Of a stretch of 64,000 nt of DNA, positions 1-64,000 are shown piece by piece. The position numbers and the translations under genes were made by a program. The stretch spans positions 186,001-250,000 of the IMG/VR virus record IMGVR_UViG_3300018080_008436; one strand, 5' to 3'. Numbering within the stretch: position 1 is the stretch's first letter; every line of letters starts with the position of its first letter. Below the pieces are notes generated by a model. The model had not been told where the DNA came from and did no database searches. It was given only the letters and a program-made list of their open reading frames with translations.

Positions 1-1397
1 TCCTGGAATTTCTTCCAGTCTCTTCCAATGTCCAAAGCTTTTGAACAACGCCTCACAACCTCTTTCGATTGAAGGGAATTGTAGGTTCCAATCTTACAAC
101 AGTGATCCTGACCATACTTCCTGTAAATATAGTCATAGATCTCATTTCTTCGGTAATAATCAAAATCAACGTCAACATCAGGAGGACTAATACGTTCAGG
201 ATTTAAAAACCTCTCAAACAGCAAATCATATTTGAGTGGATCAATCTTTGTAATGCCAAGAATATAGAGAACCAAACTTCCAACAGCGCTACCTCGACCA
301 ATTCCAACTCTAATATCAGAATGCTTTGCAAAATTAATGATATCCCAGAGGATTAAGAAATACTTGACATAACCACAATTTGCAATAACGCCCATCTCAA
401 ACTTAATTCGTTCTCTGTATTCAGGCTTATTTATAAAACCATACGCCGTCATGCCTTCCTTGACCAAAGTCTTTAGATAGTGAAGCTCATCCCTATACCC
501 TTCAGGTACTTTGAATTCAGGGAGCAGATCAGGAACAAAAGTCAATAAATCTTCATCAGCAATCTTCTCAGAGATCTCTACGGTATTCTGAAGCATTTCT
601 GGAGCGCTGGAATACAACTTTAACATCTCATCAAATGATTTAAGATAAAAATCATCACTTCCAAAAGTAAAGCGGTCTGGATTATGGATATTGGCCTTGG
701 TTTGGACGCAAAGCAATGTGTCATGATGTTTGGCATCTTTTTGAGAAGCATAATGAACGTCATTAGTGCAAATGGGTTTGATGCCCATCTTTTTACTCAA
801 ACCATAAGTCGCCTTGGCTATTCTTTTTTCAGTTTCGCAGAAGCTCTGCTTCTTCGGGTTAGTGTAGGAGTGAGTCATCACCTCCAGGTAATAATCATCT
901 CCAAACAGTTCTTTGTAACGACCGACAACATCCTTAACCCTTGAAACATCTTTGTCCTGTATAGCTCTAGAGAGTTCTCCTCCTGGACAACCAGAACTAC
1001 ATATGATGCCCTCACCATACTGAGACAGCAATTCGAAATCAATCCTTGGCTTCCGATACTTCCCTCTGGTCTCAGCCATTGTGCTGAGATGCATGATATT
1101 TCTTAACCCCTGAAGGTCTTTCGCCAGTAACGTTAAATGGTATGTTGGAGATTTAGGGTCTCTCTCCTTCATCTTATCAGTTACATAAACCTCACAACCC
1201 ATTATGGGTTTAATCTCCCCCTTCCTACAAGCTCTCTGGAAATTCAACCATCCTCCACAAGTACCATGATCAGTAATTGCAAGTGATTTAAATCCCTTCA
1301 GTTTTGCCTCGGCAACCATCTCATCTGGAGATGAAAGGCCGTCGAGAATCGAATAATACGTATGATTGTGCAAATGCACAAATTTCTCATCAGTCAT
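1..1397 (-). CDS. dnaE: DNA polymerase III alpha subunit, N-terminal part (runs off the window edge)
   Basis: Manual translation from ATG 1397: MTDEKFVHLHNHTYYSILDG...LAITDHG...KPIMGCEVY (PHP domain)...GRGSAVGSLVLYILGIT...FERFLNPERISPPDVDVDF. Absent from the ORF track because it has no stop in the window. Confidence 0.95.
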   Translation of the reverse strand, partial: MTDEKFVHLHNHTYYSILDGLSSPDEMVAEAKLKGFKSLAITDHGTCGGWLNFQRACRKGEIKPIMGCEVYVTDKMKERDPKSPTYHLTLLAKDLQGLRNIMHLSTMAETRGKYRKPRIDFELLSQYGEGIICSSGCPGGELSRAIQDKDVSRVKDVVGRYKELFGDDYYLEVMTHSYTNPKKQSFCETEKRIAKATYGLSKKMGIKPICTNDVHYASQKDAKHHDTLLCVQTKANIHNPDRFTFGSDDFYLKSFDEMLKLYSSAPEMLQNTVEISEKIADEDLLTFVPDLLPEFKVPEGYRDELHYLKTLVKEGMTAYGFINKPEYRERIKFEMGVIANCGYVKYFLILWDIINFAKHSDIRVGIGRGSAVGSLVLYILGITKIDPLKYDLLFERFLNPERISPPDVDVDFDYYRRNEIYDYIYRKYGQDHCCKIGTYNSLQSKEVVRRCSKALDIGRDWKKFQ

Positions 1398-1878
1398 CTG
1401 TTCCTCTCATAAAAGCGTCGAAGTTGATTTCTTCGGCTTGCTGAGATCGATACATGTTCATATGTATAAAATCTAAAATCTTGTCAAGAAACTCTTCCCA
1501 GTTCCACCCATTCTCTTCTGGACGAACCCACTCAATAACTGATGCGGAAAAGTTAGCTAACATGCCATTTGCTGAAGTCAACTTGATCAACGTTCCATTC
1601 GTTGAAATTATAATCCTAAAATCCAACCCATTTTTCGAAAGCTCGATCTCGTTATATTCCCCTAAATTCACTACCTCAAAATGATCGATAACCTCTTGGT
1701 CTCTCAAAAGGGTTGCTATGAGAGTTAGTTTTGTGGTAGTATCTGTTAAGAGCCATGCATAATCAGCAGAGACTTTATAGGGGATATCTCCTACAATCTT
1801 AAGAAAGCTCTTGTGTTTTTTTTCAATGGTTTTTGACAACTTTGCTATCAGCTTGTTATCCATTCTTCCTTTCCTCAA
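1390..1878 (-). CDS. hypothetical protein
   Basis: 162-aa ORF overlapping tmk upstream and dnaE downstream. Confidence 0.7.
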   Translation of the reverse strand: MRKGRMDNKLIAKLSKTIEKKHKSFLKIVGDIPYKVSADYAWLLTDTTTKLTLIATLLRDQEVIDHFEVVNLGEYNEIELSKNGLDFRIIISTNGTLIKLTSANGMLANFSASVIEWVRPEENGWNWEEFLDKILDFIHMNMYRSQQAEEINFDAFMRGTDD

Positions 1879-2467
1879 TTAATTGGTAAGCAGTCTCCGC
1901 AACTTCATCTGCCGTTTTGTCCGTTGTATCAATTACAACGCACTCTGTATCTCTCAATTCAAGATAAGCAGGTAAGTCCTCCCGATAAATCTTCATGAGT
2001 CTGCGAACTGTCTCTTGTTTTTTGGTCCAAGTACACTTCCCATGATCTGGGTTTTTTGCCCGTTCCCCCTCAACTCGTTCAAGTAAAATATTGTCCTCTC
2101 CATCAAGAAGAATAACAAGATCTATAACCTCATCATCATGAATTGTATGCTCCATGAACTCAACACTTATACCTTGTAACATACATTGATAAACGTAAGT
2201 AGAAGTCCACCATCTGTCGGCAACAACAACTTCGTCTTTGTTGGCTACGCATTCAATATATTCATCAAGTCTTGCGGCACTAAATAAAAGGAATTGGACT
2301 TTTTTATGAATCCCTTCCCATGGTTCAACGCCTCGGCATGCAGGTCTCAGAAGTTTGGCCAAATCTGTTCCATTAGGACTACTAAGAGTCTCATATCCTT
2401 TGGCCTTCAGATTTTTGATCAGTGTGGTTTTCCCTGCTCCATTTGGTCCCTCAACTACTACAAACAT
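1856..2467 (-). CDS. tmk: thymidylate (dTMP) kinase
   Basis: VVVEGPNGAGKTT P-loop; LLFSAARLD; VVADRW motif. Confidence 0.9.
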   Translation of the reverse strand: MFVVVEGPNGAGKTTLIKNLKAKGYETLSSPNGTDLAKLLRPACRGVEPWEGIHKKVQFLLFSAARLDEYIECVANKDEVVVADRWWTSTYVYQCMLQGISVEFMEHTIHDDEVIDLVILLDGEDNILLERVEGERAKNPDHGKCTWTKKQETVRRLMKIYREDLPAYLELRDTECVVIDTTDKTADEVAETAYQLIEERKNG

Positions 2468-2476
2468 ACCATTCTC

Positions 2477-2662
2477 CTATTTTTTTGCGATAATTATTTG
2501 AAAATTACCTGATTTTATTACTGGGTTCATCCGATTCTTGACCACGATGCCATCAATCATAACTATGTTCGCCTTTACCATCTCCTGACGAACTTCAGCT
2601 TTTATTTCTCCCTCAGTAGTATAGTCACTTGGCTCAACGATCAAAACATCTGTAACATACAT
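2477..2662 (-). CDS. hypothetical protein
   Basis: 61-aa ORF packed between clpP and tmk. Confidence 0.6.
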   Translation of the reverse strand: MYVTDVLIVEPSDYTTEGEIKAEVRQEMVKANIVMIDGIVVKNRMNPVIKSGNFQIIIAKK

Positions 2663-2664
2663 CT

Positions 2665-3264
2665 TTATTTCCCAATAATTTCGTCAACAATCCCATACTC
2701 CAAGGCATCCTTGGCGCTCATGTAATTATCCCTTTCCATATCCTCTTCTATCGTCTTAACCTTCTGTCCCGTATGTCGGGCCATATGGCTGTTGAGGATC
2801 TTCTTCAAACGCTGAATCTCATTGGCATGGATCTGAATATCAGTCGCTTGCCCCCCATAACCTCCAGATGGTTGATGAATCATAATAGTGGCATTGGGCA
2901 AAGCATATCTTTTCCCTTTAGCTCCTGCGGACAACAGAAATGCACCCATTGATGCCGCTTGTCCTACAACAGTGGTTGCTATATCGCATTTTACCAGATT
3001 CATGGCATCGTATATTCCAAGACCAGCAGTAACGACTCCACCTGGAGAGTTAATGTAGATCTGTATATCATCTTTGTCACTTTCTGACTGAAGAAAAAGA
3101 AGTTGAGCGATTACCAAACTCGCCATCTCTTTATTCACTTCTCCACTCAACATGATAATACGATCTTTGAGAAGTCTGGAATAAATGTCATATGCTCTTT
3201 CACCATTTACAGACTTTTCAATAACAGTAGGAATAAGATAATTAGTTGGCTCCATATGACCCAC
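2665..3264 (-). CDS. clpP: ATP-dependent Clp protease proteolytic subunit
   Basis: [29 protein letters not shown] (catalytic Ser), MIHQPSGG (His), [18 protein letters not shown]. Confidence 0.97.
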
Positions 3265-3348
3265 TCCTTTTTTTTCAAAATACTATTCAGCTATAGTTTA
3301 TGGTAGACAAGGGAATTCCAGAAAACAAGTAAAGACCCAAATTTTCTA

Positions 3349-3861
3349 CTACAAAACCATCTCCATCAATCTCTCAGGCGAGATATTGTATGGGATTTCG
3401 GTGAAAGAAACATTATGACCCTTAAGGAAATCTTTAATTTCTTGATCAATTTCCTTAGCCCTTTCATAAGTTTCATTCCGACCTTCTTGAACATAATCAT
3501 TCGGATCTTCAGATCTGTTGATGAAATACACGTCATTGTCATAACTATTAAAAACCTCGACCATCAATGATACAAAGTTCTCGTAGTATTTTTTTGGCAT
3601 GTATATCTCACCAAGGAGCAGACATGAATCGAAAACCACATAATCAACCTTACCCTTCAGTCTTCTCAACATGTTGTTCTGGACCCCTAAAATAGTAAGC
3701 TGATCAGATAAACAATAATATCTCCGATCCCAAGTCAAGTCTTTTGCATATTCATGCACTAACTCGACATTAACTCCAGATCTCTTCATTTCATAAAAAA
3801 GACCTGAACAAACCGTTGACTTACCTGCCCCCGCCCCTGCAATGAAATTAATCACCTTCAT
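3349..3861 (-). CDS. P-loop nucleotide kinase-like / NadR-type AAA protein
   Basis: VINFIAGAGAGKST Walker A; ELVHEYAKDL; VVFDS. Confidence 0.65.
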   Translation of the reverse strand: MKVINFIAGAGAGKSTVCSGLFYEMKRSGVNVELVHEYAKDLTWDRRYYCLSDQLTILGVQNNMLRRLKGKVDYVVFDSCLLLGEIYMPKKYYENFVSLMVEVFNSYDNDVYFINRSEDPNDYVQEGRNETYERAKEIDQEIKDFLKGHNVSFTEIPYNISPERLMEMVL

Positions 3862-4174
3862 TTACACAATACCTCTCTATTCCACCCTTGTAAAACGGAT
3901 CATCATCTTCAAAATCACTTTCTTCTGGAAATGAAGTAAAAGTCCCAGACCAATTATGAAAATCCAAATACCCACATTCAGTATGTTTTACTAACACATC
4001 AACTTCATCTTTTTCATACGTTTCTGTTGAAAGTTCATACGTTTCCGACAGATCCAGGTTTCGCAACAATTCGTCTAACTTAACCTTTAGCTCTTCTTCA
4101 ATATACATGTAGAAGTGCCAACTCTCACCTTCCCAATCGTTATATTCTGTAAAACGATAAATATTCATAATCAA
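3848..4174 (-). CDS. hypothetical protein
   Basis: 108-aa ORF coupled to both neighbours. Confidence 0.65.
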   Translation of the reverse strand: MIMNIYRFTEYNDWEGESWHFYMYIEEELKVKLDELLRNLDLSETYELSTETYEKDEVDVLVKHTECGYLDFHNWSGTFTSFPEESDFEDDDPFYKGGIERYCVNEGD

Positions 4175-4572
4175 TTACCCTCGTTAGCCTCAATATAATC
4201 TCTAATATACTCTATTGCTTCATCTAACGTAATCATAATTACGTCTGCCCTGTTTCTCAACCATGGAGAAGGATTTCCCGATGAATGAATGACAACTGTA
4301 TGTTTGTGCATCGCCCAGGCCATCTGCAAACCCATTGCCGTTCCCCATGAAGGTCTCTCAGCCAGAACCAAAACAATATCGCATGATGCGATACCAGCAG
4401 TGTCATAATCTACTAATGCTTGCTCTAGTTCAAACTCTCTTCCTCGACAATCAAAATCCATAGGATTGTGGAAAGTTGCGATATCTTCCAACTCTTGGAT
4501 TACTTTATCTCTCCAGTCGTTGCAGACACTGTCACTACATTTGTTGATTGCGCCTTCTAATGCAATTTTCAT
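4171..4572 (-). CDS. nucleoside 2-deoxyribosyltransferase-like protein
   Basis: D..I..CDIVLV...PSWGTAM pattern. The usual catalytic Glu (GT..E) is Gly here. Confidence 0.55.
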   Translation of the reverse strand: MKIALEGAINKCSDSVCNDWRDKVIQELEDIATFHNPMDFDCRGREFELEQALVDYDTAGIASCDIVLVLAERPSWGTAMGLQMAWAMHKHTVVIHSSGNPSPWLRNRADVIMITLDEAIEYIRDYIEANEGN

Positions 4573-4574
4573 TT

Positions 4575-5210
4575 CTATTCTCCCAATTCAAATACTAATG
4601 GTGGTTTTTTGTCTACATCGCTGATTGAGAACCCTGCCAACGATGCGTTGTAGAAAGTTGTGATCAAATCAAAATACTTTCCATATGAATAATGGACATG
4701 TCCAAATACATGTAACTTCGGTTTTACCCTCTCAACAGCTTTTAACAATGCTTTAGAGCCTATTGATTCTCCATACGCAGTCATGTCCAGAATACCCTTC
4801 GGAGGACCATGCGTAATCATTACGTCTACATTATCATAGATTCTATCGTAGACTTTTTCAACATCTTTTTCAGATTTTCCAAAAGCGCCGAAAAATGGAG
4901 GTGTCCAAGGTGAACCAAAAAACTTTACCCCCTCATATTCATAATGTTCATCGATTAGGATAACTGCATTGTGTAATCTTCTGAGATGCCCCATCTCAAT
5001 TGCTTTATCATGATTACCAGGAACGCAGATAATTTTCTTAAAGTCTTGTTTCTCAAACCACCTGTCAAGACTCTTAATTTGCTCTGCGGTTGTAGTTGGA
5101 GTACCACAAACAAGATCGCACATATCCCCTGAATGAATAAGGACATCACCCTTGGGCAGTGCGATCTTGTCATGATAACCATGAGTGTCGCTAATCGCAA
5201 CTATTCTCAC
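4575..5210 (-). CDS. calcineurin-like metallophosphoesterase
   Basis: ISDTHG, HSGD, VPGNHD, ITHGPP, VFGHVH motifs. Confidence 0.92.
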   Translation of the reverse strand: MRIVAISDTHGYHDKIALPKGDVLIHSGDMCDLVCGTPTTTAEQIKSLDRWFEKQDFKKIICVPGNHDKAIEMGHLRRLHNAVILIDEHYEYEGVKFFGSPWTPPFFGAFGKSEKDVEKVYDRIYDNVDVMITHGPPKGILDMTAYGESIGSKALLKAVERVKPKLHVFGHVHYSYGKYFDLITTFYNASLAGFSISDVDKKPPLVFELGE

Positions 5211-5639
5211 TTATACTCCCAGAAGAGCCTTGTACTTCTCGATCTCCATTGAAGTCTTGCCTTCGCTACTGATGAGCGAATCGAGTTTCTTCTGAGTTGC
5301 GTCAAGGCTTTTCTTGTCTTCGTTCCACTGGATGAAATCAATTCTTGCCTGGAAATCTTCTTCCCAGTCTTCCAGTGTATAACCATACCATTTGAAATCA
5401 ATACTGACTCCAAGTCTACGACAGGCTTCTTCGTACTTGTCCTTTCTGGTAAGAAGGTAAGCCAAAGCATTCACCAGCGTATCAATATTGGAAATAGTGT
5501 TAATATTGAAGAAGTTGTCATCGTCATACTTGAAAAGACCGTTGGTAACCAACGAGGATCTTTTCTTCTTTCCGAGCTTTGCTTTCTTCTCTTCAACGAC
5601 TTTGATCAGTTCTTCGATTTGTTTGTCATTAGCGTTCAT
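5211..5639 (-). CDS. hypothetical protein
   Basis: Likely start MNANDK at 5639 behind AAGGAG; the ORF-track start at 5726 overlaps the upstream gene. Confidence 0.65.
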   Translation of the reverse strand: MNANDKQIEELIKVVEEKKAKLGKKKRSSLVTNGLFKYDDDNFFNINTISNIDTLVNALAYLLTRKDKYEEACRRLGVSIDFKWYGYTLEDWEEDFQARIDFIQWNEDKKSLDATQKKLDSLISSEGKTSMEIEKYKALLGV

Positions 5640-5664
5640 TTTTTTACACTCCTTTTTTAGTGGT

Positions 5665-6786
5665 TTAGTATTTACGGCTGATGTTTTCTCTTTTCCCATT
5701 CTCCATCTCAACAAAGAGAACGCCAATCTCTTCTCTTTTTAGTGAAACTGGCTTGTCGTCATAACTCTCATAGCCTCCCCAGCGGGAAGTGGATTTTACT
5801 TGATATTTGGATCGGATGCTTGTTTCTACATACTCCCCATCTTTGATCTCAATCCGCCTGATTGGGTAAAACTTCTCTTCATCTGCGTTATAACGTCCAA
5901 GCTCATATTCCCCATTATTATTCCTGCACAAATCATAGTAGTAGTGATGGTACGTTCTACCTTTACTATATGGATCGTTGTACTTCTTTGGGGGTACTTT
6001 TCTAAAGACAAGTTTCTTGGGAACAGAAGTGTATTTACTATTTTTGAGCTTCTCATACTCTTCTGCATAGTTGTCAAGCGGAGTTTCGCTGGTTCTGGTT
6101 GCAAGCTTTGTGAATCCAGACTCAACGTGATAACGATATCTTCCTTTCTCTTTTGTCTCCAAAAGAAGGAAGATGTGTTTCTTTTTCCCACCGAAAGATC
6201 TTGTATGATATTGACTTCCCCAATACTTGAGTTCATACCAAGCATGACGACCAAGATACATCACCTCTTCATTCTGCTTGGTCATATAGGAACAACCTTC
6301 GACCATATCTTTCCTGGTGACTTTCTTGGTTTGGAGGGAAGTAAATTCAACGGATTTCTTGTACTCTTTGGATTCAATAGGGAGAAGAACGATTTGGCTA
6401 CCGCTCCATCCATAGACGAATTCGCCTTCTAACCCTTTACCCTTAATAGAAGAGCATTCCTGAAGGATGAACAGGAGATTGTCAACGGTAATCTCAATTT
6501 CGAAACCTCTTGGGTCAAACACTCGAACTTTCTCTCTACGAGCGTTCCAACTCCATGATCTTTGGGTTCCACCAACATCTCTGTTCAAAACAAAACCCTG
6601 GATAGGTTCGTTATCATATTCTTCAACGGGGATTTTGTCGTCTTTCCATCTGTTCCAGGATTTTGTTGAAGAGACATCTCCATTCTTCTTCACATAGACG
6701 ACAAAGGCGAGTTTTTTGGTGTAGGTGTCGTTTCGTTTGTTGAATCCGACTTTGAGTTTGGCAGGGACATTCAGTTTCTCTTGCAT
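5665..6786 (-). CDS. hypothetical phage protein
   Basis: 373-aa ORF with GAGG upstream; no recognised motif. Confidence 0.75.
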   Translation of the reverse strand: MQEKLNVPAKLKVGFNKRNDTYTKKLAFVVYVKKNGDVSSTKSWNRWKDDKIPVEEYDNEPIQGFVLNRDVGGTQRSWSWNARREKVRVFDPRGFEIEITVDNLLFILQECSSIKGKGLEGEFVYGWSGSQIVLLPIESKEYKKSVEFTSLQTKKVTRKDMVEGCSYMTKQNEEVMYLGRHAWYELKYWGSQYHTRSFGGKKKHIFLLLETKEKGRYRYHVESGFTKLATRTSETPLDNYAEEYEKLKNSKYTSVPKKLVFRKVPPKKYNDPYSKGRTYHHYYYDLCRNNNGEYELGRYNADEEKFYPIRRIEIKDGEYVETSIRSKYQVKSTSRWGGYESYDDKPVSLKREEIGVLFVEMENGKRENISRKY

Positions 6787-6972
6787 TTCAGTACCTCTTG
6801 TTTGTAGTTTTTAGAAATTCAGTAAAGTACTATTATACATATTTTTCAACGTATTTTCCTACTATAATTCAAAAAAAAAATAAGAAAGCAAGTCGAAAGA
6901 CTAAAAAAGGGAGATCTTTTTTATCATATCTCCCTCTCAGAGTCATAAGTTGTTGAAAATTAATGACTTTTG

Positions 6973-7352
6973 TGGAGATGGCGAGAGTCGAACTCGCGTC
7001 CAGTATATCGATCCAAAAAGGTCTCTACATGCATAGTTGAGTGATTGTTTTTCAGGCTCATCCCAACAAGCCCTTAATCGTCTTACCGATTGTAGCAGTC
7101 TTTCCTATTGTCAGCGATCTTTCTCGTCGTAGCGTCCTATTCCACCAACGTGATCTTTTCTTCTGTCTGCTCAGTTAAAAACAGGCAACCCTGAGTAAGA
7201 CATCCGCTTGATTAAGCGGCTACTGCCGAAGCAGTAGGGAATTCAATTACTTTTTTAGCAATTATATTTTTGACCGATGATTAACGAGGCCAACGATCAT
7301 CCTCGACATGCAACCTAGATTTCATGACACCTGTCGATACCATTTCATCCCC
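6973..7352 (-). ncRNA. ssrA: tmRNA
   Basis: 5' GGGGATGAAATGGTATCGAC; 3' GCGAG-TTCGACT-CTCGC-CATCTCC-A; G3.U70 acceptor pair; tag frame 7259-7212 after ATAATT encodes AKKVIEFPTASAVAA-stop; CCA not encoded. Confidence 0.96.
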
Positions 7353-7364
7353 AATTACAACCTT

Positions 7365-7392
7365 ATTATAGCATATCTTAAAACAAAGTCAA
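7365..7392 (-). promoter_or_regulatory. sigma70-type promoter of tmRNA
   Basis: TTGACT-16 nt-TATAAT ending 13 nt before the tmRNA 5' end. Confidence 0.8.
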
Positions 7393-7414
7393 GTCGTTCT
7401 GGTATAATATTTTC

Positions 7415-7600
7415 ATGAAAGCGAAAATTATATATCCTGTTTGCGAACCAGAGATTGAAGTTAAAGTCTCAATCACTAAACTAAATCCAGATGGTTCGAG
7501 TGAATCATCAGATACAATGTGGAAGGAAAGTGAGGAATACACCCTCAAAATATACAACAAGCCAATTATCGACGCAGTAGGCGAACAATGTTCAGAATAA
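7415..7600 (+). CDS. hypothetical protein
   Basis: 61-aa ORF, first of the plus-strand block. Confidence 0.55.
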   Translation: MKAKIIYPVCEPEIEVKVSITKLNPDGSSESSDTMWKESEEYTLKIYNKPIIDAVGEQCSE

Positions 7601-8001
7601 GAATCCCGTTTATGTCGAAGATATTGTCATTCTTCGCTCAAAAAATAGTGCAGTTATTTTTTGGTAATGCAAAAATTCAAAGAATTGAAAGACCACAACT
7701 CGAAACAAGACAGGCTCTAATAGCTCAAGCATTAGAAACGCCCGAAGGAAGGCAGGCATTAGCAAATTCTATACCTCTAAGAAGAAGTTTGGATTATCAA
7801 GGAGTCAACAGAAGACTTCTGATGGTTGAAGAACTCCCACCAGGAGCATATGTTCGATATGAACGTGACATTAGGCAAACTGCCAACATAATACAAAAAG
7901 CGACTCCAGCCGACATGATTGCATTTACACCTGAGAATTCGTTCCGTCCCTTCGTTTATAAAGAAACTGATGATGACATCTCGATCATTGGAATTAAGTA
8001 G
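7588..8001 (+). CDS. hypothetical protein resembling the N-terminal part of a large-phage major capsid protein
   Basis: LIAQALETPEGRQALA..PLRRSLDYQGVNRRLLMVEELPPGAYVRYERDI. The resemblance is recalled, not searched. Confidence 0.45.
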   Translation: MFRIRIPFMSKILSFFAQKIVQLFFGNAKIQRIERPQLETRQALIAQALETPEGRQALANSIPLRRSLDYQGVNRRLLMVEELPPGAYVRYERDIRQTANIIQKATPADMIAFTPENSFRPFVYKETDDDISIIGIK

Positions 8002-8061
8002 GATTCTTCCTTATAAATAAAGAAAAATGTGTTCTAATCAACTGTAACTTACAGGGAACAT

Positions 8062-8523
8062 ATGGAAAACTATTGGACAGACACCACTCACTCTGTAAAA
8101 ATGGCAACCCCCAGACTTATCCAAGGATACGGTTACCTTTATATTTTTGATTGTGAGGCAGATGGAAGGAACTTCGTTCAAATGTCTCAGATCTTTGTTC
8201 CAAAAGAATTGAGATATGATCCTATTGGGATCTACAAACACTTCAAAAATTTAGACAGTCAATTCCCCATTTCTACGATAACTTCACTGCATAGAGGTCA
8301 AGGTCGGGATGAAAAGTGGGCTATTGAAAAAGCTAAAGACTTTGCAAAAAAGCAAGAAGAGAACCGAATGAAGGCTGAGAAAAGAGTTGAAGATAAAGAG
8401 AAAGAAAGGGGCGAACCTGCAAGCGAAGAGTTCAAAGAAGAATTCTTTGAGATGATGAAGAAGAAACACCCACCAAAAGAAGCAAGTAGTTGGTATAATA
8501 AGTATAAAGAATCTAGGAAATAG
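8062..8523 (+). CDS. hypothetical protein
   Basis: 153-aa ORF with AGGGA upstream. Confidence 0.7.
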   Translation: MENYWTDTTHSVKMATPRLIQGYGYLYIFDCEADGRNFVQMSQIFVPKELRYDPIGIYKHFKNLDSQFPISTITSLHRGQGRDEKWAIEKAKDFAKKQEENRMKAEKRVEDKEKERGEPASEEFKEEFFEMMKKKHPPKEASSWYNKYKESRK

Positions 8524-8584
8524 GTTTCTTGCACTATTTTTTTGAACAAATATAGATACCAAAACAAATTTGGAGTTATAAAAG

Positions 8585-8947
8585 ATGGACATTAAAACAC
8601 AAGTTACAACTAATGAGCTTGGACAAACTGTTATTCAACTTTCTAAAGAAGACTGGGAAACATATGGTAAGCAGGCTGGTTATTGGCCAGAGATGACCAA
8701 ACAAGCTGAAACAGAAGAGACTGATGAGGAAGCAGTGGAAGAAGTCACTGAAGATGATCCTCAAGATACGGTTACTGAAGCTTCTGAAGAAGTAGAAGTT
8801 AAAGAAACTGCTGTTGATCCTAATGGTGGAGTAGGCTCTCCTATTCTTATAAAAGAAGATAGCGGCTTCAATGCAGAAAACTATCCAAATCTCATTGCAG
8901 AGCAAGAAAAAGATGGCTTAATTGGTCCTTTTGCACCTAGGAAATAA
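8585..8947 (+). CDS. acidic hypothetical protein
   Basis: 120 aa; carries LSKEDWETYGKQAGYW, similar to a motif in the next ORF. Confidence 0.7.
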   Translation: MDIKTQVTTNELGQTVIQLSKEDWETYGKQAGYWPEMTKQAETEETDEEAVEEVTEDDPQDTVTEASEEVEVKETAVDPNGGVGSPILIKEDSGFNAENYPNLIAEQEKDGLIGPFAPRK

Positions 8948-8952
8948 GGAGT

Positions 8953-9252
8953 TTGGAAATGAAATTAGTAAAGTCATTTAGTGGGAAAACAAAAATAAAA
9001 ATGTCCCAAAAAGAATGGGTAGAGATGGGCAAAAGGGCTGGTTGGCTAAAAGAATCCGCCTACCCAAGTTTTCCAGGATATGATAATTGGAAAACTCTTC
9101 CAGACGATTATTATGGTGAAGAGCCAGAAGAGAAACCAGATCCAAGATGTCCTAAGTGTGACAAAGAAATGTATGGAGATGGTATGGGAGAATGGAGATG
9201 TGACGACAAAGAATGCGATGGTATAGTACATATCGATCCGCATGGGGAATAA
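8953..9252 (+). CDS. hypothetical protein with C-terminal Zn-ribbon
   Basis: MSQKEWVEMGKRAGWL motif; CPKC...C....C; AAGGAG SD. Confidence 0.7.
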   Translation: MEMKLVKSFSGKTKIKMSQKEWVEMGKRAGWLKESAYPSFPGYDNWKTLPDDYYGEEPEEKPDPRCPKCDKEMYGDGMGEWRCDDKECDGIVHIDPHGE

Positions 9253-9307
9253 GTTTACTTTCCATTTCGACTGAACGGAGAAAATTGAGAATTTTCTTTA
9301 TTCCAAC

Positions 9308-9335
9308 TTGAAAAGCCCAAAAGACAGCTTATAAT
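9308..9335 (+). promoter_or_regulatory. promoter of the Gln/Asn tRNA operon
   Basis: TTGAAA-AGCCCAAAAGACAGCT-TATAAT, near-identical to the promoters at 38088-38115 and 53401-53428. Confidence 0.85.
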
Positions 9336-9375
9336 GGTAGCAACGATCAATTAAGATCAATAAGGAATTAATAAA

Positions 9376-9450
9376 ATGTCAGTACAAGTTCAGCAGAATA
9401 ATCAAAATAACCAAGCCCTTGAGGGTTTTGGGAGGTTGTTCTCTGCTTGA
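9376..9450 (+). CDS. putative attenuator leader peptide MSVQVQQNNQNNQALEGFGRLFSA
   Basis: TAAGGA SD; 9 of codons 4-13 are Gln/Asn; followed by a terminator and then Gln/Asn tRNAs. Confidence 0.88.
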   Translation: MSVQVQQNNQNNQALEGFGRLFSA

Positions 9451-9467
9451 ACATAATCCGATTTACC

Positions 9468-9500
9468 AAAGCCCTCAGGTTTCGACCTGGGGGCTTTTTT
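9468..9500 (+). terminator. attenuator terminator A
   Basis: AAAGCCCTCAGG-TTTCGA-CCTGGGGGCTTTTTT. Confidence 0.9.
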
Positions 9501-9502
9501 AT

Positions 9503-9579
9503 TGTCCGATAGCATAACTGGCTAATGCAACTGGTTCTGATCCAGTAGATTCTAGGTTCAAATCCTAGTCGGACAACCA
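9503..9579 (+). tRNA. tRNA-Gln(CTG)
   Basis: TGTCCGA/TCGGACA acceptor; ACTGG-TTCTGAT-CCAGT; encoded CCA. Confidence 0.93.
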
Positions 9580-9581
9580 AT

Positions 9582-9655
9582 GGCTCTGTAGCTCAGTGGC
9601 GAGCATTTGGCTGTTAACCAAAAGGAAGCGAGTTCGATTCTCGTCGGGGCCTCCA
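9582..9655 (+). tRNA. tRNA-Asn(GTT), short D-loop
   Basis: TTTGG-CTGTTAA-CCAAA; T arm GCGAG-TTCGATT-CTCGT; CCA. The 6-nt D loop and U73 are atypical. Confidence 0.8.
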
Positions 9656-9677
9656 GAAGTTCTTTGATAATTTATGT

Positions 9678-9768
9678 TGGTAGGTGACCCGAATGGTAAG
9701 GGCCTCGGCTGTTAACCGAGTATGGGCAGGGATGTCCTTTGCGAGTTCAAGTCTCGCCCTACCAGCCA
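9678..9768 (+). tRNA. tRNA-Asn(GTT) with long variable arm (type II)
   Basis: CTCGG-CTGTTAA-CCGAG, then V-arm GGGCA-GGGA-TGTCC; G73; CCA. Confidence 0.88.
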
Positions 9769-9771
9769 AAC

Positions 9772-9896
9772 TGTGGCGTAGCTTAATGGTTAAAGCTCTA
9801 AAAGAAAGGAGTCTGATAATAAGACTCGTTACTGCAATAATTATTCTAAATTCGTCTATTAAACGAGAGATCTTGGTTCGAATCCAAGCGCCACAG
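9772..9896 (+). tRNA. tRNA-Asn(ATT) with a 53-nt insert (9800-9852) in the anticodon stem
   Basis: TGTGGCG/CGCCACA acceptor. Removing 9800-9852 gives a perfect CTCGT-CTATTAA-ACGAG arm and a 72-nt cloverleaf. No encoded CCA. Confidence 0.7.
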
Positions 9897-9904
9897 CTAA
9901 TGAT

Positions 9905-9981
9905 TGCCTCGTAGCATAATTGGTATTGCACCAGATTTTGATTCTGGGAATTTCTGGGTTCGAGTCCCAGCGAGGCATCCA
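9905..9981 (+). tRNA. tRNA-Gln(TTG)
   Basis: TGCCTCG/CGAGGCA; CCAGA-TTTTGAT-TCTGG; CCA. Confidence 0.92.
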
Positions 9982-10032
9982 TTTTTTACCACAAATCGTT
10001 CTATTGGTAACATTAATTTGTATAATAAAACT

Positions 10033-10776
10033 ATGTTCCCAAAAGTGGAGTCGGTTGTGAAAGAAAGGGAAAAAAGAAGTTTACTTTGGCACAAATATAA
10101 TGATGAAGAATTTAGAGAACTAGTAAAAAAGTCTCAAACATATTCTGACATACTTAGAGATCATGGCATGTCAAACAAAGGGGGGAATTGCAACACGCTA
10201 AAAAAGAGAATTGCTAAACTTGGGGTTAATGACGATCATATTGCAAAGGGGCATTCTTCTAATAAAGGTAAAAAGTTCATCTCTAAAAAGATTCCACTTA
10301 ATAAGATACTTGTAGAAAATTCTACCTACAATAGGGGGCATCTAAAAAATAGAATTATAGAAGAGAAACTAATAGATTACAAATGTCAAAAATGCGGAAT
10401 AACAAATAAATGGGAAGGCAGTGAACTTGTTTTAGTACTTGATCACATAAATGGTGTCAGTAATGATCATCGACTAAAAAACCTTCGTTTTCTATGCCCC
10501 AACTGCAACAGCCAGACAAAAACTTTTGCTGGAAGAAGTAAACGCAAAAGATATTACTGTGAACAATGCGGAAAAGAAAAATCGTATAAGCATTCTAAAA
10601 AATGCAAAAGTTGTGCCGCAAAAGATCTAGAAAAACGTAAAGTCCAAAACCGCCCTTCCAAAGAAGAACTTGCCGAAATGATTGATACAATGTCTTGGCT
10701 GGCAATCGGAAAAAAATATGGAGTTTCTGATAATGCAATCAGAAAATGGGCAAGATCTTACGGTATAATATCCTAA
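10033..10776 (+). CDS. HNH homing endonuclease with C-terminal HTH
   Basis: CQKC...LDHINGVSNDHRLKNLRFLCPNCNSQT. Start is ATG 10033 or GTG 10057 (GGAG upstream), not 9904, which lies at the tRNA. Confidence 0.9.
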   Translation: MFPKVESVVKEREKRSLLWHKYNDEEFRELVKKSQTYSDILRDHGMSNKGGNCNTLKKRIAKLGVNDDHIAKGHSSNKGKKFISKKIPLNKILVENSTYNRGHLKNRIIEEKLIDYKCQKCGITNKWEGSELVLVLDHINGVSNDHRLKNLRFLCPNCNSQTKTFAGRSKRKRYYCEQCGKEKSYKHSKKCKSCAAKDLEKRKVQNRPSKEELAEMIDTMSWLAIGKKYGVSDNAIRKWARSYGIIS

Positions 10777-10794
10777 CCTTAATGGAGAAGAGCA

Positions 10795-11028
10795 ATGAAA
10801 TTCCGCATCAAATACAAAAAAGGATTGGGCTTTTACGCTCAAGTCAAAAGATCATTCTGGGAAAACTGGATGAAAATTGGCAAACACACTGTTGGTTTTG
10901 GTCACTACCGCGAGGATTGCCTAAGCCATCCAATGGAAACCATTGAAGAAGCCAAGAAACGTGTTGAAAAGTACAAGGAGTGGGTAAGACTAACCAATCA
11001 AAAAGCAGAATATTACGAACTTCCATAA
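10795..11028 (+). CDS. hypothetical protein
   Basis: 77 aa with GGAG upstream. Confidence 0.6.
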   Translation: MKFRIKYKKGLGFYAQVKRSFWENWMKIGKHTVGFGHYREDCLSHPMETIEEAKKRVEKYKEWVRLTNQKAEYYELP

Positions 11029-11076
11029 TGGACAACAGACCGAAAGTCATAAAAGAAGCTGTTGACAAGATAACTG

Positions 11077-11116
11077 AATCAGAAGGTTGCGAGTTCGATC
11101 CTCGCTGGGACATCCA
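11077..11116 (+). pseudogene. 3' half of a tRNA (T arm, 3' acceptor strand, CCA)
   Basis: AATCAGAAGGTT-GCGAG-TTCGATC-CTCGC-TGGGACA-T-CCA; no 5' TGTCCCA strand upstream. Confidence 0.7.
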
Positions 11117-11138
11117 AATTTTGTATAATAGGAATAAT

Positions 11139-11212
11139 TACCCTATAGTGTAATGGTAGCACAAAAGTTTTTGGCACTTTTGGTCGGGGTTCAAATCCCT
11201 GTAGGGTAGCCA
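11139..11212 (+). tRNA. tRNA-Gln(TTG)
   Basis: TACCCTA/TAGGGTA; AAAGT-TTTTGGC-ACTTT; U1-A72, G73; CCA. Confidence 0.9.
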
Positions 11213-11263
11213 ACTATCTCCCCTCCTGTATAATATCTCTAAACCTTATAGGAGAAACCATTC

Positions 11264-11437
11264 ATGTCTAAAGAATTCGCCATCAATTCAAAAGAAATTA
11301 ACGAGAATAAGAGATATTCACTTTTAGCTTATGTCATAAACGAAAGATTACGTTTAGAAGGGATTAGCACAAACATTAACATACGTGAAACTGCTGATAA
11401 AATCATAGTTGACGTAAACAAGAAAGATACCACTTAA
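11264..11437 (+). CDS. small hypothetical protein (57 aa)
   Basis: AGGAGA SD, MSKEFAINSKEINE...; below the ORF-track cutoff. Confidence 0.55.
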   Translation: MSKEFAINSKEINENKRYSLLAYVINERLRLEGISTNINIRETADKIIVDVNKKDTT

Positions 11438-11679
11438 CACTTGGCTTTCATAAAAACATAGCAAATACTTGAGAGTAATGAAGTGAACGATCTAGAAAGA
11501 CATAAACAAAGACTAGCCCAAATCCATTCAGATAGCAAAAAGATAAGAGAAGATGTGGAAAACACTCTGAACATATTCAAAATATTATGGTGTCTCTTCA
11601 AAGCTTGGAGATTAAAATCAGAAGTAATTTATATAATCAAAGAGCTTGAAAAATCCTCATAACTTGCTATACTACCTGT

Positions 11680-11844
11680 ATGGCTAAAAAGAAGAAAAAG
11701 AAATACAAGAACTTCCTGGAATTCCTTGAAACCCGTCTGAATAGCGAGAATTTTAAGAAAAACGCTAGTGAAGAAGAATACCAGAAGACTCTTGAAAAAT
11801 ACAAGAAAGAGAAACTCATCCAACGATTCGGGAACAAAAAATGA
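11680..11844 (+). CDS. small basic hypothetical protein (54 aa)
   Basis: MAKKKKKKYKNFLEFLE...; ATGA overlap with the next ORF; promoter TTGAAA-16-TATACT at 11646-11673. Confidence 0.55.
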   Translation: MAKKKKKKYKNFLEFLETRLNSENFKKNASEEEYQKTLEKYKKEKLIQRFGNKK

Positions 11845-12200
11845 AACCATTTGAAGAAGTCTTTAAGATGTATCACGACATGGCAGGAGAGTGGAGAATG
11901 AATCTCGACAATCTGGCTTCTCTTCATCCTGACAGTCATATTGTTTTCGGAGCCGAAGAACCTGAATATGTATCAAAAGACTCTGTTATTGAAATGGATG
12001 TTTATCTCGCTGGAGAGAAAATCGGAGTCACAAGAGCCTGCGGAGAATTAGACAATGATGTCATTCGCAGAAATATGATTGGAATGAAAAGAGTCGGAGT
12101 AAAAAATGAGAGTGGTCATCACAATGCTTACTCCACAGGATTTGAGTTAACAGTTGATAAGGATAATAAAAGGATAGATTTAACTCCAAAAAAGTTTTAG
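11841..12200 (+). CDS. hypothetical protein
   Basis: 119-aa ORF whose stop overlaps the first base of tRNA-Cys. Confidence 0.65.
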   Translation: MKPFEEVFKMYHDMAGEWRMNLDNLASLHPDSHIVFGAEEPEYVSKDSVIEMDVYLAGEKIGVTRACGELDNDVIRRNMIGMKRVGVKNESGHHNAYSTGFELTVDKDNKRIDLTPKKF

Positions 12201-12319
12201 GTCGCGTAGTGTAATGGCAAGCATCTTATAAAATGAACCTGACATAAGGTTCTCTTCAGCAATAGTTAAAATCGTCTGCAAAACGAAGGGTCTGGGTTCG
12301 AATCCCAGCGCGACCTCCA
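12200..12319 (+). tRNA. tRNA-Cys(GCA) with a 45-nt insert (12228-12272) in the anticodon stem
   Basis: GGTCGCG/CGCGACC, U73, CCA. Removing 12228-12272 gives a perfect TTCGT-CTGCAAA-ACGAA arm. Confidence 0.8.
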
Positions 12320-12339
12320 ATTTAACATGTCAATTTAGT

Positions 12340-12367
12340 TTGACAAATTCAAAGCTGATGCTATATT
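12340..12367 (+). promoter_or_regulatory. sigma70-type promoter of rtcB
   Basis: TTGACA-16 nt-TATATT. Confidence 0.7.
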
Positions 12368-12411
12368 TATAGTATCGGCTTTTTTATGCAACAAAAAAAA
12401 CAGGTAGAAAG

Positions 12412-13680
12412 ATGATAATTTTGAAAGGCAAATACAACGAAGCGAAGATTTTCACAGATAACGTTGAATCTTCTGCTCAGGGCCAGATCATTACCTTCTT
12501 AAATGACAAAACATTTGAGAACGGAAATATCAGGATCATGCCAGATGTTCATGCAGGTGCAGGAGCCGTTATCGGGTTTACCGCTCCAGTTGGAGATAGG
12601 ATCATTCCAAACGTCATTGGAGTTGATATTGGCTGTGGAGTCTGCGCGTTCAAACTTGGACACAGAAAAGACATTGGTGAGAAGTTTGACAAACTCGACA
12701 AATTCATTGAAAAAACCATTCCTCATGGAATGAACGTTAATGGGGACTACAGAGATCTAGCCAAAAGCGGATATTGTGGAACCAAGGATGAGTTTGACGC
12801 ATTTACCGCAGAAGTAAAAGAAGTCTGCAATAGAACTGAACAGAACTTTACCAGAGTTATGTGCTCTTTGGGTTCTTTAGGTGGTGGAAACCATTTCATT
12901 GAAATTGACAAAGATGACGAAGGTAACCTCTGGTTAGTTGTTCATTCTGGTTCCAGGAATTTCGGTTTACAGATCGCCAAGTATCACCAGAACAAAGCAA
13001 AAGAATACTTGGACTTCATGAAATCGTCTGAGAACGCTAAGTTAGTGGCAGAAGTCAAAAAGACTGCGAACAAAAAAGAGATATCTGGGAAGATCAAAAA
13101 AGCCAAAGATGAGGCTAAAGAGAAGTATGGTGTACATACTGGTCTTGAGTATCTTGAAGGTGGAGGTGCTGACCAATATAAAAAGGATATGGACGTAGCT
13201 CAAAGGTTCGCAAGTTTTAACCGATTGGTTATGGTTGGTCGAATCGTTGAAGGTTTTTATGGACTGAAGTATTCAGAGATGGAAGTTTATCACTCAATCC
13301 ATAACTATATCAACTTCGAAGATGGAATCGTTCGAAAAGGAGCAATCTCTGCTCATTGTGGTGAGAAAGTTGTCATTCCTTTAAATATGGCTGATGGAAC
13401 AATCATTGGCATCGGAAAAGGAAATGAGGACTGGAATAACAGTGCGCCTCATGGAGCAGGACGTAAAATGTCCCGTTCAAAAGCCAAGAAGTCTTTGGAT
13501 GTGGATTATTTCAGGAAAAGAATGAAACAAGCTGGAGTCTGGTCTAGTTGTGTTGGAAAAAGTACATTGGATGAAGCACCAATGGCTTACAAAAAGGCCC
13601 AAGAGATTATTGACTATTTGGAGCCAACTGTTGAGATCCAATGTCACATGAAACCAGTTTATAACTTCAAGGCGCATTAA
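12412..13680 (+). CDS. rtcB: RtcB-family RNA 2',3'-cyclic/3'-phosphate ligase
   Basis: MPDVHAG, GVDIGCG, GSLGGGNHFIE, VHSGSRNFG, HNY, RKGA, SAPHGAGR, DEAPMAYK. Confidence 0.97.
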   Translation: MIILKGKYNEAKIFTDNVESSAQGQIITFLNDKTFENGNIRIMPDVHAGAGAVIGFTAPVGDRIIPNVIGVDIGCGVCAFKLGHRKDIGEKFDKLDKFIEKTIPHGMNVNGDYRDLAKSGYCGTKDEFDAFTAEVKEVCNRTEQNFTRVMCSLGSLGGGNHFIEIDKDDEGNLWLVVHSGSRNFGLQIAKYHQNKAKEYLDFMKSSENAKLVAEVKKTANKKEISGKIKKAKDEAKEKYGVHTGLEYLEGGGADQYKKDMDVAQRFASFNRLVMVGRIVEGFYGLKYSEMEVYHSIHNYINFEDGIVRKGAISAHCGEKVVIPLNMADGTIIGIGKGNEDWNNSAPHGAGRKMSRSKAKKSLDVDYFRKRMKQAGVWSSCVGKSTLDEAPMAYKKAQEIIDYLEPTVEIQCHMKPVYNFKAH

Positions 13681-13682
13681 GC

Positions 13683-13988
13683 ATGACTAAAGAAGAGATT
13701 AGAGAATGGATGAGATCCGCAGAATGTGTCGCAACTCATAGATATGAAGATTATGGTAACATATACCAATCCAGAATCTATGAGAAAGATGGGAAGCTCT
13801 ACTTAATAGAACTTTGCAATGGTGGAGTCTCAGAGAAATTTGGAAAGAAAGGATACATACGTGGAGAGTATGAACTTGTCGAAGTTCAGAAAAGAGAATA
13901 TACCGTTCAGATGGATGTTACTGAATACTCTGTTGATGGGCAAGGCGTTGTTTATGAAAAAGACGAGTGGATAGAGGTGGAACAATGA
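13683..13988 (+). CDS. hypothetical protein
   Basis: 101-aa ORF in the rtcB run. Confidence 0.65.
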   Translation: MTKEEIREWMRSAECVATHRYEDYGNIYQSRIYEKDGKLYLIELCNGGVSEKFGKKGYIRGEYELVEVQKREYTVQMDVTEYSVDGQGVVYEKDEWIEVEQ

Positions 13989-15031
13989 GAGTTCTAGTTA
14001 CTGGAATGATTGCAGGTCTTGGTGAAGAACAGTATATCAAGAAAGTCATCAACCTCGGAAAGGATGATGGAGTTTGCATCCAATACTACAACCTTCTTAA
14101 ATGCCTTCAATCGACTTCTGGGACCAATCGACTCATGGGGGCAACCAACTACCTGTTTGAGGTTCTAAGAGAGCGAGAATACGCTAAAATCGGTTGTGCG
14201 CTTGCAGATGATGACTGCGAGAACGCAATTATAAGAGTTCCTGCAACAATTGCCTGGAATCATGTCAACCACAAGCTCAAAGACCACAAAATCATCAAAG
14301 AGATTATTAAACCTGATGTGGTCGTTACTTTGATTGATGCGGAGTGGACAATTCGGAAAAGATTGGGGCAGGGGCATTTCAACGATCCATTTCGCAAACA
14401 AATCAATGAAGAGAACCCATCTATTCAACATGTGTTACGTTGGATGAATGAAGAGGTTAGTTTGTCTGAAGATTGGGCAAAATATTTTGGTGTTCCTCAT
14501 TATGTCATTCCCATGGCTCAACATCCTTGGTCTTTGTATAAATTAATCAAACATCCAAATATCCCATCCTTTTACGTTTCGTACTCGATGACTCATGCAG
14601 ATGATGAAGCTCGTAAAAAAATTAATGAGGTTGTTTTAAAACTTTGTGATTATGGACTGGTAATTGATCCTCAAGCAATTGAAATTGGTCATCAGAAGAT
14701 GAGTTCTTTGGACAAAGAATTCACTTACTCCTTTACTGTTCATAGAGACTTACACTGGTTTGTTGGTAAAGTTGATTCTGTTGTTGCGATCCATCCATAT
14801 GATACAAAACCTCCTTTGTCCACTGGTATGATGGATGAGTTAGGTCATGCCAGGGATTATATGAAGAATAGATATATGATTTTCCCACCTGAGCATTTGA
14901 GTCCATTCACTACCAACAGTTATGTTGACAAAGGATGTGTATTTAAAGATGCTAAGTCATTCTTCATCGCTCTTGAAGAAGAAGGGTATGAACAACTGGA
15001 AGATTTGTCAAATTTGGAGTTAGAAAAATGA
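13985..15031 (+). CDS. putative kinase-like protein fused to a nucleoside-deoxyribosyltransferase-like domain
   Basis: MRVLVTG start; PDVVVTLID; C-terminal FYVSYSMT...RDLHWFV..VD.VVA...LSTG...E..HA. The P-loop is degenerate. Confidence 0.45.
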   Translation: MRVLVTGMIAGLGEEQYIKKVINLGKDDGVCIQYYNLLKCLQSTSGTNRLMGATNYLFEVLREREYAKIGCALADDDCENAIIRVPATIAWNHVNHKLKDHKIIKEIIKPDVVVTLIDAEWTIRKRLGQGHFNDPFRKQINEENPSIQHVLRWMNEEVSLSEDWAKYFGVPHYVIPMAQHPWSLYKLIKHPNIPSFYVSYSMTHADDEARKKINEVVLKLCDYGLVIDPQAIEIGHQKMSSLDKEFTYSFTVHRDLHWFVGKVDSVVAIHPYDTKPPLSTGMMDELGHARDYMKNRYMIFPPEHLSPFTTNSYVDKGCVFKDAKSFFIALEEEGYEQLEDLSNLELEK

Positions 15032-15342
15032 TCATTGATGCAAACACTGAATTCGAAGTTCATCTTCTGGAAGACGATGAAAGGACTGGGATGAAAAAAG
15101 GTGACATCCTTTATCCCAAAGGAGTGTATTGGAACAAAGGTAACCTCATTGTCGTTGGTAGCACTGTTGTTGACAATACCACCAGATTGTCTTTCCCAAA
15201 AGAAAATGTAGAAGTCAGAATATCAAATGGTTTACACCATGTCTGGACTGTTGGAAAACATTTGAAGTTATATGCTGATCGGGATGAAAAATTGTGTTCT
15301 TGTAATGGAAGTATTCATATATTAAATTTTGGATGTCATTAA
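15028..15342 (+). CDS. hypothetical protein
   Basis: 104-aa ORF with ATGA coupling. Confidence 0.6.
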   Translation: MIIDANTEFEVHLLEDDERTGMKKGDILYPKGVYWNKGNLIVVGSTVVDNTTRLSFPKENVEVRISNGLHHVWTVGKHLKLYADRDEKLCSCNGSIHILNFGCH

Positions 15343-15353
15343 AGGAGTGAATC

Positions 15354-16334
15354 ATGAAGAGAATTATTTTTTTTTGTTTGGCGGTAATTTGTGTAACAGT
15401 ATTTGCGAAAGATGAGAACAAATACAGATCGATCTCTTTGTATGAAGAGAATGACATTGTTGCAGGCACTGACCTTGACTATACAAATGGTTTCAGGTTA
15501 CAGTACATCAGTAGTGATATTGAGACCTGGGACTTGCCAGACTGGGCCATCAAAATTGGCAAGAATCTTCCGTTATTCAATCATGAAGGTTACAAAAACA
15601 ATATTGGGATCGGATTTGGTCAGGATATGTACACTCCTACCGATATTGAAGATTTCAATTTAAGAGAAGATGACAGGCCATACGCAGGATGGCTGTATTT
15701 AGCCTTTAGTCTACATCATAAAGACGAAAATGATTTACATAAGTTGGAGTTGACGTTGGGAGTTGTTGGTCCTTACTCATTAGCTTGTGATACCCAAAAA
15801 ACAATTCATGAGTGGATTGATTCAAGAAACCCAAATGGTTGGGATCATCAGTTGGGTAATGAGTTCGGCTTGAACCTATCTTATGAATTCCGCAAGAAGT
15901 ATCTTTTCTTAGATAATTGGGTTGATGTTATCCCTAGTGCTAAGGTTAGTATTGGTAACGTTTCAACATATTTAGCAACTGGAACTACTGTTCGTTGTGG
16001 ATATAACTTGCCGAATGATTTTCATAGCAACAGGATTAGTTCTTCTGGGTTTGCTTTGCCAACCAATTACAGCAACAAAGGGGATTGGAGTGTTTATATT
16101 TTTGGCAATGTAACTGGATATGCAGTTGCTAGAGACATCTTCTTGGATGGAAATACCTTTGAGGACAGTCATAGCGTCGATAAGAAGCATTTTAAGGCCG
16201 AATTCGAGCTAGGAGTCGGGATGAGCTACAAACGCTTTTTTATGACCTATACAAGGGTTTATAAGACGAAAGAGTATGATACTCAGGAAAAGAATCATAC
16301 TTATGGATCTGTAAACCTTGGATTCAGGTTCTAA
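15354..16334 (+). CDS. lpxR: LpxR-family (lipid A deacylase-like) outer-membrane beta-barrel
   Basis: Signal peptide; ENDIVAGTDLDYTNG, GQDMYTP, DRPYAGWLY, GWDHQL, RDIFLDGNTF; C-terminal Phe. Confidence 0.85.
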   Translation: MKRIIFFCLAVICVTVFAKDENKYRSISLYEENDIVAGTDLDYTNGFRLQYISSDIETWDLPDWAIKIGKNLPLFNHEGYKNNIGIGFGQDMYTPTDIEDFNLREDDRPYAGWLYLAFSLHHKDENDLHKLELTLGVVGPYSLACDTQKTIHEWIDSRNPNGWDHQLGNEFGLNLSYEFRKKYLFLDNWVDVIPSAKVSIGNVSTYLATGTTVRCGYNLPNDFHSNRISSSGFALPTNYSNKGDWSVYIFGNVTGYAVARDIFLDGNTFEDSHSVDKKHFKAEFELGVGMSYKRFFMTYTRVYKTKEYDTQEKNHTYGSVNLGFRF

Positions 16335-16354
16335 CTTGAACTACTAGATTCTAA

Positions 16355-16418
16355 TTCATCTAAATCAATGCTGATCGTTATTCTCTTTCATCTAAATCAG
16401 TGCTGATCGTTATTCTCT
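16355..16418. repeat. 32-bp tandem duplication
   Basis: TTCATCTAAATCARTGCTGATCGTTATTCTCT x2 with one mismatch. Confidence 0.9.
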
Positions 16419-17916
16419 CGATATCGGCAGTTAGTCCACCTCCACCATTTAGGCGAACTCCAAATCGAGGTGCGAGGGTTTGTTTTGTTGTTGATATTGT
16501 TTCTGAATACCTTACTACGTCATCAACTATATATTGGATATGAAATCCATCCTTTATTATTTTCAGTGAATACGTTGTTTTAGCGGTTTCAAATGATGAT
16601 ACGACCTGTGTTCCAGAAGAGTTGACAACTCTAATCCAATGATTTCCCCCAGTATTAGCCAAAATGCTAATAATCATATTGCTAGTATTAACGAGGTAAA
16701 GATTTATCTGATCATAGTTTCCACTTGCATTAGGAAGAGAGACGTTAGAGTAGTCAACCTCGAATGAATAATCGTTGAAGTCAAATGCTGGATTTGCATT
16801 TTTCAATTGGAAACTTGTATATCTAGAAGAAAGCCCCGTATCATTAATTACTATTTTCCCTCCAGAAACATTCCACAATGTTACTTCGTCATTTGGTTCA
16901 TTGTACTTTTGGTCAGTAAGTGATGTACCTGGGAATTCATCAGATAAATCATCTAAAAGATATCTACTTGCCTGATCTACAGCAATTGCGTCGAAATCTG
17001 CACTTTTATCTTCTGCCCAACCAATAACAGTTTGTACCCATGCAGGTCCAGATGTACCTCCTTGATGTCTTCCCATGCTACTTCCAGCGGTAGTGCTAGT
17101 TGAAGCAAGAGATATATTTTCAGTATCAATTCCAAACATTTGTATTTTACTACTAGATCCATTAAATAATCCCATACAAAGTGCCGATCCTTCACTAAGT
17201 GCCCTTGCAGTTCCAATACCACCTGCGCCACCATCATACAAATTCCAACTCCAAGAGCCAAAACTGTTGCTCTGCACATTACAATAATTACCTGTTGAAG
17301 GGGCATTATCAATAATATAATTAGCTTGACTTCCATTTTGCCTAATTGCTCTTGTCGCATAGGTATAGGTTGTTCCAACTACTGTCGTATCAGTATTAAC
17401 TAAAGCACTAGTACTAGCATTAACCTTGATAAAAGCATAACCCCAAGGGTCTTTGTTGACAACTCCACTTTCACAAATTGTACTGGCGGTTCCACTTCCA
17501 TTCCTAGTCAAATCTTTTCCATTAACAGACTGATCATACCAAGTTATAACAACACCATTTGTTCCAGAACAAAATGTTTCTATAGCGTCAATATCTACAT
17601 GTCCAGTTCCGTCAGCATAAAAATCTTGAGAGGAAGTATCGCTAGTTCTTTCGACTTCAATTAATGGACCTGAATAACTTGGGTTTTCTTGCCAAAGTGA
17701 GTATATTTTATCTCCATCTGATAAAATTGGAGTGGGTCCATCAGAAGAAGAACTAGATGAACTCTCCAAAGCACACTCCAAGCAAAAATCATAAGTTCCG
17801 CCAATTTCAGATGGTTCTGCATTTTTGGAGCTTGTTGTCTCACCAATATACTTATAGCAAACTCCATTTATTTTAATAGATGGTCCATGATAATCATCAA
17901 ATATCTTATCTGCCAT
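16378..17916 (-). CDS. Ser-linker protein, shared N-terminal module plus lectin/jelly-roll-like domains (putative virion adhesin)
   Basis: Start MADKIFDDYHGPSIKINGVCYKYIGET...CLECALESSSS. Confidence 0.75.
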   Translation of the reverse strand: MADKIFDDYHGPSIKINGVCYKYIGETTSSKNAEPSEIGGTYDFCLECALESSSSSSSDGPTPILSDGDKIYSLWQENPSYSGPLIEVERTSDTSSQDFYADGTGHVDIDAIETFCSGTNGVVITWYDQSVNGKDLTRNGSGTASTICESGVVNKDPWGYAFIKVNASTSALVNTDTTVVGTTYTYATRAIRQNGSQANYIIDNAPSTGNYCNVQSNSFGSWSWNLYDGGAGGIGTARALSEGSALCMGLFNGSSSKIQMFGIDTENISLASTSTTAGSSMGRHQGGTSGPAWVQTVIGWAEDKSADFDAIAVDQASRYLLDDLSDEFPGTSLTDQKYNEPNDEVTLWNVSGGKIVINDTGLSSRYTSFQLKNANPAFDFNDYSFEVDYSNVSLPNASGNYDQINLYLVNTSNMIISILANTGGNHWIRVVNSSGTQVVSSFETAKTTYSLKIIKDGFHIQYIVDDVVRYSETISTTKQTLAPRFGVRLNGGGGLTADIERITISTDLDERE

Positions 17917-17920
17917 AATT

Positions 17921-19453
17921 TTACCAATTATCTCCTCTTTCCCAAGTGTAAGTAATGTTCCCAGGAGTAGTAAATGAACCAAATTGATTGTCGTTTATGC
18001 GATAGTCACTTTTACTTCCAAGTGGAGCATCCAAACCAACAGTAAAACTTCTGGTTGTAAATGTTTGAGTTGTTGCAGGTCCGAATCTCTGAGCAGAATA
18101 AATGTTCCCATCTCTTAGTTTAACAAGATTGAAGTATTGTTTAAACGTAAATGTCCCATTGTCATAAAGATTATATGATCTTTGAATCTCAAGATAACGT
18201 GGGGGATGATCTGAAACATTTCTCCATTCTTCTTTATATATAAAAGTAGAGAAAGGTGATGCAGGTGGAGTATATAAACTATATCCGCCTGAACTTGCAC
18301 AAACTCTTTTCTTAACACCATTGTCTGTAGGTAAATTCCAAGTCTCCCCACACCAATCTATCGTTTCTGTTGCGCCTGCATTTGAAACAGTAAGTATCAT
18401 ATCAGGTTCACTATTTGGGCAACTAACTGGCCCAGGAAGATCTCCTCCAGATTCACTTGAAGAACTCTCAGATGCAGAACTCTCAGATGCAGAACTCTCA
18501 GATTGGCTAGATGAACTTGAACTACGCGCTCCACATTCAAAACATGCAAAGCCAATAACATTTCTATAGCTTGCATTAGGGTTATTTTTATATCCTGTCC
18601 TATCTACAGAAACAACATTTGAGCTAATTCTTGATCCCCCAGTATCATTACATTTTTGATTTATGTATTCATCTATACTGTTCTCAACTGCGGCGATAGC
18701 TTCTTCTTCAGTTTCATATGTATTAGGACCAGCAGTAAATGGTCCCCATGAAGTTTGATATGTTGGAGTTTGATATGGAGCATCATTTTGATCACAAACA
18801 GTACATTCTGGAGTCATTGCCTCATAGAACTCTCTTGACTCTAATTGAGGTGCTCCTTGGCTACAAGGATTAATATAGAATATATTGTGCTGATCGACAA
18901 TATTATCAAATCCGCCAGTTCCAGTCCAGTTATCTAATATCCAAGTTTCAAGTGCCCAATCTTCTCCGACAGTCCCTCCCCTAAACAACTCTCCAATCTG
19001 CCAATAACATTCTTCTCCGTCTGCCAAAACAGGCCATGTCGCTGATGAATCTGAGAAATCGCAAGTATTCACGTCAAATCCAACAAACCAAATGCTGTAC
19101 GCTTCTTGTGAACTTTCTGACACTTCACTTTGTTGATCTCCATCTCCTGACTCAGATGACTCTGAAACTTCTGATTCTGATCCTGTTGAAAGAGAATTTG
19201 ACCATGAACTCATGGAGACGCTACTTCTGGATACACTAGATAATGAAGAAGAAACATTTCCTTCTGATTCTGAACTAGCTGAACTAGTTGAAGATGAACT
19301 TTCAATATCACATGCAAGACATGAATCAAATGTTCCTTCTATTTCAAATGGATATGTATTAACGGCTTCAGTCACTTCGCCTATGTAATTATAACAGATA
19401 CCATCTATTTTGACGGATACTCCTTGATATTCTTTAAAAACTTTCATCGCCAT
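17921..19453 (-). CDS. Ser-linker protein with shared N-terminal module
   Basis: MKVFKEYQGVSVKIDGICYNYIGE...SCLACDIESSSS; Cys-rich modules between Ser tracts. Confidence 0.8.
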   Translation of the reverse strand: MAMKVFKEYQGVSVKIDGICYNYIGEVTEAVNTYPFEIEGTFDSCLACDIESSSSTSSASSESEGNVSSSLSSVSRSSVSMSSWSNSLSTGSESEVSESSESGDGDQQSEVSESSQEAYSIWFVGFDVNTCDFSDSSATWPVLADGEECYWQIGELFRGGTVGEDWALETWILDNWTGTGGFDNIVDQHNIFYINPCSQGAPQLESREFYEAMTPECTVCDQNDAPYQTPTYQTSWGPFTAGPNTYETEEEAIAAVENSIDEYINQKCNDTGGSRISSNVVSVDRTGYKNNPNASYRNVIGFACFECGARSSSSSSQSESSASESSASESSSSESGGDLPGPVSCPNSEPDMILTVSNAGATETIDWCGETWNLPTDNGVKKRVCASSGGYSLYTPPASPFSTFIYKEEWRNVSDHPPRYLEIQRSYNLYDNGTFTFKQYFNLVKLRDGNIYSAQRFGPATTQTFTTRSFTVGLDAPLGSKSDYRINDNQFGSFTTPGNITYTWERGDNW

Positions 19454-19463
19454 AATTTACTCC

Positions 19464-22058
19464 TTAGCATCCCCATCCTGAGGTTCCGCCATCGCCTCTT
19501 GCCCAAGATATAGTTATTCCATCATTAGTCGTCACTTTCCCTCCAAACATGTTGTTGCCAATTGCTCCATCCAAAGTAAATAAAGAAGCTCTCCCAGAGT
19601 GAGTTGACATATTATTAGTATGATTTGTTGTTGTCTGAGTAGAAGTTCCCCCAGTAGTCTTAATTCTTCTAAACTCTGCTGTATGTCCATTGTATGAGTC
19701 GATGTATTTGGATACAAAAACACGTTGATATGCTTGTGTCGGATGATATTGTGTAGTTGAGCCATACCTACCCTGCAATTGGAGAGAGTCTTTACTATTT
19801 GACAAAGAGAATCCAGCCCACGACTCCTCAGAAATAATCGTTCCAGTTCCTCCTGTGGTACAATTATAGGAACCACAAATCTCTTTAGTTTCTCCATTTG
19901 TCCATTCGCATCCCATGAAAGTTTTAGTGCCTCCACCAGAGAATGTCAGGGTAACATTAACTTTGGGGTTATCTTCATTTGTTACATCACATGCTTCATC
20001 ACATCTTTCTAGTGCGGCTTGTGACTCTGAAGAGCTTGATGAACTTACATTACCTTCAGATTCGGATGACTCTGAAGATGATGATTCACTAACTGAACTA
20101 TCTGAGTATCCATCAGATGATTCTGAACTACTTGATGAGTTATCGTCTTGTTTCCAAATATAAGTGTCACCAGCGCCTCCCTTCTCCCAAGAAATAACAG
20201 TTCCATCATCAAGAGTGACAGACGCTTTCATAGCAGGCCATTGGACTTGGGGCAACAGCCTCATAAGAGTGGAGCTTGGAAAATCTGGTTGATTTTCCGT
20301 CATTCCATTATAGCCTTTACTTATCTGATACGAGTTTCTGACTACAGTTGGGTTGTCTGAAGGGAAGTGATTAATATGACTCAAATCAACATTATAGTTG
20401 CTGTCATAGAAAAACTTAATTCTTCCATCAAATCTATAGGTTGATGGAGAATTAATATACAAATCTCCCTTGAAATAGAAATCCTTACTGGCAGTATTCC
20501 AATATTCACCATTCGCATTAACACTATAAGAATCTGGGCAAATTGCTTTAGTTTCGCCGCTAGACCAGTCACAACCTAAGAATGTCTTTGTCCCGCCACC
20601 AGAGAATGTCATCGTTACGTTGATTCTTGGATAGTCAGAATTATTACTAACATCACAACGGCATTCTTCAACTTCTGAAGATGAAGATGAACTCACATTG
20701 CCTTCAGATTCAGATGACTCTGAAGAGCTATTAGAACTATCTGAATAACCTTCCGAACTGGAAGATTCTGAATAACCTTCAGAACTGGAGGAACTCGAAC
20801 TTTGTGGGTTGTCGTAAAAATATCCAGGAGTTGTTCCAGTACCAGCATTCCAGACATTTCCACTATTCAATGGATATACCTCATTTGCATCTCCATAAAA
20901 GGTCCATGAAGCAAGAGTATCAACTATTGATGTATGTATTGCCCAGTAATTATTACCACTATCTTCACCATAGAATAAATAAACCCCAGTACCATTTTGA
21001 TAAACTGGATATCCATTATGAGTTTGATCTGTCTTATTATATGCTCCATTGAAATTAGGAGGACGACCTTCCATTGCGCCGATATCCCATGCAGAACCTT
21101 GAGGTCTAGAAGTTCCAATAGCATCAGTACTAAATGATCCAATAGTTGTGCCAGCGTCCCTGATATCTCCTCCTATTTTAGGGACAACATTAGTTCCAGG
21201 ATTTTCAAAACAATTAGCCGCTGTCTTTTGGATAATATTGCCTGATCCCAACCAATCATCCGCTGTATCATCTGAAGAACAACAATAGGTTTGAGTGATG
21301 GTTTGGGTAACTGTCCCTGAAGTGAACGCACTAAAATCAAAAGATGGACCTATAGACACGTTGTTTGTGGAAGTAACCGTTGATGTGACTGTTCCCGTCC
21401 CGTAATTCAGGCACTGAAAATAAAAACCATAATTACAATCACCTGTATTATATATGGTGTTATTAAACAAGTTTGCTGTCAACGATGAATCATTTGTACT
21501 GGACCCAAAAGACTGAAGCCCGACACCTGCACCGTTTGCTGAACTTGATTCGTGGTATACAATACAATTCCTTATTGTAGCCGAAGTTGTGCTGTTAACA
21601 GAAGCCATGAAGAAGAAATTGTTGATATTAGTTATCGAATTTGATATTCTAGTCACACAACCATCTATAATGGCTCCAGTCAATGTGCTTCCAGTTTGGT
21701 GCTGAACCTGCACAAGGGTAGATACAGAACCCGAAAAATCCGCATTAATCCTAATCCCTTCCACTCTGGTATAACTTGTTCGAACACCTATACCCACTGA
21801 TGAGTTAACCACACTAATATAAGCCCCATTCAAAGATGTCGTACCATCATGCCGATGACCAGATGCCGCATAAATGCGAGGATAGAGGGAAACCGTTGGG
21901 GTCGCCGTCCAACTCTGCATGTCAATAATACCCATATCAAATCCAGAATAGCATTCAGCCCACTGATCAGCACTTGCTTGATCATCAGCCCAGTTTTCCC
22001 AAGCTTGCAAGGTACTAAAATCACCACCGCTACTTTTAATTGTTTTTACTGTTGCCAT
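19464..22058 (-). CDS. beta-helix-like protein with Ser linkers (putative tailspike/fibre)
   Basis: TIKSSGGDFSTLQAWE, RVEGIRI, IRNCIVY, LFNNTIYN, SRPQGSAWDIGAME; duplicated C-terminal module. Confidence 0.75.
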   Translation of the reverse strand: MATVKTIKSSGGDFSTLQAWENWADDQASADQWAECYSGFDMGIIDMQSWTATPTVSLYPRIYAASGHRHDGTTSLNGAYISVVNSSVGIGVRTSYTRVEGIRINADFSGSVSTLVQVQHQTGSTLTGAIIDGCVTRISNSITNINNFFFMASVNSTTSATIRNCIVYHESSSANGAGVGLQSFGSSTNDSSLTANLFNNTIYNTGDCNYGFYFQCLNYGTGTVTSTVTSTNNVSIGPSFDFSAFTSGTVTQTITQTYCCSSDDTADDWLGSGNIIQKTAANCFENPGTNVVPKIGGDIRDAGTTIGSFSTDAIGTSRPQGSAWDIGAMEGRPPNFNGAYNKTDQTHNGYPVYQNGTGVYLFYGEDSGNNYWAIHTSIVDTLASWTFYGDANEVYPLNSGNVWNAGTGTTPGYFYDNPQSSSSSSSEGYSESSSSEGYSDSSNSSSESSESEGNVSSSSSSEVEECRCDVSNNSDYPRINVTMTFSGGGTKTFLGCDWSSGETKAICPDSYSVNANGEYWNTASKDFYFKGDLYINSPSTYRFDGRIKFFYDSNYNVDLSHINHFPSDNPTVVRNSYQISKGYNGMTENQPDFPSSTLMRLLPQVQWPAMKASVTLDDGTVISWEKGGAGDTYIWKQDDNSSSSSESSDGYSDSSVSESSSSESSESEGNVSSSSSSESQAALERCDEACDVTNEDNPKVNVTLTFSGGGTKTFMGCEWTNGETKEICGSYNCTTGGTGTIISEESWAGFSLSNSKDSLQLQGRYGSTTQYHPTQAYQRVFVSKYIDSYNGHTAEFRRIKTTGGTSTQTTTNHTNNMSTHSGRASLFTLDGAIGNNMFGGKVTTNDGITISWARGDGGTSGWGC

Positions 22059-22070
22059 AAATTATCTCTT

Positions 22071-22553
22071 TTAACTAGATGAGCTACTTTCATCCTCCGT
22101 CATATCTGTCAAATTAAATGGATTTCCTGGTTGCTCTGCTGTTTTCTTCTTCCTCAAAACGGGAGTCTCTGTTTCTCTGTCATTCATAGCGCTCTCAGTC
22201 GTTCCTAGTAATCCTAGTGTGGCCACTGACATTAGGTCTCTTCTAAATCTATATTTAGAACGAGTTGTCATTACTGGACTTGACAATCCGTCAGATGATT
22301 CGGATTCTGAACCAGAATTTAAAACTTCATCATATTGGGCATATGGATAAACAGCAACTGGATGAGGTTCTCCTGCATCATATTTCGCTTGCAATTCGGC
22401 TTCCAAAACTTCATCCTCTATTGCTATTCTTAGAAAATATGCTTTTTCTAGATCACTCCAATCGCTATGATCTAATTTCACACAAATTATATCGTTCTGT
22501 TTTTTAATATTTTTATCTGTTGGTCTATTGTCAACTAATGCTATGAGTCCCAT
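22071..22553 (-). CDS. hypothetical protein, paralog of 47274-47675
   Basis: Shared M.LIALV.N...VKLD.S.W...E...F.RI...D..LE..L......GE.HP..VYPYA. Confidence 0.75.
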   Translation of the reverse strand: MGLIALVDNRPTDKNIKKQNDIICVKLDHSDWSDLEKAYFLRIAIEDEVLEAELQAKYDAGEPHPVAVYPYAQYDEVLNSGSESESSDGLSSPVMTTRSKYRFRRDLMSVATLGLLGTTESAMNDRETETPVLRKKKTAEQPGNPFNLTDMTEDESSSSS

Positions 22554-22567
22554 AATTTTACCTCTTT

Positions 22568-25500
22568 TTATTCCTCAAAACCATCTCCAAAATACTGCTC
22601 TGGGAATGCCTCTGAGCTACTTGATTCTGAATATTCTTCGGAACTACTACTTGATTCTGAATATTCTTCGGAACTACTACTTGATTCAGATTCTGAACTT
22701 GAACTTTCGCTTTCTGAACTACTTGATTCGCTTTCTGAACTACTTGATTCTGAATATTCTTCGGAACTACTACTTGATTCAGATTCTGAACTTGAACTTT
22801 CGCTTTCTGAACTGCTTGATTCGCTTTCTGAACTGCTTGATTCGCTTTCTGAACTTTCACTCTGGGATGAGGACGATTCAGACTGAGAACTACTGGACTC
22901 TGACTGAGATGATTCACTCTGGGAACTACTGGATTCTGATTTGGAACTACTGGATTCACTTTGAGATGATTCACTCTGGGAACTACTAGATTCTGACTGA
23001 GAACTATCACTCTGGGATGAGGACGATTCAGATTTGGAACTACTAGATTCTGACTGAGAACTATCACTCTGAGAACTACTAGATTCTGATTTGGAACTAC
23101 TAGATTCTGACTGAGAACTATCACTCTGAGAACTACTAGAACTTTCTGAATAACCTTCTGAACTAGTTGAAGAACTTTCTGAATATTGTTCAGAACTAGA
23201 ACTTGATTCATTTGGACAATCATATGGAGCAGTTGGAACATCAAAATTATCAGTCCAAACAGCTAAACCTTTAACAATTCTAACTTCATCTATATGACCA
23301 CCAAAATATGTTCCACCTCTGGTATAATATCCTATGTAAGATTGTTGGGTAAAATTAGTAAATGTACCTGAGTATGAGCCAGTTGATGTTTGAGCTACAC
23401 CATCAATATACAAGGTCTGCGTATTATTATCTGCATTATGAACAAACGCAATATGCGTCCATGTACTGGAAGAAATCGCACTATTACTCATAATTTCAAA
23501 ATCCCAAGATCCTCCAGTAAGATGACCAGCATACACAACTCCGTTCAATGCTACATAAACTGTGAATAAGTTGTTTGTATCTGTACGAAATTCTATAAGT
23601 CCTCCGCCAGCAGTATATCGTGCCCAACAATCAAACGTAAGGCTCCCAGATCCGATGTTCCAATCATCGCTGTCAGGAATTGATAGGTAATCAGAATTAC
23701 CATCTAACAAGAGACTTGCTCCACCAAATTTACTTTGAGCAGTATCAACTTGAGCAGTGCCATTTGCCGTAACAACATGTTTACTGTCAGATTCATCTGG
23801 GAAGTTAGTTGATCCATCCTCTCCGTCGCAGTGAAGAAGAAGTTTTGTATTCAAGCAAACTTGTTCAGTTGACTCAGATGAACTTTCTGAGTAACCTAAC
23901 GAAGACGAACTAGAACTCTCTGAATAACCTTCTGAACTACTACTTGATTCTGAACTTGAACTTTCGCTTTCTGAACTGCTTGATTCGCTTTCTGAACTGC
24001 TTGATTCGCTTTCTGAACTGCTTGATTCGCTTTGTGAACTGCTTGATTCGCTTTGTGAACTATTTGACTGAGAGCTACTTGACTCTGATTGAGATGACTC
24101 ACTCTGAGAACTAATACTTTCAGTAAAAAGATCACAAGGAAGATAGATGTGATTTATATTCTCAGTTGAACTACTTGAGCTTTCTGATTTGGAACTACTT
24201 GATTCAGAGTAATTTTCTGAAGAACTTGAACTTCCTGAGCTTTCAGATTGAGAACTTTCAGATTGGGACGACTCTGATTGAGAACTTGAACTTTCAGATG
24301 AACTACTGGATTGTGACGACTCAGATTGCGAAGAAGAACTTTCAGATTGCGAAGAAGAACTCTCTGAGAATCCTTCAGATGAACTACTGGATTGTGACGA
24401 CTCAGACTGCGAAGAGGAACTTTCAGATTGCGAAGAAGAACTCTCTGAGAATCCTTCAGATGAACTACTGGATTGTGACGACTCAGACTGCGAAGAGGAA
24501 CTTTCAGACTGCGAAGAAGACGATTCTGATTGACTACTTTCTGAATACCCACCTGAACTACTAGACTCTGATTGTGATGACTCTGATTGTGATGACTCTG
24601 AGCTAATACTCTCAGTAAACAAGTCACACTCTCTATACCTATGTCGAACATTCTCGGTTGAACTACTGGATGAGTTACTACTAGAGGATTCACTACTAGA
24701 GGATTCACTACTTATGCTTTCAGTAAACAATTCGCAAGGAAGATAGCCGAAGTGAACATTCTCAGTTGAGCTACTTGAAGACTCACTTGATTCGGATTGA
24801 GATGATTCACTTTGAGATGAAGACGACTCAGATTCAGATTTTGATGATTCACTCTGAGAACTGTCTGATTGTGATGAACTGGATTCAGATTTTGATGATT
24901 CACTCTGACTACTTGAGCTTTCTGACTTACTGGATTCTGATTGACTACTGTCAGACTGCGAACTGTCTGATTGACTACTGTCAGACTGCGAACTTGAGGA
25001 CTCAGATTTTGACGATTCACTTTGAGATGATTCAGAATAAGAACTTATACTTTCAGTAAACAAATCACATGGAGCGTACTCATGATTTACATTCTCAGTG
25101 GAAGAACTGCTTGAACTCTCTGATTGAGAACTCTCACTTTGACTAGAAGATGATTCTGATTGAGAGGAGCTTGATTCTGAATAATTCTCAGAACTTGTGC
25201 TTGAACTCTCAGAATAACCTTCACTTGAAGTCGATGAACTTGAATCCTTGGAAGAACTTGAACTTGAATCCTTGGAAGAACTTGAAGAACTTACAGGACA
25301 AACTCCAGGCTCTAACGTTGGCGCAGGAGATGTTCCTGTATTTACAAACCATTCCAATGAACTTGGTGATACCCATGGTGCTGTTACGGCTGTATCGTAT
25401 ACAGATACTCCATCTAAGATATCAGACATCGTCCATTTACTTGAATCTGAAAAATATAAAAACCTAGATCCGTTGTAATAATATGTTGTATCATTATGTA

Positions 25501-28500
25501 CTCCAGCACTCAAATAATTCCCATTATAGCTCCCATCTCCCGCCAATTCTGCACAATATCTAATTGCCAAATCTTCGCTAGATATTGAGCTTGTACTGGA
25601 TGACTCAGAATAATTCTCTGATGAACTTGACTCAGATTGAGAGGAACTTGATTCTGATTGAGATGATTCAGATTGAGAACTACTTGATTCACTTTGAGAC
25701 GAAGAGCTTTCGGATTGACTACTTGATGATTCAGACTGAGATGATTCAGACTGAGATGAAGATGATTCAGACTGAGAAGAACTTGACTCACTTTGTGATG
25801 ACTCAGATTGAGAACTTTCAGATTGACTACTATCTGATTGTGATGAGCTTGACTCAGATTGAGATGAAGAACTCTCAGACTGAGAGCTTATACTCTCTGT
25901 AAATAAATCACATTCTGCATACTCAAAATTGACATTCTCAGTTGAAGAACTGCTTGAATCACTTTGAGAGCTACTGGATTCAGAATAATTTTCAGAAGAG
26001 CTACTGGATTCGCTTTTTGAGCTTGAAGATTCTGACTGAGATGAAGAACTTTCAGAATAATTTTCAGAAGAACTACTGGATTCGCTTTGCGAACTTTCTG
26101 ATTGAGATGACTCACTCTGAGATGATTCTGATTGAGAACTACTTGACTCAGAATAATTTTCTGATGAACTCGAACTTCTTGAGCTTTCGCTTTGCGAACT
26201 ATCTGATTGTGATGAACTTGACTCAGATTGAGATGAAGAACTCTCAGACTGAGAACTTATACTCTCTGTAAATAAATCACATTCTGCATACTCAAAATTG
26301 ACATTCTCAGTTGAAGAACTGCTTGAATCACTTTGAGAGCTACTGGATTCAGAATAATTTTCAGAAGAACTACTGGATTCGCTTTGTGAGCTTGAAGATT
26401 CTGACTGAGATGAAGAACTTTCAGAATAATTTTCAGAAGAACTACTGGATTCGCTTTGCGAACTTTCTGATTGAGACGACTCACTCTGAGATGATTCTGA
26501 TTGAGAACTACTTGACTCAGAATAATTTTCTGATGAACTCGAACTTCTTGAGCTTTCGCTTTGCGAACTATCTGATTGTGATGAGCTTGACTCAGATTGA
26601 GATGAAGAACTCTCAGACTGAGAACTTATACTCTCTGTAAAAAGCGCACACTCTTCATATACATAATTAATGTTCTCAGTTGAACTACTAGACGATTCTG
26701 ATTGACTACTACTTGACTCCGATTGAGAACTACTCGACTCCGATTGAGAACTACTTGATTCTGATTGAGATGAAGAACTCTCAGAATAGTTTTCTGAAGA
26801 ACTTGACGATTCAGATTGGCTACTGCTTGATTCACTCTGAGATGAAGACGATTCAGATTGAGACGATTCACTCTGAGATGAGGATGATTCAGATTTGGAA
26901 CTACTTGATTCTGATTGAGATGATTCACTCTGAGATGACTCTGATTTACTGCTACTTGATTCACTTTCAGATTGAGAACTCTCGGACAAAGATGAACTTG
27001 ACTCGCTTTGAGAACTTTCACTCTGAGAGCTACTGGACTCGCTTTGAGATGAGCTTGATTCAGACTGAGAACTTTCAGATTGAGAACTAGAGCTTTCTGA
27101 TTGGCTACTGGAACTTTCAGATTGAGATGAACTCGATTCAGATTGAGATGATTCACTTTGGCTACTTTCGCTTTGTGAACTGCTTGATTCTGATTGACTA
27201 CTTGAACTCTCTGATTGAGATGACTCACTCTGAGAACTAATACTCTCGGTAAATAAATCACAAAGTGCGTACTCAAAATTAACATTCTCAGTTGAACTAC
27301 TTGAACTTTCACTTTTTGAACTAGAGCTTTCGGAGACTGAGCTTTCGGAGACTGAGCTTTCAGAATAATTCTCAGAACTTGTACTTGACGATTCTGAATA
27401 ATTTTCACTTGAAGTCGATGAACTTTCAGAACTCGCAGAATAAACTTCGCTTGAAGTCGATGAACTTGAATCCTTGGAAGAACTTGAACTTGAATCCTTG
27501 GAAGAACTTGAAGAACTTACAGGACAAACTCCAGGTTCTAGTGTTGGAGCAGGAGGAGTCCCAGAAATTACAAACCATTCCAATGAACTCGGTGACACCC
27601 ATGGTTCTGTTGAGGCCGTATTATATGCAGAAGTACCTCCTAGAACATCAGACATTACCCATTTACTTGAATCTGAGAAATATAAGAACCTAGATCCGTT
27701 GTAATAATATGTTGTATCATTATGTACTCCAGCTATCTGGTAATTTCCATTAAATGATATGTCTCCAGCAAGCTCAACACAAATAGTTCCTGGCAGATTC
27801 CCACTAGAAATTGAAGAACTTGAAGAAAACTGCTCTGAACTACTTGAACTTCCTGATGACTCAGAACTATTTGAATATTGTTCTGATGAACTACTTGATT
27901 CAGATTTGGAACTAGACGATTCTGATTGAGATGAGGAACTTTCTGACTGGGATGATTCTGACTGTGAAGACTCGCTCTGAGAACTGCTGGATTCACTTTG
28001 GCTACTAGAACTTTCACTCTGGGAACTGCTAGATTCTGATTGGCTACTGTCAGACTGGGAGCTTTCGCTTTGAGAACTTTCAGATTGCGAACTAGAAGAT
28101 TCACTGTCACTCTGGGACGAATCGCTCTTTGAACTACTAGATTCGCTTTGAGATGATTCGCTTTGAGATGATTCGCTTTGAGATGATTCAGATTGGGAAC
28201 TCTCACTTTGACTAGATGATGATTCAGATTTACTACTGCTTGATTCAGACTGGGAACTTTCTGACTGACTGCTACTCGATTCACTCTGAGAGGAGGAACT
28301 TTCTGACTGAGAACTCTCGGATTGAGACGACTGAGAAGATTCTGATTGAGAGCTTGAGCTTTCTGACTGGGAGCTATCACTTTGGCTACTGCTACTCTCT
28401 GACTGAGAAGATTCAGATTGTGAACTACTTGATTCAGATTGTGAACTACTTGATTCAGATTGTGAACTGCTACTCTCTGACTGAGATGATGAGCTTTCTG

Positions 28501-30151
28501 ATTGAGAACTTTCAGATTTACTACTGCTCGATTCACTTTGGGAAGACTCAGATTTGGATGATTCAGATTGGGATGATGAACTCTCTGATTTTGAACTACT
28601 GGATTCGGATTGAGACGATTCACTCTTACTACTACTGGACTCGCTTTGAGAGCTTTCGGATTGAGACGAAGAACTTTCAGACTGCGATGATGAACTCTCG
28701 GATTGAGATGACTCAGATTGGGAACTCTCAGATTGTGAGCTAGAAGACTCGCTATCACTCTGGGACGACTCAGATTGGGAACTGCTAGACTCAGACTTAC
28801 TACTCTCAGATTGAGACGATTCTGACTGTGAACTTTCACTTTGAGAACTACTTGATTCACTTTGAGAGGATGAACTCTCGGACTGACTACTCTCACTCTT
28901 TGAACTACTTGACTCTGATTGGGACGACTCACTCTTTGAACTACTTGACTCTGATTGGGACGACTCACTCTGAGACGATTCCGACTGTGAACTTTCACTT
29001 TGAGAACTGCTTGATTCTGATTGAGAACTTTCGGACTGACTACTTTCACTCTTTGAACTACTTGATTCACTCTGAGATGATTCACTCTGAGATGATTCAC
29101 TCTGAGATGATTCACTCTGAGAGCTACTTGATTCCGATTGAGAACTCTCACTTTGAGAACTTTCAGAATGCGCCAAACTTGAAGTTGATGAACTTGAATC
29201 CTTGGAAGAACTTGAACTTGAATCCTTGGAAGAACTCGAAGAGCTTACAGGACAAATTCCGTTCTCTGTTACTGGGGCTGGAGGAGTTCCATTATCAACA
29301 AACCAAGACAAATACCCAGGACCAATCCAAGGGGGAACTAAGTTTGTACTATACGCAGATACCCCTCCAAGAGTCGTTGACAATGTCCATCTACTAAGAT
29401 TCGAATAAAATAGAAATCTTGATCCACTGGAATAATAAACTGTCTCATTGTAAATGCCAACAGCACTGTAAGTAGCATTATAAGAAGTATCTCCAGCATG
29501 TTCCACACAAACATCATCTATCAAACCGCCACTAGAAATTGAAGAACTTGAAGAAAACTGCTCTGAACTACTTGATTCAGATTGAGATGAGGAGCTTTCA
29601 CTATATAGTTGAGATGAGGAGCTACTTTCACTTGACTCACTTGAGATACTTCTGGAACTATCGGAATAATTCTCTGATGAACTTGACTCGCTTGAGATAC
29701 TACTTGAACTCTCAGATGATCCAGAGCTAACACTATATTGTTCTGAACTACTTGAGCTACTTTCACTAGAGCTACTATCACATAAAGTTGGGAGACGAAC
29801 AATAGTTATTGAAGGCCAAACGCCTGTTGTAGTTTGAGCATCAATAAATGTTTGAACCTGTGGTATTGTTGGGTCAGGAGTTATGATATCTGTGAACACC
29901 CAAGCATATTCACAACGAACATCATTAATTGATCTGTCAACATTGCCATCAAAATCAGCATCAGGTATCTCAGGAAGTCTAGCAACAGTTATCGATGGCC
30001 AAACGCCTGTTGCTGTTTGAGCATCAACAAAATCTTGAACCTGAGCTATACTTGGGTTAGGAGTAAATTGATCTACAAAAACCCAAGCATAATAAATACG
30101 AACATCATTTATAGTGATGTCTTTGTCATTGTCGAAATCTGCACAACCCAT
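22568..30151 (-). CDS. 2527-aa serine-rich repeat protein: dockerin-like N-terminus, three repeated domains, LamG-like domain
   Basis: Uninterrupted 7.6-kb frame; DFDNDKDITIND / DFDGNVDRSIND loops; (SQSESSS)n tracts; LLLHCDG...SLLLDGNSDYLSIPDSDDW LamG-type segment. Confidence 0.9.
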   Translation of the reverse strand: MGCADFDNDKDITINDVRIYYAWVFVDQFTPNPSIAQVQDFVDAQTATGVWPSITVARLPEIPDADFDGNVDRSINDVRCEYAWVFTDIITPDPTIPQVQTFIDAQTTTGVWPSITIVRLPTLCDSSSSESSSSSSEQYSVSSGSSESSSSISSESSSSENYSDSSRSISSESSESSSSSQLYSESSSSQSESSSSEQFSSSSSISSGGLIDDVCVEHAGDTSYNATYSAVGIYNETVYYSSGSRFLFYSNLSRWTLSTTLGGVSAYSTNLVPPWIGPGYLSWFVDNGTPPAPVTENGICPVSSSSSSKDSSSSSSKDSSSSTSSLAHSESSQSESSQSESSSSQSESSQSESSQSESSQSESSSSKSESSQSESSQSESSSSQSESSQSESSQSESSQSESSSSKSESSQSESSSSKSESSQSESSSSQSESSSSQSESSQSESSQSESSKSESSSSQSESSQSDSESSSSQSESSQSESSQSESSSSQSESSSSQSESSQSESSSSKSESSQSESSSSKSESSSSQSESSKSESSQSESSSSKSESSQSESSSSQSESSSSQSESSSSQSESSSSQSESSQSESSSSQSDSSQSESSSSQSESSQSSQSESSQSESSSSQSESSSSQSESSQSESSSSKSESSSSQSESSQSESSQSESSQSESSQSESSSSKSDSSQSDSESSSSQSESSQSESSQSDSSQSESSSSQSESSSSQSESSSSQSESSQSESSQSESSSSQSESSSSKSESSSSSEQYSNSSESSGSSSSSEQFSSSSSISSGNLPGTICVELAGDISFNGNYQIAGVHNDTTYYYNGSRFLYFSDSSKWVMSDVLGGTSAYNTASTEPWVSPSSLEWFVISGTPPAPTLEPGVCPVSSSSSSKDSSSSSSKDSSSSTSSEVYSASSESSSTSSENYSESSSTSSENYSESSVSESSVSESSSSKSESSSSSTENVNFEYALCDLFTESISSQSESSQSESSSSQSESSSSQSESSQSESSQSESSSSQSESSSSQSESSSSQSESSQSESSSSQSESSSSQSESSQSESSSSLSESSQSESESSSSKSESSQSESSQSESSSSKSESSSSQSESSQSESSSSQSESSSSQSESSSSSENYSESSSSQSESSSSQSESSSSQSESSSSQSESSSSSTENINYVYEECALFTESISSQSESSSSQSESSSSQSDSSQSESSRSSSSSENYSESSSSQSESSQSESSQSESSQSESSSSSENYSESSSSQSESSSSQSESSSSSENYSESSSSQSDSSSSSTENVNFEYAECDLFTESISSQSESSSSQSESSSSQSDSSQSESSRSSSSSENYSESSSSQSESSQSESSQSESSQSESSSSSENYSESSSSQSESSSSKSESSSSSENYSESSSSQSDSSSSSTENVNFEYAECDLFTESISSQSESSSSQSESSSSQSDSSQSESSQSESSQSESSSSQSESSSSQSESSQSESSSSQSESSSSQSESSSSQSESSQSESSSSQSESSSSENYSESSSTSSISSEDLAIRYCAELAGDGSYNGNYLSAGVHNDTTYYYNGSRFLYFSDSSKWTMSDILDGVSVYDTAVTAPWVSPSSLEWFVNTGTSPAPTLEPGVCPVSSSSSSKDSSSSSSKDSSSSTSSEGYSESSSTSSENYSESSSSQSESSSSQSESSQSESSSSSSTENVNHEYAPCDLFTESISSYSESSQSESSKSESSSSQSDSSQSDSSQSDSSQSESSKSESSSSQSESSKSESSSSQSDSSQSESSKSESESSSSQSESSQSESSESSSSSTENVHFGYLPCELFTESISSESSSSESSSSNSSSSSTENVRHRYRECDLFTESISSESSQSESSQSESSSSGGYSESSQSESSSSQSESSSSQSESSQSSSSSEGFSESSSSQSESSSSQSESSQSSSSSEGFSESSSSQSESSSSQSESSQSSSSSESSSSQSESSQSESSQSESSGSSSSSENYSESSSSKSESSSSSTENINHIYLPCDLFTESISSQSESSQSESSSSQSNSSQSESSSSQSESSSSESESSSSESESSSSESESSSSESSSSSEGYSESSSSSSLGYSESSSESTEQVCLNTKLLLHCDGEDGSTNFPDESDSKHVVTANGTAQVDTAQSKFGGASLLLDGNSDYLSIPDSDDWNIGSGSLTFDCWARYTAGGGLIEFRTDTNNLFTVYVALNGVVYAGHLTGGSWDFEIMSNSAISSSTWTHIAFVHNADNNTQTLYIDGVAQTSTGSYSGTFTNFTQQSYIGYYTRGGTYFGGHIDEVRIVKGLAVWTDNFDVPTAPYDCPNESSSSSEQYSESSSTSSEGYSESSSSSQSDSSQSESSSSKSESSSSQSDSSQSESSSSKSESSSSQSDSSQSESSSSQSESSQSESSSSKSESSSSQSESSQSESSSSQSESSSSQSESSESESSSSESESSSSESESSSSESESSSSSEEYSESSSSESESSSSESESSSSESESSSSSEEYSESSSSSEEYSESSSSEAFPEQYFGDGFEE
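25830..26640. repeat. 369-bp tandem repeat, about 2.2 copies
   Basis: The same sequence recurs at 25838, 26207 and 26576; antisense ORFs are duplicated at the same offset. Confidence 0.85.
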
Positions 30152-30162
30152 TTTATTTTCCT

Positions 30163-33100
30163 TTAACTACTCGAACTTGATGAAAACAAGTTCGAACTTG
30201 ATGACGACACATTATTGAATGACTCTGAGCTAGAACTCTTAACCATCGCGTTTGTGCAATCAAACTCAATATCTTCAAAACTTTCAATCTGGAAGAAATT
30301 AATAATCGTATAAGTATGATATCCTGGGACCGTCCCTCCCAAATAAGAACCTGTAAAATTCGTTGGACCACCTTGATTAACAAGTGTCATTCTTGCTGTG
30401 ATACTAGGATTCTCTACAGGGTCTATCCTATTAATTGGTATATGCACTGCCGCTACCGTCTTGACAGGACTTATATCATAATTATAATTGTATGTGAAAC
30501 TATCTCCCCCATTAAATGACACGCTATCAGAAGCTATCTCCTCAGTTTCAGATCCTGGCTCCAAATAAGTAAGAAGAACGGATAGTTGTTTCAAACATTG
30601 TGCGTCAAGTGAACTCGATGAACTATCATCAGAATATCCCTCGGACGAACTCTCTGAATAACTCGATGAACTCTCTGAATATTGCTCAGATGAAGAACTA
30701 GAGCTACTTGAATCACTTGAATTGCTCTGAGACGATTCAGATTGAGAACTCTCTGATTGTGATGACTCAGATTGAGAACTGCTGGACTCACTTTGGGAAC
30801 TTTCAGATTGAGAACTATCACTCTGAGAACTGCTGGATTCAGATTGAGAACTCTCAGATTGAGAACTGGAAGACTCAGACTTAGAGGAAGAAGACTCACT
30901 CTCGGAACTTGAACTTTCTGAATATTGTTCAGAACTTGAACTTGACTCAGAACTAACGGAACTAACAGAATATCCTCCAGATGACGATGAACTAGATGAG
31001 TCAATACTTGAGCTACTTGAGCTACTTGAACTACTGCTGTAATTAGCATTCGCACATTCTTCACAATTGTTATAAATACTGTCAATGTTATGAGTAATTG
31101 GCTTGTCTACCAAACCAACTCTTTGGTAACAGACTCCATTTACGCTGATAAATTCTGCTTCGGTATATGGAACAACTATATTTCCGTTCCATTCATCGAT
31201 ATCGAGTGCCGTAACAACGTCTTCTATTGGACATCCAAGACCATACAATCCACTAGATGGTCCTGCAAAATTCAATCCTACAATCTTTAATTCTCCACCG
31301 ACTTCAATCAATACAGTAGAACCTGAATCTCCTCCCTGCCCCATTCTTGTATCAGCACTATATAATATTTGGTCAGTAAAATATGCCTGTAAATTGGTTC
31401 CAGACCCATCTCCATAATTGACTGTTGCCGCAGTAAACTTCTGGGTCAATGTTGCAAAAGGAGGTGGAGTAATTCCTGTTGTTCTGCCACTCTTGTAAAC
31501 TTGGTCCCCAATATTGTATTCAGATTTATTGGAAAATGCGAAAGGACCATGTCCAACTTCAAGGATATTAGTAGCCGCATCGTCAACATCAACTGAGAAA
31601 ATCGCACAGTCTACTGAATTACTAGCAACTCCGCTTCCTCCGAACTTCATAGCTACGGCTCTTTTCACCTGACCCGCTCTATCAGTAGGAGAGACACCTC
31701 CATCATTTGGAGATGGCTGTAACATCCACAAACCAGTTGTATCGGTACTACCCTCTTCTCCAAGGAAGGCTTCCTCATAAACATGAGGGTCACTGTGGTT
31801 ACTTGATATGTTCGAAAAGCTAAACTCTCCTCCACTGTAAATGACTGTAACACTATGAGTATGAGGATTCGTAGTATCTGGATCGCCACCTGACAACAAC
31901 GATCCTCCAGATGAAACAACAACACTAGAAGATATCCCATCTATCAAATTCCCAGCCTGTTGCCCAGTTATTGTAACTAAATGATAATGGCTATATCCCC
32001 AAGATTCCCCTGTACTGAAATCAAGGAAAAAATAAGTTGTTGAATAAGGAGTTCTATAATCAGGATCATATTTCAGGCCAGCACAGTGATTATTAGTAAG
32101 TGCGACCAATGAATCGTCTGTAGTATCTTTTACAATAGCTCCAAGAGTACATGCTGTTCCACTTTCCTCTATGGCACTAATTCCTCCTTGAAGTGGTCTG
32201 TACTTTTCATCATGAGGAGGACATCCGCCACCAGCACCATCTTTACAACTTCCATGAGCGAACAGTTTCTCAACTACAATAATATCTGTTTTGGTGTTAG
32301 TTGACAAACGCTCTGGAATAAGATCATTTTCGTCTAGCTCAGAAATATCAACTTTTCTCTCTACACCGACAACTACGCATGGTTCTCCAGTATCTACACC
32401 ATCAACAATCTTAGTTCCTGCCATGGCCATAACAACATTAGCTTTTGGCGCTATTTCAGCAACATACAATTCATTGGCATCTCTTTCTTCCTGACTATCA
32501 TATTCAGGAGATCTTGGGACGGCTCTTGCCGTAGCTTGACTGAAACTCCTTGGATTAGAGCACATTGTAAATTCAATATTACCATAGCTTGAAGAACTTG
32601 AAGAACTTGAAGAGTCTATCGATGAACTAGAACTGGAAGATTCTGAACTTTCAGATTGTGAACTTTCGGAATAACCTTCAGAAGAAGAACTAGAAGATTC
32701 TGAACTCAAACTCTGAGATGATTCAGAATATTGTTCAGAAGAAGAACTAGACTTACTTGAATCAGATTGTGAACTGTCAGAATAATTTTCGGAACTTGAG
32801 CTAGATTCGCTTGAAACGCTTTGTGAACTGTTAGATTGTGAACTGTCAGAGTAGCCTTGGCTAGACTTACTTGAATCAGACAATGAACTGTCAGATTGTG
32901 AACTGTCAGAATACTCTTCAGACGAACTTGACGAACTTGGAGAACTATCCGAACTGACAGAACTTACAGAGTACTCTTCAGAAGAAGAACTTGAACTACT
33001 GTGACTAGAACTACTTTCACACAGAGTTGGAAGACGAACAATAGTTATTGAAGGCCAAACACCTGTTGCTGTCTGAGCATCAATAAACGCCTGAACTTGC

Positions 33101-33390
33101 GGTATTGTTGGATCAGGAAATGTAAGGTCTGTGAACACCCATGCAAAATAACAACGGACATCATTGATTGTCCTACTTCCATTACCATCAAAATCAGCAT
33201 CAGGGATTTCAGGAAGTATATCTGCGGTTATTGATGGCCAAACACCTGAAGCTGTTTGAGCGTCAATGAAATCTTGAACTTGGGATAATGTTGGATTTGG
33301 AAAATATCTATCCATGAAAACCCAAGCATAATAAACGCGAACGTCATTTATATTCAAGTCAAAATTATGTTCGAAATCTGCACAACCCAT
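30163..33390 (-). CDS. Ser-rich protein with dockerin-like N-terminus and trypsin-like (S1) serine protease domain
   Basis: CTLG...LTNNHCA (His), VDCAIF (Asp), VYKSGRTTG, GGDSGST (Ser). Confidence 0.88.
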   Translation of the reverse strand: MGCADFEHNFDLNINDVRVYYAWVFMDRYFPNPTLSQVQDFIDAQTASGVWPSITADILPEIPDADFDGNGSRTINDVRCYFAWVFTDLTFPDPTIPQVQAFIDAQTATGVWPSITIVRLPTLCESSSSHSSSSSSSEEYSVSSVSSDSSPSSSSSSEEYSDSSQSDSSLSDSSKSSQGYSDSSQSNSSQSVSSESSSSSENYSDSSQSDSSKSSSSSEQYSESSQSLSSESSSSSSEGYSESSQSESSESSSSSSSIDSSSSSSSSSYGNIEFTMCSNPRSFSQATARAVPRSPEYDSQEERDANELYVAEIAPKANVVMAMAGTKIVDGVDTGEPCVVVGVERKVDISELDENDLIPERLSTNTKTDIIVVEKLFAHGSCKDGAGGGCPPHDEKYRPLQGGISAIEESGTACTLGAIVKDTTDDSLVALTNNHCAGLKYDPDYRTPYSTTYFFLDFSTGESWGYSHYHLVTITGQQAGNLIDGISSSVVVSSGGSLLSGGDPDTTNPHTHSVTVIYSGGEFSFSNISSNHSDPHVYEEAFLGEEGSTDTTGLWMLQPSPNDGGVSPTDRAGQVKRAVAMKFGGSGVASNSVDCAIFSVDVDDAATNILEVGHGPFAFSNKSEYNIGDQVYKSGRTTGITPPPFATLTQKFTAATVNYGDGSGTNLQAYFTDQILYSADTRMGQGGDSGSTVLIEVGGELKIVGLNFAGPSSGLYGLGCPIEDVVTALDIDEWNGNIVVPYTEAEFISVNGVCYQRVGLVDKPITHNIDSIYNNCEECANANYSSSSSSSSSSSIDSSSSSSSGGYSVSSVSSESSSSSEQYSESSSSESESSSSKSESSSSQSESSQSESSSSQSDSSQSESSQSESSSSQSESSQSESSQSESSQSNSSDSSSSSSSSEQYSESSSSYSESSSEGYSDDSSSSSLDAQCLKQLSVLLTYLEPGSETEEIASDSVSFNGGDSFTYNYNYDISPVKTVAAVHIPINRIDPVENPSITARMTLVNQGGPTNFTGSYLGGTVPGYHTYTIINFFQIESFEDIEFDCTNAMVKSSSSESFNNVSSSSSNLFSSSSSS

Positions 33391-33404
33391 TTTGTATTTT
33401 CCCT

Positions 33405-34931
33405 TTAGTTACTTGAAGTCGATGATGAAGACTCATTATTAAACGATTCTGAGCTAGAACTCTTTACCATAGCATTTGTGCAATAGAACCTAACTGAATT
33501 GAATTCCTCTATAAAATCAAAATTAACAAGCGAATACCTAGCATCATCCCCCGATGATAAGAAATCAAGATATGAAGCAACATATGTTGTTTCAAACGTA
33601 CTGTTCCTTCTAGTCATTCTAGTTGTTATTCCTAAATTCTGAGATGTATCTAACCTGTTCTTATTAATAACAAATGATACAACTGTTTGTGTTGATGGGA
33701 TGACTGCGGAATCAAAATTATAAGTAAAATAGCCATTCCCATTATAATCTACACTATTAGATGTGAATGTATCTGAACCACCCTCAATATATTCTACTTC
33801 AATAGTTAATGGCTTGAGACATTCTGTGTCATCCAAAGAACTTGAACTACTTGATGACTCACTGTAGTTCTCTGAGCTAGTTGAAGAACTAGACTCTGAA
33901 TCTAAAATAACAGCAGAACTGGACGAACTATTAGACTGGGAACTTTCGCTTGCAGAAGATTCGCTTTGAGAAGAACTTGATTCGGACTTAGACGAACTTG
34001 ACTCAGATTCCGAACTACTTGACTCAGATTCCGAACTACTAGATTCACTCTCTGAACTACTTGACTCTGAACTCTCCGACTGAGAGCTTGAACTTTGCGA
34101 ACTTTCAGACTGTGATGATTCAGACTTGGAACTTTCAGACTGTGATGATTCAGACTGTGATGACTCTGACTGTGAACTTTCAGATTGACTACTTGAACTC
34201 TCTGATTGTGAACTTTCGCTTTGAGAACTCTCACTTGCAGAACTTTCAGACTCAGAACTTTCAGACTCACTTGCAGAACTTTCAGACTCAGAACTTGAGG
34301 ATTCAGAATAGTCTTCAGAAGAGGATGAAGATTCGCTTTCTGAACTACTTGATTCTGAGGCCGAAGATTCGCTTTCTGAACTACTTGATTCGCTATTGCC
34401 CTCAGATGATGTACTTGAACTTGAGTCTAAAGAGGAGCTTGAACTTGATGTAGTTGAAGAACTTGATGAAGATACGTTATTAAAACTCTCTGAAGAACTA
34501 GACTCATCTGATATCAACTCTTCACTCGAACTTGAAGAACTTGAATCATAAACAACAATATAACCAGTTTCTTGTTCCCCAGAAGTAGGATCTCTTAACG
34601 GAATCCATTCGTTGTCAAATAAATTCGTTGTTACAGTTCTATATTTGGGTACATACCTTTTGATTGGTGGGTTGGGCTTTGTGATGAAAGGATCAGCATC
34701 TCCAACCTGAATTCTCACGATTTCTATGATATACCAAGCAGGAGAAAAACAATATCCACCATACTCATAATGGAATATCAAAATGTAAACTTTAGGAGTA
34801 ACTTCGCCCGTAACGATGTCTGTGTCTTTCTTGATGTAGAACGGCTGGCCATCATGAGTTCCTCTTAACTCATAAATACCATTAGCGTTTTCATCGCCAA
34901 AATCAATAGCGATTAGCTGGGGGAAAGACAT
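33405..34931 (-). CDS. Ser-rich protein
   Basis: 508 aa; C-terminal CLK.L......Y.E.G...CTNAMVKSSSSESFNN domain shared with the 30163 ORF. Confidence 0.8.
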   Translation of the reverse strand: MSFPQLIAIDFGDENANGIYELRGTHDGQPFYIKKDTDIVTGEVTPKVYILIFHYEYGGYCFSPAWYIIEIVRIQVGDADPFITKPNPPIKRYVPKYRTVTTNLFDNEWIPLRDPTSGEQETGYIVVYDSSSSSSSEELISDESSSSESFNNVSSSSSSTTSSSSSSLDSSSSTSSEGNSESSSSESESSASESSSSESESSSSSEDYSESSSSESESSASESESSESESSASESSQSESSQSESSSSQSESSQSESSQSESSQSESSKSESSQSESSQSSSSQSESSESSSSESESSSSESESSSSESESSSSKSESSSSQSESSASESSQSNSSSSSAVILDSESSSSTSSENYSESSSSSSSLDDTECLKPLTIEVEYIEGGSDTFTSNSVDYNGNGYFTYNFDSAVIPSTQTVVSFVINKNRLDTSQNLGITTRMTRRNSTFETTYVASYLDFLSSGDDARYSLVNFDFIEEFNSVRFYCTNAMVKSSSSESFNNESSSSTSSN

Positions 34932-35084
34932 GTTATTATCTCCAAAATCATATGCAACAATTATTTAACAGATTAATTTTTAGAATGTTTTTTACAATCC
35001 TCTGACTATAATTGATATTCACGTTCTTAATAAATTCGCGTTTTGTCAACAAGAAACCTTTTCCAAAAGCAAAAAACTACTAAA

Positions 35085-35888
35085 TTACTCCTCATTAAAG
35101 AAGTCTGACTTAATAACTTTCATAATCCCTGTGTAACGAGACATGTTTTCGCGATAATTATATGTTGATCGATTACTTAAAATTGCCCAGTTCTGAACCG
35201 TATCTATACTCCACTTATTTAAACAAGGAATAATAGGACCAGTGGCAATCGCAATAACATACTTGACTTTCGTGGAGATATTACCAATTTGCATTAAATT
35301 TAAACCGTAATCCAAAGTACATGGGGCGGCACCACTATCAAGATGTCTTGTTACTATGATCTTATAACGATCTTTTAGTCTATCTACAAAAGTATCAAAA
35401 GTACTGGCTGGTTTCTTGTATTGACCACTACATGCCCTTGAGTTGACCAACAATATGTCGAAATCTTCTGGGATATCTTTATGCGCTCTTTCTAAAATCG
35501 ATGGGTTGTTCATCAATATATCATCAACCTTAGTAAAAGGACAGTGAACTCCAATTTCCTTTGACAACAATTGAAAATAGTCAAGGTAAATTTCATTCAA
35601 ACAAAAAGCACCCTTATATCTCTTTCGTTTGAATGGTATACTCGCATACCAGGTGTTAACAGTTTTGTTCCCTGTTGATTTTTCATACCGTCTTCTTGCT
35701 TGCATTGTCCCCAGTTTAATGCGATCTTCCAAACCAACAATATGTGACTGAAGTTCTTTCTTGTACTTTTTCATTACATAGAAAATACAATTTACATCAT
35801 CATTCTGAATGCAAAGGTTTCTCATGTAATGAATCTGATAGACACAATCTCCTAAATGACGACCATTATGGAAATAAATCTCTCTCAT
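35085..35888 (-). CDS. putative glycosyltransferase-like protein
   Basis: HLGDCVY N-terminus and VIAIATGPI resemble GT-B heptosyltransferase-like motifs; weak. Confidence 0.4.
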   Translation of the reverse strand: MREIYFHNGRHLGDCVYQIHYMRNLCIQNDDVNCIFYVMKKYKKELQSHIVGLEDRIKLGTMQARRRYEKSTGNKTVNTWYASIPFKRKRYKGAFCLNEIYLDYFQLLSKEIGVHCPFTKVDDILMNNPSILERAHKDIPEDFDILLVNSRACSGQYKKPASTFDTFVDRLKDRYKIIVTRHLDSGAAPCTLDYGLNLMQIGNISTKVKYVIAIATGPIIPCLNKWSIDTVQNWAILSNRSTYNYRENMSRYTGIMKVIKSDFFNEE

Positions 35889-35890
35889 TT

Positions 35891-36211
35891 TTAATAAGGC
35901 TCTTCAGGTGGAGCAGGAAAATCGTCTGTGTCTAATTCTTCAATTGATGGGTTAAATGCATTAAGAAATGCTTGTCTTTGCTCCAATGGAACATTTAAAA
36001 AATCCATACGTTCATCTGGAATCTTTAAAACAGCCCAACGGCCATCAATCATTTCTTTTGGGGCATCAGCCCATTTAGTTGTTGCCTGCGATTCTGGAGC
36101 AGGCTTTCCATTCTTATTTCCTATTACTGGGAATTGTGGAGAATTATTCAAAGCGTTTAAAGCCGCAATTGCAACATTCTCATCATCCCATACATAATAA
36201 AGCATTCCCAT
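35891..36211 (-). CDS. hypothetical protein
   Basis: 106 aa, AAAGGAG upstream. Confidence 0.7.
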   Translation of the reverse strand: MGMLYYVWDDENVAIAALNALNNSPQFPVIGNKNGKPAPESQATTKWADAPKEMIDGRWAVLKIPDERMDFLNVPLEQRQAFLNAFNPSIEELDTDDFPAPPEEPY

Positions 36212-36267
36212 TTTTTCTCTCCTTTAGAGTTTTGTTATTAATTCAAAAATCAGGAAGGGAATACCTA

Positions 36268-36295
36268 CAAAAAAGCCCCCAAAAAATGGGGGCTT
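36268..36295 (-). terminator. intrinsic terminator closing the Thr/Lys tRNA operon
   Basis: AAGCCCCC-loop-GGGGGCTT followed by a U tract on the minus strand. Confidence 0.75.
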
Positions 36296-36349
36296 GAATT
36301 GCTATATGGGATATATTTTTAATTGGAAATATTACCCACATAGCAATAT

Positions 36350-36437
36350 TGGTGGAGCCGACAGGATTCGAACCTGCGCGGAGCTTGCGCTCTCTTGATT
36401 AAAAGTCAAGTACCTTCAGCCACTCGGTTACGACTCC
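36350..36437 (-). tRNA. tRNA-Lys(TTT) with long variable arm (type II)
   Basis: CTTGA-CTTTTAA-TCAAG; V-arm GAGC-GCAA-GCTC; type II-like D arm; A73; CCA. Confidence 0.9.
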
Positions 36438-36439
36438 AA

Positions 36440-37315
36440 TTAAATTATTCCATAACTTCTCGCCCATTTACGAATTGTATTACATGTTACCCCATATTTT
36501 TTACCAATAGCAACCCAAGTCATCTTATCTATCATGTCTTTTAGCTCTTCTTTAGATGGGCGATTCTGAACCTTACGACGACTTGGCAACTTACCATTAC
36601 ATGAAGTACATCTGGTGCTTCTATGCTCAATTGCTTTGTTGCAATCTACACATCTATTTGTTTTTTCTTCCTCTAGCTTTTTAACATATTCCTCTATGGT
36701 TGTTTCAATTTTACAGTTTGCACATTTGTCCTTAATGACATTTTTGATCTGGGCAACAACCATTTTTCTATGCTTTTTGTCAAGCTTATTGTATTTAGAC
36801 CACCTGATTCTATATACGAACCATCCATTGTCTTCCAAATATTTATTTCTACGCTTATCACTTTTTATTATTTTTTCATCGCAATAATGTTGCTCTCCAT
36901 CGATTTCTATGTCTATTTTTCTTATTGGATCAGAGAAATCGAGTTGATATGTGCCAACTCTGTGATGGTATATTAACTCTATATTCTCATTTCTAAATAA
37001 CTTCTCAAAATATTTTTCTGGGTACGACATTCCTTTGCTATGATGGTTAAGTAAATACGGGACTTTATCTGGATTTTCTTTAAGAAACTTTCTTCTTGCC
37101 TTACTAATCTTTTCTTTTGTTTTCTCTGACAGTTTTCTGGGTTTTAGTTTACAACTTAATTTCATGGCACTCGATCTTTCTCTTGATACAAAATCTCCTC
37201 GTTTTCTGGCAGACGTAATTGCCGCCATACTAACTCCAAATTCCTCAATAACTTCTCTCCATGTATGTCCTTCGTCATAAAACTTCTGAATTTCAATCCA
37301 ATTGTATCTAGGCAT
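36440..37315 (-). CDS. Vsr/DUF559-like endonuclease (putative homing endonuclease) with C-terminal HTH
   Basis: YQLDFS...IDIEIDGEQHY...DKRRNKYLEDNGWFVYRIRW; C-terminus nearly identical to that of the HNH ORF. Confidence 0.88.
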   Translation of the reverse strand: MPRYNWIEIQKFYDEGHTWREVIEEFGVSMAAITSARKRGDFVSRERSSAMKLSCKLKPRKLSEKTKEKISKARRKFLKENPDKVPYLLNHHSKGMSYPEKYFEKLFRNENIELIYHHRVGTYQLDFSDPIRKIDIEIDGEQHYCDEKIIKSDKRRNKYLEDNGWFVYRIRWSKYNKLDKKHRKMVVAQIKNVIKDKCANCKIETTIEEYVKKLEEEKTNRCVDCNKAIEHRSTRCTSCNGKLPSRRKVQNRPSKEELKDMIDKMTWVAIGKKYGVTCNTIRKWARSYGII

Positions 37316-37404
37316 AACAACACTCCTTTTTAGTTGTATTGTTATGTATTTCTAGATAAGTATAGCAACATCCTTTGAGAAATTGGACTTTTATGGTTCA
37401 AATT

Positions 37405-37481
37405 TGGTGGGCTGGGTGGGACTTGAACCCACGACCAACGGAGTAAGAATCCGCGACTCTATCCAACTGAGTTACCAACCC
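37405..37481 (-). tRNA. tRNA-Lys(CTT)
   Basis: GCGGA-TTCTTAC-TCCGT; CCA. Confidence 0.92.
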
Positions 37482-37486
37482 ATTTT

Positions 37487-37561
37487 TGGTGGACCTGGAG
37501 AATTTTGAAATCTCGACCAACGGATTAAAAGTCCGCGACTCTGCCTCTGAGTTACAGGTCC
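37487..37561 (-). tRNA. tRNA-Lys(TTT)
   Basis: GCGGA-CTTTTAA-TCCGT; CCA. Confidence 0.9.
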
Positions 37562-37616
37562 AAAGTGAGAGAGCATATCTACTTCGAAGACTTAACAATA
37601 TGCTTTTAAACTCTCT

Positions 37617-37692
37617 TGGAGCCGCCTGACGGAATTGAACCGACATCCTCTGAGTACAAAACAGAGATAATAATCCTTTATACTAAGGCGGC
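37617..37692 (-). tRNA. tRNA-Thr(TGT)
   Basis: GCCGCCT/AGGCGGC; loop TTTGTAC with a U31-U39 mismatch; CCA. Confidence 0.85.
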
Positions 37693-37698
37693 GTCATA

Positions 37699-37770
37699 AG
37701 CCCTTGCCCAGCAACGATCTGGGACTAATCCCTTACGAGGGGATAGTTCTGCCAATTAAACTACAAGGGC
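37699..37770 (-). tRNA. tRNA-Thr(CGT)
   Basis: ATCCC-CTCGTAA-GGGAT; atypical T loop ATCGTTG; no encoded CCA. Confidence 0.8.
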
Positions 37771-37798
37771 ATCTTACTTAAATTTTCAAAGATCATTC

Positions 37799-37873
37799 TG
37801 GAGCATCCAATCGGACTCGAACCGATAACCCCCTCCTTACCATGGAGGAATTCTACCATTGAACTATGGATGC
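37799..37873 (-). tRNA. tRNA-Thr(GGT)
   Basis: CCTCC-ATGGTAA-GGAGG; CCA. Confidence 0.9.
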
Positions 37874-37881
37874 ATAGGCAC

Positions 37882-37915
37882 AAAAAAACCCGAAGTCTTT
37901 ATCGGACTTCGGGTT
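37882..37915 (-). terminator. attenuator terminator B
   Basis: AACCCGAAGTC-CGATAAA-GACTTCGGGTT-TTTTT. Confidence 0.9.
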
Positions 37916-37937
37916 GGTCAGTATCTTTACGTTCAGG

Positions 37938-38015
37938 TCAAGACAACAAACCTCCCGAAGCCACGCGTTTCTTCGTGGTTTTGGTTGTTTTAGTTGTCTT
38001 GGTTGTAGCGTACAT
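37938..38015 (-). CDS. putative attenuator leader peptide MYATTKTTKTTKTTKKRVASGGLLS
   Basis: TAAGGA SD; codons 4-16 are all Thr (8) or Lys (5); precedes the terminator and the Thr/Lys tRNAs. Confidence 0.9.
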   Translation of the reverse strand: MYATTKTTKTTKTTKKRVASGGLLS

Positions 38016-38087
38016 TTTTAAAATTCCTTATCTTCATTTAATTGAAGTTTATGAGCATTGTTCATTAAACTCGCTCAAGTTACCCCT

Positions 38088-38115
38088 ATTATAAGCTATG
38101 TTTGGAGCTTTTCAA
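38088..38115 (-). promoter_or_regulatory. promoter of the Thr/Lys tRNA operon
   Basis: TTGAAA-AGCTCCAAACATAGCT-TATAAT. Confidence 0.85.
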
Positions 38116-38139
38116 GCGCAACTGAGATTTTTTTTGAAA

Positions 38140-39348
38140 TTATGGACAAGTCTCGTTTCCAACAGTAGGAACGTATGATGGCGCACCTTTCCATCCTGCC
38201 CAAGTATCAGTTCCAACACCATTAGCTTGGAGTGCATCCCACTTAATGGTCAAATTACCATATGACCCCAAACTAGAAGCATCAAATGTAACGAATGTAA
38301 AACTGCTATTGGGAATAACTGTGGTTGAAGTTAGTGTACCTACATAAACTCCAGCAGAAATCCTGTTGTTATATTGAGAGTTTGTTCCCAAATTGATCCA
38401 TACATGATGGTAAATATTGCTTCTTAAATAACAAGCAACTTTTTGAAATGTGGAATAAGATCCGCCAATTCTTAATTGCATTGATCCATTATAAGTGTTA
38501 TTCCAAGATTCTGCTGGACTATTGCTATACGTACCTGGACATATTATTTTTGATTCTCCATTGTACCATGAGACGAATCCTGTCCCATCATGCAACCAGT
38601 TAATGCTGTTTGCCGTTCCAGTCCAACAAAGAGTAACTTTCATTCTAGGATCTGAATTCCCCCCACACATAATTTTGGGCAATGGAGGTCCATCACTTTC
38701 TGAAGAACTTGAGGAACTATCTGGAGGTAAACCAGAACTGGAAGATTCAGAGTATGAACTCTCAGAGTATGAACTGGAAGATTCAGAGTATGAAGATTCA
38801 GAATATGAACTGGATGATTCAGAATATGAACTTTCGGAGTATGAACTGCTAGACTCTGAAGAATTGCACCCTCCTTCACATACTTCTATTACTTCTCCCT
38901 CTGTGTAATTTAGATATGCTCCTGGAGTTGCTAAGACAATTGCATCCTCACTACCCCAATTTGTATAAGTCCCTTCATCAAATCCATTAATACAGACAGT
39001 TCCCTCTGAGATATTGCCAAAAAGAGTTGGTGGAGAAAACCAAAGGGTATTTTTAACTTCTGATATCCCACCAATTGTTACGTTAACACATTCAATAGAG
39101 CTTGAAGAAGATGGTGCGGCCAAAGATTCTGAAGAAGATGATCCTCCACCAAAAGACTCTGAAGATTCAGACAAAAGGCTCTCGGAGGAAGAGCTTGCGA
39201 GTTCACAAGCCAAACAGGAATCAAAAGTACCCTCAATCTCAAATGGGAAAGCATTTCTTGGTTTTGTTGTTTCACCAGAGAATTTGTAACATTGACCATC
39301 TATCTTTATAGATGATCCTTGATAATCATCAAATACTTTGCTTGACAT
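38140..39348 (-). CDS. Ser-linker protein with shared N-terminal module
   Basis: MSSKVFDDYQGSSIKIDGQCYKFSGET...SCLACELASSSS. Confidence 0.8.
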   Translation of the reverse strand: MSSKVFDDYQGSSIKIDGQCYKFSGETTKPRNAFPFEIEGTFDSCLACELASSSSESLLSESSESFGGGSSSSESLAAPSSSSSIECVNVTIGGISEVKNTLWFSPPTLFGNISEGTVCINGFDEGTYTNWGSEDAIVLATPGAYLNYTEGEVIEVCEGGCNSSESSSSYSESSYSESSSSYSESSYSESSSSYSESSYSESSSSGLPPDSSSSSSESDGPPLPKIMCGGNSDPRMKVTLCWTGTANSINWLHDGTGFVSWYNGESKIICPGTYSNSPAESWNNTYNGSMQLRIGGSYSTFQKVACYLRSNIYHHVWINLGTNSQYNNRISAGVYVGTLTSTTVIPNSSFTFVTFDASSLGSYGNLTIKWDALQANGVGTDTWAGWKGAPSYVPTVGNETCP

Positions 39349-39413
39349 AATTGGGATTCCAGCACATTTTGTTTCGAAATATTTTTCTTTGTGCTATACC
39401 CAAATACCTGCAA

Positions 39414-39605
39414 TTATTTTTTGGATCGTTCCCTATTTAACGACTCTCTAAGGGAATAAGTGTCGAAGGCCATGACCGAAATCATTTCAAGCATTACTTG
39501 ATCCAAAGGCTTATAGCCACCTTTATACAATTTTAGTAAACTCTCTACGTGATAATTATGTTTGGCGATTCTCTCCAATTCCCCTAACAGCTTCCTCTTC
39601 CTCAT
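39414..39605 (-). CDS. hypothetical protein
   Basis: 63 aa, overlaps the upstream ORF. Confidence 0.5.
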   Translation of the reverse strand: MRKRKLLGELERIAKHNYHVESLLKLYKGGYKPLDQVMLEMISVMAFDTYSLRESLNRERSKK

Positions 39606-40005
39606 TTGTACCAGCCATTAGTTTAATCCTTTTCTTTGTTTTCTCGATAACGTCAGCAAACTTTGAACCCCCAAAAGGGCAATAGTGACATTCCATGTCT
39701 TTATTCCTCATTTCCCTCATCATAACCTTTGCTCCACGCAAATTTAATGAGTGAACAATGATAGATAATTTCTTATTTGGAGTCTCATGAAGTCGTCTTG
39801 CAACAGTAGCCCCAGTATTAAATTCATCACTATCTACATACTGTCTTCCCTCAAGATCATGATCTAGGAAAATATAGTCATACTTATTGGTATTTAGCCA
39901 CTCCATTGCAAGGTCAACTTGGTCAGTAATGTCTAACTGACATGGTAAATGCTCTCTAAAAATTGCGATTCTTCTTGGGTCATCTTCCAGGATAAAAACT
40001 CTCAT
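39556..40005 (-). CDS. stand-alone receiver-like domain (cyclic-phosphate-processing receiver type)
   Basis: MRVFILEDDPRR...YIFLDHDLEG...IIVHSLN..G..M pattern. Confidence 0.65.
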   Translation of the reverse strand: MRVFILEDDPRRIAIFREHLPCQLDITDQVDLAMEWLNTNKYDYIFLDHDLEGRQYVDSDEFNTGATVARRLHETPNKKLSIIVHSLNLRGAKVMMREMRNKDMECHYCPFGGSKFADVIEKTKKRIKLMAGTNEEEEAVRGIGENRQT

Positions 40006-40400
40006 TGTATCTCCTTTATGAATTCTTCATCTTCCATTAATTCATCCATTGCTTTTTCGACCTTATCTGCCGTTTTCTCCAACAGAAACTCTCTAAGCAA
40101 AGGTATGGCCATTATAAAATATAAAACGCCATACTTTCCAAATTGCCATTTATGATGCAATTCATGGGCGACAACACTCACGAGCATCTCTGGAGCATCT
40201 TTCCCATAATGAATTAGGTTTATCTCTGATGGTTTCTTCCAATCAAAACTGCCTAATATACCATTATTAGCATCATATTTCTCATTCCAATATATCTTCA
40301 CACCTGAAGGGTCAGCAATTGGGTAAGGCAACCTGTCTTTGGCCTTAGAAATAATTTTTACGAAATATTCTTGTTCCTTTTGAGTTAGTTCTTGTTTCAT
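40002..40400 (-). CDS. putative zinc metallopeptidase
   Basis: VVAHELHH (HExxH) motif. Confidence 0.55.
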   Translation of the reverse strand: MKQELTQKEQEYFVKIISKAKDRLPYPIADPSGVKIYWNEKYDANNGILGSFDWKKPSEINLIHYGKDAPEMLVSVVAHELHHKWQFGKYGVLYFIMAIPLLREFLLEKTADKVEKAMDELMEDEEFIKEIQ

Positions 40401-40536
40401 TCCCCGAACCCCCTATAAATTCTCTAATACTATTATAACTTCAAAAATACATATTCCAAGAGCCACAACAAAAAAGACCATAGATACCTATGGTCTTTAA
40501 ATTAGTGTTTTATTGATAGAGTTTAGAGTTTAGAGT

Positions 40537-40803
40537 TTAGAGTTTAGAATCTCTAAGGGCTGTAAGGGCATCAATCCTACCTTGCATTAAAGTGATTCTG
40601 TCATTTAACTGTTCAACCGTCAATTGACTTAATTGAGCCTGTCTAATAATTGGTCTGATGACTTGAGCAGTATATTTGGCGATCAAATCTCTTCTTACTC
40701 TACCAGGCTTTTCATCAGGATAATCGTTTGTAACGATGTCCTGTAAAGTTCTTCCGCCTTCAAGTTTAGTTTTTACATCTTCAAGTTGAGTATCATTTAA
40801 CAT
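40537..40803 (-). CDS. hypothetical protein
   Basis: 88 aa with coiled-coil C-terminus, followed by an (AGAGTTT)4 repeat near 40517-40545. Confidence 0.6.
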   Translation of the reverse strand: MLNDTQLEDVKTKLEGGRTLQDIVTNDYPDEKPGRVRRDLIAKYTAQVIRPIIRQAQLSQLTVEQLNDRITLMQGRIDALTALRDSKL

Positions 40804-40876
40804 TTTTAATCCTCTAATTTTGAATTTTGATTAATATTTTTGTTTCTAATTATACAAAGAAAATCCTTTATGAATT

Positions 40877-41863
40877 TTATGGTGGACTACTCTTATATGG
40901 ATGTCCAGTTGGTAAACTTCCTTCTTGGCCCCACTTCCAAGCGAGATATCCCTCAACCTCTTGACGCTCTGTGTTTGTTAGTGCCTTTCTATAAACAAGA
41001 ACCTCTGCATAATCTGCTTGCATGAAGTTACTATATCCCTCATTCAGTGCGCCCAAGGTAAGTGTAGAGCTATAGTTCGGAATAGATGTGCTAGTTTCTG
41101 TACTTGTTTTACTTAAGCTACCGTCCACATACAATTTTGATCTTTGAGAAGCGATCAAAGATCCGTCAAATACTGTTTCCATCATATAAACCGTTCCACT
41201 ACTGAAAGTTTGAGGATCGGAATCCCACCTATCCCCAATACCGTTAATATCGATATATACATAACTATCATTCCAATAGAACATGCCATAAGCGTATTCC
41301 CCGAATTCGCCAAAACCAGTGCGCTTAGCGATAATGCCATCTGGATCTCCACTTAAAGTTGGTTTTAGCATTACCAATATTGTTAATCCTGAAGTTCCGT
41401 CTAAAGTGTCATCGTCTGGAACAACCAATATGTCTGAAACTCCATCAAATCTAACGACATATTTTCCATCTAAGGCATTTGAGACATATGTGGGTTGATC
41501 AGTACCCGTACCTTGAGCCGCATGGTTTTCATTCCCTGATTTATCGTCCCATTGACTAACGAATCCTCCTGATTCAGTAATCGTATCAGAGTCGTCTGCA
41601 TCAAGCCACAGAACTAAATTTGATATATCGGACGGCATAAATCCATCTGAACTCGAAGAACTACTTGAAGATACGTTGTTGAAACTTTCAGAGCTTTCTG
41701 AAGAACTTGATTCTAGAGCACACTCTAGACAAGAATCAAAAGTTCCACCTACTTCAGATGGATCAGTATCAACTGGGGCCAAGGTTTCTCCTACAAAAAG
41801 ATAACATTCTCCATTTATTTTAATTGAAAGCCCTTGGTAATCTTGTAAAATCTTATCTGCCAT
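40877..41863 (-). CDS. shared N-module + LamG/concanavalin-like protein (paralog 6 of 6)
   Basis: LWLDADD...SQWDDKSGN...EVLVYRKAL...VEGYLAWKWG; 1-nt stop/start overlap. Confidence 0.82.
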   Translation of the reverse strand: MADKILQDYQGLSIKINGECYLFVGETLAPVDTDPSEVGGTFDSCLECALESSSSESSESFNNVSSSSSSSSDGFMPSDISNLVLWLDADDSDTITESGGFVSQWDDKSGNENHAAQGTGTDQPTYVSNALDGKYVVRFDGVSDILVVPDDDTLDGTSGLTILVMLKPTLSGDPDGIIAKRTGFGEFGEYAYGMFYWNDSYVYIDINGIGDRWDSDPQTFSSGTVYMMETVFDGSLIASQRSKLYVDGSLSKTSTETSTSIPNYSSTLTLGALNEGYSNFMQADYAEVLVYRKALTNTERQEVEGYLAWKWGQEGSLPTGHPYKSSPP

Positions 41864-42822
41864 TATGGTGCCGCTCCTTTGTATGGATGTGTTAACGGTA
41901 AATTATCTTCTAGCCCCCATTTCCAAGCAAGATAGCCTTCTAATTTTTGTCTGGTGTCAGTTGTTATATCGTTCTCAATAACGATTATCTCGCAAATGTA
42001 TCCATCCAAACGTTCGGTTGCTCTGTCAGCGACTCCCATTCCTTGAGAAGCGGTATTTGAAGTATTTCCTGCGGTTTGAAATGCTGTTGGCCCAGAAAGC
42101 GTTCCGTCATAAGTCGAATATACTTGTGCATTAGCCCAATCTGCAATAGAAACAAACATATGTGGGTCTGTATCGGTTGTTTGCCAAAAAATTTCTAAAT
42201 AGGAATCACTATCTAATCTTCTACCAGCAGTACCCAGGTCTCCAGCTTCAACCTGATGCTTTAATCTTGTGGAACCACTATTCTGATAAACCTCAAATAG
42301 AATATTTGTCCCAGTAATAACATCCTTCTTGTGAACAGTTAAAATCATAGCAGAAGGAACGTTTTGTAGATAAGCACCCGACCCGATAGCAATACTGTCA
42401 TCTCCATCAAAGTCTATTACATTTAAGCCATTTTGCGTTGTGGCACCAGTAGTTGGCTGTTCGGCACCAGTTCCTTGAGTTAAATGATAATCATTTCCTG
42501 ATTTATCATCCCATTGACTAACACTCCCTCCAGAATCAGTAATGGTATCTGTATCAGCCGCATCATACCAACCTAGCAATGTCAATTCTGCTGGGGTGAA
42601 ACCTCTACTTGATGAGCTACTTGATGAAGATACATTGTTAAAACTTTCAGAACTTTCTGAAGAGCTAGATTCTAAAGCACACTCTAAACAAGAATCGTAA
42701 GTTCCACCTATCTCTGAAGGGTCAGTGTCAACTGGAGCAGTCGTTTCCCCTACAAAAAGATAACATTCTCCATTTATCTTTATTGAAGGTCCCTGATATT
42801 GTTGTAAAATTTTATCTTCCAT
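41863..42822 (-). CDS. shared N-module + LamG-like protein (5 of 6)
   Basis: GWYDAADTDTITDSGGSVSQWDDKSGN. Confidence 0.82.
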   Translation of the reverse strand: MEDKILQQYQGPSIKINGECYLFVGETTAPVDTDPSEIGGTYDSCLECALESSSSESSESFNNVSSSSSSSSRGFTPAELTLLGWYDAADTDTITDSGGSVSQWDDKSGNDYHLTQGTGAEQPTTGATTQNGLNVIDFDGDDSIAIGSGAYLQNVPSAMILTVHKKDVITGTNILFEVYQNSGSTRLKHQVEAGDLGTAGRRLDSDSYLEIFWQTTDTDPHMFVSIADWANAQVYSTYDGTLSGPTAFQTAGNTSNTASQGMGVADRATERLDGYICEIIVIENDITTDTRQKLEGYLAWKWGLEDNLPLTHPYKGAAP

Positions 42823-43787
42823 TATGGTGGCGCTCCTTTATATGGATGATCTGATGGTAAATTATCTTCTAGACTCCATTTCCAGGCCAAATAACCTTCG
42901 AGTTTTTGTCTTGTATCCAAAGTCTCGTCTTCAACAACTATTAACTCCCCAATAGCTCCATCAAAACGTTTATTTCCTCCCCCAACATCTCCATCCCCGA
43001 TCTCAAATAACTGAGTTGTATCATTGGGAATAGAAGTTGGGTTCGTTTGAACAGACTCAGCTTGCTCAACCCCATTCACAAAACATCTAGCATCTCCATA
43101 TGTCCCACCCTGAGGTCTTGTCATTACAGTTATGGTAGGGGTACTAAGAGTTACTGGTGTATATTTGTCATTACCATTATTATATCTCCAAGCCCATCCA
43201 TCAGAACCAACAGACACCTTAATTGAATTTGTGACATTTCCACTAAAACCACACCAACGATCATCTGAAGTTACACTACTATCAACCACTATGACTACGG
43301 CAATCATAACATCAGGGTTAGCTCCAAGACCAAGTCTTGAATTTATAGATAATTCTTTTTGTGGGAAATCTAGAATATTTAACCCATTTATATTTCTTGT
43401 TCCTGTAATTGGTTGATCTGATCCGCTTCCTTGAGTTACATCATAATTATTCCCAGACTTGTCGTCCCATTGACTTACATTTCCACCTGAATCCGTTATG
43501 GTGTCAGAATCTGTTGCGTCCCACCAACCAACAGGACTGACATCTAATGGATTAAACCCTCTACTTGATGAAGAACTGCTAGAAGAAACATTATTAAAAC
43601 TCTCCGAACTGTCTGAGGAACTAGAAGTACTTGATTCCAATGTACACTCAAGACAAGAGTCAAAAACCCCACCTATTTCAGATGGATCTGCATTAATTGC
43701 TTCAGTTGTCTCTTCAACAAATAAATAGCATTGTCCATCTATCTTAACTGAAGCCCCCTGATAATCTTGAAATATCTTAACTGACAT
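42822..43787 (-). CDS. shared N-module + LamG-like protein (4 of 6)
   Basis: Start MSVKIFQDYQG at 43787 (TAATG overlap). Confidence 0.82.
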   Translation of the reverse strand: MSVKIFQDYQGASVKIDGQCYLFVEETTEAINADPSEIGGVFDSCLECTLESSTSSSSDSSESFNNVSSSSSSSSRGFNPLDVSPVGWWDATDSDTITDSGGNVSQWDDKSGNNYDVTQGSGSDQPITGTRNINGLNILDFPQKELSINSRLGLGANPDVMIAVVIVVDSSVTSDDRWCGFSGNVTNSIKVSVGSDGWAWRYNNGNDKYTPVTLSTPTITVMTRPQGGTYGDARCFVNGVEQAESVQTNPTSIPNDTTQLFEIGDGDVGGGNKRFDGAIGELIVVEDETLDTRQKLEGYLAWKWSLEDNLPSDHPYKGAPP

Positions 43788-44668
43788 TATGGAACCCACT
43801 TATTATTCAAATAATTAATCACAGTATCTTGCTCAGAACTTGTCAAATCTTCGTTATAGAAAATCAATTCGCAAAGAGCCATTTTTAAATACCTAACATT
43901 CCCTGAGATAGGATCACCACCTATACGGATGTTGTTATAAACTGATCCTGCAATTGTTGAACCTCTCTGAAACTTAGAAACTTGTATCTGATCAAAAGTA
44001 AAACTAGCTGATGCAACTCCATTAACTTCAAAATCACCATCTGTATAACAAAAATCATTGGCATCATTTGTTGGTCTCCAAGCCGCAACAGTTCCACTAG
44101 CTAGTCGAATGTTACCTCTATCGCCTGCATTTGAGACCAAACCACTACAACATCCAGTATTTGGCTGACCAGACTTTACAATGACTGCCGCAAAGACCCA
44201 CTCCATATCTGTAACATTAATAGAATTCCTTTGCAGAAAATCATTTGAACCATCAAAAGTTAAAGTGTTAAGATTATTTTGAGTTTCCAATTCTGTTTGA
44301 GGCTGATTCGACCCAGTTCCCTGAGTTACATGGAAATTGTTTCCTGATTTATCATCCCATTGACTAACAAATCCACCTGAATCGGTTATAGTGTCCGTAT
44401 CAGATGCGTCATACCACAAAGACAAGCCTGGGATATCATATGGGAAGAAGCCACTTGATGACGAACTGGAAGAAGAAGTATTTCCTATGCTTTCAGAACT
44501 GTCTGAAGAACTTGATTCTAGAGCACACTCTAAACACGAACTAAAAGTCCCACCTACCTCTGATGGATCGGTATCTACTGGAGCAGTTGTTTCTCCTACA
44601 AAAAGATAACACTCTCCGTTTATCTTAATTGAAGGACCTTGATATTCTTGTAAGATTTTATCATCCAT
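43787..44668 (-). CDS. shared N-module + LamG-like protein (3 of 6)
   Basis: Start MDDKILQEYQG at 44668 (TAATG overlap). Confidence 0.82.
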   Translation of the reverse strand: MDDKILQEYQGPSIKINGECYLFVGETTAPVDTDPSEVGGTFSSCLECALESSSSDSSESIGNTSSSSSSSSGFFPYDIPGLSLWYDASDTDTITDSGGFVSQWDDKSGNNFHVTQGTGSNQPQTELETQNNLNTLTFDGSNDFLQRNSINVTDMEWVFAAVIVKSGQPNTGCCSGLVSNAGDRGNIRLASGTVAAWRPTNDANDFCYTDGDFEVNGVASASFTFDQIQVSKFQRGSTIAGSVYNNIRIGGDPISGNVRYLKMALCELIFYNEDLTSSEQDTVINYLNNKWVP

Positions 44669-45534
44669 TATATGCCCCACTTATCAGACAAATAATCTTC
44701 CACTTGTAATCTCTCACTAGTCGTTAAAGCTCTATTGTATATTATTATTTCTCCAATATCACCATTAAAAGTCTCCCCAATACGCAAACTATAATTAGAT
44801 GGGTTGGCAAAATCATTTGTTGTTAAGTCGCTGAACTGGGAGGTTCCATTCATCCAAACATTCTGGCCAACACCATCTTCATTCCTCATGGTAAAATAAT
44901 TCCAGTTATTACCTCCAGTCCAAGACCACTGACACCTTCCTCCAGCACTCCATTCTCCAAAATCGAAATACCCATCACCAGTACTCCACGTCAAGTGACA
45001 TCCAATTCTATTTACTTCTCTTGGATTTGAAAAAATTGGATAGCTTGCTGTAGTTACGCTTCTTTTCTGAACGATGAACATTGTTATATCATCTTGAGGC
45101 CATGTATATGGATCTTTATCCATGTAATCTCCCCCATCCCATCTAATAATATTATTGCCATTTTGAACATTTGTTTGATAGGTTGGTTGTAACGAACCAG
45201 TCCCTTGAGTAACATCATTGTCATTACCTGATTTGTCATCCCATTGACTAACACTGCCAGAGGATTCTGTTATGGTATTAGAATCAGCCGCGTCAAGCCA
45301 CAATTGAATGTCTGCAATATCATATGGGAAGAAACCACTCGAACTGGAAGAAGAACTTGAATCCAACGAACTTGATGAACTTTCTAGAGTACACTCCAAA
45401 CAAGAATCATAGGTCCCTCCAATCTCAGATGGGTCAGCATTAATACTTTCAGTTGTTTCCTCAACAAATATATAACACTGCCCATCGATTTTAACAGAAA
45501 AGCCTTGATAATTTTGAAATATCTTAACTGACAT
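44668..45534 (-). CDS. shared N-module + LamG-like protein (2 of 6)
   Basis: Start MSVKIFQNYQG at 45534 (TGATG overlap). Confidence 0.82.
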   Translation of the reverse strand: MSVKIFQNYQGFSVKIDGQCYIFVEETTESINADPSEIGGTYDSCLECTLESSSSSLDSSSSSSSSGFFPYDIADIQLWLDAADSNTITESSGSVSQWDDKSGNDNDVTQGTGSLQPTYQTNVQNGNNIIRWDGGDYMDKDPYTWPQDDITMFIVQKRSVTTASYPIFSNPREVNRIGCHLTWSTGDGYFDFGEWSAGGRCQWSWTGGNNWNYFTMRNEDGVGQNVWMNGTSQFSDLTTNDFANPSNYSLRIGETFNGDIGEIIIYNRALTTSERLQVEDYLSDKWGI

Positions 45535-46457
45535 CAGATTCCCCACTTATCCATTAAATAATTTTCAACAGTAATTCTTTCACCATCTGTTAAATCTCTA
45601 TCATAAATAACAACTTCTCCACAATAGAACCTGGCATAAGCATTGTTCCCTCGATTAACTCCTAATCTAATTCTACTTGAAAAAAGACTAAAAGTATCAT
45701 TTCTAGTTGAGCCTGTTTGACTACCGTTTAAAAAGGCTTTTTGTTGAGATCCTGTATTCCAAGCTGTAAAAAGATATCTAGTATTATTAACTGGACTTCC
45801 ATATGTTATCTGCCTTTGAGTTGTGGTAGCATCATGATATCTATAGTCCATATTAGCTGACCCTGCAAAACTTAACTGTAATGCTCCAGCAAAATTAAAT
45901 ACATTATGACTACTATATATACCATCATTAGTGTCAAATGGAGAGAACGCAGTAACAGCCATAAAAATTGTAAATGCTCCTGATGGACTTGCAGATAAGT
46001 TTTCCATATCATCATCAACTCCATCAAAAAACATACAGCCAAGGCCATTAAAACCAGAAGAAAGATATTGAGGTTGTTTGGTTCCAGTCCCTTGAGTTAA
46101 ATCCCACCCTCCAGTCCATTTGTCATCAATTTGGGAAATAGATCCTGCTGACTCTGTAATCGTATTAGAATCTGATGCATCATACCAAGCATAAAGGTTG
46201 TTGATGTCATATGGGTAGAAACCACTTGAGGAAGAGCTACTGGAAGAAACATTATTGAAACTCTCAGAACTTTCCGAAGAACTAGAAGTACTTGAAGAAC
46301 TAGACTCTAATTCACATTGAAGACAAGAGTCGTAAATTCCACCAATCTCAGATGGGTCAGCATTAATTGCTTCGGTAGTTTCCTCAACGAATATATAACA
46401 CTGCCCATCGATTTTAACAGAAGAGCCTTGGTAATCTTGAAATATCTTGACTGACAT
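45534..46457 (-). CDS. shared N-module + LamG-like protein (1 of 6)
   Basis: AWYDASD...EVVIYDRDLT...VENYLMDKWG. Confidence 0.82.
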   Translation of the reverse strand: MSVKIFQDYQGSSVKIDGQCYIFVEETTEAINADPSEIGGIYDSCLQCELESSSSSTSSSSESSESFNNVSSSSSSSSGFYPYDINNLYAWYDASDSNTITESAGSISQIDDKWTGGWDLTQGTGTKQPQYLSSGFNGLGCMFFDGVDDDMENLSASPSGAFTIFMAVTAFSPFDTNDGIYSSHNVFNFAGALQLSFAGSANMDYRYHDATTTQRQITYGSPVNNTRYLFTAWNTGSQQKAFLNGSQTGSTRNDTFSLFSSRIRLGVNRGNNAYARFYCGEVVIYDRDLTDGERITVENYLMDKWGI

Positions 46458-46499
46458 TAGTATAAAAAGTTTTGATTGTCTCGATATTTATTTCAAGAT

Positions 46500-47217
46500 T
46501 TACCCTCTTAACCCCTTGCTGATTTTGGAATACTCATCATAGATCAGGTTCAATTTCCCTTTCATAATATCTTGGGGTCTGAACTTTTTCTTTATTCTTT
46601 CGTCCTTAACTCTACTCTCAATGAAATTATAGGTTCTAACCCTGGTCCCTCTGCCCATGTCTCCTATTTGCTCTCTACGTTTATTATTATGATCGTTATG
46701 GTCCTTTGCGCCTTGCATGGCGTTAATACGGCTAGTAACGACTGAGAGAGCTATTTGACGGTTTCTGTGCTGATTCTTGGTATTGGCGCAAGCAGATATG
46801 CCAGTAGGCTTATGAGTTATCTTGACATTAGAGGCAGTTCTATTCCTATGTTGACCACCAGGACCTCCACCACAGAAACATTCAATTTCGAAATCAGCCA
46901 TATTTAACTGATATTCGTAACATTCTGTGTATGGAAGAACTGCAACAGCAATAGTAGAGGTATGTCGTCTACCTTTTGACTCTGTGGGGGGACACCTCTG
47001 AACGCGATGTATGCCGCTTTCTAAAGAGAACTTATTGGTGAGATTTTTGCCTGACAACAGGAATGAATATGAAGAAACAGAATGGCTAAAGACAATCCAT
47101 GGAGATGTCTTCTGCCTTACAATACCCTTGGTACATTTTTACCATGTCTACTAAGAAAAGTTTGGAGTCTTCTCCACCTTCTCCAGCTTTGAGTTCGAGT
47201 ACAATTTGTTCTTTCAT
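46500..47217 (-). CDS. RF1-type peptide chain release factor homolog lacking domain 1, joined by a +1 frameshift at CTT-TAG-C (47091-47085)
   Basis: Frame 0 from ATG 47217 (AGGAGG SD): MKEQIVLELKAGEGGEDSKLF...DCL-stop. The +1 frame continues ...ESGIHRVQRCPPTESKGRRHTST (PxT)...GGPGGQHRN (GGQ)...RTYNF. About 238 aa in total. Confidence 0.85.
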
Positions 47218-47244
47218 AATAAACCTCCTGAGGTTACAACGATC

Positions 47245-47272
47245 ATTATACCATTTATTATAGGAAAATCAA
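47245..47272 (-). promoter_or_regulatory. promoter of the release-factor gene
   Basis: TTGATT-16 nt-TATAAT. Confidence 0.7.
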
Positions 47273-47273
47273 G

Positions 47274-47675
47274 TTATTCTGTTAGATCTGTTAATTTGAA
47301 CTGAGGGCTGTTTACACTTGCTTGTAAAGGCTCGACTGGAGTTATATTATCTTCTAATTCTTCTTTTGTTGCACCAATTATTTGAAGAACCTCTCCATCA
47401 ATATTGTCTACATCAAACTTTCTATAGCTAATTTTGGTCATTTCATCTCCATCAAAAACAGCGTATGGATAGACAATTTGTGGGTGATCCTCTCCATTTA
47501 GTCTCATATTCATTAATTGAGATTCCAAATCAGGATCATCTAAATGAATTCGAATAAATTCTTTATCTTCTTGAATTCCCCAAGGTGAATCATCAAGTTT
47601 AACTATAATAATATCTCCTTTCTCGTGAACCCCATGTAGACTAAATCCATTATTTACAAGTGCTATTAATGCCAT
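47274..47675 (-). CDS. hypothetical protein, paralog of 22071-22553
   Basis: See the 22071 feature for the shared motif. Confidence 0.75.
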   Translation of the reverse strand: MALIALVNNGFSLHGVHEKGDIIIVKLDDSPWGIQEDKEFIRIHLDDPDLESQLMNMRLNGEDHPQIVYPYAVFDGDEMTKISYRKFDVDNIDGEVLQIIGATKEELEDNITPVEPLQASVNSPQFKLTDLTE

Positions 47676-47685
47676 ATTATTTCTC

Positions 47686-48846
47686 CTATGTGTTTAATTC
47701 AAATGCTCCAATATCTGGAGGATCTTTTCTAGTTGTTCCAAGTATATCTGTCTCTACTCCAGAAATAGCTATCCCAGCCGCATAGATGTCAGCACTAGAA
47801 TTTTTAACACTATGATCAGACCCAACTGTCGTCCATTGATCGGAGCTGGATTTACTTATTAAATTACCACTTCCCAACCAAGAATTCGCTGTGGTATCAG
47901 AAGAACAACAATAGTCAACATTTTCTGTAATAATTCCAAGTGTGTAAAAATCATCCCCACCATTATCCATACTAATGTTGTTCTGGCAATTCCAATCAAC
48001 AGTGACATCATTTAAGGTGCGGATGTAAAAACCTCTTGTTCCATAGTTGTAAATAGAATTATTATATGTATTAAGAGTGTAGTTATATGTGCCATCATTC
48101 TCATAAAGTTGAAATGCTACTGCACCATCTCTTGTTTCACTTCCCGAACAATAGAATGAATTATTGATAATATTAAATACACCATCTACGTTATAGACAT
48201 TAATAAATATACAAAATGCGCTATTAGCTCCCTGTAATTGGAATACGCAGTTCTTAACTGTCAAATGATTCGCATGACCTTCACCTTGAGCAAACAATGT
48301 GGTAGCAAATGTATTTGTCCCGATTACTCTCATTCCATCAATTTCTACATATGGGTCAACAATTGTAAATACACTACCACTTGAAGAACAATACGCCCCA
48401 TTGAGGGCAGTTGTTCCATCATGTTTGTGGCCATCTGCTGGAGCTATTTTTAGATGATTATTCTCATCTTGATTAGTGCCTCCACTAATTACACATGTTC
48501 CTGCGTTAAACCCTGAATCAACTAAGCCGAGAACGACACCTCTGTCCGTAAAGTCTGTATTTCTAGCCGCTTCAAATGCGGCTAATGAAGAATAATCTCC
48601 ATCGATGTTTTTTATTGTATAAACTTCTGGATCTCCAAATGATGAAGTAGAGCTAGATTCCGAATAAGCTTCAGATGATGATGAAGAACTGGATTCTAAT
48701 TTACATTCCAAACAAGAGTCGTAAGTTCCACCTATAACACTTGGGTCTGTATTAAATGGTTGAGTCGTTTCTCCAATAAATTTATAACAAACATCATTTA
48801 TTTTAATAGATGCTCCTTGATAATCATCAAATATTTTATTTGCCAT
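47686..48846 (-). CDS. shared N-module + beta-helix-like domain
   Basis: TIKNIDGDYSSLAAFE...VEIDGMRV...NNSIYN...PPDIGAFE, homologous to the N-terminal domain of the 19464 ORF. Confidence 0.8.
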   Translation of the reverse strand: MANKIFDDYQGASIKINDVCYKFIGETTQPFNTDPSVIGGTYDSCLECKLESSSSSSSEAYSESSSTSSFGDPEVYTIKNIDGDYSSLAAFEAARNTDFTDRGVVLGLVDSGFNAGTCVISGGTNQDENNHLKIAPADGHKHDGTTALNGAYCSSSGSVFTIVDPYVEIDGMRVIGTNTFATTLFAQGEGHANHLTVKNCVFQLQGANSAFCIFINVYNVDGVFNIINNSFYCSGSETRDGAVAFQLYENDGTYNYTLNTYNNSIYNYGTRGFYIRTLNDVTVDWNCQNNISMDNGGDDFYTLGIITENVDYCCSSDTTANSWLGSGNLISKSSSDQWTTVGSDHSVKNSSADIYAAGIAISGVETDILGTTRKDPPDIGAFELNT

Positions 48847-48861
48847 AATTTACTCTTTTCT

Positions 48862-49365
48862 TTATGGATAATTGGTAGGCAATAAATTCCCATAAAAAGT
48901 TACTGTTGGAGCATAAGCAACTTCTACCAAATCACCTACTTCCACATCAAAAGGTACAGATTGAGTTTTTGATCGTACTCCTCCACCTCTATACTCTTCA
49001 ACATTATTGATTTTAATGCTACAAGTGTAACCAAGGTTACCAGTATGCCAAACTCTCAAAACTCCATCTCTTGGGACAGAATCTATTAATGTTGAATATG
49101 TCCCACCAACTCCAGTTTTATAGAAATAATTCTCGCTAAGATAATATGCGACTGCATGTTCTATTGCAGTTAATGTAGTTCTACCTTGACTGTCTGCTGT
49201 TATATATGCAGAATAACCTGATATATTGTCATAGATCACAGAACTTAAACTAGCATCTTTAGGAGTTCCATCTGTTTTAGTTCCAACATACTCAAAAGCT
49301 TTTTGAGTTCCTTGGTCATTTATGACAATAGCAGAGCCAACATAAGAATAATAATGTTTACTCAT
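48862..49365 (-). CDS. hypothetical protein, paralog of 49380-49862
   Basis: Shared R.WHTGN.GYT...VEVAYAPTVTFYG..LP.NYP. Confidence 0.72.
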   Translation of the reverse strand: MSKHYYSYVGSAIVINDQGTQKAFEYVGTKTDGTPKDASLSSVIYDNISGYSAYITADSQGRTTLTAIEHAVAYYLSENYFYKTGVGGTYSTLIDSVPRDGVLRVWHTGNLGYTCSIKINNVEEYRGGGVRSKTQSVPFDVEVGDLVEVAYAPTVTFYGNLLPTNYP

Positions 49366-49379
49366 AATTCACCTCATTG

Positions 49380-49862
49380 TTATGGATAATTAAATGGCAA
49401 TATAACGCCATAAAAAGTTACTGTTGGAGCATAAGCAACTTCTACTGAAGCGCCTTCCGCAACATTAAAGCCTCTCGACAAAGTAAAAGATTTTGCATGT
49501 GATGATGCATATATTTGCGATCCGTTAACAACTACTCGCATTGTATATCCAGCGTTACCAGTATGCCAAATCCTCATAACTCCCTCTGCGGGAGCACTAG
49601 ACCATAAAGTACTTAAACTGCCAGTAACACCACTGACAGAAGCGTAATTGGTAAACGCCAACAAATACTCTGCCCCATCATAGTCTGATTTCCCCTGTGG
49701 ATCTGCATATGTAAATATAGACCCATTAGATGTTCCTGTCACTCCTGATGGGTATGCACTAGGCACTCCTGTTGTTTGACCAATACGTTCAAGGTATACA
49801 ACCTCATCCCCAATATCATACGAGACTCCATCTCCTTGATCTGATGTAAAATAATAACTCAT
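49380..49862 (-). CDS. hypothetical protein, paralog of 48862-49365
   Basis: Same shared C-terminal motif. Confidence 0.72.
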   Translation of the reverse strand: MSYYFTSDQGDGVSYDIGDEVVYLERIGQTTGVPSAYPSGVTGTSNGSIFTYADPQGKSDYDGAEYLLAFTNYASVSGVTGSLSTLWSSAPAEGVMRIWHTGNAGYTMRVVVNGSQIYASSHAKSFTLSRGFNVAEGASVEVAYAPTVTFYGVILPFNYP

Positions 49863-49873
49863 AACTTTACTCC

Positions 49874-50440
49874 TTAAAAAGATCCTTGTTGATATTCATA
49901 AACTGTTGGGGTTACATCAATAGATTTTTGGTTATATTCCCAAACATTTTGTGGGAAGCAAGCCTCTTCACAAACATCAACAACTTGGTCTTCTGAGAAA
50001 TTCTGATAAGCAAGTGGAGCGTCAAGAGTGATGATGTCTTCTGCTCCATAGTTTCTGTAATGACCACTGTAAATCGCATCTATACAAACAGGTCCTTCGT
50101 TAATGACCCCTAAAAATGGGGGTGGTGAGAACTGCAATCCATTTATGTTTTCAAGTACATGTTGAATAGTACCATTAGTACACTCATAAGAACTTGAAGA
50201 CGATTCATTACCAACAGATTCTGAAGATGAACTTTCTGCTCCAATAGATTCAGATGATTCTGACAATGAACTTTCAGATGAAGAACTATCTAAAGCACAT
50301 TCCAAACATGAATCAAAAACTTCTTCGATTTCAATTGGATAAGAATTAATAGGTTTTACGGTTTCACCGATCCATTTATAACAAACACCATTAATCTTAA
50401 TGGATGCTCCTTGATAATCGTCAAATATTTTATTCGCCAT
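49874..50440 (-). CDS. shared N-module protein
   Basis: MANKIFDDYQGASIKINGVCYKWIGET. Confidence 0.78.
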   Translation of the reverse strand: MANKIFDDYQGASIKINGVCYKWIGETVKPINSYPIEIEEVFDSCLECALDSSSSESSLSESSESIGAESSSSESVGNESSSSSYECTNGTIQHVLENINGLQFSPPPFLGVINEGPVCIDAIYSGHYRNYGAEDIITLDAPLAYQNFSEDQVVDVCEEACFPQNVWEYNQKSIDVTPTVYEYQQGSF

Positions 50441-50450
50441 AATTTACTCC

Positions 50451-51869
50451 TTAAACTGCTCCACCATCATAAACTGCTCCCCATTCTGATCCAATTGCAG
50501 TTCTCCCTGCTTCAGCGGCACCTCCCGCAGTGTATTTACTGTTGCCGAACGTTGGGATTCCTGCGGCAGGTTTTAACGATTGACCTCCCCATGAAATCAG
50601 AAGTGCATCATAGTTAGCAGTAGACAGGGCATCGTAAGGAGTGCCACGAGCTATTTCTGCCATGAACTCATGTATTACTGTGACGTTAGAAACATCCCAG
50701 TTGCTGAGGTCTTGGTCAAAATTAGGTTGGAACCTAATGGCTTGTTGAATATCAGTAACGCTTGATGTATCCCACACCCCTATCGGCTGATTGAATACGC
50801 CTCTACTGGCTAAAGTTGCACCTAGCATATTTGCCAGTGTTGTCACGTTACCCATGTTTGTAAAGTTTTGGATCGCGCCATTGAATAAAGGACAAGTATT
50901 AAACATACCTGAGCAGTCAGTGACACTATTCATGTCCCAGTTCCAATTTGCGCTTGCGCCTGTCATTCCAGTACATCCTGCGAACATCCATGAACAATCC
51001 GAACACGCCGACAAATCAGGCACATCAGATGCGGTGATTTCAAGGCCACTACAACTCGAAAATGCGTTAGCCATCTGAGGCCACTGATACGTTCCCCACT
51101 GTCGAATTTCTTTGAGCTTTGATGCATATCCCCATCCTGAAATCCAACCAGAAGAAGAAGAGAAGTCAACAGACATTTCATACTCGGTATCTGCGTCAGG
51201 ATAGATATGTTCGATTATAAATCCACCAGTAACCGTTTGTTGGTTTCCATCACCCCAATCAATATATGTTGTGTTAGGGTTACCTATGTAAATTTGAACT
51301 GTTTTATTCTCTCCTGAATCCCACAATGCTTTAAAAAGATCACCCTCAGGGTAAGAACTGCTTGACGAACTTGAAGTTGAACATGGATCATCACAAACCT
51401 CTACAACTTGTCCAACCGAATACTTACTTGCCGCACCTGGCTCAACTAAAGAAATACCAATCCAAAGACCAACATTTATCTCTCCAATATCATTTCCATT
51501 TACACAAACAAAACCTGAAAAAGTATTTAATGGAGAAGTTGATTCAAAGCCTAATACATTTCCTACAATGGTTAATATTGAAACAGTGGCACAACCTTCT
51601 GAACTTGATGAAGAAACATTTTCTTCACTTTCTGAAGAATTGGAACTAGAAGAACTGCTAACATTACCAATTGATTCAGAAGATGATGATTGAGTACTTT
51701 CTGATGAACTTGATTCAATAGCACATTCGAGACAATTATCAAAAACTTCTTCTATTTCGCTTGGGCTTGAATTAACAGAACTAGTTGTTTCACCGATCCA
51801 TTTATAACAAACCCCACCTATTTTAATTGATGCTCCTTGATAATCGTCAAATATTTTTTCTCTACCCAT
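50451..51869 (-). CDS. shared N-module + BspA/DUF285-type repeat protein
   Basis: WDMNSVTDCSGMF, WDTSSVT, NFDQDLSNWDVSNVT repeats. Confidence 0.85.
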   Translation of the reverse strand: MGREKIFDDYQGASIKIGGVCYKWIGETTSSVNSSPSEIEEVFDNCLECAIESSSSESTQSSSSESIGNVSSSSSSNSSESEENVSSSSSEGCATVSILTIVGNVLGFESTSPLNTFSGFVCVNGNDIGEINVGLWIGISLVEPGAASKYSVGQVVEVCDDPCSTSSSSSSSYPEGDLFKALWDSGENKTVQIYIGNPNTTYIDWGDGNQQTVTGGFIIEHIYPDADTEYEMSVDFSSSSGWISGWGYASKLKEIRQWGTYQWPQMANAFSSCSGLEITASDVPDLSACSDCSWMFAGCTGMTGASANWNWDMNSVTDCSGMFNTCPLFNGAIQNFTNMGNVTTLANMLGATLASRGVFNQPIGVWDTSSVTDIQQAIRFQPNFDQDLSNWDVSNVTVIHEFMAEIARGTPYDALSTANYDALLISWGGQSLKPAAGIPTFGNSKYTAGGAAEAGRTAIGSEWGAVYDGGAV

Positions 51870-51944
51870 AAAAAATCTCTCTAGATAATATTGATAAATA
51901 GTTCAATATATATATCTGAGAAACCTTTGGAAAAATAGAGAGTT

Positions 51945-52026
51945 TGGTATGGGGGGTGGGACTTGAACCCACAGAAATTCACTTGTTTATAAGACAAGCC
52001 GCTTAACCAAATTTGCGTACCCCCAC
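51945..52026 (-). tRNA. tRNA-Ile(TAT)
   Basis: CTTGT-CTTATAA-ACAAG; 9-nt variable region; A73; CCA. Confidence 0.85.
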
Positions 52027-52042
52027 ACAGGTAAGAAGTTTT

Positions 52043-52149
52043 GGGGAGGTGGGGAGGCTCACTGGGGTAAGTGGCTTCTTATTATATTGCCGTCCATTGT
52101 GTCAGCCCGTTCTCCTTCTAACGGGTGTTTCCGATGACATGGCATCCCC
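52043..52149 (-). ncRNA. unidentified structured RNA between tRNA-Val and tRNA-Ile
   Basis: Closing GGGGA/TCCCC helix; nested CCAT-TGTCA..TGACA-ATGG and CCCGTT/AACGGG stems; second hairpin GAAGCCACT/AGTGAGCCTC. GC-rich within an AT-rich context. Confidence 0.5.
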
Positions 52150-52151
52150 TT

Positions 52152-52228
52152 TGGTGGGCAGTACAGGACTCGAACCTGTCACGACCTCGGTGTAAACGAG
52201 GCATTCTAGCCAAATGAATTAACTGCCC
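52152..52228 (-). tRNA. tRNA-Val(TAC)
   Basis: CCTCG-TTTACAC-CGAGG; CCA. Confidence 0.93.
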
Positions 52229-52259
52229 AGTAAAATCATATTCGAAATACTTCTTTCAT

Positions 52260-52287
52260 ATTATAACCTAAATTTCCTTTAGTTCAA
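52260..52287 (-). promoter_or_regulatory. internal promoter upstream of tRNA-Val/ncRNA/tRNA-Ile
   Basis: TTGAAC-16 nt-TATAAT. Confidence 0.65.
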
Positions 52288-52292
52288 CAAAC

Positions 52293-52373
52293 AAGCTGAT
52301 TTATTTTTTGAAGGGTTTGAACCTTCTAGATGGTGTAAGCATCGTTAACCTGTTTTTTGCTGTAATCAGCCTT
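52293..52373 (-). ncRNA. small RNA with end-pairing stem, ACAGCAA motif and a T-arm
   Basis: AGGCTGATT/AATCAGCTT stem; internal GAAGG-TTCAAAC-CCTTC. Confidence 0.55.
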
Positions 52374-52379
52374 TATTTT

Positions 52380-52456
52380 TGGTGGACCTACACGGATTCG
52401 AACCGAGATTTCCTCCCTGCCAGAGAGGTGTGTTAGCCATTAGTCACTATAAGCCC
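52380..52456 (-). tRNA. tRNA-Ala(GGC)
   Basis: CCTCT-CTGGCAG-GGAGG; G3.U70; CCA. Confidence 0.88.
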
Positions 52457-52490
52457 TTTTTGTTTCATAACTCGTTGATAATTAACGACT

Positions 52491-52569
52491 TGGTGGAGAC
52501 GGTCGGAATCGAACCGACCACATGCTGGTTGCAAACCAGTATCGCCAAAGCCTTGGTACATGCGCCCCC
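52491..52569 (-). tRNA. tRNA-Ala(TGC), atypical D arm
   Basis: CTGG-TTTGCAA-CCAG; G3.U70; CCA. Confidence 0.82.
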
Positions 52570-52574
52570 AAGTT

Positions 52575-52820
52575 TTAAACGCCTAATTCGTTATCCTCAA
52601 AAAACACAACATCCGAAATCGGTTCTAGTCTTTCGTATGTCTCATTCCATATTTCAATTTCTTCATCCGTCAATGCAACCTTGTCATTTTTACAGTTCCA
52701 TCGATCTTTGTCTGGACACCAACAACTGCCTTCTGCATGTATCCATTGTGCCATGCATTTCTCAAACATTTTCTTGTAATCTACGTTGTCTTCCATCGTC
52801 TGTCTCCAGTATCTGGTCAT
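52575..52820 (-). CDS. hypothetical protein within the tRNA cluster
   Basis: 81 aa; may start at MEDNVDY. Confidence 0.5.
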   Translation of the reverse strand: MTRYWRQTMEDNVDYKKMFEKCMAQWIHAEGSCWCPDKDRWNCKNDKVALTDEEIEIWNETYERLEPISDVVFFEDNELGV

Positions 52821-52861
52821 TTATACGGACATCATGGCCACATAAATGGCCACATAAGTCT

Positions 52862-52938
52862 TGGTGGAGCATAAGAGACTCGAACTCTTGACATCCTGCT
52901 TGCAAAGCAGGTGCTCTAGCCATCTGAGCTAATGCCCC
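52862..52938 (-). tRNA. tRNA-Ala(TGC)
   Basis: Canonical GGGGCATTAGCTCAG...CCTGC-TTTGCAA-GCAGG; G3.U70; CCA. Confidence 0.95.
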
Positions 52939-52999
52939 AAAATACGGGATACCTAAGCATTGCCCGTTTTTGAATGGATGTCGAAACATTGCCATTCTT

Positions 53000-53092
53000 T
53001 GGTGGAGAAGATTGGAGTCGAACCAATTAAAATTGTTTGCCGAAGAGAGCCTTATAACAAGCTCAGTTTGCCCTCCGCAGGGCATCTTCTCC
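53000..53092 (-). ncRNA. tRNA-like RNA lacking a canonical anticodon arm
   Basis: GGAGAAG/CTTCTCC acceptor, GCCCT-GCGG-AGGGC arm, ATTGG-TTCGACT-CCAAT T arm, ACCA; the centre is the hairpin+TCTTCGGCAA element. Confidence 0.65.
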
Positions 53093-53129
53093 AGTTGTTT
53101 TAGAACTCTGTTCGTTAAAACATCGTTCT

Positions 53130-53206
53130 TGGTAGTTGGGACAGGACTCGAACCTGCATCCTCCGATATGTAAAAACGGTGCTCCGCGCAATTAAGCTAC
53201 CCAACC
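53130..53206 (-). tRNA. tRNA-Val(TAC)
   Basis: Loop TTTACAT, one stem mismatch; CCA. Confidence 0.8.
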
Positions 53207-53232
53207 AACAATAATAAATTGTAAAAGATCAC

Positions 53233-53263
53233 AAAAAAAGCCCTGTCATTTCTGACAGGGCTT
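53233..53263 (-). terminator. attenuator terminator C
   Basis: AAGCCCTGTCA-GAAA-TGACAGGGCTT-TTTTT. Confidence 0.92.
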
Positions 53264-53285
53264 AAACCGACTTCTGGAAACTACA

Positions 53286-53372
53286 TCATCCAGAAAGAGC
53301 AGAAAAGCCCTGCCCGTCTGCGACTACCGCGACGGCTACTACTGCTATGGCTATTTCTACTCTCTTTTTCAT
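53286..53372 (-). CDS. putative attenuator leader peptide MKKRVEIAIAVVAVAVVADGQGFSALSG
   Basis: GGAG SD 9 nt upstream; 13 of codons 5-18 are Val/Ala/Ile; both Ile codons are ATA. Confidence 0.88.
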   Translation of the reverse strand: MKKRVEIAIAVVAVAVVADGQGFSALSG

Positions 53373-53400
53373 AAAACATATCTCCAGTTACGTTGCCCCT

Positions 53401-53428
53401 ATTATAAGGCATCTATTTGGCTTTTCAA
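53401..53428 (-). promoter_or_regulatory. promoter of the Val/Ala/Ile tRNA operon
   Basis: TTGAAA-AGCCAAATAGATGCCT-TATAAT. Confidence 0.85.
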
Positions 53429-53453
53429 GCTCGAATCGAAAATAAATTCGTCT

Positions 53454-54014
53454 TTATTGAAGAAAAATCAAAAAAAACTCTCTGTGCCTGTTGCAAGCAG
53501 ATGAAGCGAACTCTTTTATGTTCTCCATATCTTCATTTGAAAGGTGCGAAGCACAATCAACAAAGACATATGTTGGCTCCAAACCCAGACCCCAACAGGA
53601 CCGAGAAGATAAGAGAAAGTGGATATTGAAGCCATCTGCTTCAGTCATTTGAGGCCACTCAATGTGGTCAATACTATGGTCTCTTAATGTAGCATTGCAC
53701 ATGTTCCTATGAAATTCAAGTTGTCGTGCGTTATGCGAGAACACAGCAGAATCTACTCTATTTCTAGCAATAAACTCCATAAGTGCAGTTGAATGACCAC
53801 TTCTTCTTGTTGCCCTAGCATGTACTGTACACCATGAATCAATCCAATTGGGATAAGAACTACCACTATCCCAAAATCGCGCTTGGTTTTGACATGTTCT
53901 TGAAATGGAAACAAGGGTCTCCAAAGCCCCCAATACCGTATCCTCACAATTTGAGACGATATTAACGGCTCTGGTTTGCATAGAGTCTAGCTTTACGACT
54001 CCGCAATTAGACAT
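53454..54014 (-). CDS. hypothetical protein with P-loop-like motif
   Basis: TRRSGHSTAL and YVFVDCAS are weakly Walker A/B-like. Confidence 0.5.
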   Translation of the reverse strand: MSNCGVVKLDSMQTRAVNIVSNCEDTVLGALETLVSISRTCQNQARFWDSGSSYPNWIDSWCTVHARATRRSGHSTALMEFIARNRVDSAVFSHNARQLEFHRNMCNATLRDHSIDHIEWPQMTEADGFNIHFLLSSRSCWGLGLEPTYVFVDCASHLSNEDMENIKEFASSACNRHREFFLIFLQ

Positions 54015-54346
54015 TATTCTTCTGCTTCTTCTGGACCTTGTTCGTCGCCATCAGCTTCATCAGGATCATCCACCTCAGGCTCAATAATGCGCATCTGAGG
54101 CATTACGGTAGAATTCATCTTTCTTCTGTTCTGAGCTTCTCTTCTTTCATCATTGATGACTTCAAAATAGTATTGAAGAGTGCCCATCAAATAACGGTAT
54201 GAACCAGTCCACTCATGGAACTCATTGTAATTACCTTCATCAGAAACGTTATTCCCCATAATGAAGAACTCTCTTACGTTTTTGATTTCGACTTCCGAAG
54301 ATCTCTGTTTTTCCTGTTCAGTTTCTGGGATCAGTTTGATAATCAT
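54014..54346 (-). CDS. hypothetical protein
   Basis: 110 aa with acidic tail. Confidence 0.65.
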   Translation of the reverse strand: MIIKLIPETEQEKQRSSEVEIKNVREFFIMGNNVSDEGNYNEFHEWTGSYRYLMGTLQYYFEVINDERREAQNRRKMNSTVMPQMRIIEPEVDDPDEADGDEQGPEEAEE

Positions 54347-54361
54347 GCTTTTCTCCTGTGA

Positions 54362-55279
54362 TTATATGTTGAGTTTTTCCTTAAGAATTTTCCTAAATGT
54401 CTTGGCCGCACCTTCTGGGGTAGCATTTTCCAAGTACCATTGATAGCCGTTTTCGGCAATTTCCTTGATATTATACCGATTTTCTAAGTCTTTGAGATCA
54501 GTATCCTCATCAATATAGATATAATGTTTACCTTCAACCAGTGGATTATAGTAATAGGGCTTGTAATTAAGCAGTAAAGGCTTCTTCATCATCATGTAAT
54601 CGATTTCTCTCCGATTCTTCTTGTCAGTAACGACAGTTGACCTTCCACCAAGAACGATACCATATTTACTTCTAGCCATATAATCTCGATATTCATCATC
54701 ATTCAGTGGTCTTCCGGTTTTCTTCAAACCTTGATCGCTTCTGATGACCTCAATTCCTTGTTTTTCTAACTCTGGAAGAAGCTTATGTCTGGCTTTCCAG
54801 TTCTTGCCACAGAAGAAACCAAGTCTATCAATTTCAACTTCTTGTTGAAGTTCTTCTTCTCTGCCAACAAACTTGGTGAACAAACGACTTGGAAAAAATG
54901 TCCAAGGACAGAACTTATCTCTGAACACTTGAAGTTCCTCAAGAGATTTTGGGATCATCTTCTTTCTATTCATATATCTATGAACTCGTTTAGTAGAAAC
55001 ATGACAATCTTGGACTTTGATAATCAAATCAAAATCATAATTGTAAACTCCCAGAGAATAACATGGACTTGGATATTCCCACAAATCAAGATAGATCTTC
55101 TTACCTGCACACTGCAATATAGTAGCTCGATACCATCTTGTTACTTTTAATGCTTCCTCATGATAAAACATGTCGTAAAGATCACTGTTTTTGAGAGCAT
55201 TCAAAAGGTATGGCATCCCTAGAGTACCACCATATCCGTCCAACTGCTTTTTATTAATACCTAACTTGATTTTTTCCAC
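54362..55279 (-). CDS. putative GT-B glycosyltransferase
   Basis: GFFCG...R.KL...YRDYMARSKYGIVLGG...REIDYMMM...LVEGKHYI...IAENG, a CgeB/GT1-like C-terminus. Confidence 0.6.
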   Translation of the reverse strand: MEKIKLGINKKQLDGYGGTLGMPYLLNALKNSDLYDMFYHEEALKVTRWYRATILQCAGKKIYLDLWEYPSPCYSLGVYNYDFDLIIKVQDCHVSTKRVHRYMNRKKMIPKSLEELQVFRDKFCPWTFFPSRLFTKFVGREEELQQEVEIDRLGFFCGKNWKARHKLLPELEKQGIEVIRSDQGLKKTGRPLNDDEYRDYMARSKYGIVLGGRSTVVTDKKNRREIDYMMMKKPLLLNYKPYYYNPLVEGKHYIYIDEDTDLKDLENRYNIKEIAENGYQWYLENATPEGAAKTFRKILKEKLNI

Positions 55280-55289
55280 TTTACTTCTC

Positions 55290-56600
55290 CTATGATCTAA
55301 ATGGCAAATGTTTAATTAATTTCCTCTCGCCTTTTGTCTTTTGAGAAACTGGTTTTGGAGTCGGAGGAACTTCTTCAATCTTCTCTATCTTTGGTTCAAC
55401 AGTAACAGTCTTAATATCAGTGTTGACCCTTTGGATATTCTGGTTACTGGACCCAACAGAAACGTCATCTCCCGTATTATCAACAGAAACTACACGATAA
55501 GATTTCTTAACTTCTGGGACTTCTTCAATCTCTGTAGTTCTAACAACAGGTTCTTGCGATTTCTTAACCTTAGCGGCAGTAGTCATTTCTCTTGATGCGG
55601 ATATAAGTTCATCTCTTTTCTCAAGATTCTTTAAATAAGGTTTCTGAGCGTCTTCTGGCTCATCTTTCGTCTTATCCTTATCTCCTGGCTTACAATACAT
55701 GCCCCAAGTTCTTTCATCCTCAACTTTTCCTAACTTTCCTGTCACTTCTTCCATAGCCTCTGAGAATGGCATGTGAGGGAAACAAGTAAGACCAGAATCA
55801 GGATTACAGTTGTAAACCTCAAGTCCTTCTTCCTTGAAATATGGCTGAAGTTTGGGATAATATTCAGTATTCATTATCTTGTATGTCTTCTTATTGCAGT
55901 TAACAGCACCTTTCTCTCGTCTTTCATCAAAATGATAAGTGTAGTCTTCAGACATTGTGAAATCTGCACCCAAAAGATAAATTCTTCTAAAACCAAGCAA
56001 GAAAAGGATTCTGACAGCAGGAAGCATAACGCTTCTACCTCCACCATACTGTCCACTATTTCCCCAGTTAATTTTATCTTCGAAAAGCCAACGGCTTGCC
56101 TCAAATTTCTCATTCCTATGAAAGAAAACGCAATTAGGGCACTCGCCAACAAGAACTTTCTTGCCCTCTTTCTTCATTTCTGACCAAGTATCATTATCAA
56201 AAATTGGCTTCTCAGCATGAGCATGTGGAACAAACTTAGTAATTGCTGGATCAAGCCAAATTGATTTAAGAAATCTCTGAGGATCATCTACGCATGACCA
56301 AAAAGTTGGTCGAAAAGTCGCAGGTCCATTGTTTACCCCATAAGTGATGACCCCTGGTTTTTTTAACGCCGCAAGATCATACATCCCACTTACTAAACTT
56401 GGCCCATTAAGAATCAAAAAAGCAGAAGCTCCTTTGTATTGACCAACCAAATTTAACTGAGCGCACTCTCTGGTAAAGAAGAATGGAGTCTGCTGATAAT
56501 ATTCATTCGACACGCAATGTCCAAGGTGTCTATCTCGATGATGCCTGAATGTCTTAATATCATTGCCGTCTTTAAGTAAGCTTCTACGTCTGGTTCCCAT
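55290..56600 (-). CDS. Maf/DUF115 (MptE-like) family protein, putative sugar transferase
   Basis: AFLILNGPSL, ITYGVNN, GGRSV...LFLLGFRRIYLLGADF, VYNCNPDS. Confidence 0.7.
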   Translation of the reverse strand: MGTRRRSLLKDGNDIKTFRHHRDRHLGHCVSNEYYQQTPFFFTRECAQLNLVGQYKGASAFLILNGPSLVSGMYDLAALKKPGVITYGVNNGPATFRPTFWSCVDDPQRFLKSIWLDPAITKFVPHAHAEKPIFDNDTWSEMKKEGKKVLVGECPNCVFFHRNEKFEASRWLFEDKINWGNSGQYGGGRSVMLPAVRILFLLGFRRIYLLGADFTMSEDYTYHFDERREKGAVNCNKKTYKIMNTEYYPKLQPYFKEEGLEVYNCNPDSGLTCFPHMPFSEAMEEVTGKLGKVEDERTWGMYCKPGDKDKTKDEPEDAQKPYLKNLEKRDELISASREMTTAAKVKKSQEPVVRTTEIEEVPEVKKSYRVVSVDNTGDDVSVGSSNQNIQRVNTDIKTVTVEPKIEKIEEVPPTPKPVSQKTKGERKLIKHLPFRS

Positions 56601-56629
56601 ATATATTCTCCATTAAGAACTTTTTTTCA

Positions 56630-56977
56630 TTATACAATAACCTCTTCACCAAACTCAACATCGAACCCAGTTACTAGAAAGGTTTTTTCTTTTGTTTCGC
56701 CATTAAATGGTTTTACATAATATTCTACTACAATTTTAGTGAATTCATCAGCCGAGGCATCGAGTCGGATAGATTTAACCGCTCCATTGCTGATTTCTTC
56801 ATTTTTTACATTACACTTTATATCCATTCCATGGATGTAGAACTGAGAATAGTGTTGTCTACCAAATATTCTTCCATCAGAAATGCAAATGGGGGATGGA
56901 AATGAAGAATCAAGTCTCCCTCCATGGAAATTACTATGTTCGGACATCCTTATACCTCTATTACGTGCTCGTCCCAT
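56630..56977 (-). CDS. hypothetical protein
   Basis: 115-aa ORF in an operon-like run. Confidence 0.55.
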   Translation of the reverse strand: MGRARNRGIRMSEHSNFHGGRLDSSFPSPICISDGRIFGRQHYSQFYIHGMDIKCNVKNEEISNGAVKSIRLDASADEFTKIVVEYYVKPFNGETKEKTFLVTGFDVEFGEEVIV

Positions 56978-57297
56978 AGCTTTTGCGCTTCTTCTCTATC
57001 ATTTGCTAAAAAATCAACATCTAAACGAGATATGGGGAATCTTGCAACCTTACCTTTTTCCCCATTTGTCCCGTAAGTTTCAATTATTAAGTAACAGACA
57101 TCTCCAGCAACAACCTCAATTGTGGCACGTTTAAGAGTATACTCATCTGGTAGTTCCCATGTATCTTTTGCGTCTATTTCAATCTTATCCCATGTTAACT
57201 TTTCAAAATCTGGACCATGTTCTCCGCTCATGTTACACATTTTTTTTGGACGACCAAAAAGACAACAAAGACAAGTATCTGATCTTAATTTTTTCAT
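56950..57297 (-). CDS. hypothetical protein
   Basis: 115-aa ORF. Confidence 0.55.
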   Translation of the reverse strand: MKKLRSDTCLCCLFGRPKKMCNMSGEHGPDFEKLTWDKIEIDAKDTWELPDEYTLKRATIEVVAGDVCYLIIETYGTNGEKGKVARFPISRLDVDFLANDREEAQKLWDEHVIEV

Positions 57298-57300
57298 GAT

Positions 57301-58041
57301 TTACCTTTGGATATTTGGCCCACCCCTATCATGATTGAGATGATATTGAGGAAGAACATTTAACGGTCTTCTGCCACCCATATGAACTCTAAACTGTCGG
57401 TCAGATTTCGTTCTTCTCCAAACATCTCTAAGTCTGTGGCAGTATCTCCCTACTTTCGTTCCATCTTCCTGAACATCACCCTTCTCTTTGATTGCCTCAA
57501 CTCTTGCCAATTGAAAATATCCAGCACAGGTTTTTCTTCCGCTAATCCATTTCTTTGGCCAATCTTTGGGAATTTGAGCCACATCCTCGATTACACAAGG
57601 ATAAACTCTCTCGTCATTTTCGAAATATTCTATGCAAAAGGGAATATCTAAAGAATGACGATCAGCCCCAAGAACTTTTGTTTCGTCTTTATAATCATCA
57701 CTCTCTAGCTTCTTCTTAATATCATCAAAAAACATTGGATCATACACCATATCAGAATCGGCAAACAAAATCCAATCAGCTTCTGTTGCTCCTGCCCTCA
57801 TATTTCGAGGAATAGCCCTATTAGGAGCCTGTTTAGGGGTCAATTCGACATCAAGTATGTTCAAACCCTTTTCTTTAAAAAAATCAATAACCTGAGGAGT
57901 TGTTGGATCTCCATTTTCAGGGGTATAAGAAATGCTAACCAGTATGTCTGGTATATCTCCTTTCTGTTGCAATATCGAACTGAGCATCCAACACAATCTT
58001 CGTTGATATGAATGACAATGTATACAAATTTCTAATTTCAT
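57301..58041 (-). CDS. GT-A (family 2-like) glycosyltransferase
   Basis: RN..A......DWILFADSDMVY (DxD); GYFQL. Confidence 0.75.
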   Translation of the reverse strand: MKLEICIHCHSYQRRLCWMLSSILQQKGDIPDILVSISYTPENGDPTTPQVIDFFKEKGLNILDVELTPKQAPNRAIPRNMRAGATEADWILFADSDMVYDPMFFDDIKKKLESDDYKDETKVLGADRHSLDIPFCIEYFENDERVYPCVIEDVAQIPKDWPKKWISGRKTCAGYFQLARVEAIKEKGDVQEDGTKVGRYCHRLRDVWRRTKSDRQFRVHMGGRRPLNVLPQYHLNHDRGGPNIQR

Positions 58042-58050
58042 AAAAACTCC

Positions 58051-58719
58051 TTAAGCTTTAACAAACCACCAAGATCTGATTACACCTCCAACAGCATGGA
58101 TCTTATAACCATATCTCGCTCCATAATAATCTACTACCGTTTTGACATGATAATCCAAACCTCTCCCCCAATAATCTTTCATGCCAGAATTCTCACCATC
58201 TTTATAATCATGACCTGCTACCACTCCACCCGTTCTAACTTTAGGAGTCCATGCATAGATATCATTAAATATTCCTTCCAAACTGTGGTCGCCATCGATG
58301 TATACAAAATCAAGAAGGCCATCTGGGATTTCCTGATAAACCTCAATACTAAATGCCTTGACTAATTCAACCCTTCCAGCATCAATAAATTCTTTCAGAT
58401 GATTCTCACAATCTTTTTGTCGATTACTTCCATCCTTGTCATACTTTTCTTTCCCATAACCAGATCCAAAATCATCAATCCATGGATCAATACAATAGTA
58501 TTTCTGCAAATCTGATTTAGAAACCATGTGGTGAGAAAACGTCCCCTTGTCAACCCCTATTTCTGCTCCGAATTGATATTTCATATCTTTGCAAAGCTTA
58601 GGAAAAAAGTGATCTCGGTACTTATTTTTTCCTTTCTCTTTAAGGATCTTACTCGCGACTTCTTCAACTTGATTGATTATTTGTTCATTCCTGTACTTCA
58701 CCATAGAAAACTCCAGCAT
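58051..58719 (-). CDS. class I SAM methyltransferase (Methyltransf_24-like)
   Basis: GAEIGVDKG, YCIDPW, DFVYIDGDHS, GGVVAGHDY; start uncertain (58719 or 58704). Confidence 0.88.
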   Translation of the reverse strand: MLEFSMVKYRNEQIINQVEEVASKILKEKGKNKYRDHFFPKLCKDMKYQFGAEIGVDKGTFSHHMVSKSDLQKYYCIDPWIDDFGSGYGKEKYDKDGSNRQKDCENHLKEFIDAGRVELVKAFSIEVYQEIPDGLLDFVYIDGDHSLEGIFNDIYAWTPKVRTGGVVAGHDYKDGENSGMKDYWGRGLDYHVKTVVDYYGARYGYKIHAVGGVIRSWWFVKA

Positions 58720-58736
58720 TATTGTATTCGAATTTA

Positions 58737-59528
58737 TTATACAGTTTCGTCGTAGATCCCACCCCATCCATTTGGGTTGGCCTTATAGGGTCTTGTCCCC
58801 CTCATCGCCTTGGTAAGAATCTTCTTGTTCTTCTCCTGACAAGCCAGATCATTTTTTAAATTTGGCTTAGAATGTGGTTGATGAAAAAGATTTATGCTTT
58901 CCATTGTCTCTCCAAGCCAAATAACCTTGGCTCCTGATCGCCCCATTCTTGTAAAAAGATCAAAATCTTCAGAACCCCACCCTACAAAAGCTTCATCAAA
59001 ACCTCCGACTTTATGCCATTGATCAATGTGAGCACACTGACAGCCGCCAGCAGTAGTTCTTTTTTTGATTCTCCCCCGTCTACATGAAGCTAAATTTTCG
59101 AATGGGTCAAGTCTCCCTTTGTATATCTGATTAGCTATTTTTGGTTTCCAATACATAGTCCTAGACTCAATGAAAACATTTGGAGCAACTCTCTTCAAAA
59201 TCTCATCAACAAAAGTTGGCCCGAAAAAGATATCAACATCAGTGGTCATGATGTATGGAGTTCTAGCATTTCTAATTCCCACATTGTTCATCTTCGCTCT
59301 TTCAAATTCTTCCCCAAGAGGCTCTTGAACAATTCTAATCAATGGTTCGCATTCTCTGGATTCAAAAAACTTCTTAAGTTCATCATAATTCTTACTCCCA
59401 CCATCAGCTATAACCACCTCAAAATCTTTATTGGTTTGCTTTTCTAATGATAATAAGAAAAACTTTGTGATATTCTTTTTAAGGTCTAACCGATCCCTAT
59501 TAGAAGCGGCTATAGTCAAGGTTTTCAT
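58737..59528 (-). CDS. family 2 / galactosyltransferase-type glycosyltransferase
   Basis: FEVVIADGGS, NVGIRNA, TDVD, GGFDEAFVGWGSEDFDL, FHQPH. Confidence 0.9.
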   Translation of the reverse strand: MKTLTIAASNRDRLDLKKNITKFFLLSLEKQTNKDFEVVIADGGSKNYDELKKFFESRECEPLIRIVQEPLGEEFERAKMNNVGIRNARTPYIMTTDVDIFFGPTFVDEILKRVAPNVFIESRTMYWKPKIANQIYKGRLDPFENLASCRRGRIKKRTTAGGCQCAHIDQWHKVGGFDEAFVGWGSEDFDLFTRMGRSGAKVIWLGETMESINLFHQPHSKPNLKNDLACQEKNKKILTKAMRGTRPYKANPNGWGGIYDETV

Positions 59529-60262
59529 TACTTCTCCTTTGGCGGGGCGTATCTATACGATGGAAGTCCCTGATAGTGTATAAAATGAACTCTTTTGGAA
59601 TTAATCTCTTTCTTTGTATATGAAGAATACTTCCATAAATTGCAAAATTCTGGCTCATGCAGTTCCCAGTATTTCTCTTGTCCCATCCATCCTCCAGATC
59701 TACGATCCATCGCCCTTGCAAGTGGAGGCTCCGCTGAATTCCCAGGTTTCTTTTCCCAACATTCTATGATCTCATCTGGGAAGGTCTTATCTCTAATGTA
59801 AAGGAATCCTGCATTAGGAAGCTTTCTGGTATCCTTCTTGCCTCTCCAGAAACATTTCCTGCGCTTATATTGCTGTAAATTAGCTTGACAGTATTCCTTC
59901 TTCCCCATAACTTCCCAGAAATCATTCGGCAATGCTTTTTTTGCGTGACAATCCCAATCAATAAACACAATCTCATCATAATCTTCCATGGCTATCTTTA
60001 AAATATCCAATTTATGTCGATATTGATTAGAAGACAAATCATATGGATGTGGATCTTTGTCCAGAAGAACCAAATTATCCATTGAAAATCTATCCCTGAG
60101 ATGATTATAATTCTCTTCTCCGAATATATAGGTTACAAATGGTGCTGTGAATGGATTCTTCAGAGTTTTATTGATATCATATTCCATCTTATAACGTCTT
60201 TCCACAACCCTATTCTCTCTTGAGAAAATCCCCCACAGTCCTCTTATAAATGCTCTTTTCAT
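59528..60262 (-). CDS. putative GT-A sugar transferase (paralog family, 4 copies)
   Basis: KRAFIRGLWG...YRHKLDIL...DEIVFIDWD...NAGF. Confidence 0.65.
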   Translation of the reverse strand: MKRAFIRGLWGIFSRENRVVERRYKMEYDINKTLKNPFTAPFVTYIFGEENYNHLRDRFSMDNLVLLDKDPHPYDLSSNQYRHKLDILKIAMEDYDEIVFIDWDCHAKKALPNDFWEVMGKKEYCQANLQQYKRRKCFWRGKKDTRKLPNAGFLYIRDKTFPDEIIECWEKKPGNSAEPPLARAMDRRSGGWMGQEKYWELHEPEFCNLWKYSSYTKKEINSKRVHFIHYQGLPSYRYAPPKEK

Positions 60263-60273
60263 AAGTTTCTCCT

Positions 60274-61005
60274 TTACCAACCAACCCTCAATCTTCTGTG
60301 GACCTGTTTTTTATTTAAGTGTTTGAAGCACCTGTTTTTTGATGCATATTGTTCTTTGGAAAATACCTTGCACTCATCTAGATAGAAAAAATCAGGCTCA
60401 AAATTATTCCAATACTCTTCCATACCTTGCCATCCACCGAGAAGATCATCTGTGTATTTTGCAATAACTCTTTCTTCAGACCATGGCCTACCCATATCTT
60501 CCCATAACTGCAATAGATCCTCTGCCACTTTCTTCTCTCTACAATAGACAAAACTAGCACAAGGGATCATCTTCAAATTTTCAGTTCTCCACTTGGCTTT
60601 TCTTCTTTTGTAAGATCGAAGTATAGCTTGTAGAGGTTGCTTTTTGCTAAGGACTTCCCAGAAATCTTCTGGCAATCTTTTGATTGGATATGTGTCCCAA
60701 TCAAGAAATACAACTTCATCAAATTCCTGCATACCTTGATAAAGAACCTCCAACTTATGTCTGAACTGTTCTGTATCTATATCCCAGACAATCGGCCTCT
60801 TATCGACCAGTTTCGCGTTAAAACCCTCATCTACCAGGAACTTATAGTTATCTTCCCCAAATACATAAGCGGTAAAAGGCTCGTTCCATGGATTCGCTTT
60901 CAAAACCTTAATGTCGTTATCTATTTTGGAGCGCCTTTTATATAAACGACGACCTTGATGGTCATGAATGCCCCACAAACCTCTTATAAAGCCTCTTTTC
61001 ATCAA
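60274..61005 (-). CDS. putative GT-A sugar transferase (paralog)
   Basis: RGFIRGLWG...FRHKLE...VFLDWD. Confidence 0.65.
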   Translation of the reverse strand: MMKRGFIRGLWGIHDHQGRRLYKRRSKIDNDIKVLKANPWNEPFTAYVFGEDNYKFLVDEGFNAKLVDKRPIVWDIDTEQFRHKLEVLYQGMQEFDEVVFLDWDTYPIKRLPEDFWEVLSKKQPLQAILRSYKRRKAKWRTENLKMIPCASFVYCREKKVAEDLLQLWEDMGRPWSEERVIAKYTDDLLGGWQGMEEYWNNFEPDFFYLDECKVFSKEQYASKNRCFKHLNKKQVHRRLRVGW

Positions 61006-61006
61006 C

Positions 61007-61567
61007 TTAATCCTTATCTAAATCACTTACTTTGAAAAGCCAACTAGTATCAATGAATTTCTTATGTGGTATCCCTAAAACTTCATGAACAGCCTTCCTA
61101 ACAGAATCTCTCTTAATATCATGGCCAGTAATATATCCAGTTTTCTTGACTTTTGGCAACCACTTTATAATATCATTCTTAACGGCTTCATATTGATGGT
61201 TGCCGTCAATATATACCAAATCTAAGCTCTCATCTTCGAACTTATCAACTGCCTCATCTCCAGGCATTTTGTATTTTTTAAGTTTATCTTTGTGTGGAGC
61301 CATTTTTTGATCGAACATCTTCTCTACAAGCTCCATTGGCCTGCTTTTAGAAGCGCCATCACTATCATCATAACCATTCTGCCAAGGGTCAATGGCATGA
61401 ATCATTTTGATATTATTGTCAGATGCAAAAATTGACGTACTATCTCCTGAATAACAACCAATTTCTACCATAACAATATCTTTCATATCACTAACGTATT
61501 TAATCATATTCTTAAGGCCGTTTATGAGTTTGGCCTTTCTTCGCATTATATTCCTACTCATTTCCAA
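61007..61567 (-). CDS. class I SAM methyltransferase (Methyltransf_24-like)
   Basis: VEIGCYSGDST, AIDPW, DLVYIDGNH, GYITGHD. Confidence 0.88.
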   Translation of the reverse strand: MEMSRNIMRRKAKLINGLKNMIKYVSDMKDIVMVEIGCYSGDSTSIFASDNNIKMIHAIDPWQNGYDDSDGASKSRPMELVEKMFDQKMAPHKDKLKKYKMPGDEAVDKFEDESLDLVYIDGNHQYEAVKNDIIKWLPKVKKTGYITGHDIKRDSVRKAVHEVLGIPHKKFIDTSWLFKVSDLDKD

Positions 61568-62289
61568 CCTCTCTTTAATCTACCAGCAACCTGCTTTTGG
61601 TTTAGGTGCTTGAAACATCTGTTCTTTGTTTTATATTGCTCTCTTGAGAACAAAATACATTCATCTAGATAGAAGAAATCAGGCTCGAAGTTATCCCAAT
61701 AAACATCCATACCCTGCCAACCACCTAAAGCCTCATCCATGTATCGTGCCATAATTATTTCTTCAGACCATGGTCTACCTCTTTGCTCCCACATTTCACA
61801 AAGTCTTTCAGTAACAGCCTTATCTCTACAATAAACAAAGCTTGCGCAAGGAACTTTTCTCTGCTCATCTTTTCGCCATGTAGCTTTCTTTCTGTGGTAA
61901 ATACGTAAAATAGCCTGAAACGATCTTTTCTTGCCAAGAACTTCCCAAAAATCCTTTGGTAATGGTTTCGTTGGTAATGTATCCCAGTCAAGGAATACCA
62001 TCTCATCGAAATCATTCATCCCTTGATCGAATGCTTCAAGTTTATGTCTGAATTGCTCTTTTTCCATATCCCAGACAATTGGTTTCTTATCGACCAATCT
62101 GGAATCAATCCCTTCGTCCAAAAGATACTTATGATTGTCCTCTCCAAAAGTATAACAAACATAAGGCTCGTTCCAGGGATTCATCTTAAGTAGTTTAATG
62201 TCATTATCAATTTTAGAACGTCTTTTATAGAGGCGACGACCCTGATGATCATGAATCCCCCATAGACTTCTTACAAAACCTCTCTTCAT
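61558..62289 (-). CDS. putative GT-A sugar transferase (close paralog of 60274)
   Basis: Identical stretch LWGIHDHQGRRLYKRRSKIDNDIK. Confidence 0.65.
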   Translation of the reverse strand: MKRGFVRSLWGIHDHQGRRLYKRRSKIDNDIKLLKMNPWNEPYVCYTFGEDNHKYLLDEGIDSRLVDKKPIVWDMEKEQFRHKLEAFDQGMNDFDEMVFLDWDTLPTKPLPKDFWEVLGKKRSFQAILRIYHRKKATWRKDEQRKVPCASFVYCRDKAVTERLCEMWEQRGRPWSEEIIMARYMDEALGGWQGMDVYWDNFEPDFFYLDECILFSREQYKTKNRCFKHLNQKQVAGRLKRGWK

Positions 62290-62299
62290 TATTTATACC

Positions 62300-63046
62300 T
62301 CATAGTAAATGTAAAAAACATGATTTCTTTCCATCTAACATGGTTTGTGAATAGACGGATTTTCTTCTTAAATTGCAAACCTCTGGCTCAAACAAATTCC
62401 AGTAGACTTCTGAACCACACCAACCACCACAGAAATCATCAATGTATTTAGACATTGCAGGTTCATCATCAAAAATCAAACTTTTTTCTCGGAACCGAAG
62501 TTCCAATCCTCTTTTCTGTCTTTCCGCCTGCTTTTCGTCAACCCATTTATGAAGGCCATCCCATATATCTATCATCTTTTCTGGGATAGAATCATCTCTA
62601 AAATAGGCGAATCCTCCATTACAAACTTTTCTAAGATCTGTTTCTCTCCAAAGGCACTTTTTAGTCCTATATTGGAATAGGTTAGCCTGGAAGGACTCTT
62701 TTTTACCCAATTCGTCCCAAACATAGTCGAATTTATCAGTTGGCACACAATCCCAATCGAGAAAAGCAATCTCATCAAAATAATTGAATGCGATATGAAA
62801 AATCTCTAGTTTATGACGGTACATCTCCGTTTCAAGATCCCACATGGTTGGGAATGTATTTACGCAGATGGAGTTAAAGCCATTATCTTCCAGCCATTTG
62901 TGGTTCTCATGCCCAAACGTAAATATCGTAAACCAATCTCGTTCTTTGGTTTCAAGAATTTCCTTTTGGATTTTACCGTTACGATGTTTCCAAACATCGC
63001 CCCACAAACCTCTTATGAATGCTCTCCTTACAGTGGACATTCCCAT
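62300..63046 (-). CDS. putative GT-A sugar transferase (paralog)
   Basis: RRAFIRGLWG...YRHKLEI...DEIAFLDWD...NGGF. Confidence 0.65.
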   Translation of the reverse strand: MGMSTVRRAFIRGLWGDVWKHRNGKIQKEILETKERDWFTIFTFGHENHKWLEDNGFNSICVNTFPTMWDLETEMYRHKLEIFHIAFNYFDEIAFLDWDCVPTDKFDYVWDELGKKESFQANLFQYRTKKCLWRETDLRKVCNGGFAYFRDDSIPEKMIDIWDGLHKWVDEKQAERQKRGLELRFREKSLIFDDEPAMSKYIDDFCGGWCGSEVYWNLFEPEVCNLRRKSVYSQTMLDGKKSCFLHLL

Positions 63047-63834
63047 CCAAGCTCCTCAGATAACTCTTTCAGTTCATCATTTTGAGTTAATTTGACGAAA
63101 CGATTGTCGTCTTTGACAGTTTCCCATCTTTTGAGAACATTCATCGACTGGGCATCCTTCTTTTTCTTCATTCCGTCAAAACTACTTCCCCATGATCTCC
63201 CATGACCTATCTTCATGACTGTATTCAATCGACTATCATCTTCTTTGAGGTCAAGAATTGTTTCCAACAACCTTCTGTACTGTGGATCTGAAAACCATTC
63301 ATCATATTTAAGAACAACCTTATGTTCAAAATTCTGAGTCTTGTTCAGACATTCTTTGGCCATTTTTATCCACATTTTTGAGAAACTATTTGGATTTGAC
63401 AAAAGTCTGTTCCTACCCCAGTTTAATACACTAGCATATTGGTTATATGGGTCTCGTATTACAAGGACATTATCTCTTCGTTTACTAAACTCATCCAGTC
63501 CATATTGTTGACAGAAATAATGTTTCTGCTCTCGAATCTCTGGGTTGAGTCCAATATCGAATACTGTAAACTCCGTTCCGAGAATGATCGCACTTGGCTT
63601 GGAATTTCCAACCTCATCATAATGAGTCAGTTCCTTATATCCCAACTCATCTTTAGTAAAAGCCCAAAAAGGGATTTCAAAACCAACCATCTTGCCTTTC
63701 TTTCTGCCAAGCTGAGACATACAGTTCTTATAAACAACTGAATCAAAATGACCTATAAGCCAAGATGTGATTGCATGCTGTCCAGTTCTCTGTACTCCCA
63801 CTACATGAATTTCTCTATCAGTTGCGTAATTCAT
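63028..63834 (-). CDS. sulfotransferase-like protein
   Basis: VVGVQRTGQHAI (5'-PSB-like) and VIRDPYNQYAS (3'-PB-like); LKYDEW. Confidence 0.7.
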   Translation of the reverse strand: MNYATDREIHVVGVQRTGQHAITSWLIGHFDSVVYKNCMSQLGRKKGKMVGFEIPFWAFTKDELGYKELTHYDEVGNSKPSAIILGTEFTVFDIGLNPEIREQKHYFCQQYGLDEFSKRRDNVLVIRDPYNQYASVLNWGRNRLLSNPNSFSKMWIKMAKECLNKTQNFEHKVVLKYDEWFSDPQYRRLLETILDLKEDDSRLNTVMKIGHGRSWGSSFDGMKKKKDAQSMNVLKRWETVKDDNRFVKLTQNDELKELSEELGWECPL

Positions 63835-64000
63835 TTTACCTCACGAATTATGAATATAAAATCTTCCTCTTTGGGTTCAATAACCTCGCACTTAGGGCAT
63901 TCAAAATCATTCTTCTTGTTTATTTTTTCACAAGTATCTGACCCACCATGTTCAAAACATAACATGGGATGAGGTTCTTCCTCAGGCATATTGGCGTTTT
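63831..64000 (-). CDS. C-terminal end of a hypothetical protein (partial)
   Basis: Open frame from the window edge ending ...CPKCEVIEPKEEDFIFIIREVK-TGA, overlapping the next ATG. Confidence 0.5.
   Translation of the reverse strand, partial: NANMPEEEPHPMLCFEHGGSDTCEKINKKNDFECPKCEVIEPKEEDFIFIIREVK

What the first reader, a model, noticed from the sequence alone, without database searches (positions are those of the whole stretch)
16378..51869. Twelve ORFs share a ~50-aa N-terminal module followed by a Ser linker and variable payloads
The consensus KIFxDYQGxSIKIxGxCYxFxGET...PxEIxGTxDSCLECxLESSSS begins the ORFs at 16378, 17921, 38140, 40877, 41863, 42822, 43787, 44668, 45534, 47686, 49874 and 50451. 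A shortened internal copy (VNGVCYQRVG...NCEEC) is in the 30163 ORF. Payloads include LamG-like, beta-helix and BspA-type domains. Inference: a common docking domain attaches an interchangeable set of adhesins to the virion.
Basis: partly seen in the sequence, partly recalled or inferred. Interest (0 to 1): 0.65.

Follow-up and report, generated by a model that had tools for sequence, protein, structure and literature searches.

The report
Shared head domain on phage fibres
A 476-kb uncultured sediment phage carries twenty copies of an undescribed 50-residue cysteine-bearing domain. Nineteen of them start proteins that continue as a floppy serine string and end in different sugar-binding or sugar-cutting domains, so the domain is most likely a common foot tethering varied fibres to the virus particle.

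Summary
All twelve minus-strand genes begin with an ungapped 52-residue module (invariant Y9, G11, C20, Y21, P35, C45, L46, C48) followed by a serine-rich linker. The whole 476-kb virus genome holds 19 N-terminal copies plus one internal copy, in the 30163 ORF. The module matches no Pfam or PHROG family and no solved fold. An exhaustive profile search of 1.84 billion proteins found only about 90 relatives, all metagenomic, nearly all at residue 1 and followed by a flexible linker. AlphaFold folds it confidently (pLDDT 91), so it is a folded domain and not an export signal. Synonymous sites are near saturation, so the similarity reflects purifying selection rather than recent gene conversion. 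The payloads are confirmed: LamG, right-handed beta-helix, BspA/DUF285, ConA-like and FG-GAP. Module genes lie downstream of the tape-measure gene in four phage contexts, three of them unrelated phages. The LamG payload is homologous to annotated virion structural proteins. Together these support virion fibres. Docking by the module itself is still inferred, and tandem internal copies in other phages show it can also act as a stalk bead. Glycosyltransferase, methyltransferase or sulfotransferase genes flank all three module loci here and three loci in other phages, which suggests modified linkers. I rate it a new domain family within a known design principle.

The parts
16378..17916 (-). Module protein (512 aa): module 17761-17916, short Ser linker, ConA-like ArabFuran-catal payload
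   Evidence: A homologue, P0054, has the same architecture in a tail cluster of another phage.
17921..19453 (-). Module protein (510 aa): module 19298-19453, 51-aa Ser linker, payload of unknown family
38140..39348 (-). Module protein (402 aa): module 39193-39348, Ser linker, second module (mod2, 4 Cys), second Ser linker, unknown payload
40877..46457 (-). Tandem array of six module + Ser linker + LamG proteins: 40877-41863, 41863-42822, 42822-43787, 43787-44668, 44668-45534, 45534-46457
   Evidence: Pfam Laminin_G_3. Mutual BLAST hits. phrog_10356 'virion structural protein', E 8e-35. Modules are 60-90% identical, payloads 28-43%.
47686..48846 (-). Module protein (386 aa): module 48691-48846, Ser linker, right-handed beta-helix payload
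49874..50440 (-). Module protein (188 aa) with no distal payload: module 50285-50440, Ser linker, mod2 only
   Evidence: The AF2 model gives mod2 (aa 84-163) pLDDT about 90, a small beta-barrel.
50451..51869 (-). Module protein (472 aa): module 51711-51869, Ser linker, mod2, DUF285/BspA-type repeats
31021..31182 (-). Internal module copy (aa 737-790) inside the 1075-aa protein 30163-33390. That protein also has a trypsin-like protease region and Ser linkers on both sides.
   Evidence: E 7e-11 with the family profile; sequence; phrog_20754 protease, E 3e-36
48862..49862 (-). Two small paralogues (167 and 160 aa) whose N-termini resemble a Cys-less module. A third copy follows the duplicated block outside the window.
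   Evidence: hhalign probability 71%, E 4e-5
22568..30151 (-). 2527-aa protein, 49% Ser, with three 82-aa repeats and a C-terminal LamG domain. It has the same bead-on-a-serine-string design but a different N-terminal domain, shared only with the 30163 protein.
53454..63834 (-). Upstream cluster of glycan-modifying genes. Above the Pfam cut-offs: GT2-type transferase 58737-59528 and methyltransferase 58051-58767. Below the cut-offs: MptE-like 55290-56600, GT1-like 54362-55279 and GT2-like 57301-58041. These are candidate modifiers of the Ser linkers.

Best explanation
The module is a small, independently folding domain of about 50 aa: a beta-hairpin, a third strand and a short helix, carrying a C-x24-C-x2-C triad. 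It is the N-terminal head of a family of tethered virion fibre proteins in uncultured tailed phages. Each protein is built as head, flexible Ser-rich linker, optionally a second 84-aa four-Cys beta-barrel and a second linker, then a distal binding or enzymatic domain (LamG, beta-helix, BspA repeats, ConA-like, FG-GAP propeller). The most likely role of the head is to fix these proteins to a repeated site on the tail, or less likely the capsid. One conserved interface would then let this 476-kb phage display about nineteen different lectin-like or glycan-cutting tips. The linkers are probably O-glycosylated, and the glycans methylated or sulfated, by the phage transferases encoded beside every module locus.

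Shown: the domain, its copy number, its fold confidence, its constraint, the payload identities, the tail-cluster context and the linkage to transferase genes. Inferred: presence in virions, docking by the head, the docking partner, and linker modification.
For: (1) There are twenty copies in one virus genome, 19 of them at residue 1. Genome-wide, 78 of 90 family copies are N-terminal, and 58 of those are followed by a Ser run; most of the rest are followed by PT or SP linkers.
(2) AF2 gives pLDDT 91.3 for the isolated domain, so it is a folded unit.
(3) Across the 171 copy pairs, mean pS is 0.66 against pN 0.24. In the LamG array modules are 88-90% identical while payloads are 28-43%. The head is held constant while the tips diverge, as expected for a shared interface.
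(4) Context. The most divergent copy (712 aa, FG-GAP payload) lies five genes downstream of the 2077-aa tape-measure gene, among very large genes. In unrelated phage contigs, module genes follow Phage_tail_T/TMP_3 (L009), Phage_TAC_1/PhageMin_Tail (L006) and HK97-gp10-like/TMP_3 (L021).
(5) The LamG payload matches phrog_10356 'virion structural protein' (E 8e-35). It also matches genes annotated as virion structural or tail protein in Synechococcus phage S-CBS4, cyanophage KBS-S-2A and Xanthomonas phage Xoo-sp2. The S-CBS4 genes sit at the end of the tail-fibre cluster.
(6) The payload types are those typical of receptor-binding proteins.
(7) Glycan-modifying genes lie next to module loci. 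In the window: GT2, a methyltransferase and a weak MptE-like hit. At the second array: Nucleotid_trans and an FkbM methyltransferase. In the tail cluster: a sulfotransferase. Elsewhere: GT29 in L006; GT8, a sulfotransferase and a methyltransferase in L007; and a faint MptE-like hit about 8 kb upstream in L009.
Against: There is no direct evidence that any of these proteins is in a virion; the phage is uncultured and no proteome exists. No docking partner was identified. The unrelated phages that share the module share no other BLAST-detectable protein with this genome apart from a payload type. In P0024, P0047 and P0083 the domain occurs as 6-7 tandem internal copies with a period of about 63 aa. 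In P0058 and in the 30163 protein it is internal. That fits a stalk bead better than a pure docking plug. Two of the three module loci in this genome lie far from the tape-measure cluster. The complex prediction (homotrimer) could not be run. The 'virion structural protein' labels are database annotations that I could not trace to experiments.
Confidence: 0.5

Rival explanations
1. The module is a generic structural bead, a metal- or disulfide-stabilised mini-domain that caps or spaces fibre proteins. It has no docking role of its own, and attachment to the virion (if any) uses other contacts.
For: Tandem arrays of 6-7 copies occur in P0047 and P0083, and about 7 in P0024. There is a single internal copy in the tail-tip-position protein P0058 and in the 30163 protein. 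Ten of 12 internal copies add a fourth Cys 9-12 residues after CxxC, as a self-contained fold would. Mod2 is a second Cys-bearing bead in the same proteins.
Against: It does not explain why 78 of 90 copies start exactly at residue 1 and are followed by a flexible linker. It does not explain why the head is held at 88-90% identity while the tips drift to about 30%. It also does not explain proteins made only of head plus linker, such as the 129-aa L009 protein.
Confidence: 0.2
2. The module is a recognition handle for the neighbouring transferases. These would bind it and then modify the adjacent Ser linker, much as a leader domain works.
For: Ser or PT/SP linkers follow the module directly in most copies. 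Transferase genes lie next to module loci in this genome and in L006 and L007, and there is a faint MptE-like hit about 8 kb from the L009 module genes.
Against: Many proteins in this genome have long Ser tracts but no module, including the 2527-aa, 2638-aa, 1001-aa and 812-aa proteins. Tandem internal copies lack linkers. The neighbouring transferase families differ from phage to phage.
Confidence: 0.1
3. The proteins are not virion parts. They are soluble or host-surface factors released at lysis or made during infection, for example matrix-degrading or adhesion-blocking proteins, and the module mediates their oligomerisation.
For: Two of the three module arrays lie among tRNA, release-factor-like and receiver-domain genes rather than among recognised structural genes. 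The nearest neighbours have no structural annotation.
Against: The module has no signal peptide or hydrophobic stretch (sequence). Module genes occupy a tail-cluster position in four phages. The LamG payload is homologous to annotated virion proteins.
Confidence: 0.1
4. The module is a cleaved targeting sequence: either an export signal, or a capsid-targeting propeptide removed by a prohead protease at the acidic end of its helix (often L-E before the Ser run).
For: It is N-terminal, and many copies have an acidic residue just before the linker. A protease-domain protein with its own module copy is encoded nearby.
Against: Charged residues occur throughout the first 20 positions and there is no hydrophobic core, so it is not a Sec- or Tat-type signal. 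It folds with pLDDT 91. It occurs internally and in tandem. Position 51 is not conserved (A, D or V in some copies). The payloads are extracellular-type lectin and glycan-binding domains.
Confidence: 0.05

Closest known systems
Conserved N-terminal anchor domains of multi-RBP (branched) phages, such as the depolymerase sets of Klebsiella phages (Latka et al. 2019, PMC6872550, found). From my own knowledge: phiK64-1 with eleven depolymerases, and the tailspike sets of CBA120 and G7C.
   Same: Several paralogous receptor-binding proteins share a conserved N-terminal part and differ in their distal domains. The genes are clustered, and the beta-helix payload type is shared.
   Different: There is no sequence or fold relation: no Pfam, PHROG or PDB match. 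The head here is only about 50 aa with three Cys. It is joined by long Ser linkers rather than a rigid trimeric neck. There are 19 copies, and the payloads are mostly lectin-like and not depolymerase-like.
Cellulosome dockerin-cohesin system
   Same: It would work the same way if the docking reading is right: a small conserved module, a low-complexity linker and interchangeable carbohydrate-active payloads displayed on a common scaffold.
   Different: The module has no Ca-binding dockerin repeats. No cohesin-like scaffold was identified. It is N-terminal whereas dockerins are usually C-terminal, and the setting is a virus particle.
Glycosylated phage virion proteins (mycobacteriophage capsid and tail-tube glycosylation by phage transferases; Freeman et al. 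2023, from my own knowledge; the phrase 'virion glycosylation' turns up in the papers) and glycosylated Mimivirus fibrils (own knowledge)
   Same: Virus-encoded transferase genes lie next to genes for Ser/Thr-rich structural proteins.
   Different: Modification is only inferred here. The substrates would be long Ser linkers of many different fibres.
Serine-rich repeat adhesins of Gram-positive bacteria (GspB, Fap1; own knowledge)
   Same: Ser-rich tracts flank a binding domain, and dedicated glycosyltransferases are encoded nearby.
   Different: There is no signal peptide, AST domain, SecA2/Y2 system or cell-wall anchor, and these are phage-encoded proteins.

Membership tests
Any curated protein family (Pfam-A, PHROGs) covering the module | Significant profile match over residues 1-52 | tested here: not met
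   No family covers the module in any of the scanned module proteins (Pfam; PHROGs). All hits lie in the payloads.
Known solved folds (PDB) | Sequence or structural match of the AF2 model (pLDDT 91) | tested here: not met
   PDB profile search: 0 hits at E<=10. Foldseek against PDB: 0 hits. VIA-align against 48,161 chains: best Z 2.1. BFVD: no hit with E<5.
Sec/Tat signal peptide | Positively charged n-region, an uninterrupted hydrophobic h-region of 7-15 residues, and a cleavage motif | tested here: not met
   Consensus M-A-x-K-I-F-D-D-Y-Q-G-x-S-I-K-I-N-G carries D7, D8 and K15 inside the would-be h-region. The domain also occurs internally.
Zinc ribbon / treble-clef metal site | Four conserved metal ligands (Cys or His) from a knuckle and a helix N-terminus | tested here: inconclusive
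   N-terminal copies conserve only three Cys: C20 in the hairpin, and C45 and C48 at the helix start. Ten of 12 internal copies add a fourth Cys 9-12 residues later.
Dockerin | Duplicated Ca-binding loop-helix motif (D-x-D/N-x-D/N-G...D) | tested here: not met
   The motif is absent from the module and there is no Pfam Dockerin hit. The different N-terminal domain of the 22568 and 30163 proteins has D-x-D-G-N-like loops but no Pfam match at E<=1.
Phage tail fibre / receptor-binding protein (functional class) | Encoded in the tail module downstream of the tape-measure gene | tested here: met
   Met for one of the three loci in this genome: five genes downstream of phrog_167 TMP. Also met in L009, L006 and L021. 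Not met for the window array or the 290-301 kb array, which lie elsewhere.
Phage tail fibre / receptor-binding protein (functional class) | Physical presence in the virion and binding to a host receptor | not testable with these tools
   The phage is uncultured. The only support is homology of the LamG payload to database-annotated virion structural proteins.
Laminin_G_3 (PF13385) payload | Score above the Pfam gathering cut-off of 27.6 bits | tested here: met
   The 40877 protein scores 42 bits. The 45534 protein scores 23.5 bits, below the cut-off. The other four are homologous to these by BLAST.
DUF285 / BspA-type repeats (PF03382) payload | Score above the cut-off of 25 bits | tested here: met
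   87.7 bits in the 50451 protein. Its paralogue at genome 298584 is 42% identical over 383 aa.
Right-handed beta-helix payload | Pfam Beta_helix/NosD match or a structural match | tested here: inconclusive
   No Pfam hit at E<=0.1 for the 47686 protein. Atlas feature score is 0.96, all ten best named hits are in the beta-helix clan, and TM is 0.67-0.86.

The most novel reading that the evidence does not exclude
The phage runs a cellulosome-like plug-and-play display. One universal 50-aa docking head would let about nineteen different glycosylated, serine-tethered lectins and glycan-cutting domains be hung on a multi-copy site of a roughly 300-nm tail or of the capsid, giving a 'hairy', mucin-coated virion. 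In relatives, proteins with 6-7 tandem modules would act as scaffolds through module-module pairing. This would be a new mode of virion decoration and host-range breadth in huge phages.
Probability: 0.15. Interest if true: 0.85.

Novelty: new variant of a known kind. Interest (0 to 1): 0.6.

Why it matters
Huge phages are known almost only from metagenomes, and how they recognise hosts is an open question. This work defines a compact, confidently folding domain family with no Pfam, PHROG or PDB counterpart. It marks a large and otherwise unannotatable set of probable fibre proteins. It gives a searchable handle (profile A3) for finding receptor-binding candidates in uncultured phages. It also shows an unusual architecture of domain beads on serine strings, linked to phage-encoded glycan-modifying enzymes. 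If the head is a universal docking plug, it would be a natural, very small tag for attaching arbitrary binding domains to a phage particle. It would also explain how one virus can carry about twenty different tips.

Tried and rejected
- The complex prediction of a module homotrimer (A3 x 3) was requested twelve times. The machine was busy each time, so there is no result and no conclusion.
- The word-index protein search found only this genome's own proteins.
- tblastn of two family members against 50,697 isolated-phage records found nothing.
- The genome-contig scan with the module found nothing. The broad alignment A3 was too diverse for pattern scanning.
Only one of five other contigs could be searched whole.
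- Pfam Phage_sheath_1 and Baseplate_J were not found in the genome, so the tail type is unknown.
- I tested whether P0058 is a homologue of the 30163 or 33405 proteins. It is not.
- I suspected that the N-terminal domain shared by the 22568 and 30163 proteins is a dockerin. Pfam does not support this.
- The mod2 fold search gave only generic small beta-barrels (best Z 7.2). Several phage baseplate and tail-tip chains appear among them at high rmsd, which is not discriminating.
- An excess of N-x-S/T sequons in the linkers was considered. There are 20 in 490 linker residues, but this is hard to interpret in 64% Ser sequence, so I make no claim.
- Contigs laid from three metagenome runs showed identical sequence and assembly breaks at the modules, with no informative variation.
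- LpxR homologues are at most 40% identical and spread over several Gram-negative lineages, so there is no host call.
- Paper searches found no description of this module.
Full report
**What is there.** The window lies at 186001-250000 of a single 476,248-bp contig with 39% G+C. The database holds it as a virus record with a CheckV completeness of 98%. The window carries 16 tRNA genes and a tmRNA. It also encodes a DNA polymerase III alpha subunit, RtcB, an LpxR-type lipid A deacylase and a release-factor-like protein. The same sequence sits on a 524,692-bp metagenome contig. It is held at near identity by sediment and seawater metagenome runs from three studies, one of which may be the source. 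This is a huge tailed phage of a Gram-negative host. LpxR relatives are at most 40% identical and scattered over several lineages, so I make no host call.

**The observation.** Each starts with the same ungapped 52-residue module followed by a serine-rich run.
- Four ORFs should start at the module-aligned ATG and not at the upstream TTG or GTG.
- Y9, G11, C20, Y21, P35, C45, L46 and C48 are invariant.
- A profile of the twelve copies finds 19 copies in the six-frame translation of the whole genome at E 1e-19 to 1e-33. Twelve are in the window, six are in an inverted second array at 290757-300657, and one is at 370847-372985.
That makes twenty copies.

**Not gene conversion.** Over all 171 copy pairs the proportion of synonymous differences is 0.66, near saturation, against 0.24 for non-synonymous differences. 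Nucleotide identity is 53-85%. The copies are old, and the protein sequence is kept by selection. In the six-gene LamG array the modules form two subtypes, 88-90% identical within a subtype, while the payloads are only 28-43% identical. The most similar payload pair (42822 and 41863) carries different module subtypes. This hints at exchange across the linker.

**A folded domain without known relatives.**
- Pfam and PHROGs do not cover the module.
- The word-index search found only the genome's own proteins.
- The exhaustive profile search of 1.84 billion representatives found 92 proteins at E<=1e-3 and 46 at E<=1e-10, all unnamed and metagenomic. At least three of them (P0046, P0067, P0087) are spurious repeats by inspection.
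- Isolated phages have none.
- AlphaFold2 with the 84-sequence alignment gives pLDDT 91.3. The model has a hairpin (13-22), a third strand (38-42) and a helix (45-52). C20 lies on the hairpin, and C45 and C48 lie at the helix start.
- No PDB sequence match, Foldseek match or BFVD match was found, and the best VIA-align Z is 2.1.
- The only shape match is a viral hypothetical-protein cluster in the ESM Atlas (TM 0.69).

**How the family is built.** I classified 90 family copies.
- 78 copies are N-terminal. Of these, 58 are followed by a Ser run, and most of the rest by PT- or SP-rich linkers.
- 12 copies are internal. Ten of them lack a linker and add a fourth Cys 9-12 residues after CxxC.
- P0047 has six tandem copies and P0083 has seven, with a period of about 63 residues. 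P0024 has about seven.

The domain is therefore autonomous and can serve as a stalk bead. Its dominant use is as the very first element of a protein, ahead of a flexible tether.

**Linkers and the second module.** In this genome the linkers are 6-51 residues long, 64% Ser and 11% Glu. They contain a recurring unit of the type S4-E-S-[IF]-[GN]-N-x. Eight of the 19 proteins carry a second conserved 84-residue module with four Cys directly behind the linker, usually followed by a second Ser linker. This second module is never found without the first. AlphaFold models it as a small beta-barrel at pLDDT about 90. Structural matches are generic barrels with Z up to 7.2. Two proteins, 49874-50440 and its paralogue outside the window, consist only of head, linker and second module. 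A 129-aa protein in another phage is head plus Ser tail only.

**Payloads.**
- Six tandem LamG proteins.
- A right-handed beta-helix in the 47686 protein.
- DUF285/BspA repeats in the 50451 protein and its paralogue.
- A ConA-like ArabFuran-catal domain in the 16378 protein.
- FG-GAP repeats in the copy at 370847.
- Several payloads remain unassigned.

**Evidence for virion fibres.**
- The 2077-aa gene at 386980-393213 is a tape-measure protein (phrog_167, E 6e-18). The most divergent module gene lies five genes downstream of it, in a run of very large genes.
- In three unrelated contigs, module genes follow recognisable tail genes. In L009 the order is Phage_tail_T, TMP_3, three genes, then two module genes. 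In L006 it is Phage_TAC_1, PhageMin_Tail, three genes, then a module gene. In L021 it is an HK97-gp10-like gene, TMP_3, two genes, then the 1040-aa P0058 with an internal module.
- L006 and L009 share nothing else with this genome by BLAST except one payload type (L021 was not compared). The module has therefore moved between distinct phages while keeping its position.
- The LamG payload matches phrog_10356 'virion structural protein' (E 8e-35).
- It is 25-36% identical to genes annotated as virion structural or tail protein in S-CBS4, KBS-S-2A and Xoo-sp2. In S-CBS4 these genes end the tail-fibre cluster. These labels are database annotations that I could not verify.

**Glycan-modifying neighbours.**
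- In the window, upstream of the array, the hits above the Pfam cut-offs are a GT2-type transferase (Glyco_tranf_2_2, E 1e-13) and a methyltransferase. MptE-like, GT1-like and a further GT2-like hit fall below the cut-offs.
- The second array is preceded by a Nucleotid_trans transferase and an FkbM methyltransferase.
- The tail cluster holds a sulfotransferase that is 44% identical to one next to P0024 in L007. L007 also has a GT8 (weak hit) and a methyltransferase.
- L006 has a GT29-like gene directly after the module gene. L009 has a faint MptE-like hit about 8 kb upstream.
- Long Ser tracts also fill other large proteins of this genome, including a 2527-aa protein that is 49% Ser and ends in a LamG domain.

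Modification of the linkers is a reasonable inference, but it is not shown.

**Interpretation.** The best reading is that these are tethered virion fibres and that their conserved head provides the common attachment. Four points favour attachment by the head:
- the head sits strictly at the N-terminus, ahead of a flexible tether;
- the head is far more constrained than the tips;
- some proteins consist of a head and linker alone;
- the distal domains are too diverse to share an anchor.

Four points count against it:
- no partner is known;
- tandem and internal copies exist elsewhere;
- two of the three arrays lie away from the tail genes;
- nothing shows that these proteins are in virions.

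The module has no hydrophobic core, it folds confidently, and it occurs internally. A cleaved capsid-targeting propeptide is unlikely for the same reasons, and because the residue before the linker is not conserved.

**Comparison and novelty.** The design works like the conserved N-terminal anchors of multi-RBP phages (PMC6872550) and, in logic, like dockerin-tagged cellulosomal enzymes. It is not a member of any of those families by sequence or fold. I rate it a new domain family used in a new variant of a known design. The unusual features are the copy number (20), the bead-on-serine-string architecture and the linked transferases.

**Not done.** The homotrimer complex prediction was requested twelve times and never answered, so it carries no weight either way.

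Noticed in passing
window 22568-30151 and 30163-33390 (minus strand): These two proteins share a different 120-aa N-terminal domain. It is an internal duplication of about 57 aa that starts M-G-C-A-D-F and has D-x-D-G-N-like loops, and it is followed by Ser linkers. Only these two copies exist in the genome and there is no Pfam match. It looks like a second 'head + serine string' family.
   Followed up: partly
window 22568-30151 (minus strand): A 2527-aa protein that is 49% serine, with 76% of its length in Ser-rich windows. It has three copies of an 82-aa domain and a C-terminal Laminin_G_3 domain (E 4e-18). It is mucin-like in composition.
   Followed up: partly
window 46500-47057 (minus strand): A 185-aa release-factor-like protein (end of PCRF plus an RF-1 domain with the GGQ motif) embedded in the module array. 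A relative's contig (L037) has the same neighbourhood: module gene, RF-like gene, cREC_REC receiver gene.
   Followed up: partly
window 6972-7352; 9503-11212; 36350-37873; 51945-53206: A tmRNA gene and 16 tRNA genes in four clusters, including tRNA-Ile(tat). The module arrays are interleaved with tRNA clusters.
   Followed up: no
window 15354-16334 (plus strand): A full-length LpxR lipid A 3'-O-deacylase homologue (Pfam E 4e-102). The closest genomic relatives are at most 40% identical and come from Rhodospirillaceae, Thioalkalivibrio, Desulfuromonas and others. It may be a phage tool for remodelling the host outer membrane.
   Followed up: partly
window 59528-63046 (minus strand): Four paralogous proteins of about 245 aa (34-70% identical) with no Pfam match. 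They lie inside the transferase/methyltransferase cluster 53454-63834.
   Followed up: partly
L001 9129-12099 (genome 295129-298099, plus strand): Four tandem paralogues of about 233 aa (44-55% identical). The one scanned matched Pfam Beta_helix. None has a module, and they sit in the middle of the second module array.
   Followed up: partly
window 47274-47675 and 22071-22553 (minus strand): Two paralogous small proteins (133 and 160 aa, 35% identical) with no family. Each lies next to a beta-helix-type gene (47686 and 19464).
   Followed up: no
window 39556-40005 (minus strand): A stand-alone cREC_REC receiver domain (cyclic-phosphate processing type, E 2e-12), not far from RtcB (12412-13680). 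This suggests an RNA-repair-linked signalling pair.
   Followed up: no
window 36440-37315 (minus strand): A gene resembling an HTH + DUF559/MTES_1575 endonuclease sits between two tRNA genes. It has the look of a homing endonuclease.
   Followed up: no
genome 386980-393213 and 340024-355484: The tape-measure protein is 2077 aa, which would imply a tail roughly 300 nm long if the usual 1.5 Å per residue holds (own knowledge). No sheath or Baseplate_J family was detected. Two genes of 2638 and 2513 aa lie at the far end of the same gene run.
   Followed up: partly
window 46300-46460, 48760-48860, 50370-50450: Public-run contigs (Logan) break or cross-join exactly at the module copies, so short-read assemblies of this region are fragmented by the repeat. 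X2 and X3 give pieces of identical size and may be one data set filed twice.
   Followed up: partly

What the first reader, a model, noticed from the sequence alone, without database searches (positions are those of the whole stretch)
22568..30151. 2527-aa acidic Ser-repeat protein punctuated by eight STEN..Y..C.LFTESIS motifs
The (SQSESSS)n tracts use mixed Ser codons. They are interrupted by 8 copies of a 20-aa single-Cys motif, many ENYS/EGYS/EQYS units and three copies of a ~75-aa domain. The spaced Cys could cross-link chains into a long fibre. The layout recalls the glycosylated serine-rich repeat adhesins of streptococci. A 369-bp duplication shows ongoing length change.
Basis: partly seen in the sequence, partly recalled or inferred. 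Interest (0 to 1): 0.6.

Follow-up and report, generated by a model that had tools for sequence, protein, structure and literature searches.

The report
Giant serine-rich modular protein of a megaphage
This is a real 2527-residue, half-serine protein of a bacteriophage with a genome of over 520 kb; it strings sugar-binding-type modules on long acidic serine spacers, is most likely a flexible and possibly sugar-coated surface fibre, and only resembles the streptococcal serine-rich adhesins rather than belonging to them.

Summary
Window 22568-30151 (-) is one 2527-aa ORF with 48.8% Ser and net charge -339. It has eight STEN..Y..C.LFTESIS motifs, three copies of a Cys-bounded domain and a 369-bp tandem repeat. 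The gene lies in a 524.7-kb phage contig from sediment. The phage carries 59 tRNAs and a tmRNA.

The gene is the extreme member of a phage-wide family: 33 of 477 ORFs join shuffled modules through poly-Ser linkers. A 4276-aa paralogue shares its domain A, motif and tail. The next gene, a protease, shares its N-module. The repeated domain has no Pfam, PHROG or PDB counterpart, but it folds confidently as an all-beta domain also found in phage proteins.

It is not an SRRP: there is no signal/AST region, no LPXTG and no SecA2/Y2. The analogy gains circumstantial support from a glycan island 24-50 kb away on the same strand (Maf-like transferase, NeuB/PseI-like, PseF-like, glycosyltransferases, sulfotransferase).

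Best reading: a long flexible adhesin-like virion fibre, probably O-glycosylated (confidence 0.42). Repeat copy number, expression, glycosylation and Cys cross-linking remain untested.

The parts
22568..30151 (-). Whole ORF (P0001), 2527 aa, 48.8% Ser, net charge -339
   Evidence: identical in the JGI contig Ga0180433_10000003
29780..30151 (-). N-module, aa 1-124: two 62-aa repeats (64% identical). Each starts with a DFDxDxDxxIND loop that fits the EF-hand/dockerin calcium-loop pattern, followed by a helix-like stretch. The module begins MGCADF.
   Evidence: It is 76% identical to the N-terminus of the upstream 1075-aa protease gene. Language-model neighbours are dockerin type I clusters at 0.91, which is weak. 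No Pfam hit.
29237..29539 (-). Domain A copy 1 (aa 205-305; Cys215 and Cys300 bound it)
27812..29236 (-). Longest uninterrupted Ser array (aa ~306-780), made of SSQSE/SSSSQSE/SSSSKSE units
27509..27811 (-). Domain A copy 2 (aa 781-881). The AlphaFold2 model of this copy is all-beta with eight strands, pLDDT 92.4.
27236..27295 (-). STEN motif 1 (aa 953-972)
   Evidence: (family D9)
26624..26683 (-). STEN motif 2 (aa 1157-1176)
26255..26314 (-). STEN motif 3 (aa 1280-1299)
25886..25945 (-). STEN motif 4 (aa 1403-1422)
25829..26684 (.). 369-bp tandem repeat, 2.3 copies at 96% identity. It carries STEN motifs 2-4. A second assembly ends inside it, at window 26354.
25283..25585 (-). Domain A copy 3 (aa 1523-1623)
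25043..25102 (-). STEN motif 5 (aa 1684-1703)
24710..24769 (-). STEN motif 6 (aa 1795-1814)
24602..24661 (-). STEN motif 7 (aa 1831-1850)
24110..24169 (-). STEN motif 8 (aa 1995-2014)
23216..23854 (-). LamG / concanavalin-A-like lectin domain (aa ~2100-2312)
   Evidence: Pfam Laminin_G_3, E 1.4e-18. PHROG matches down to 8e-34; those with an annotation are named virion structural protein or baseplate wedge subunit. 263 phage records match by tblastn.
22571..22624 (-). C-terminal tail SSSSEAFPEQYFGDGFEE. The EAFP[ED]QY core is shared with the 4276-aa paralogue.
30163..33390 (-). Upstream gene (P0093, 1075 aa): same N-module, poly-Ser linkers, a protease-like domain and a C-terminal module shared with the 508-aa gene
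   Evidence: (phrog_20754 protease, 3.4e-36)
33405..34931 (-). 508-aa poly-Ser protein (35% Ser). Its N-terminus partly matches domain A (E 1e-4).
16378..22553 (-). Four downstream co-directional genes (534, 510, 864 and 160 aa), each with short Ser-rich linkers or tracts; the 510- and 864-aa genes share a C-terminal module
54362..56600 (-). Two candidate glycosyltransferase genes: a weak GT1-like gene and an MptE-like/Maf-type gene. They form the near edge of the glycan island that continues beyond the window.

Best explanation
P0001 is a structural or surface-acting protein of a bacteriophage with a genome of at least 525 kb. It is a very long, flexible, strongly polyanionic tether of poly-Ser/Glu/Gln arrays, about 1700 residues in all. 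The tether carries binding modules: three copies of a small all-beta 'domain A' and one LamG lectin domain. One end is a duplicated calcium-loop N-module, proposed here as the anchor. The other end is a short conserved aromatic tail.

It is the extreme member of a combinatorial family in this phage. That family joins shuffled modules (LamG, domain A, NHL propeller, protease, ConA-like glycosidase-like) through poly-Ser linkers. The proposed working is as follows. The N-module fixes the protein to the virion or to a partner. The Ser arrays act as an extended spacer and are the likely substrate of the phage's own glycosylation island. The lectin-type modules make weak multivalent contacts with polysaccharide on host cells or particles. 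The eight invariant single-Cys beta-hairpin-like motifs are nodes for contact or cross-linking.

Shown: the ORF, its modules, the paralogue family, the phage context, and the presence of glycan and nonulosonic-acid genes. Inferred: virion location, anchoring by the N-module, glycosylation of the Ser arrays, carbohydrate binding, and any role of the Cys.
For: Phage context: the window is part of a 476-kb IMG/VR record cut from a 524,692-bp contig. The record has 59 tRNAs and a tmRNA. The window also holds a DNA polymerase and an RtcB ligase.

The LamG domain is significant. Its annotated PHROG relatives are named virion structural protein or baseplate wedge subunit. LamG recurs 7 times in the genome, mostly in poly-Ser proteins.

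Family: 33 of 477 ORFs carry poly-Ser linkers. The seven genes from 16378 to 34931 are co-directional, separated by gaps of about 10-15 nt or short overlaps, and all carry Ser-rich linkers or tracts. P0093 shares the N-module at 76% identity. P0002 (4276 aa, 52% Ser) shares domain A twice, the STEN motif twice and the C-tail.

Domain A folds at pLDDT 92.4. Its nearest predicted structures are Uroviricota hypothetical proteins at TM 0.75-0.77.

Selection on the protein: Ser arrays are encoded by scrambled codons, and motif residues are kept through synonymous change.

Glycan genes on the same strand include an MptE-like/Maf-type protein, NeuB/PseI-like, PseF-like cytidylyltransferase, two GT2, GT1/GT4-like and a sulfotransferase.

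Precedents: hair-like appendages on jumbo phages (PMC13282480; PMC5259590). Virion glycosylation in mycobacteriophages is cited.
Against: There is no direct evidence of expression; no RNA run holds the gene. No recognisable capsid, terminase or sheath gene could be placed near it, because Pfam terminase and sheath models find nothing in this genome. 'Virion' therefore rests on analogy.

The N-module has no Pfam dockerin or EF-hand hit and no detectable relatives. The glycan island could instead serve DNA modification or host-surface conversion. It lies 24-50 kb away, not adjacent.

The Maf-type hit is below Pfam's cut-off (25.5 vs 34.6 bits). The order and number of repeats rest on a single short-read assembly.
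Confidence: 0.42

Rival explanations
1. The protein is not a virion part. It is made in, or released from, the infected cell as a polyanionic gel, matrix or scaffold. In this reading it is a stickers-and-spacers low-complexity protein: the Tyr/Phe units and the STEN motifs are the stickers, and other poly-Ser proteins such as the protease are recruited to it.
For: About 68% of the protein is low-complexity. There are 26-28 regularly sprinkled SE.Y/F units and 8 conserved hydrophobic motifs. P0001 has both an N-module and possible docking motifs, and P0093 shares the N-module. There is no signal peptide or hydrophobic stretch.
Against: Net charge -339 opposes self-association without counter-ions. 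LamG and domain A look like extracellular binding modules. The self-association test of the motif gave no answer.
Confidence: 0.15
2. The protein is a precursor. The adjacent protease, which shares its N-module, cuts it at the STEN motifs or in the linkers. This would release the lectin modules or Ser-rich fragments.
For: The protease-like gene lies immediately upstream and carries the same N-module. The motifs recur at intervals. Head proteins of phiKZ-like jumbo phages are extensively processed (PMC13282480).
Against: Most inter-motif segments hold only Ser arrays and no domain. No cleavage consensus could be tested. The paralogues P0002 and P0092 carry only 2 and 1 motifs.
Confidence: 0.08
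3. It is a true bacterial SRRP-type adhesin: cargo of a prophage, exported and wall-anchored by the host.
For: IMG/VR labels the record 'provirus'. It has Ser-rich repeats flanking non-repeat regions, and glycosyltransferases lie nearby.
Against: There is no signal/AST region, no LPXTG, and no SecA or SecY in the genome. The flanks beyond the record are more phage-type modular genes. Poly-Ser linkers pervade clearly phage-specific genes.
Confidence: 0.03
4. The long ORF is partly an assembly artefact, with repeat order or number wrong, or it is a non-expressed low-complexity region.
For: A second assembly breaks inside the 369-bp repeat, and 2 of its 3 mismatches are in its last 33 nt. Both ends of this phage's large contigs fall in Ser-repeat genes. 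Short-read contigs in three runs come only in pieces of 130-775 bp, and none of the listed pieces spans the stretch. There are no RNA data.
Against: There is no frame break over 7.6 kb. Unique domains lie in one frame in a sensible order. The first 3.8 kb recurs in a contig from a second sample, differing only at 2 bases in that contig's last 33 nt. All unique pieces are exact in three runs. The protein-level selection signal holds. Paralogues have the same architecture.
Confidence: 0.1

Closest known systems
Serine-rich repeat glycoproteins (SRRPs: GspB, Fap1, PsrP, Lactobacillus reuteri SRRP) of Gram-positive bacteria
   Same: Both are very long Ser-rich repeat regions flanking non-repeat binding regions. 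Both have glycosyltransferase genes in the same genome. Both have a presumed fibre or adhesin role.
   Different: P0001 has no ~90-aa signal peptide or AST domain, no LPXTG anchor and no SecA2/SecY2/Asp locus (definition in PMC6973325). Its repeat unit is SSQSE/SSSSQSE and strongly acidic. It has several binding modules. It is encoded by a phage.
Polyserine linkers (PSL) of modular carbohydrate-active enzymes in marine Gammaproteobacteria (Saccharophagus degradans, Cellvibrio japonicus, Teredinibacter turnerae)
   Same: In both, Ser runs separate independently folding modules, including carbohydrate-binding ones (PMC2386152). The design recurs across many proteins of one genome (33 of 477 ORFs here).
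   Different: Here the linkers reach about 475 residues (from my own knowledge, known PSLs are tens of residues long), are periodic with Gln/Lys and Glu, and make up two thirds of the protein. There are no signal peptides. The host is a phage genome.
Large LamG-bearing virion structural and baseplate proteins of cyanophages and other phages (PHROGs 701, 18802, 13163, 32294)
   Same: The LamG domain is homologous (E 1e-17 to 2e-21). There are tblastn hits in 263 phage records, mostly Synechococcus and other cyanophages.
   Different: Only the LamG module is shared. The poly-Ser arrays, domain A, N-module and STEN motif are not.
Hair-like or whisker appendages of jumbo phages (Tenacibaculum PTm1, Erwinia Y3, Pectobacterium CBB)
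   Same: These are large phages decorated with long flexible fibres on capsid or tail (PMC13282480; PMC5259590). This is the morphological counterpart proposed here.
   Different: No sequence relation was found. Morphology is unknown for this uncultured phage.
O-glycosylation of flagellins by Maf-type transferases with pseudaminic/legionaminic acid, and phage-encoded virion glycosylation in mycobacteriophages
   Same: The phage encodes an MptE-like/Maf-type protein, a NeuB/PseI-like synthase and a PseF-like cytidylyltransferase, together with an obvious Ser-rich potential acceptor.
   Different: The link between enzyme and substrate is untested. The hits are below equivalog cut-offs. The role of Maf proteins is recalled from general knowledge, not tested here.
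Dockerin type I / EF-hand calcium-loop modules
   Same: Each 62-aa repeat opens with D-x-D-x-[DN]-x-D-x-x-I-x-D followed by a hydrophobic helix-like stretch. Language-model neighbours are dockerin clusters.
   Different: No Pfam Dockerin_1 or EF-hand hit. The repeats are 62 aa rather than 22 aa. No cohesin partner is known.

Membership tests
SRRP (serine-rich repeat glycoprotein adhesins) | Long atypical N-terminal signal peptide (about 90 aa) plus AST domain; the KxYKxGKxW motif used as the probe is recalled from general knowledge | tested here: not met
   The protein starts MGCADFDND. It has no hydrophobic stretch of 12 or more residues and no KxYKxGKxW.
SRRP (serine-rich repeat glycoprotein adhesins) | C-terminal LPXTG cell-wall anchor | tested here: not met
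   No LPx[TSA][GAN] anywhere. The protein ends ...EAFPEQYFGDGFEE.
SRRP (serine-rich repeat glycoprotein adhesins) | Linked accessory Sec system (SecA2, SecY2, Asp1-3) | tested here: not met
   Pfam SecA_DEAD and SecY find nothing in the 476-kb record, while the controls ring.
SRRP (serine-rich repeat glycoprotein adhesins) | SRR1 - binding region - long SRR2 layout | tested here: not met
   Here there are five globular modules and eight short motifs spread along units of 5-7 residues. The SRRP layout is from PMC6973325.
SRRP (serine-rich repeat glycoprotein adhesins) | O-glycosylation of the Ser repeats by GtfA/GtfB | not testable with these tools
   Glycosyltransferase genes are present in the genome. 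No GtfA/B assignment was made and there are no protein data.
Polyserine-linker modular proteins | Ser runs that separate independently recognisable domains, recurring in many proteins of the genome | tested here: met
   Ser arrays lie between the N-module, domain A (three copies) and LamG. 33 of 477 ORFs have a window of at least 60% Ser.
LamG / concanavalin-A-like lectin superfamily (the domain only) | Significant match to Pfam Laminin_G_3 over the domain | tested here: met
   E 1.4e-18 and 67.9 bits against a cut-off of 27.6, covering profile positions 1-142 of 151.
Dockerin type I | Match to Dockerin_1, meaning two 22-aa calcium-loop/helix repeats | tested here: not met
   No Pfam hit at E <= 1. 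Only the loop pattern and weak language-model neighbours point this way.
Phage virion fibre / decoration protein | Physical presence in virions, attached to capsid or tail | not testable with these tools
   Only indirect evidence: PHROG relatives of the LamG part are annotated as structural. No proteomics, and the phage is uncultured.
Phage virion fibre / decoration protein | Location in a morphogenesis gene module | tested here: inconclusive
   The neighbours are modular lectin-like or protease proteins and LamG paralogues. Terminase and sheath models find nothing anywhere in this genome.

The most novel reading that the evidence does not exclude
This half-megabase phage may build a mucin-like coat of hairs or a mesh from a combinatorial family of poly-Ser-tethered modules. 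Its own nonulosonic-acid/sulfate glycan island would decorate the Ser (and perhaps Tyr or Cys) residues. The invariant single-Cys STEN hairpins and the calcium-loop N-module would act as docking or cross-linking nodes. This would be a phage-encoded analogue of a cellulosome-like scaffold fused with a mucin, used to capture hosts or particles in sediment.
Probability: 0.15. Interest if true: 0.8.

Novelty: new variant of a known kind. Interest (0 to 1): 0.55.

Why it matters
Little is known about how the largest phages meet their hosts. Their biggest genes are mostly unannotated. Here, a phage of at least 525 kb devotes 7.6 kb, and 12.8 kb in a paralogue, to proteins that are half serine. It re-uses the same linker in 7% of its ORFs and carries a sizeable glycan-synthesis island.

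If the Ser arrays are glycosylated virion fibres, this would extend protein O-glycosylation and mucin-like design to megaphages. It would also give a testable adhesion mechanism for uncultured sediment phages.

The work also defines three uncatalogued parts: domain A (an all-beta fold with about 90 representative relatives and no Pfam, PHROG or PDB counterpart), the duplicated calcium-loop N-module, and the 20-aa single-Cys motif.

Practically, it shows that these Ser-repeat genes are where megaphage assemblies break. This affects estimates of genome completeness and circularity.

Tried and rejected
- **Motif self-association.** Complex prediction on two copies of a 41-aa STEN-motif window (alignment A8) gave no answer: score 0.03 against a mark of 0.42, with the partner's fold uncertain. 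This is not evidence either way.
- **Domain A against solved structures.** Foldseek against PDB found nothing at E <= 0.001. VIA wide gave a best Z of 6.2, to a discontinuous part of DNMT5, which is within the range of chance.
- **First domain A model.** It used only 5 sequences, reached pLDDT 55.7 and was discarded.
- **N-module.** No useful PDB sequence match. No Pfam or PHROG hit. The word-based protein searches found no relatives among candidates of 591-1881 aa or of 69-219 aa.
- **STEN motif.** It occurs in no other IMG/VR contig apart from this phage. The word-based search found no protein of 1390-4422 aa with it. These searches have limited sensitivity, so absence is not proven.
- **JGI metagenome scan with the N-module.** It returned only the source contig itself, so it is not independent support.
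- **Placing a morphogenesis module.** Two large neighbours of the presumed structural region (2638 and 2513 aa) have no match in 50,697 phage records. Pfam terminase and sheath models find nothing in the genome. The gene's position relative to a morphogenesis module could not be set.
- **Promoter and terminator scans of 16200-36100.** At chance level.
- **Nine tandem ~245-aa paralogues.** No PDB relative by profile.
- **Sec-dependent export or an SRRP identity.** Considered and rejected.
- **Another genetic code.** Considered and rejected. One tRNA has a CUA anticodon, but the ORF and its neighbours read cleanly in table 11 and the gene ends in TAA. No other code was used.
Full report
**1. What is in the sequence**

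Window 22568-30151 on the minus strand is one uninterrupted ORF of 2527 codons, ATG to TAA. An AGGA box sits in the 11-nt gap after the stop of the upstream gene.

The product (P0001) is 48.8% Ser, 12.4% Glu and 7.4% Gln. It has 395 acidic and 56 basic residues, giving net charge -339. 1722 residues lie in windows of at least 40% Ser. About 197 units are SSQSE, SSSSQSE or close variants.

- There are eight copies of STEN[VI]x[FHY]xYxxC[DEA]LFTESIS, at aa 953, 1157, 1280, 1403, 1684, 1795, 1831 and 1995.
- There are 26-28 SE.Y/F units.
- There are three copies of a repeated domain.
- There is a 369-bp tandem repeat at 25829-26684, with 2.3 copies at 96% identity.

The repeated domain is 86 aa from Cys to Cys, rather than about 75 aa.

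The Ser arrays are not recent slippage products. 67 SSSQSESS octapeptides are written in 62 different codon strings. Ser codon usage equals that of the rest of the genome. Only a few short tandem blocks are more than 96% identical.

**2.

- **The N-module.** Residues 1-124 are two 62-aa repeats, 64% identical. Each opens with a D-x-D-x-[DN]-x-D-x-x-I-x-D loop that fits the EF-hand/dockerin calcium-loop pattern, followed by a hydrophobic helix-like stretch. Pfam does not recognise it. Language-model neighbours are dockerin type I clusters at score 0.91, which is a lead only.
- **The LamG domain.** Residues ~2100-2312 are a LamG/concanavalin-A-like domain (Laminin_G_3, E 1.4e-18). Its PHROG relatives that carry an annotation are named virion structural protein or baseplate wedge subunit. 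It matches 263 phage records, mostly cyanophages and Rhizobium phages.
- **The C-terminal tail.** The protein ends in a short aromatic tail, EAFPEQYFGDGFEE.

**3. Domain A**

A profile of five copies was searched against 1.84 billion representative proteins. It found 89 proteins at E <= 1e-3 and five at E <= 1e-10. These have very different architectures. One has a T9SS sorting domain, one has RCC1 repeats, and one has a RING finger.

No member matches any Pfam or PHROG family. With an 84-sequence alignment, AlphaFold2 gives a confident all-beta model with eight strands (pLDDT 92.4, pTM 0.82).

The model has no convincing solved counterpart. Foldseek found nothing, and the best VIA Z was 6.2. 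It does superpose on predicted structures of Uroviricota hypothetical proteins at TM 0.75-0.77.

The two bounding Cys are conserved in all five phage copies but not across the wider family. I could not inspect the coordinates, so an intradomain disulfide is only a guess.

**4. The 20-aa motif**

Ten strict copies exist: eight in P0001 and two in P0002. They keep S, T, E, N, Y, C, F, T, E, S, I and S invariant. Positions 6-8, 10-11 and 13 vary.

The invariant residues carry synonymous differences: Leu TTA/CTT/TTG, Thr ACC/ACA/ACT, Glu GAG/GAA and Ile ATT/ATA. The peptide, not the DNA, is what is conserved.

The alternating V-x-F-x-Y, then a turn carrying the Cys, then L-F-T-E-S-I, suggests a beta-hairpin. 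This is inference.

A pattern scan of IMG/VR found the motif only in this phage, including one degenerate copy in a third protein, P0092. A word-based protein search found no other carrier. A fold test of self-association gave no answer.

**5. Context**

The window is bases 186001-250000 of a 476,248-bp IMG/VR record. That record is a trimmed piece of JGI contig Ga0180433_10000003, which is 524,692 bp from sample 3300018080.

The record carries 59 tRNAs, including five tRNA-Ser that together read all six Ser codons, and a tmRNA. The window also holds a family-A-type DNA polymerase and an RtcB ligase. The record has no SecA or SecY. This is a megaphage.

The 'provirus' label is doubtful. A second contig (IMGVR_UViG_3300017991_005548, 296 kb, from another sample) continues beyond the record's end with more genes of the same modular kind.

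That contig matches the region at 99.975% over 11.8 kb and stops at window 26354, inside the 369-bp repeat. Two of its three mismatches are in its last 33 nt. So the first 3.8 kb of the gene is reproduced in a second sample. The repeat is where assemblers fail.

The end of the own record, and by coordinate arithmetic one end of the 524.7-kb contig, fall inside the Ser arrays of the paralogue P0002.

Three public runs from three studies hold the gene: two sediment metagenomes and one seawater metagenome. Two of these runs gave nearly the same pieces and may not be independent. Their short-read contigs give exact pieces of 130-775 bp. None of the listed pieces spans the stretch laid, and no listed piece lies wholly within the tandem repeat. 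Local sequence is therefore solid. Order and copy number of repeats rest on one assembly.

**6. A family, not a singleton**

The seven genes from 16378 to 34931 are co-directional, with gaps of about 10-15 nt or short overlaps. All carry Ser-rich linkers or tracts between different modules.

- The 1075-aa upstream gene (P0093) has the same N-module, at 76% identity and also starting MGCADF. It also has a protease-like domain (phrog_20754, E 3.4e-36) and a C-terminal module shared with the 508-aa gene.
- The 534-aa gene has a GH54-type ConA-like fold match.
- The 864-aa and 510-aa genes share a C-terminal module that also ends P0092.
- P0002 is 4276 aa and 52% Ser. It combines an NHL propeller, two domain A copies, two STEN motifs, three beta-rich repeats and the same EAFP[ED]QY tail.

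Genome-wide, 33 of 477 ORFs have poly-Ser linkers, in four clusters. LamG occurs seven times, mostly in such proteins. Domain A occurs only in P0001 within the own record, plus a partial match at the start of the 508-aa gene.

**7. Glycan genes**

These lie on the same strand, starting 24 kb from the gene:
- a weak GT1-like gene and an MptE-like/Maf-type gene (Pfam 1.2e-5, below cut-off; PHROG 'sialyltransferase' 7.6e-9; 26 of the 30 nearest named atlas clusters share the MptE-like family set);
- nine tandem ~245-aa paralogues with a faint GT2 signal;
- just beyond the window, a sulfotransferase, a NeuB/PseI-like synthase, a PseF-like cytidylyltransferase, two GT2, a methyltransferase and GT1/GT4-like genes.

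From general knowledge, Maf-type enzymes add nonulosonic acids to Ser/Thr of flagellins. A half-Ser protein is therefore an obvious candidate acceptor. Nothing here links enzyme to substrate, and the island could serve DNA or host-surface modification.

**8. Explanation**

I read P0001 as a long flexible polyanionic fibre of the phage particle, or at least an extracellular-acting product. In this reading the N-module is the anchor and the Ser arrays are an extended, probably O-glycosylated spacer. Domain A (three copies) and LamG act as multivalent carbohydrate-type binding modules. The STEN motifs act as contact or cross-link nodes. Confidence is 0.42.

Section 1 to 7 show the ORF, the modules, the family, the phage context and the glycan genes. 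Location, anchoring, glycosylation, ligand and the role of the Cys are inferred.

Precedents are the hair-like appendages on jumbo phages (PMC13282480, PMC5259590) and phage-encoded virion glycosylation (reference list seen).

The rivals are an intracellular or released gel or scaffold, a precursor cut by the adjacent protease, a host-type SRRP, and an assembly artefact. They are weighed in the Rival explanations section.

**9. Comparison with known kinds**

P0001 works most like an SRRP or a mucin. It is not an SRRP, because four defining features were tested and not met (definition in PMC6973325).

Its design principle is that of polyserine-linker modular proteins of marine polysaccharide degraders (PMC2386152). 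Here it is taken to an extreme of length and charge and moved into a phage.

I found no paper that combines polyserine with phage tail fibres, or serine-rich with huge phages, in the held library.

**10. Verdict**

The feature is real. It is a new variant of a known kind: a Ser-rich modular fibre or adhesin, here in a megaphage with three uncatalogued modules. Interest is 0.55.

Noticed in passing
window 6972-7352 (tmRNA); tRNA genes at 9503-11212, 36350-37873 and 51945-53206: The window holds a phage-encoded tmRNA (tag AKKVIEFPTASAVAA) and 16 tRNA genes. The whole record has 59 tRNAs, including five tRNA-Ser, three tRNA-Glu, three tRNA-Gln and one tRNA with a CUA (amber-reading) anticodon. 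The genes studied read cleanly in table 11, so no recoding was assumed.
   Followed up: partly
own record end (G000 474143-476248); L005:1179-14009; contig Ga0180433_10000003: The record labelled 'provirus, 98% complete' is a trimmed piece of a 524,692-bp contig. The own record, and by coordinate arithmetic one end of that contig, end inside the Ser arrays of the 4276-aa paralogue P0002. A 296-kb contig from another sample starts inside P0001's 369-bp repeat. The Ser-repeat genes are the breakpoints of the assemblies, and the true genome is larger than 525 kb.
   Followed up: partly
L013 (G000 250001-268000), just beyond the window; window 54362-56600: A glycan island: sulfotransferase, NeuB/PseI-like synthase, PseF-like cytidylyltransferase, two GT2, a SAM methyltransferase, GT1/GT4-like genes and an MptE-like/Maf-type gene. 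Its target (virion protein, DNA or host surface) is unknown.
   Followed up: partly
window 57301-63834 (-): Nine tandem paralogous genes of about 240-270 aa (9-24% identical to the first). One has a faint GT2 signal (E 0.008). There is no PDB relative by profile. Function unknown.
   Followed up: partly
window 40877-46457 (-): Six tandem paralogous genes of ~290-330 aa. One matches a PHROG named virion structural protein (8e-35). Several carry LamG matches and short Ser linkers. They look like an array of alternative binding proteins.
   Followed up: partly
window 30163-33390 (-), P0093: A protease-like protein carries the same N-module as P0001. Both begin MGCADF. In eukaryotes (from general knowledge) an MGC start is an acylation signal; here it is unexplained. 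P0093 also contains a ~45-aa Cys mini-domain (GxCY...C..C), which also opens the 510-aa and 534-aa genes at 17921-19453 and 16378-17982.
   Followed up: no
P0001 aa 136-2508 (SE[NGQE][YF]S units); L013:2024-2965 (-): The 26-28 Tyr/Phe units sit in an acidic context (Glu at -2). A Sulfotransfer_3-family gene lies in the glycan island. Tyrosine sulfation, or sulfated glycans, is an untested idea. The presence of Phe in some units argues against a strict Tyr requirement.
   Followed up: no
window 36440-37315 (-): A DUF559/HNH-type endonuclease gene with HTH domains is wedged between tRNA genes. It is probably a mobile homing endonuclease.
   Followed up: no
window 12412-13680 (+) and 3-1397 (-): An RtcB tRNA-splicing ligase (PHROG E 9e-131) and a DNA polymerase. 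The polymerase's nearest relatives in the phage collection are only ~41% identical and come from unannotated faecal phage contigs. The phage lineage is distant from anything cultured.
   Followed up: no
window 50451-51869 (-): A 472-aa protein with DUF285 repeats (Pfam E 6e-25), a repeat type named after Mycoplasma proteins of unknown function. It is another candidate surface-interaction protein in the same block.
   Followed up: no
window 22528-29397, other frames and + strand: Many ORFs of 100-470 aa overlap the gene in other frames (for example 27733-29151). They are by-products of the Ser-codon-rich repeats, not genes.
   Followed up: yes

What the first reader, a model, noticed from the sequence alone, without database searches (positions are those of the whole stretch)
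37882..38115. Attenuator B: Thr/Lys leader MYATTKTTKTTKTTKK...
Thirteen consecutive codons are Thr (ACA, ACC, ACT, ACG) or Lys (AAG, AAA), ahead of 3 Thr and 3 Lys tRNAs that together read all of them. GGCTTCGGG pairs with CCCGAAGTC of the terminator, and CAAGACAAC/GTTGTCTTG gives the competing 1:2 helix. tRNA-Lys(UUU) is the established PrrC target, so this unit could sense anticodon-nuclease attack (inference).
Basis: partly seen in the sequence, partly recalled or inferred. Interest (0 to 1): 0.88.

Follow-up and report, generated by a model that had tools for sequence, protein, structure and literature searches.

The report
Codon-sensing switches gating phage tRNA genes
A giant phage puts a short test reading frame, rich in the codons read by the tRNA genes that follow, plus a transcription stop signal in front of five tRNA gene clusters, so it probably makes those tRNAs only when decoding of those codons slows down; I found no description of this kind of control for tRNA genes.

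Summary
A near-consensus promoter (38116-38088) is followed by a Shine-Dalgarno site and a 25-codon ORF (38015-37938) with 13 consecutive Thr/Lys codons. An 11-bp terminator with a T-tract ends 8 nt before tRNA-Thr(GGU). Three Thr and three Lys tRNAs follow.

It is not a one-off. The same design, with an almost identical promoter, precedes the Gln/Asn cluster (leader QVQQNNQNNQ) and the Val/Ala/Ile cluster (leader VEIAIAVVAVAVVA) in the window. Two further units sit about 23-43 kb outside it in the same ~524-kb phage genome: Phe (IFRFF) and Glu/Pro (EPEREEPP).

Among 138 tRNA-upstream regions scanned, the three window units rank first by more than three orders of magnitude. Folding with a ribosome placed at each codon gives the classical three states in all five units.

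Best explanation: ribosome-mediated (leader-peptide) transcription attenuators that open a tRNA operon when decoding of its own codons is slow. This is a known mechanism applied to a target class, tRNA genes, that I found nowhere in the literature or Rfam. The link to anticodon-nuclease defence is plausible but untested. No relatives exist for covariation, and nothing is shown experimentally.

The parts
38088..38116 (-). Unit B promoter, CTTGAAAAGC-N11-CTTATAAT (-35 TTGAAA, 16-nt spacer, -10 TATAAT), followed by a G-rich discriminator (AGGGGTAAC)
   Evidence: 11 of 12 matches; the motif occurs exactly 3 times in the window, always at a tRNA unit, and 0 of 100 shuffles reach 3; alignment of the five units.
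38024..38029 (-). Shine-Dalgarno AAGGAA, 8 nt before the leader ATG
   Evidence: Read from the sequence. Unit A has the same motif and spacing. The phage's long ORFs use AGGAG-type sites.
37938..38015 (-). Unit B leader ORF, 25 codons plus UGA: MYATTKTTKTTKTTKKRVASGGLLS*
37968..38006 (-). Regulatory run: 13 consecutive Thr/Lys codons (codons 4-16)
   Evidence: p = 1.7e-11 in the control scan.
37987..38001 (-). Region 1, inside the codon run. It pairs with region 2' at 37951..37939, which includes the UGA stop, to form the 1:2 helix (9+4 bp).
   Evidence: Duplex test 1-4 of 2000 shuffles.
37954..37962 (-). Antiterminator strand GGCUUCGGG (leader codons 18-21). It pairs with 37913..37905 of the terminator 5' arm.
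   Evidence: 4 of 2000 shuffles.
37882..37915 (-). Intrinsic terminator: 11-bp stem (37915..37905 : 37897..37887), 7-nt loop, T7 tract 37888..37882. It ends 8 nt before the first tRNA.
   Evidence: Hairpin -16.6 kcal/mol.
37405..37873 (-). Regulated genes of unit B: tRNA-Thr(GGU) 37873..37799, Thr(CGU) 37770..37699, Thr(UGU) 37692..37617, Lys(UUU) 37561..37487, Lys(CUU) 37481..37405
36273..37315 (-). Distal part of operon B: endonuclease ORF (DUF559 / REase fold, 37315..36440), a second tRNA-Lys(UUU) of 88 nt (36437..36350), and an operon-end terminator (36295..36273)
9307..9335 (+). Unit A promoter (same motif)
9376..9450 (+). Unit A leader MSVQVQQNNQNNQALEGFGRLFSA* (Gln CAA x3, CAG x2; Asn AAT x3, AAC x1). 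SD AAGGAA at 9362-9367.
   Evidence: p = 4.4e-9.
9420..9497 (+). Unit A switch: antiterminator 9420-9431 : 9466-9477 (12 bp), and terminator 9468-9480 : 9485-9497 (13 bp) plus T-tract. The 1:2 helix is 9388-9403 : 9434-9452.
   Evidence: 2:3 duplex 0 of 2000 shuffles.
9503..9981 (+). Operon A: tRNA-Gln(CUG), Asn(GUU), Asn(GUU, 91 nt), Gln(UUG). An HNH ORF (9904-10776) and another Gln(UUG) at 11139-11212 follow.
53401..53429 (-). Unit C promoter (same motif)
53286..53372 (-). Unit C leader MKKRVEIAIAVVAVAVVADGQGFSALSG*. Both Ile codons are AUA, matching tRNA-Ile(UAU). Val is GUA in 4 of 6 codons, matching tRNA-Val(UAC), against 23% GUA in phage genes. SD GGAG at 53385..53382.
   Evidence: p = 4.0e-8.
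53238..53314 (-). Unit C switch: antiterminator 53314..53305 : 53263..53254 (10 bp), and terminator 53263..53238 (11 bp) plus T-tract. The 1:2 helix is 53364..53349 : 53309..53295.
   Evidence: 2:3 duplex 4 of 2000 shuffles.
51945..53206 (-). Operon C: tRNA-Val(UAC), Ala(UGC), Ala(GGC), Val(UAC), Ile(UAU)

Best explanation
The finding is one of at least five paralogous ribosome-mediated (leader-peptide) transcription attenuators. Each gates a tRNA operon of a ~524-kb phage. A strong sigma-70-type promoter fires, and a ribosome loads on a 14-28-codon leader ORF. If the ribosome stalls in the run of codons read by the downstream tRNAs, it holds region 1 open. The distal part of the leader ORF (region 2) then pairs with the 5' arm of the terminator (region 3), and RNA polymerase reads through into the tRNA genes. 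If decoding is fast, the ribosome runs on over region 2 to the stop codon, the terminator (3:4) forms, and transcription ends a few bases before the first tRNA. Without translation, the 1:2 helix sequesters region 2 and the terminator forms as well. The output (tRNA) relieves the signal (slow decoding of its own codons), so each unit is a negative-feedback, on-demand supply circuit for two or three amino-acid families. Shortage of any one of them opens the operon (multivalent). Shown from sequence: the parts, their order, the codon/tRNA match and the alternative helices. Inferred: that ribosomes stall there, that read-through changes, and what depletes the tRNAs in nature.
For: 1. Anatomy of unit B.
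2. Five units share one promoter (CTTGAAAAG-N14-TATAAT-RGNNG-YAAC), while the leader codons differ and track the downstream tRNAs. These are Gln/Asn, Thr/Lys and Val/Ala/Ile, and Phe and Glu/Pro.
3. Codon-level match: Ile is AUA x2 before tRNA-Ile(UAU), and Val is biased to GUA before tRNA-Val(UAC).
4. Control scan of 138 tRNA-upstream regions (224 tRNAs): the three window units score p = 1.7e-11, 4.4e-9 and 4.0e-8, and the next best is 4e-5. Unit E scores 3.5e-8.
5. There is no room for another promoter. The terminator T-tract ends 5-8 nt before the first tRNA in A and B and about 30 nt before it in C.
6. Ribosome-position folding. In B even the equilibrium MFE loses the terminator when the ribosome sits at codons 3-10. 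In A-E the nascent RNA pairs 7-13 nt of the terminator 5' arm with the leader's distal part while the ribosome is in the run, and loses that pairing once it passes. In D the no-ribosome state gives 1:2 and a free terminator arm.
7. Shuffle tests: 2:3 duplexes are reached by 0, 4 and 4 of 2000 shuffles; 1:2 duplexes by 26, 4 and 124 of 2000.
8. An internal negative control in the same genome: the mixed Asp/Asp/Met/His cluster has neither a cognate leader nor a terminator.
Against: - There is no experimental or expression data.
- No diverged relatives exist. All assemblies of this phage are 100% identical in the units, so covariation can only be read across paralogs.
- For units A, C, D and E the terminator remains the equilibrium MFE in every ribosome position. 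The switch appears only in the co-transcriptional (truncated-RNA) model (versus 30, 94).
- The 1:2 helix of unit C is not significant on its own (124 of 2000).
- Unit D has only three Phe codons (p = 2e-3).
- In unit E the leader has no GAG or CCC/CCU codon for tRNA-Glu(CUC) and Pro(GGG).
- The host is unknown, so tight transcription-translation coupling, which this mechanism needs, is assumed.
- A promoter-like site inside operon C (52287..52260) could express its last two tRNAs independently.
Confidence: 0.85

Rival explanations
1. Same attenuator hardware, but its natural purpose is counter-defence. The units detect depletion of particular host tRNAs by anticodon or anticodon-stem nucleases (PrrC-, PARIS- or colicin-like) and answer with replacement phage tRNAs. 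This refines the best explanation rather than excluding it.
For: - PARIS AriB is reported to deplete tRNA-Lys(UUU), Thr(UGU), Thr(CGU) and Asn(GUU), and phage T5 variants of these tRNAs rescue infection (PMC12409363). All four anticodons sit behind attenuators A and B.
- The phage encodes RtcB 2.4 kb from operon A, a cREC receiver-domain protein 1.4 kb upstream of unit B, a Pnk-like AAA_33+PNK3P protein and a tmRNA. Together these form a tRNA and ribosome rescue kit.
- One of the two Lys(UUU) genes carries C41, the position whose change is reported to inhibit AriB cleavage.
Against: - The Val/Ala/Ile, Phe and Glu/Pro units have no known matching nuclease set that I could document.
- The other Lys(UUU) has the cleavable UAAUCA motif.
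- The host and its defence systems are unknown.
- tRNA sets containing Lys, Thr and Asn are common in phages anyway.
Confidence: 0.3
2. The units are classical amino-acid starvation sensors. They respond to uncharged tRNA when Thr, Lys and the other amino acids are scarce, and tRNA output is a by-product or serves another purpose.
For: The mechanism cannot distinguish low tRNA from low charging. The design is the same as the thr, ilv, pheA and pheST leaders (for pheM). Weak sub-threshold Rfam resemblance to Thr_leader, His_leader and Phe_leader.
Against: Making more tRNA does not relieve amino-acid starvation, so there is no feedback benefit. No biosynthetic, transport or synthetase gene lies in any of the five operons. 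The G-rich discriminator after the -10 box resembles stringently controlled stable-RNA promoters, which would shut the unit off in starvation (an inference from sequence).
Confidence: 0.1
3. There is no regulation. The hairpins are leaky constitutive terminators or processing signals, and the small ORFs are untranslated coincidences or encode peptides with their own function.
For: Gene callers did not annotate the leaders. Terminators are very stable in equilibrium folds.
Against: Five of five units have leader composition that matches the downstream tRNAs, each with p between 1e-8 and 1e-11 for four of them. All have SD sites at 8-9 nt. All have an antiterminator strand inside the ORF. A constitutive strong terminator between the only promoter and the tRNAs would make the genes useless.
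Confidence: 0.04
4. Ribosome-independent, T-box-like sensing: uncharged tRNAs pair directly with the codon run and stabilise the antiterminator.
For: The codon run presents many specifier-like triplets.
Against: No T-box family match at gathering or relaxed thresholds. There is no Stem I or T-box sequence. All five units have an SD, an AUG, an in-frame run and a stop codon placed next to region 2, features that only matter if the RNA is translated.
Confidence: 0.02

Closest known systems
thr operon leader (thrL attenuator, Rfam RF00506) and other amino-acid biosynthesis leaders (his, leu, ilv, trp, pheA)
   Same: Promoter, SD, short ORF with a run of regulatory codons, 1:2 / 2:3 / 3:4 alternative helices, and an intrinsic terminator. 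Control is multivalent, with more than one amino acid in a leader, as in thr (Thr+Ile) and ilv.
   Different: The regulated genes are tRNA genes, not enzymes. The unit is in a phage. There is no sequence-family membership: Thr_leader scores 18.4 bits against a gathering score of 55. The feedback acts on tRNA supply, not on amino-acid supply.
E. coli pheM-pheST attenuator (leader peptide [14 protein letters not shown])
   Same: A leader-peptide attenuator in front of a translation-apparatus gene that reads the state of one tRNA species. The unit D leader (MNNLNNIFRFFSHL) is also 14 codons and shares the IFRFF core.
   Different: pheM controls the synthetase, not the tRNA. Homology is not established: five shared residues, three of them the expected Phe, and DNA that does not align. 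Phe_leader scores 15.6 bits against a gathering score of 55.
T-box riboswitches
   Same: They sense the status of a specific tRNA and switch terminator to antiterminator upstream of translation-related genes.
   Different: A T-box binds the tRNA directly and needs no ribosome. Here there is a translated ORF, and no T-box motif or Rfam match.
Phage tRNA arrays as counter-defence (T5 tRNAs versus PARIS, PMC12409363 and PMC11464382; T4 Pnk/Rnl1 repair of PrrC damage)
   Same: Phage-encoded Lys, Thr and Asn tRNAs, together with RNA-repair enzymes.
   Different: The papers I read on those arrays mention no sensor for them. Here each array sits behind a conditional terminator keyed to its own codons.

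Membership tests
Ribosome-mediated (leader-peptide) transcription attenuator | Promoter followed by a short ORF with a ribosome-binding site | tested here: met
   Promoter 11 of 12 in A, B and C. SD at 8-9 nt. ORFs of 14-28 codons.
Ribosome-mediated (leader-peptide) transcription attenuator | Run of regulatory codons cognate to the regulated function | tested here: met
   Five of five units match their downstream tRNAs.
Ribosome-mediated (leader-peptide) transcription attenuator | Intrinsic terminator between the leader ORF and the regulated genes | tested here: met
   Units D and E have two in tandem.
Ribosome-mediated (leader-peptide) transcription attenuator | Antiterminator (2:3) mutually exclusive with the terminator, with region 2 maskable by a ribosome that finishes the leader | tested here: met
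   Shuffle tests. In silico only.
Ribosome-mediated (leader-peptide) transcription attenuator | 1:2 helix that overlaps the regulatory codons (default termination, pause) | tested here: inconclusive
   Clear in B (1-4 of 2000), A (6-26 of 2000) and D. Not significant alone in C (124 of 2000).
Ribosome-mediated (leader-peptide) transcription attenuator | Read-through rises when the cognate charged tRNA is limiting | not testable with these tools
   Needs a reporter or in vitro assay.
Ribosome-mediated (leader-peptide) transcription attenuator | Regulated genes are amino-acid biosynthesis, transport or aminoacyl-tRNA synthetase genes (the classical scope) | tested here: not met
   All five operons contain tRNA genes, plus homing-type endonuclease ORFs.
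Rfam Thr_leader RF00506 (and His_leader, Phe_leader) | Covariance-model score at or above the gathering threshold | tested here: not met
   Thr_leader 18.4 against 55. His_leader 25.2 against 49 on unit A. Phe_leader 15.6 against 55 on unit D. Nothing at gathering.
T-box riboswitch | Stem I specifier loop and conserved T-box sequence (Rfam RF00230) | tested here: not met
   No match at gathering or at E <= 10.
Anticodon-nuclease sensing / counter-defence module | Induction by tRNA cleavage (PrrC, PARIS) and nuclease-resistant replacement tRNAs | not testable with these tools
   Circumstantial only: target overlap with AriB, anticodon stem-loop sequences, and RtcB, Pnk-like and cREC genes.

The most novel reading that the evidence does not exclude
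The five attenuators form a distributed, codon-resolved tRNA-supply sensor. The phage monitors decoding speed for at least 12 amino acids. When particular host tRNAs are destroyed, for example by PARIS-, PrrC- or colicin-like tRNases or by host shut-off, it switches on only the matching replacement tRNA operon, alongside RtcB/Pnk repair. This would be the first sensing arm described for phage tRNA counter-defence and the first tRNA operon autoregulated by its own decoding.
Probability: 0.3. Interest if true: 0.95.

Novelty: new variant of a known kind. Interest (0 to 1): 0.88.

Why it matters
Leader-peptide attenuation is a textbook mechanism, but its known targets are amino-acid biosynthesis, transport and synthetase genes. 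As far as I could find, tRNA genes are described as controlled at the promoter or by processing. Seven full-text searches turned up no tRNA genes controlled this way.

Here the sensor (decoding of codon X) and the product (tRNA for codon X) close a direct loop, and the design was copied and re-coded five times in one genome. That re-coding is natural evidence that the codon run is the functional part.

If it is confirmed:
- It shows that huge phages regulate their tRNA supply on demand rather than expressing it constitutively.
- It offers a testable link between tRNA-targeting immunity and phage response.
- It provides compact, orthogonal codon-specific sensors of tRNA availability for synthetic biology.
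- It suggests a simple search rule (small ORF enriched in cognate codons, plus a terminator, before a tRNA cluster) for finding more cases.

Tried and rejected
- GenBank phage similarity: none for the 7-kb surroundings. Distant blastn of unit B plus its tRNAs hit only tRNA bodies.
- Relatives through neighbouring proteins. The nearest RtcB is 65% identical, sits on a 2.9-kb contig and is not syntenic. The 186-aa ORF upstream of unit C has no homologue among 5.8 billion proteins. Relatives of the endonuclease ORF led to unrelated phages.
- Promoter-pattern scans. The strict motif found only this phage in IMG/VR and in metagenomes. In genomes it found coding-sequence coincidences plus two ordinary bacterial tRNA promoters without leaders (L157, L398). 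A loose motif saturated with chance hits.
- Back-translated TTKTTKTTK scan: only low-complexity protein repeats.
- All assemblies of the phage are identical in the units, so there is no population variation to use.
- Walking 10 kb beyond each window end found no further clusters.
- Candidate leaders elsewhere were rejected. L063 is a hydrophobic small protein. L205 and L209 are out-of-frame in an endonuclease gene. L452 is an ordinary gene.
- The alternative frame of unit C (Ser/Arg-rich, from an ATG 7 nt upstream) is a by-product of the GYN periodicity. Its SD is only 2 nt from that ATG, and there are no Ser or Arg tRNAs downstream.
- I considered stop-codon recoding because all three window leaders end in UGA. 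I rejected it: long ORFs tile the window under table 11 and use all three stops.

Full report
**1. Observation.**
The feature lies on the minus strand. Reading 38116 to 37799:
- A promoter TTGAAA-16-TATAAT, 11 of 12 matches.
- An AAGGAA Shine-Dalgarno site 8 nt before an ATG.
- A 25-codon ORF, MYATTKTTKTTKTTKKRVASGGLLS*, at 38015..37938.
- An 11-bp GC-rich hairpin with a T7 tract at 37915..37882.
- Eight bases later, tRNA-Thr(GGU), followed by Thr(CGU), Thr(UGU), Lys(UUU) and Lys(CUU). Then come an endonuclease ORF, a second Lys(UUU) and an operon-end terminator.

Codons 4-16 are all Thr or Lys and use all four ACN and both AAR codons. The region folds 5.3 sd better than its shuffles.

**2. 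The same design recurs, and the codons change with the tRNAs.**
The 29-nt promoter motif CTTGAAAAGC-N11-CTTATAAT occurs exactly three times in the 64-kb window. Each copy lies in front of a tRNA cluster, and 0 of 100 shuffles reach three.
- Unit A (plus strand, leader 9376-9450) encodes MSVQVQQNNQNNQALEGFGRLFSA* and precedes tRNA-Gln, Asn, Asn and Gln.
- Unit C (minus strand, 53372..53286) encodes MKKRVEIAIAVVAVAVVADGQGFSALSG* and precedes tRNA-Val, Ala, Ala, Val and Ile.

The match reaches codon level. Both Ile codons are AUA, the codon of the encoded tRNA-Ile(UAU). Four of six Val codons are GUA, which suits tRNA-Val(UAC), although GUA is only 23% of Val codons in the phage's long ORFs.

Relaxing the promoter pattern found two more units in the same genome, about 23-43 kb beyond the window end.
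- Unit D has the leader MNNLNNIFRFFSHL* before two tRNA-Phe(GAA).
- Unit E has the leader MNNYMYIREPEREEPPAFGRRSADL* before Glu, Pro, Glu, Pro, Glu and Pro.

All five promoters align with an invariant CTTGAAAAG ... TATAAT.G..G.AAC. The leaders' C-terminal parts resemble each other (G-F/L-G-R, S-A). The units therefore look like duplicates whose codon runs were re-written.

A mixed Asp/Asp/Met/His cluster in the same genome has neither leader nor terminator. This serves as an internal negative control.

**3. Chance.**
I scanned 138 tRNA-upstream regions covering 224 tRNAs. For each I looked for the small ORF most enriched in the amino acids of the downstream tRNAs, scored against local base composition.
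- The three window units score 1.7e-11, 4.4e-9 and 4.0e-8. The best of the rest is 4e-5.
- Unit E scores 3.5e-8. Unit D, with only three Phe codons, scores 2e-3.
- Complementarity between the leader's distal part and the terminator 5' arm is reached by 0, 4 and 4 of 2000 dinucleotide shuffles in A, B and C.
- The 1:2 helix is reached by 6-26, 1-4 and 124-491 of 2000, depending on how region 1 is delimited.

**4. Mechanism from folding.**
I blocked the bases covered by a ribosome at each leader codon.
- In unit B the equilibrium structure itself switches. With the ribosome at codons 3-10 the terminator has 0 of 11 pairs and the GGCUUCGGG:CCCGAAGUC antiterminator forms. From codon 11 onwards, or without a ribosome, the terminator is intact.
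- In A, C, D and E the terminators are too stable to lose at equilibrium.
- On the nascent RNA, before the 3' arm is made, 7-13 nt of the 5' arm are held by the leader's distal part for as long as the ribosome is in the codon run. That pairing disappears once the ribosome moves past.
- In D the ribosome-free RNA forms 1:2 and leaves the terminator arm free, which is the default-off state.
- D and E carry two terminators in tandem. The 3' arm of the first is complementary to the 5' arm of the second, so releasing the first can relay to the second. This relay is my inference.
- The T-tract ends 5-8 nt before the first tRNA in A and B. The tRNAs can therefore only be made by reading through.

**5. 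Context.**
The window is part of a ~524-kb phage genome. It is seen as near-identical contigs in IMG/VR (476 and 296 kb), JGI (Ga0180433_10000003, 524,692 bp) and ENA (523,871 bp). GC content is 37-41%.

A full-length LpxR homologue (E = 4e-102), SD-led genes and sigma-70-type promoters point to a Gram-negative host that uses Shine-Dalgarno sites.

Translation and RNA-repair genes lie around the units:
- a tmRNA;
- an RtcB ligase;
- a cREC receiver-domain protein;
- an IF3 homologue;
- a Pnk-like AAA_33+PNK3P protein.

**6. Relatives and dead ends.**
No diverged relative could be found by DNA, by neighbouring proteins or by pattern scans of the viral, metagenome and genome collections. Evidence for structure therefore rests on five paralogs, not on phylogenetic covariation.

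**7. Known systems.**
- Rfam has no match at gathering. Relaxed searches give only sub-threshold resemblance to Thr_leader (18.4 against 55), His_leader (25.2 against 49) and Phe_leader (15.6 against 55).
- The closest known logic is the E. coli pheM-pheST attenuator. Its leader, read from MG1655, is [14 protein letters not shown]. Unit D's 14-codon leader shares IFRFF with it, but homology is not established.
- Seven full-text searches found no report of leader-peptide attenuation of tRNA genes in phages or bacteria. The library lacks many subscription papers, so absence is not proof.

**8. What triggers it.**
The hardware reads decoding speed. It cannot tell low tRNA from low charging. Because the output is tRNA, the coherent reading is on-demand tRNA supply.

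PARIS AriB is reported to deplete tRNA-Lys(UUU), Thr(UGU), Thr(CGU) and Asn(GUU) (PMC12409363). All four anticodons lie behind units A and B, and RtcB and a Pnk-like protein are encoded nearby. I could not document a matching nuclease for the Val/Ala/Ile, Phe or Glu/Pro units, and the host is unknown. I give this refinement about 0.3.

**9. Verdict.**
The finding is one member of a five-unit family of leader-peptide attenuators controlling phage tRNA operons. It is a new variant of a known mechanism, of high interest, and awaits a simple reporter test.

Noticed in passing
L430:7803-8162 (-) and L430:12422-13822 (-); same DNA in L431, L440, L449 and L450; about 23-43 kb beyond the window end: Two further attenuator units of the same phage: Phe (leader MNNLNNIFRFFSHL, two tRNA-Phe) and Glu/Pro (leader ...IREPEREEPP..., six tRNAs). 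Each has two tandem terminators, and the 3' arm of the first is complementary to the 5' arm of the second.
   Followed up: yes
window 36440-37315 (-) and 9904-10776 (+): Two paralogous endonuclease ORFs (DUF559/REase and HNH, with a shared C-terminal HTH-like tail) are inserted inside tRNA operons B and A. Each is flanked by two copies of the same isoacceptor (Lys UUU; Gln UUG), which looks like homing-endonuclease insertion with target duplication.
   Followed up: partly
window 9678-9768, 36350-36437, 12200-12316: Unusually long tRNAs: Asn of 91 nt, Lys of 88 nt, and a 117-nt Rfam-only tRNA match directly upstream of RtcB that ARAGORN does not call. They may carry introns or long extra arms, which is interesting next to a tRNA-splicing-type ligase.
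   Followed up: no
window 12412-13680 (+), 39556-40005 (-), 6972-7352 (-); L449:8974-9486; L450:18020-19447: A translation and RNA-repair kit: RtcB ligase, a cREC_REC (cyclic-phosphate processing receiver) protein, a tmRNA (tag AKKVIEFPTASAVAA), an IF3 homologue and a Pnk-like AAA_33+PNK3P protein.
   Followed up: partly
window 15354-16334 (+): A full-length homologue of the outer-membrane lipid A deacylase LpxR (Pfam E = 4e-102). It is an unusual phage cargo and a clue that the host is Gram-negative.
   Followed up: no
window 38140-39348, 50451-51869, 49874-50440 (all -): A family of Ser-rich proteins with a conserved N-terminus (KIFDDYQG.SIKI.G.CYK...). Members flank tRNA units B and C, and one carries DUF285 repeats.
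   Followed up: no
leader stop codons: window 37938-37940, 9448-9450, 53286-53288; L430 8064-8066, 13691-13693: None of the five leaders ends in UAA (three UGA, two UAG), although 26 of 33 long ORFs do. In A and B the UGA lies inside the 1:2 helix. Units D and E have a CGA Arg codon inside the regulatory run (FRFF, EREE).
   Followed up: no
window 53379-53281 (-): An overlapping ORF from an ATG 7 nt upstream of the unit C leader start reads as a Ser/Arg-rich peptide (..SRNSHSSSSRRGSRRR..). I judged it a by-product of the GYN codon periodicity. Its SD spacing is poor, and there are no Ser or Arg tRNAs downstream.
   Followed up: partly
window 52260-52287 (-): A promoter-like site (TTGAAC-16-TATAAT, 10 of 12) inside operon C, 32 nt before the second tRNA-Val. 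It could express Val and Ile(UAU) independently of the attenuator. An 81-aa ORF (52575-52820) sits between the two Ala tRNAs.
   Followed up: no
L451:20076-21176 (-): A tRNA cluster Asp, Asp, Met, (223-aa ORF), His of the same phage has no cognate leader and no terminator, so not all of its tRNA genes are attenuated.
   Followed up: yes
L014:9379-9700 (+): In an unrelated IMG/VR phage, a small ORF with 3 Trp in 8 residues (MFIKSWIKGLWFWF...) and a terminator-like hairpin lie upstream of a lone tRNA-Trp next to RtcB (p = 4e-5, within what the number of tests would give). It is a possible independent case, but no clear antiterminator was seen.
   Followed up: partly
L157:558-764, L398:2159-2290: Two bacterial tRNA genes (Ser in a GC-rich metagenome contig, Val in a Lentisphaeria MAG) have promoters matching the phage's 18 specified promoter bases exactly. 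This suggests the phage units use a stable-RNA-type host promoter.
   Followed up: no
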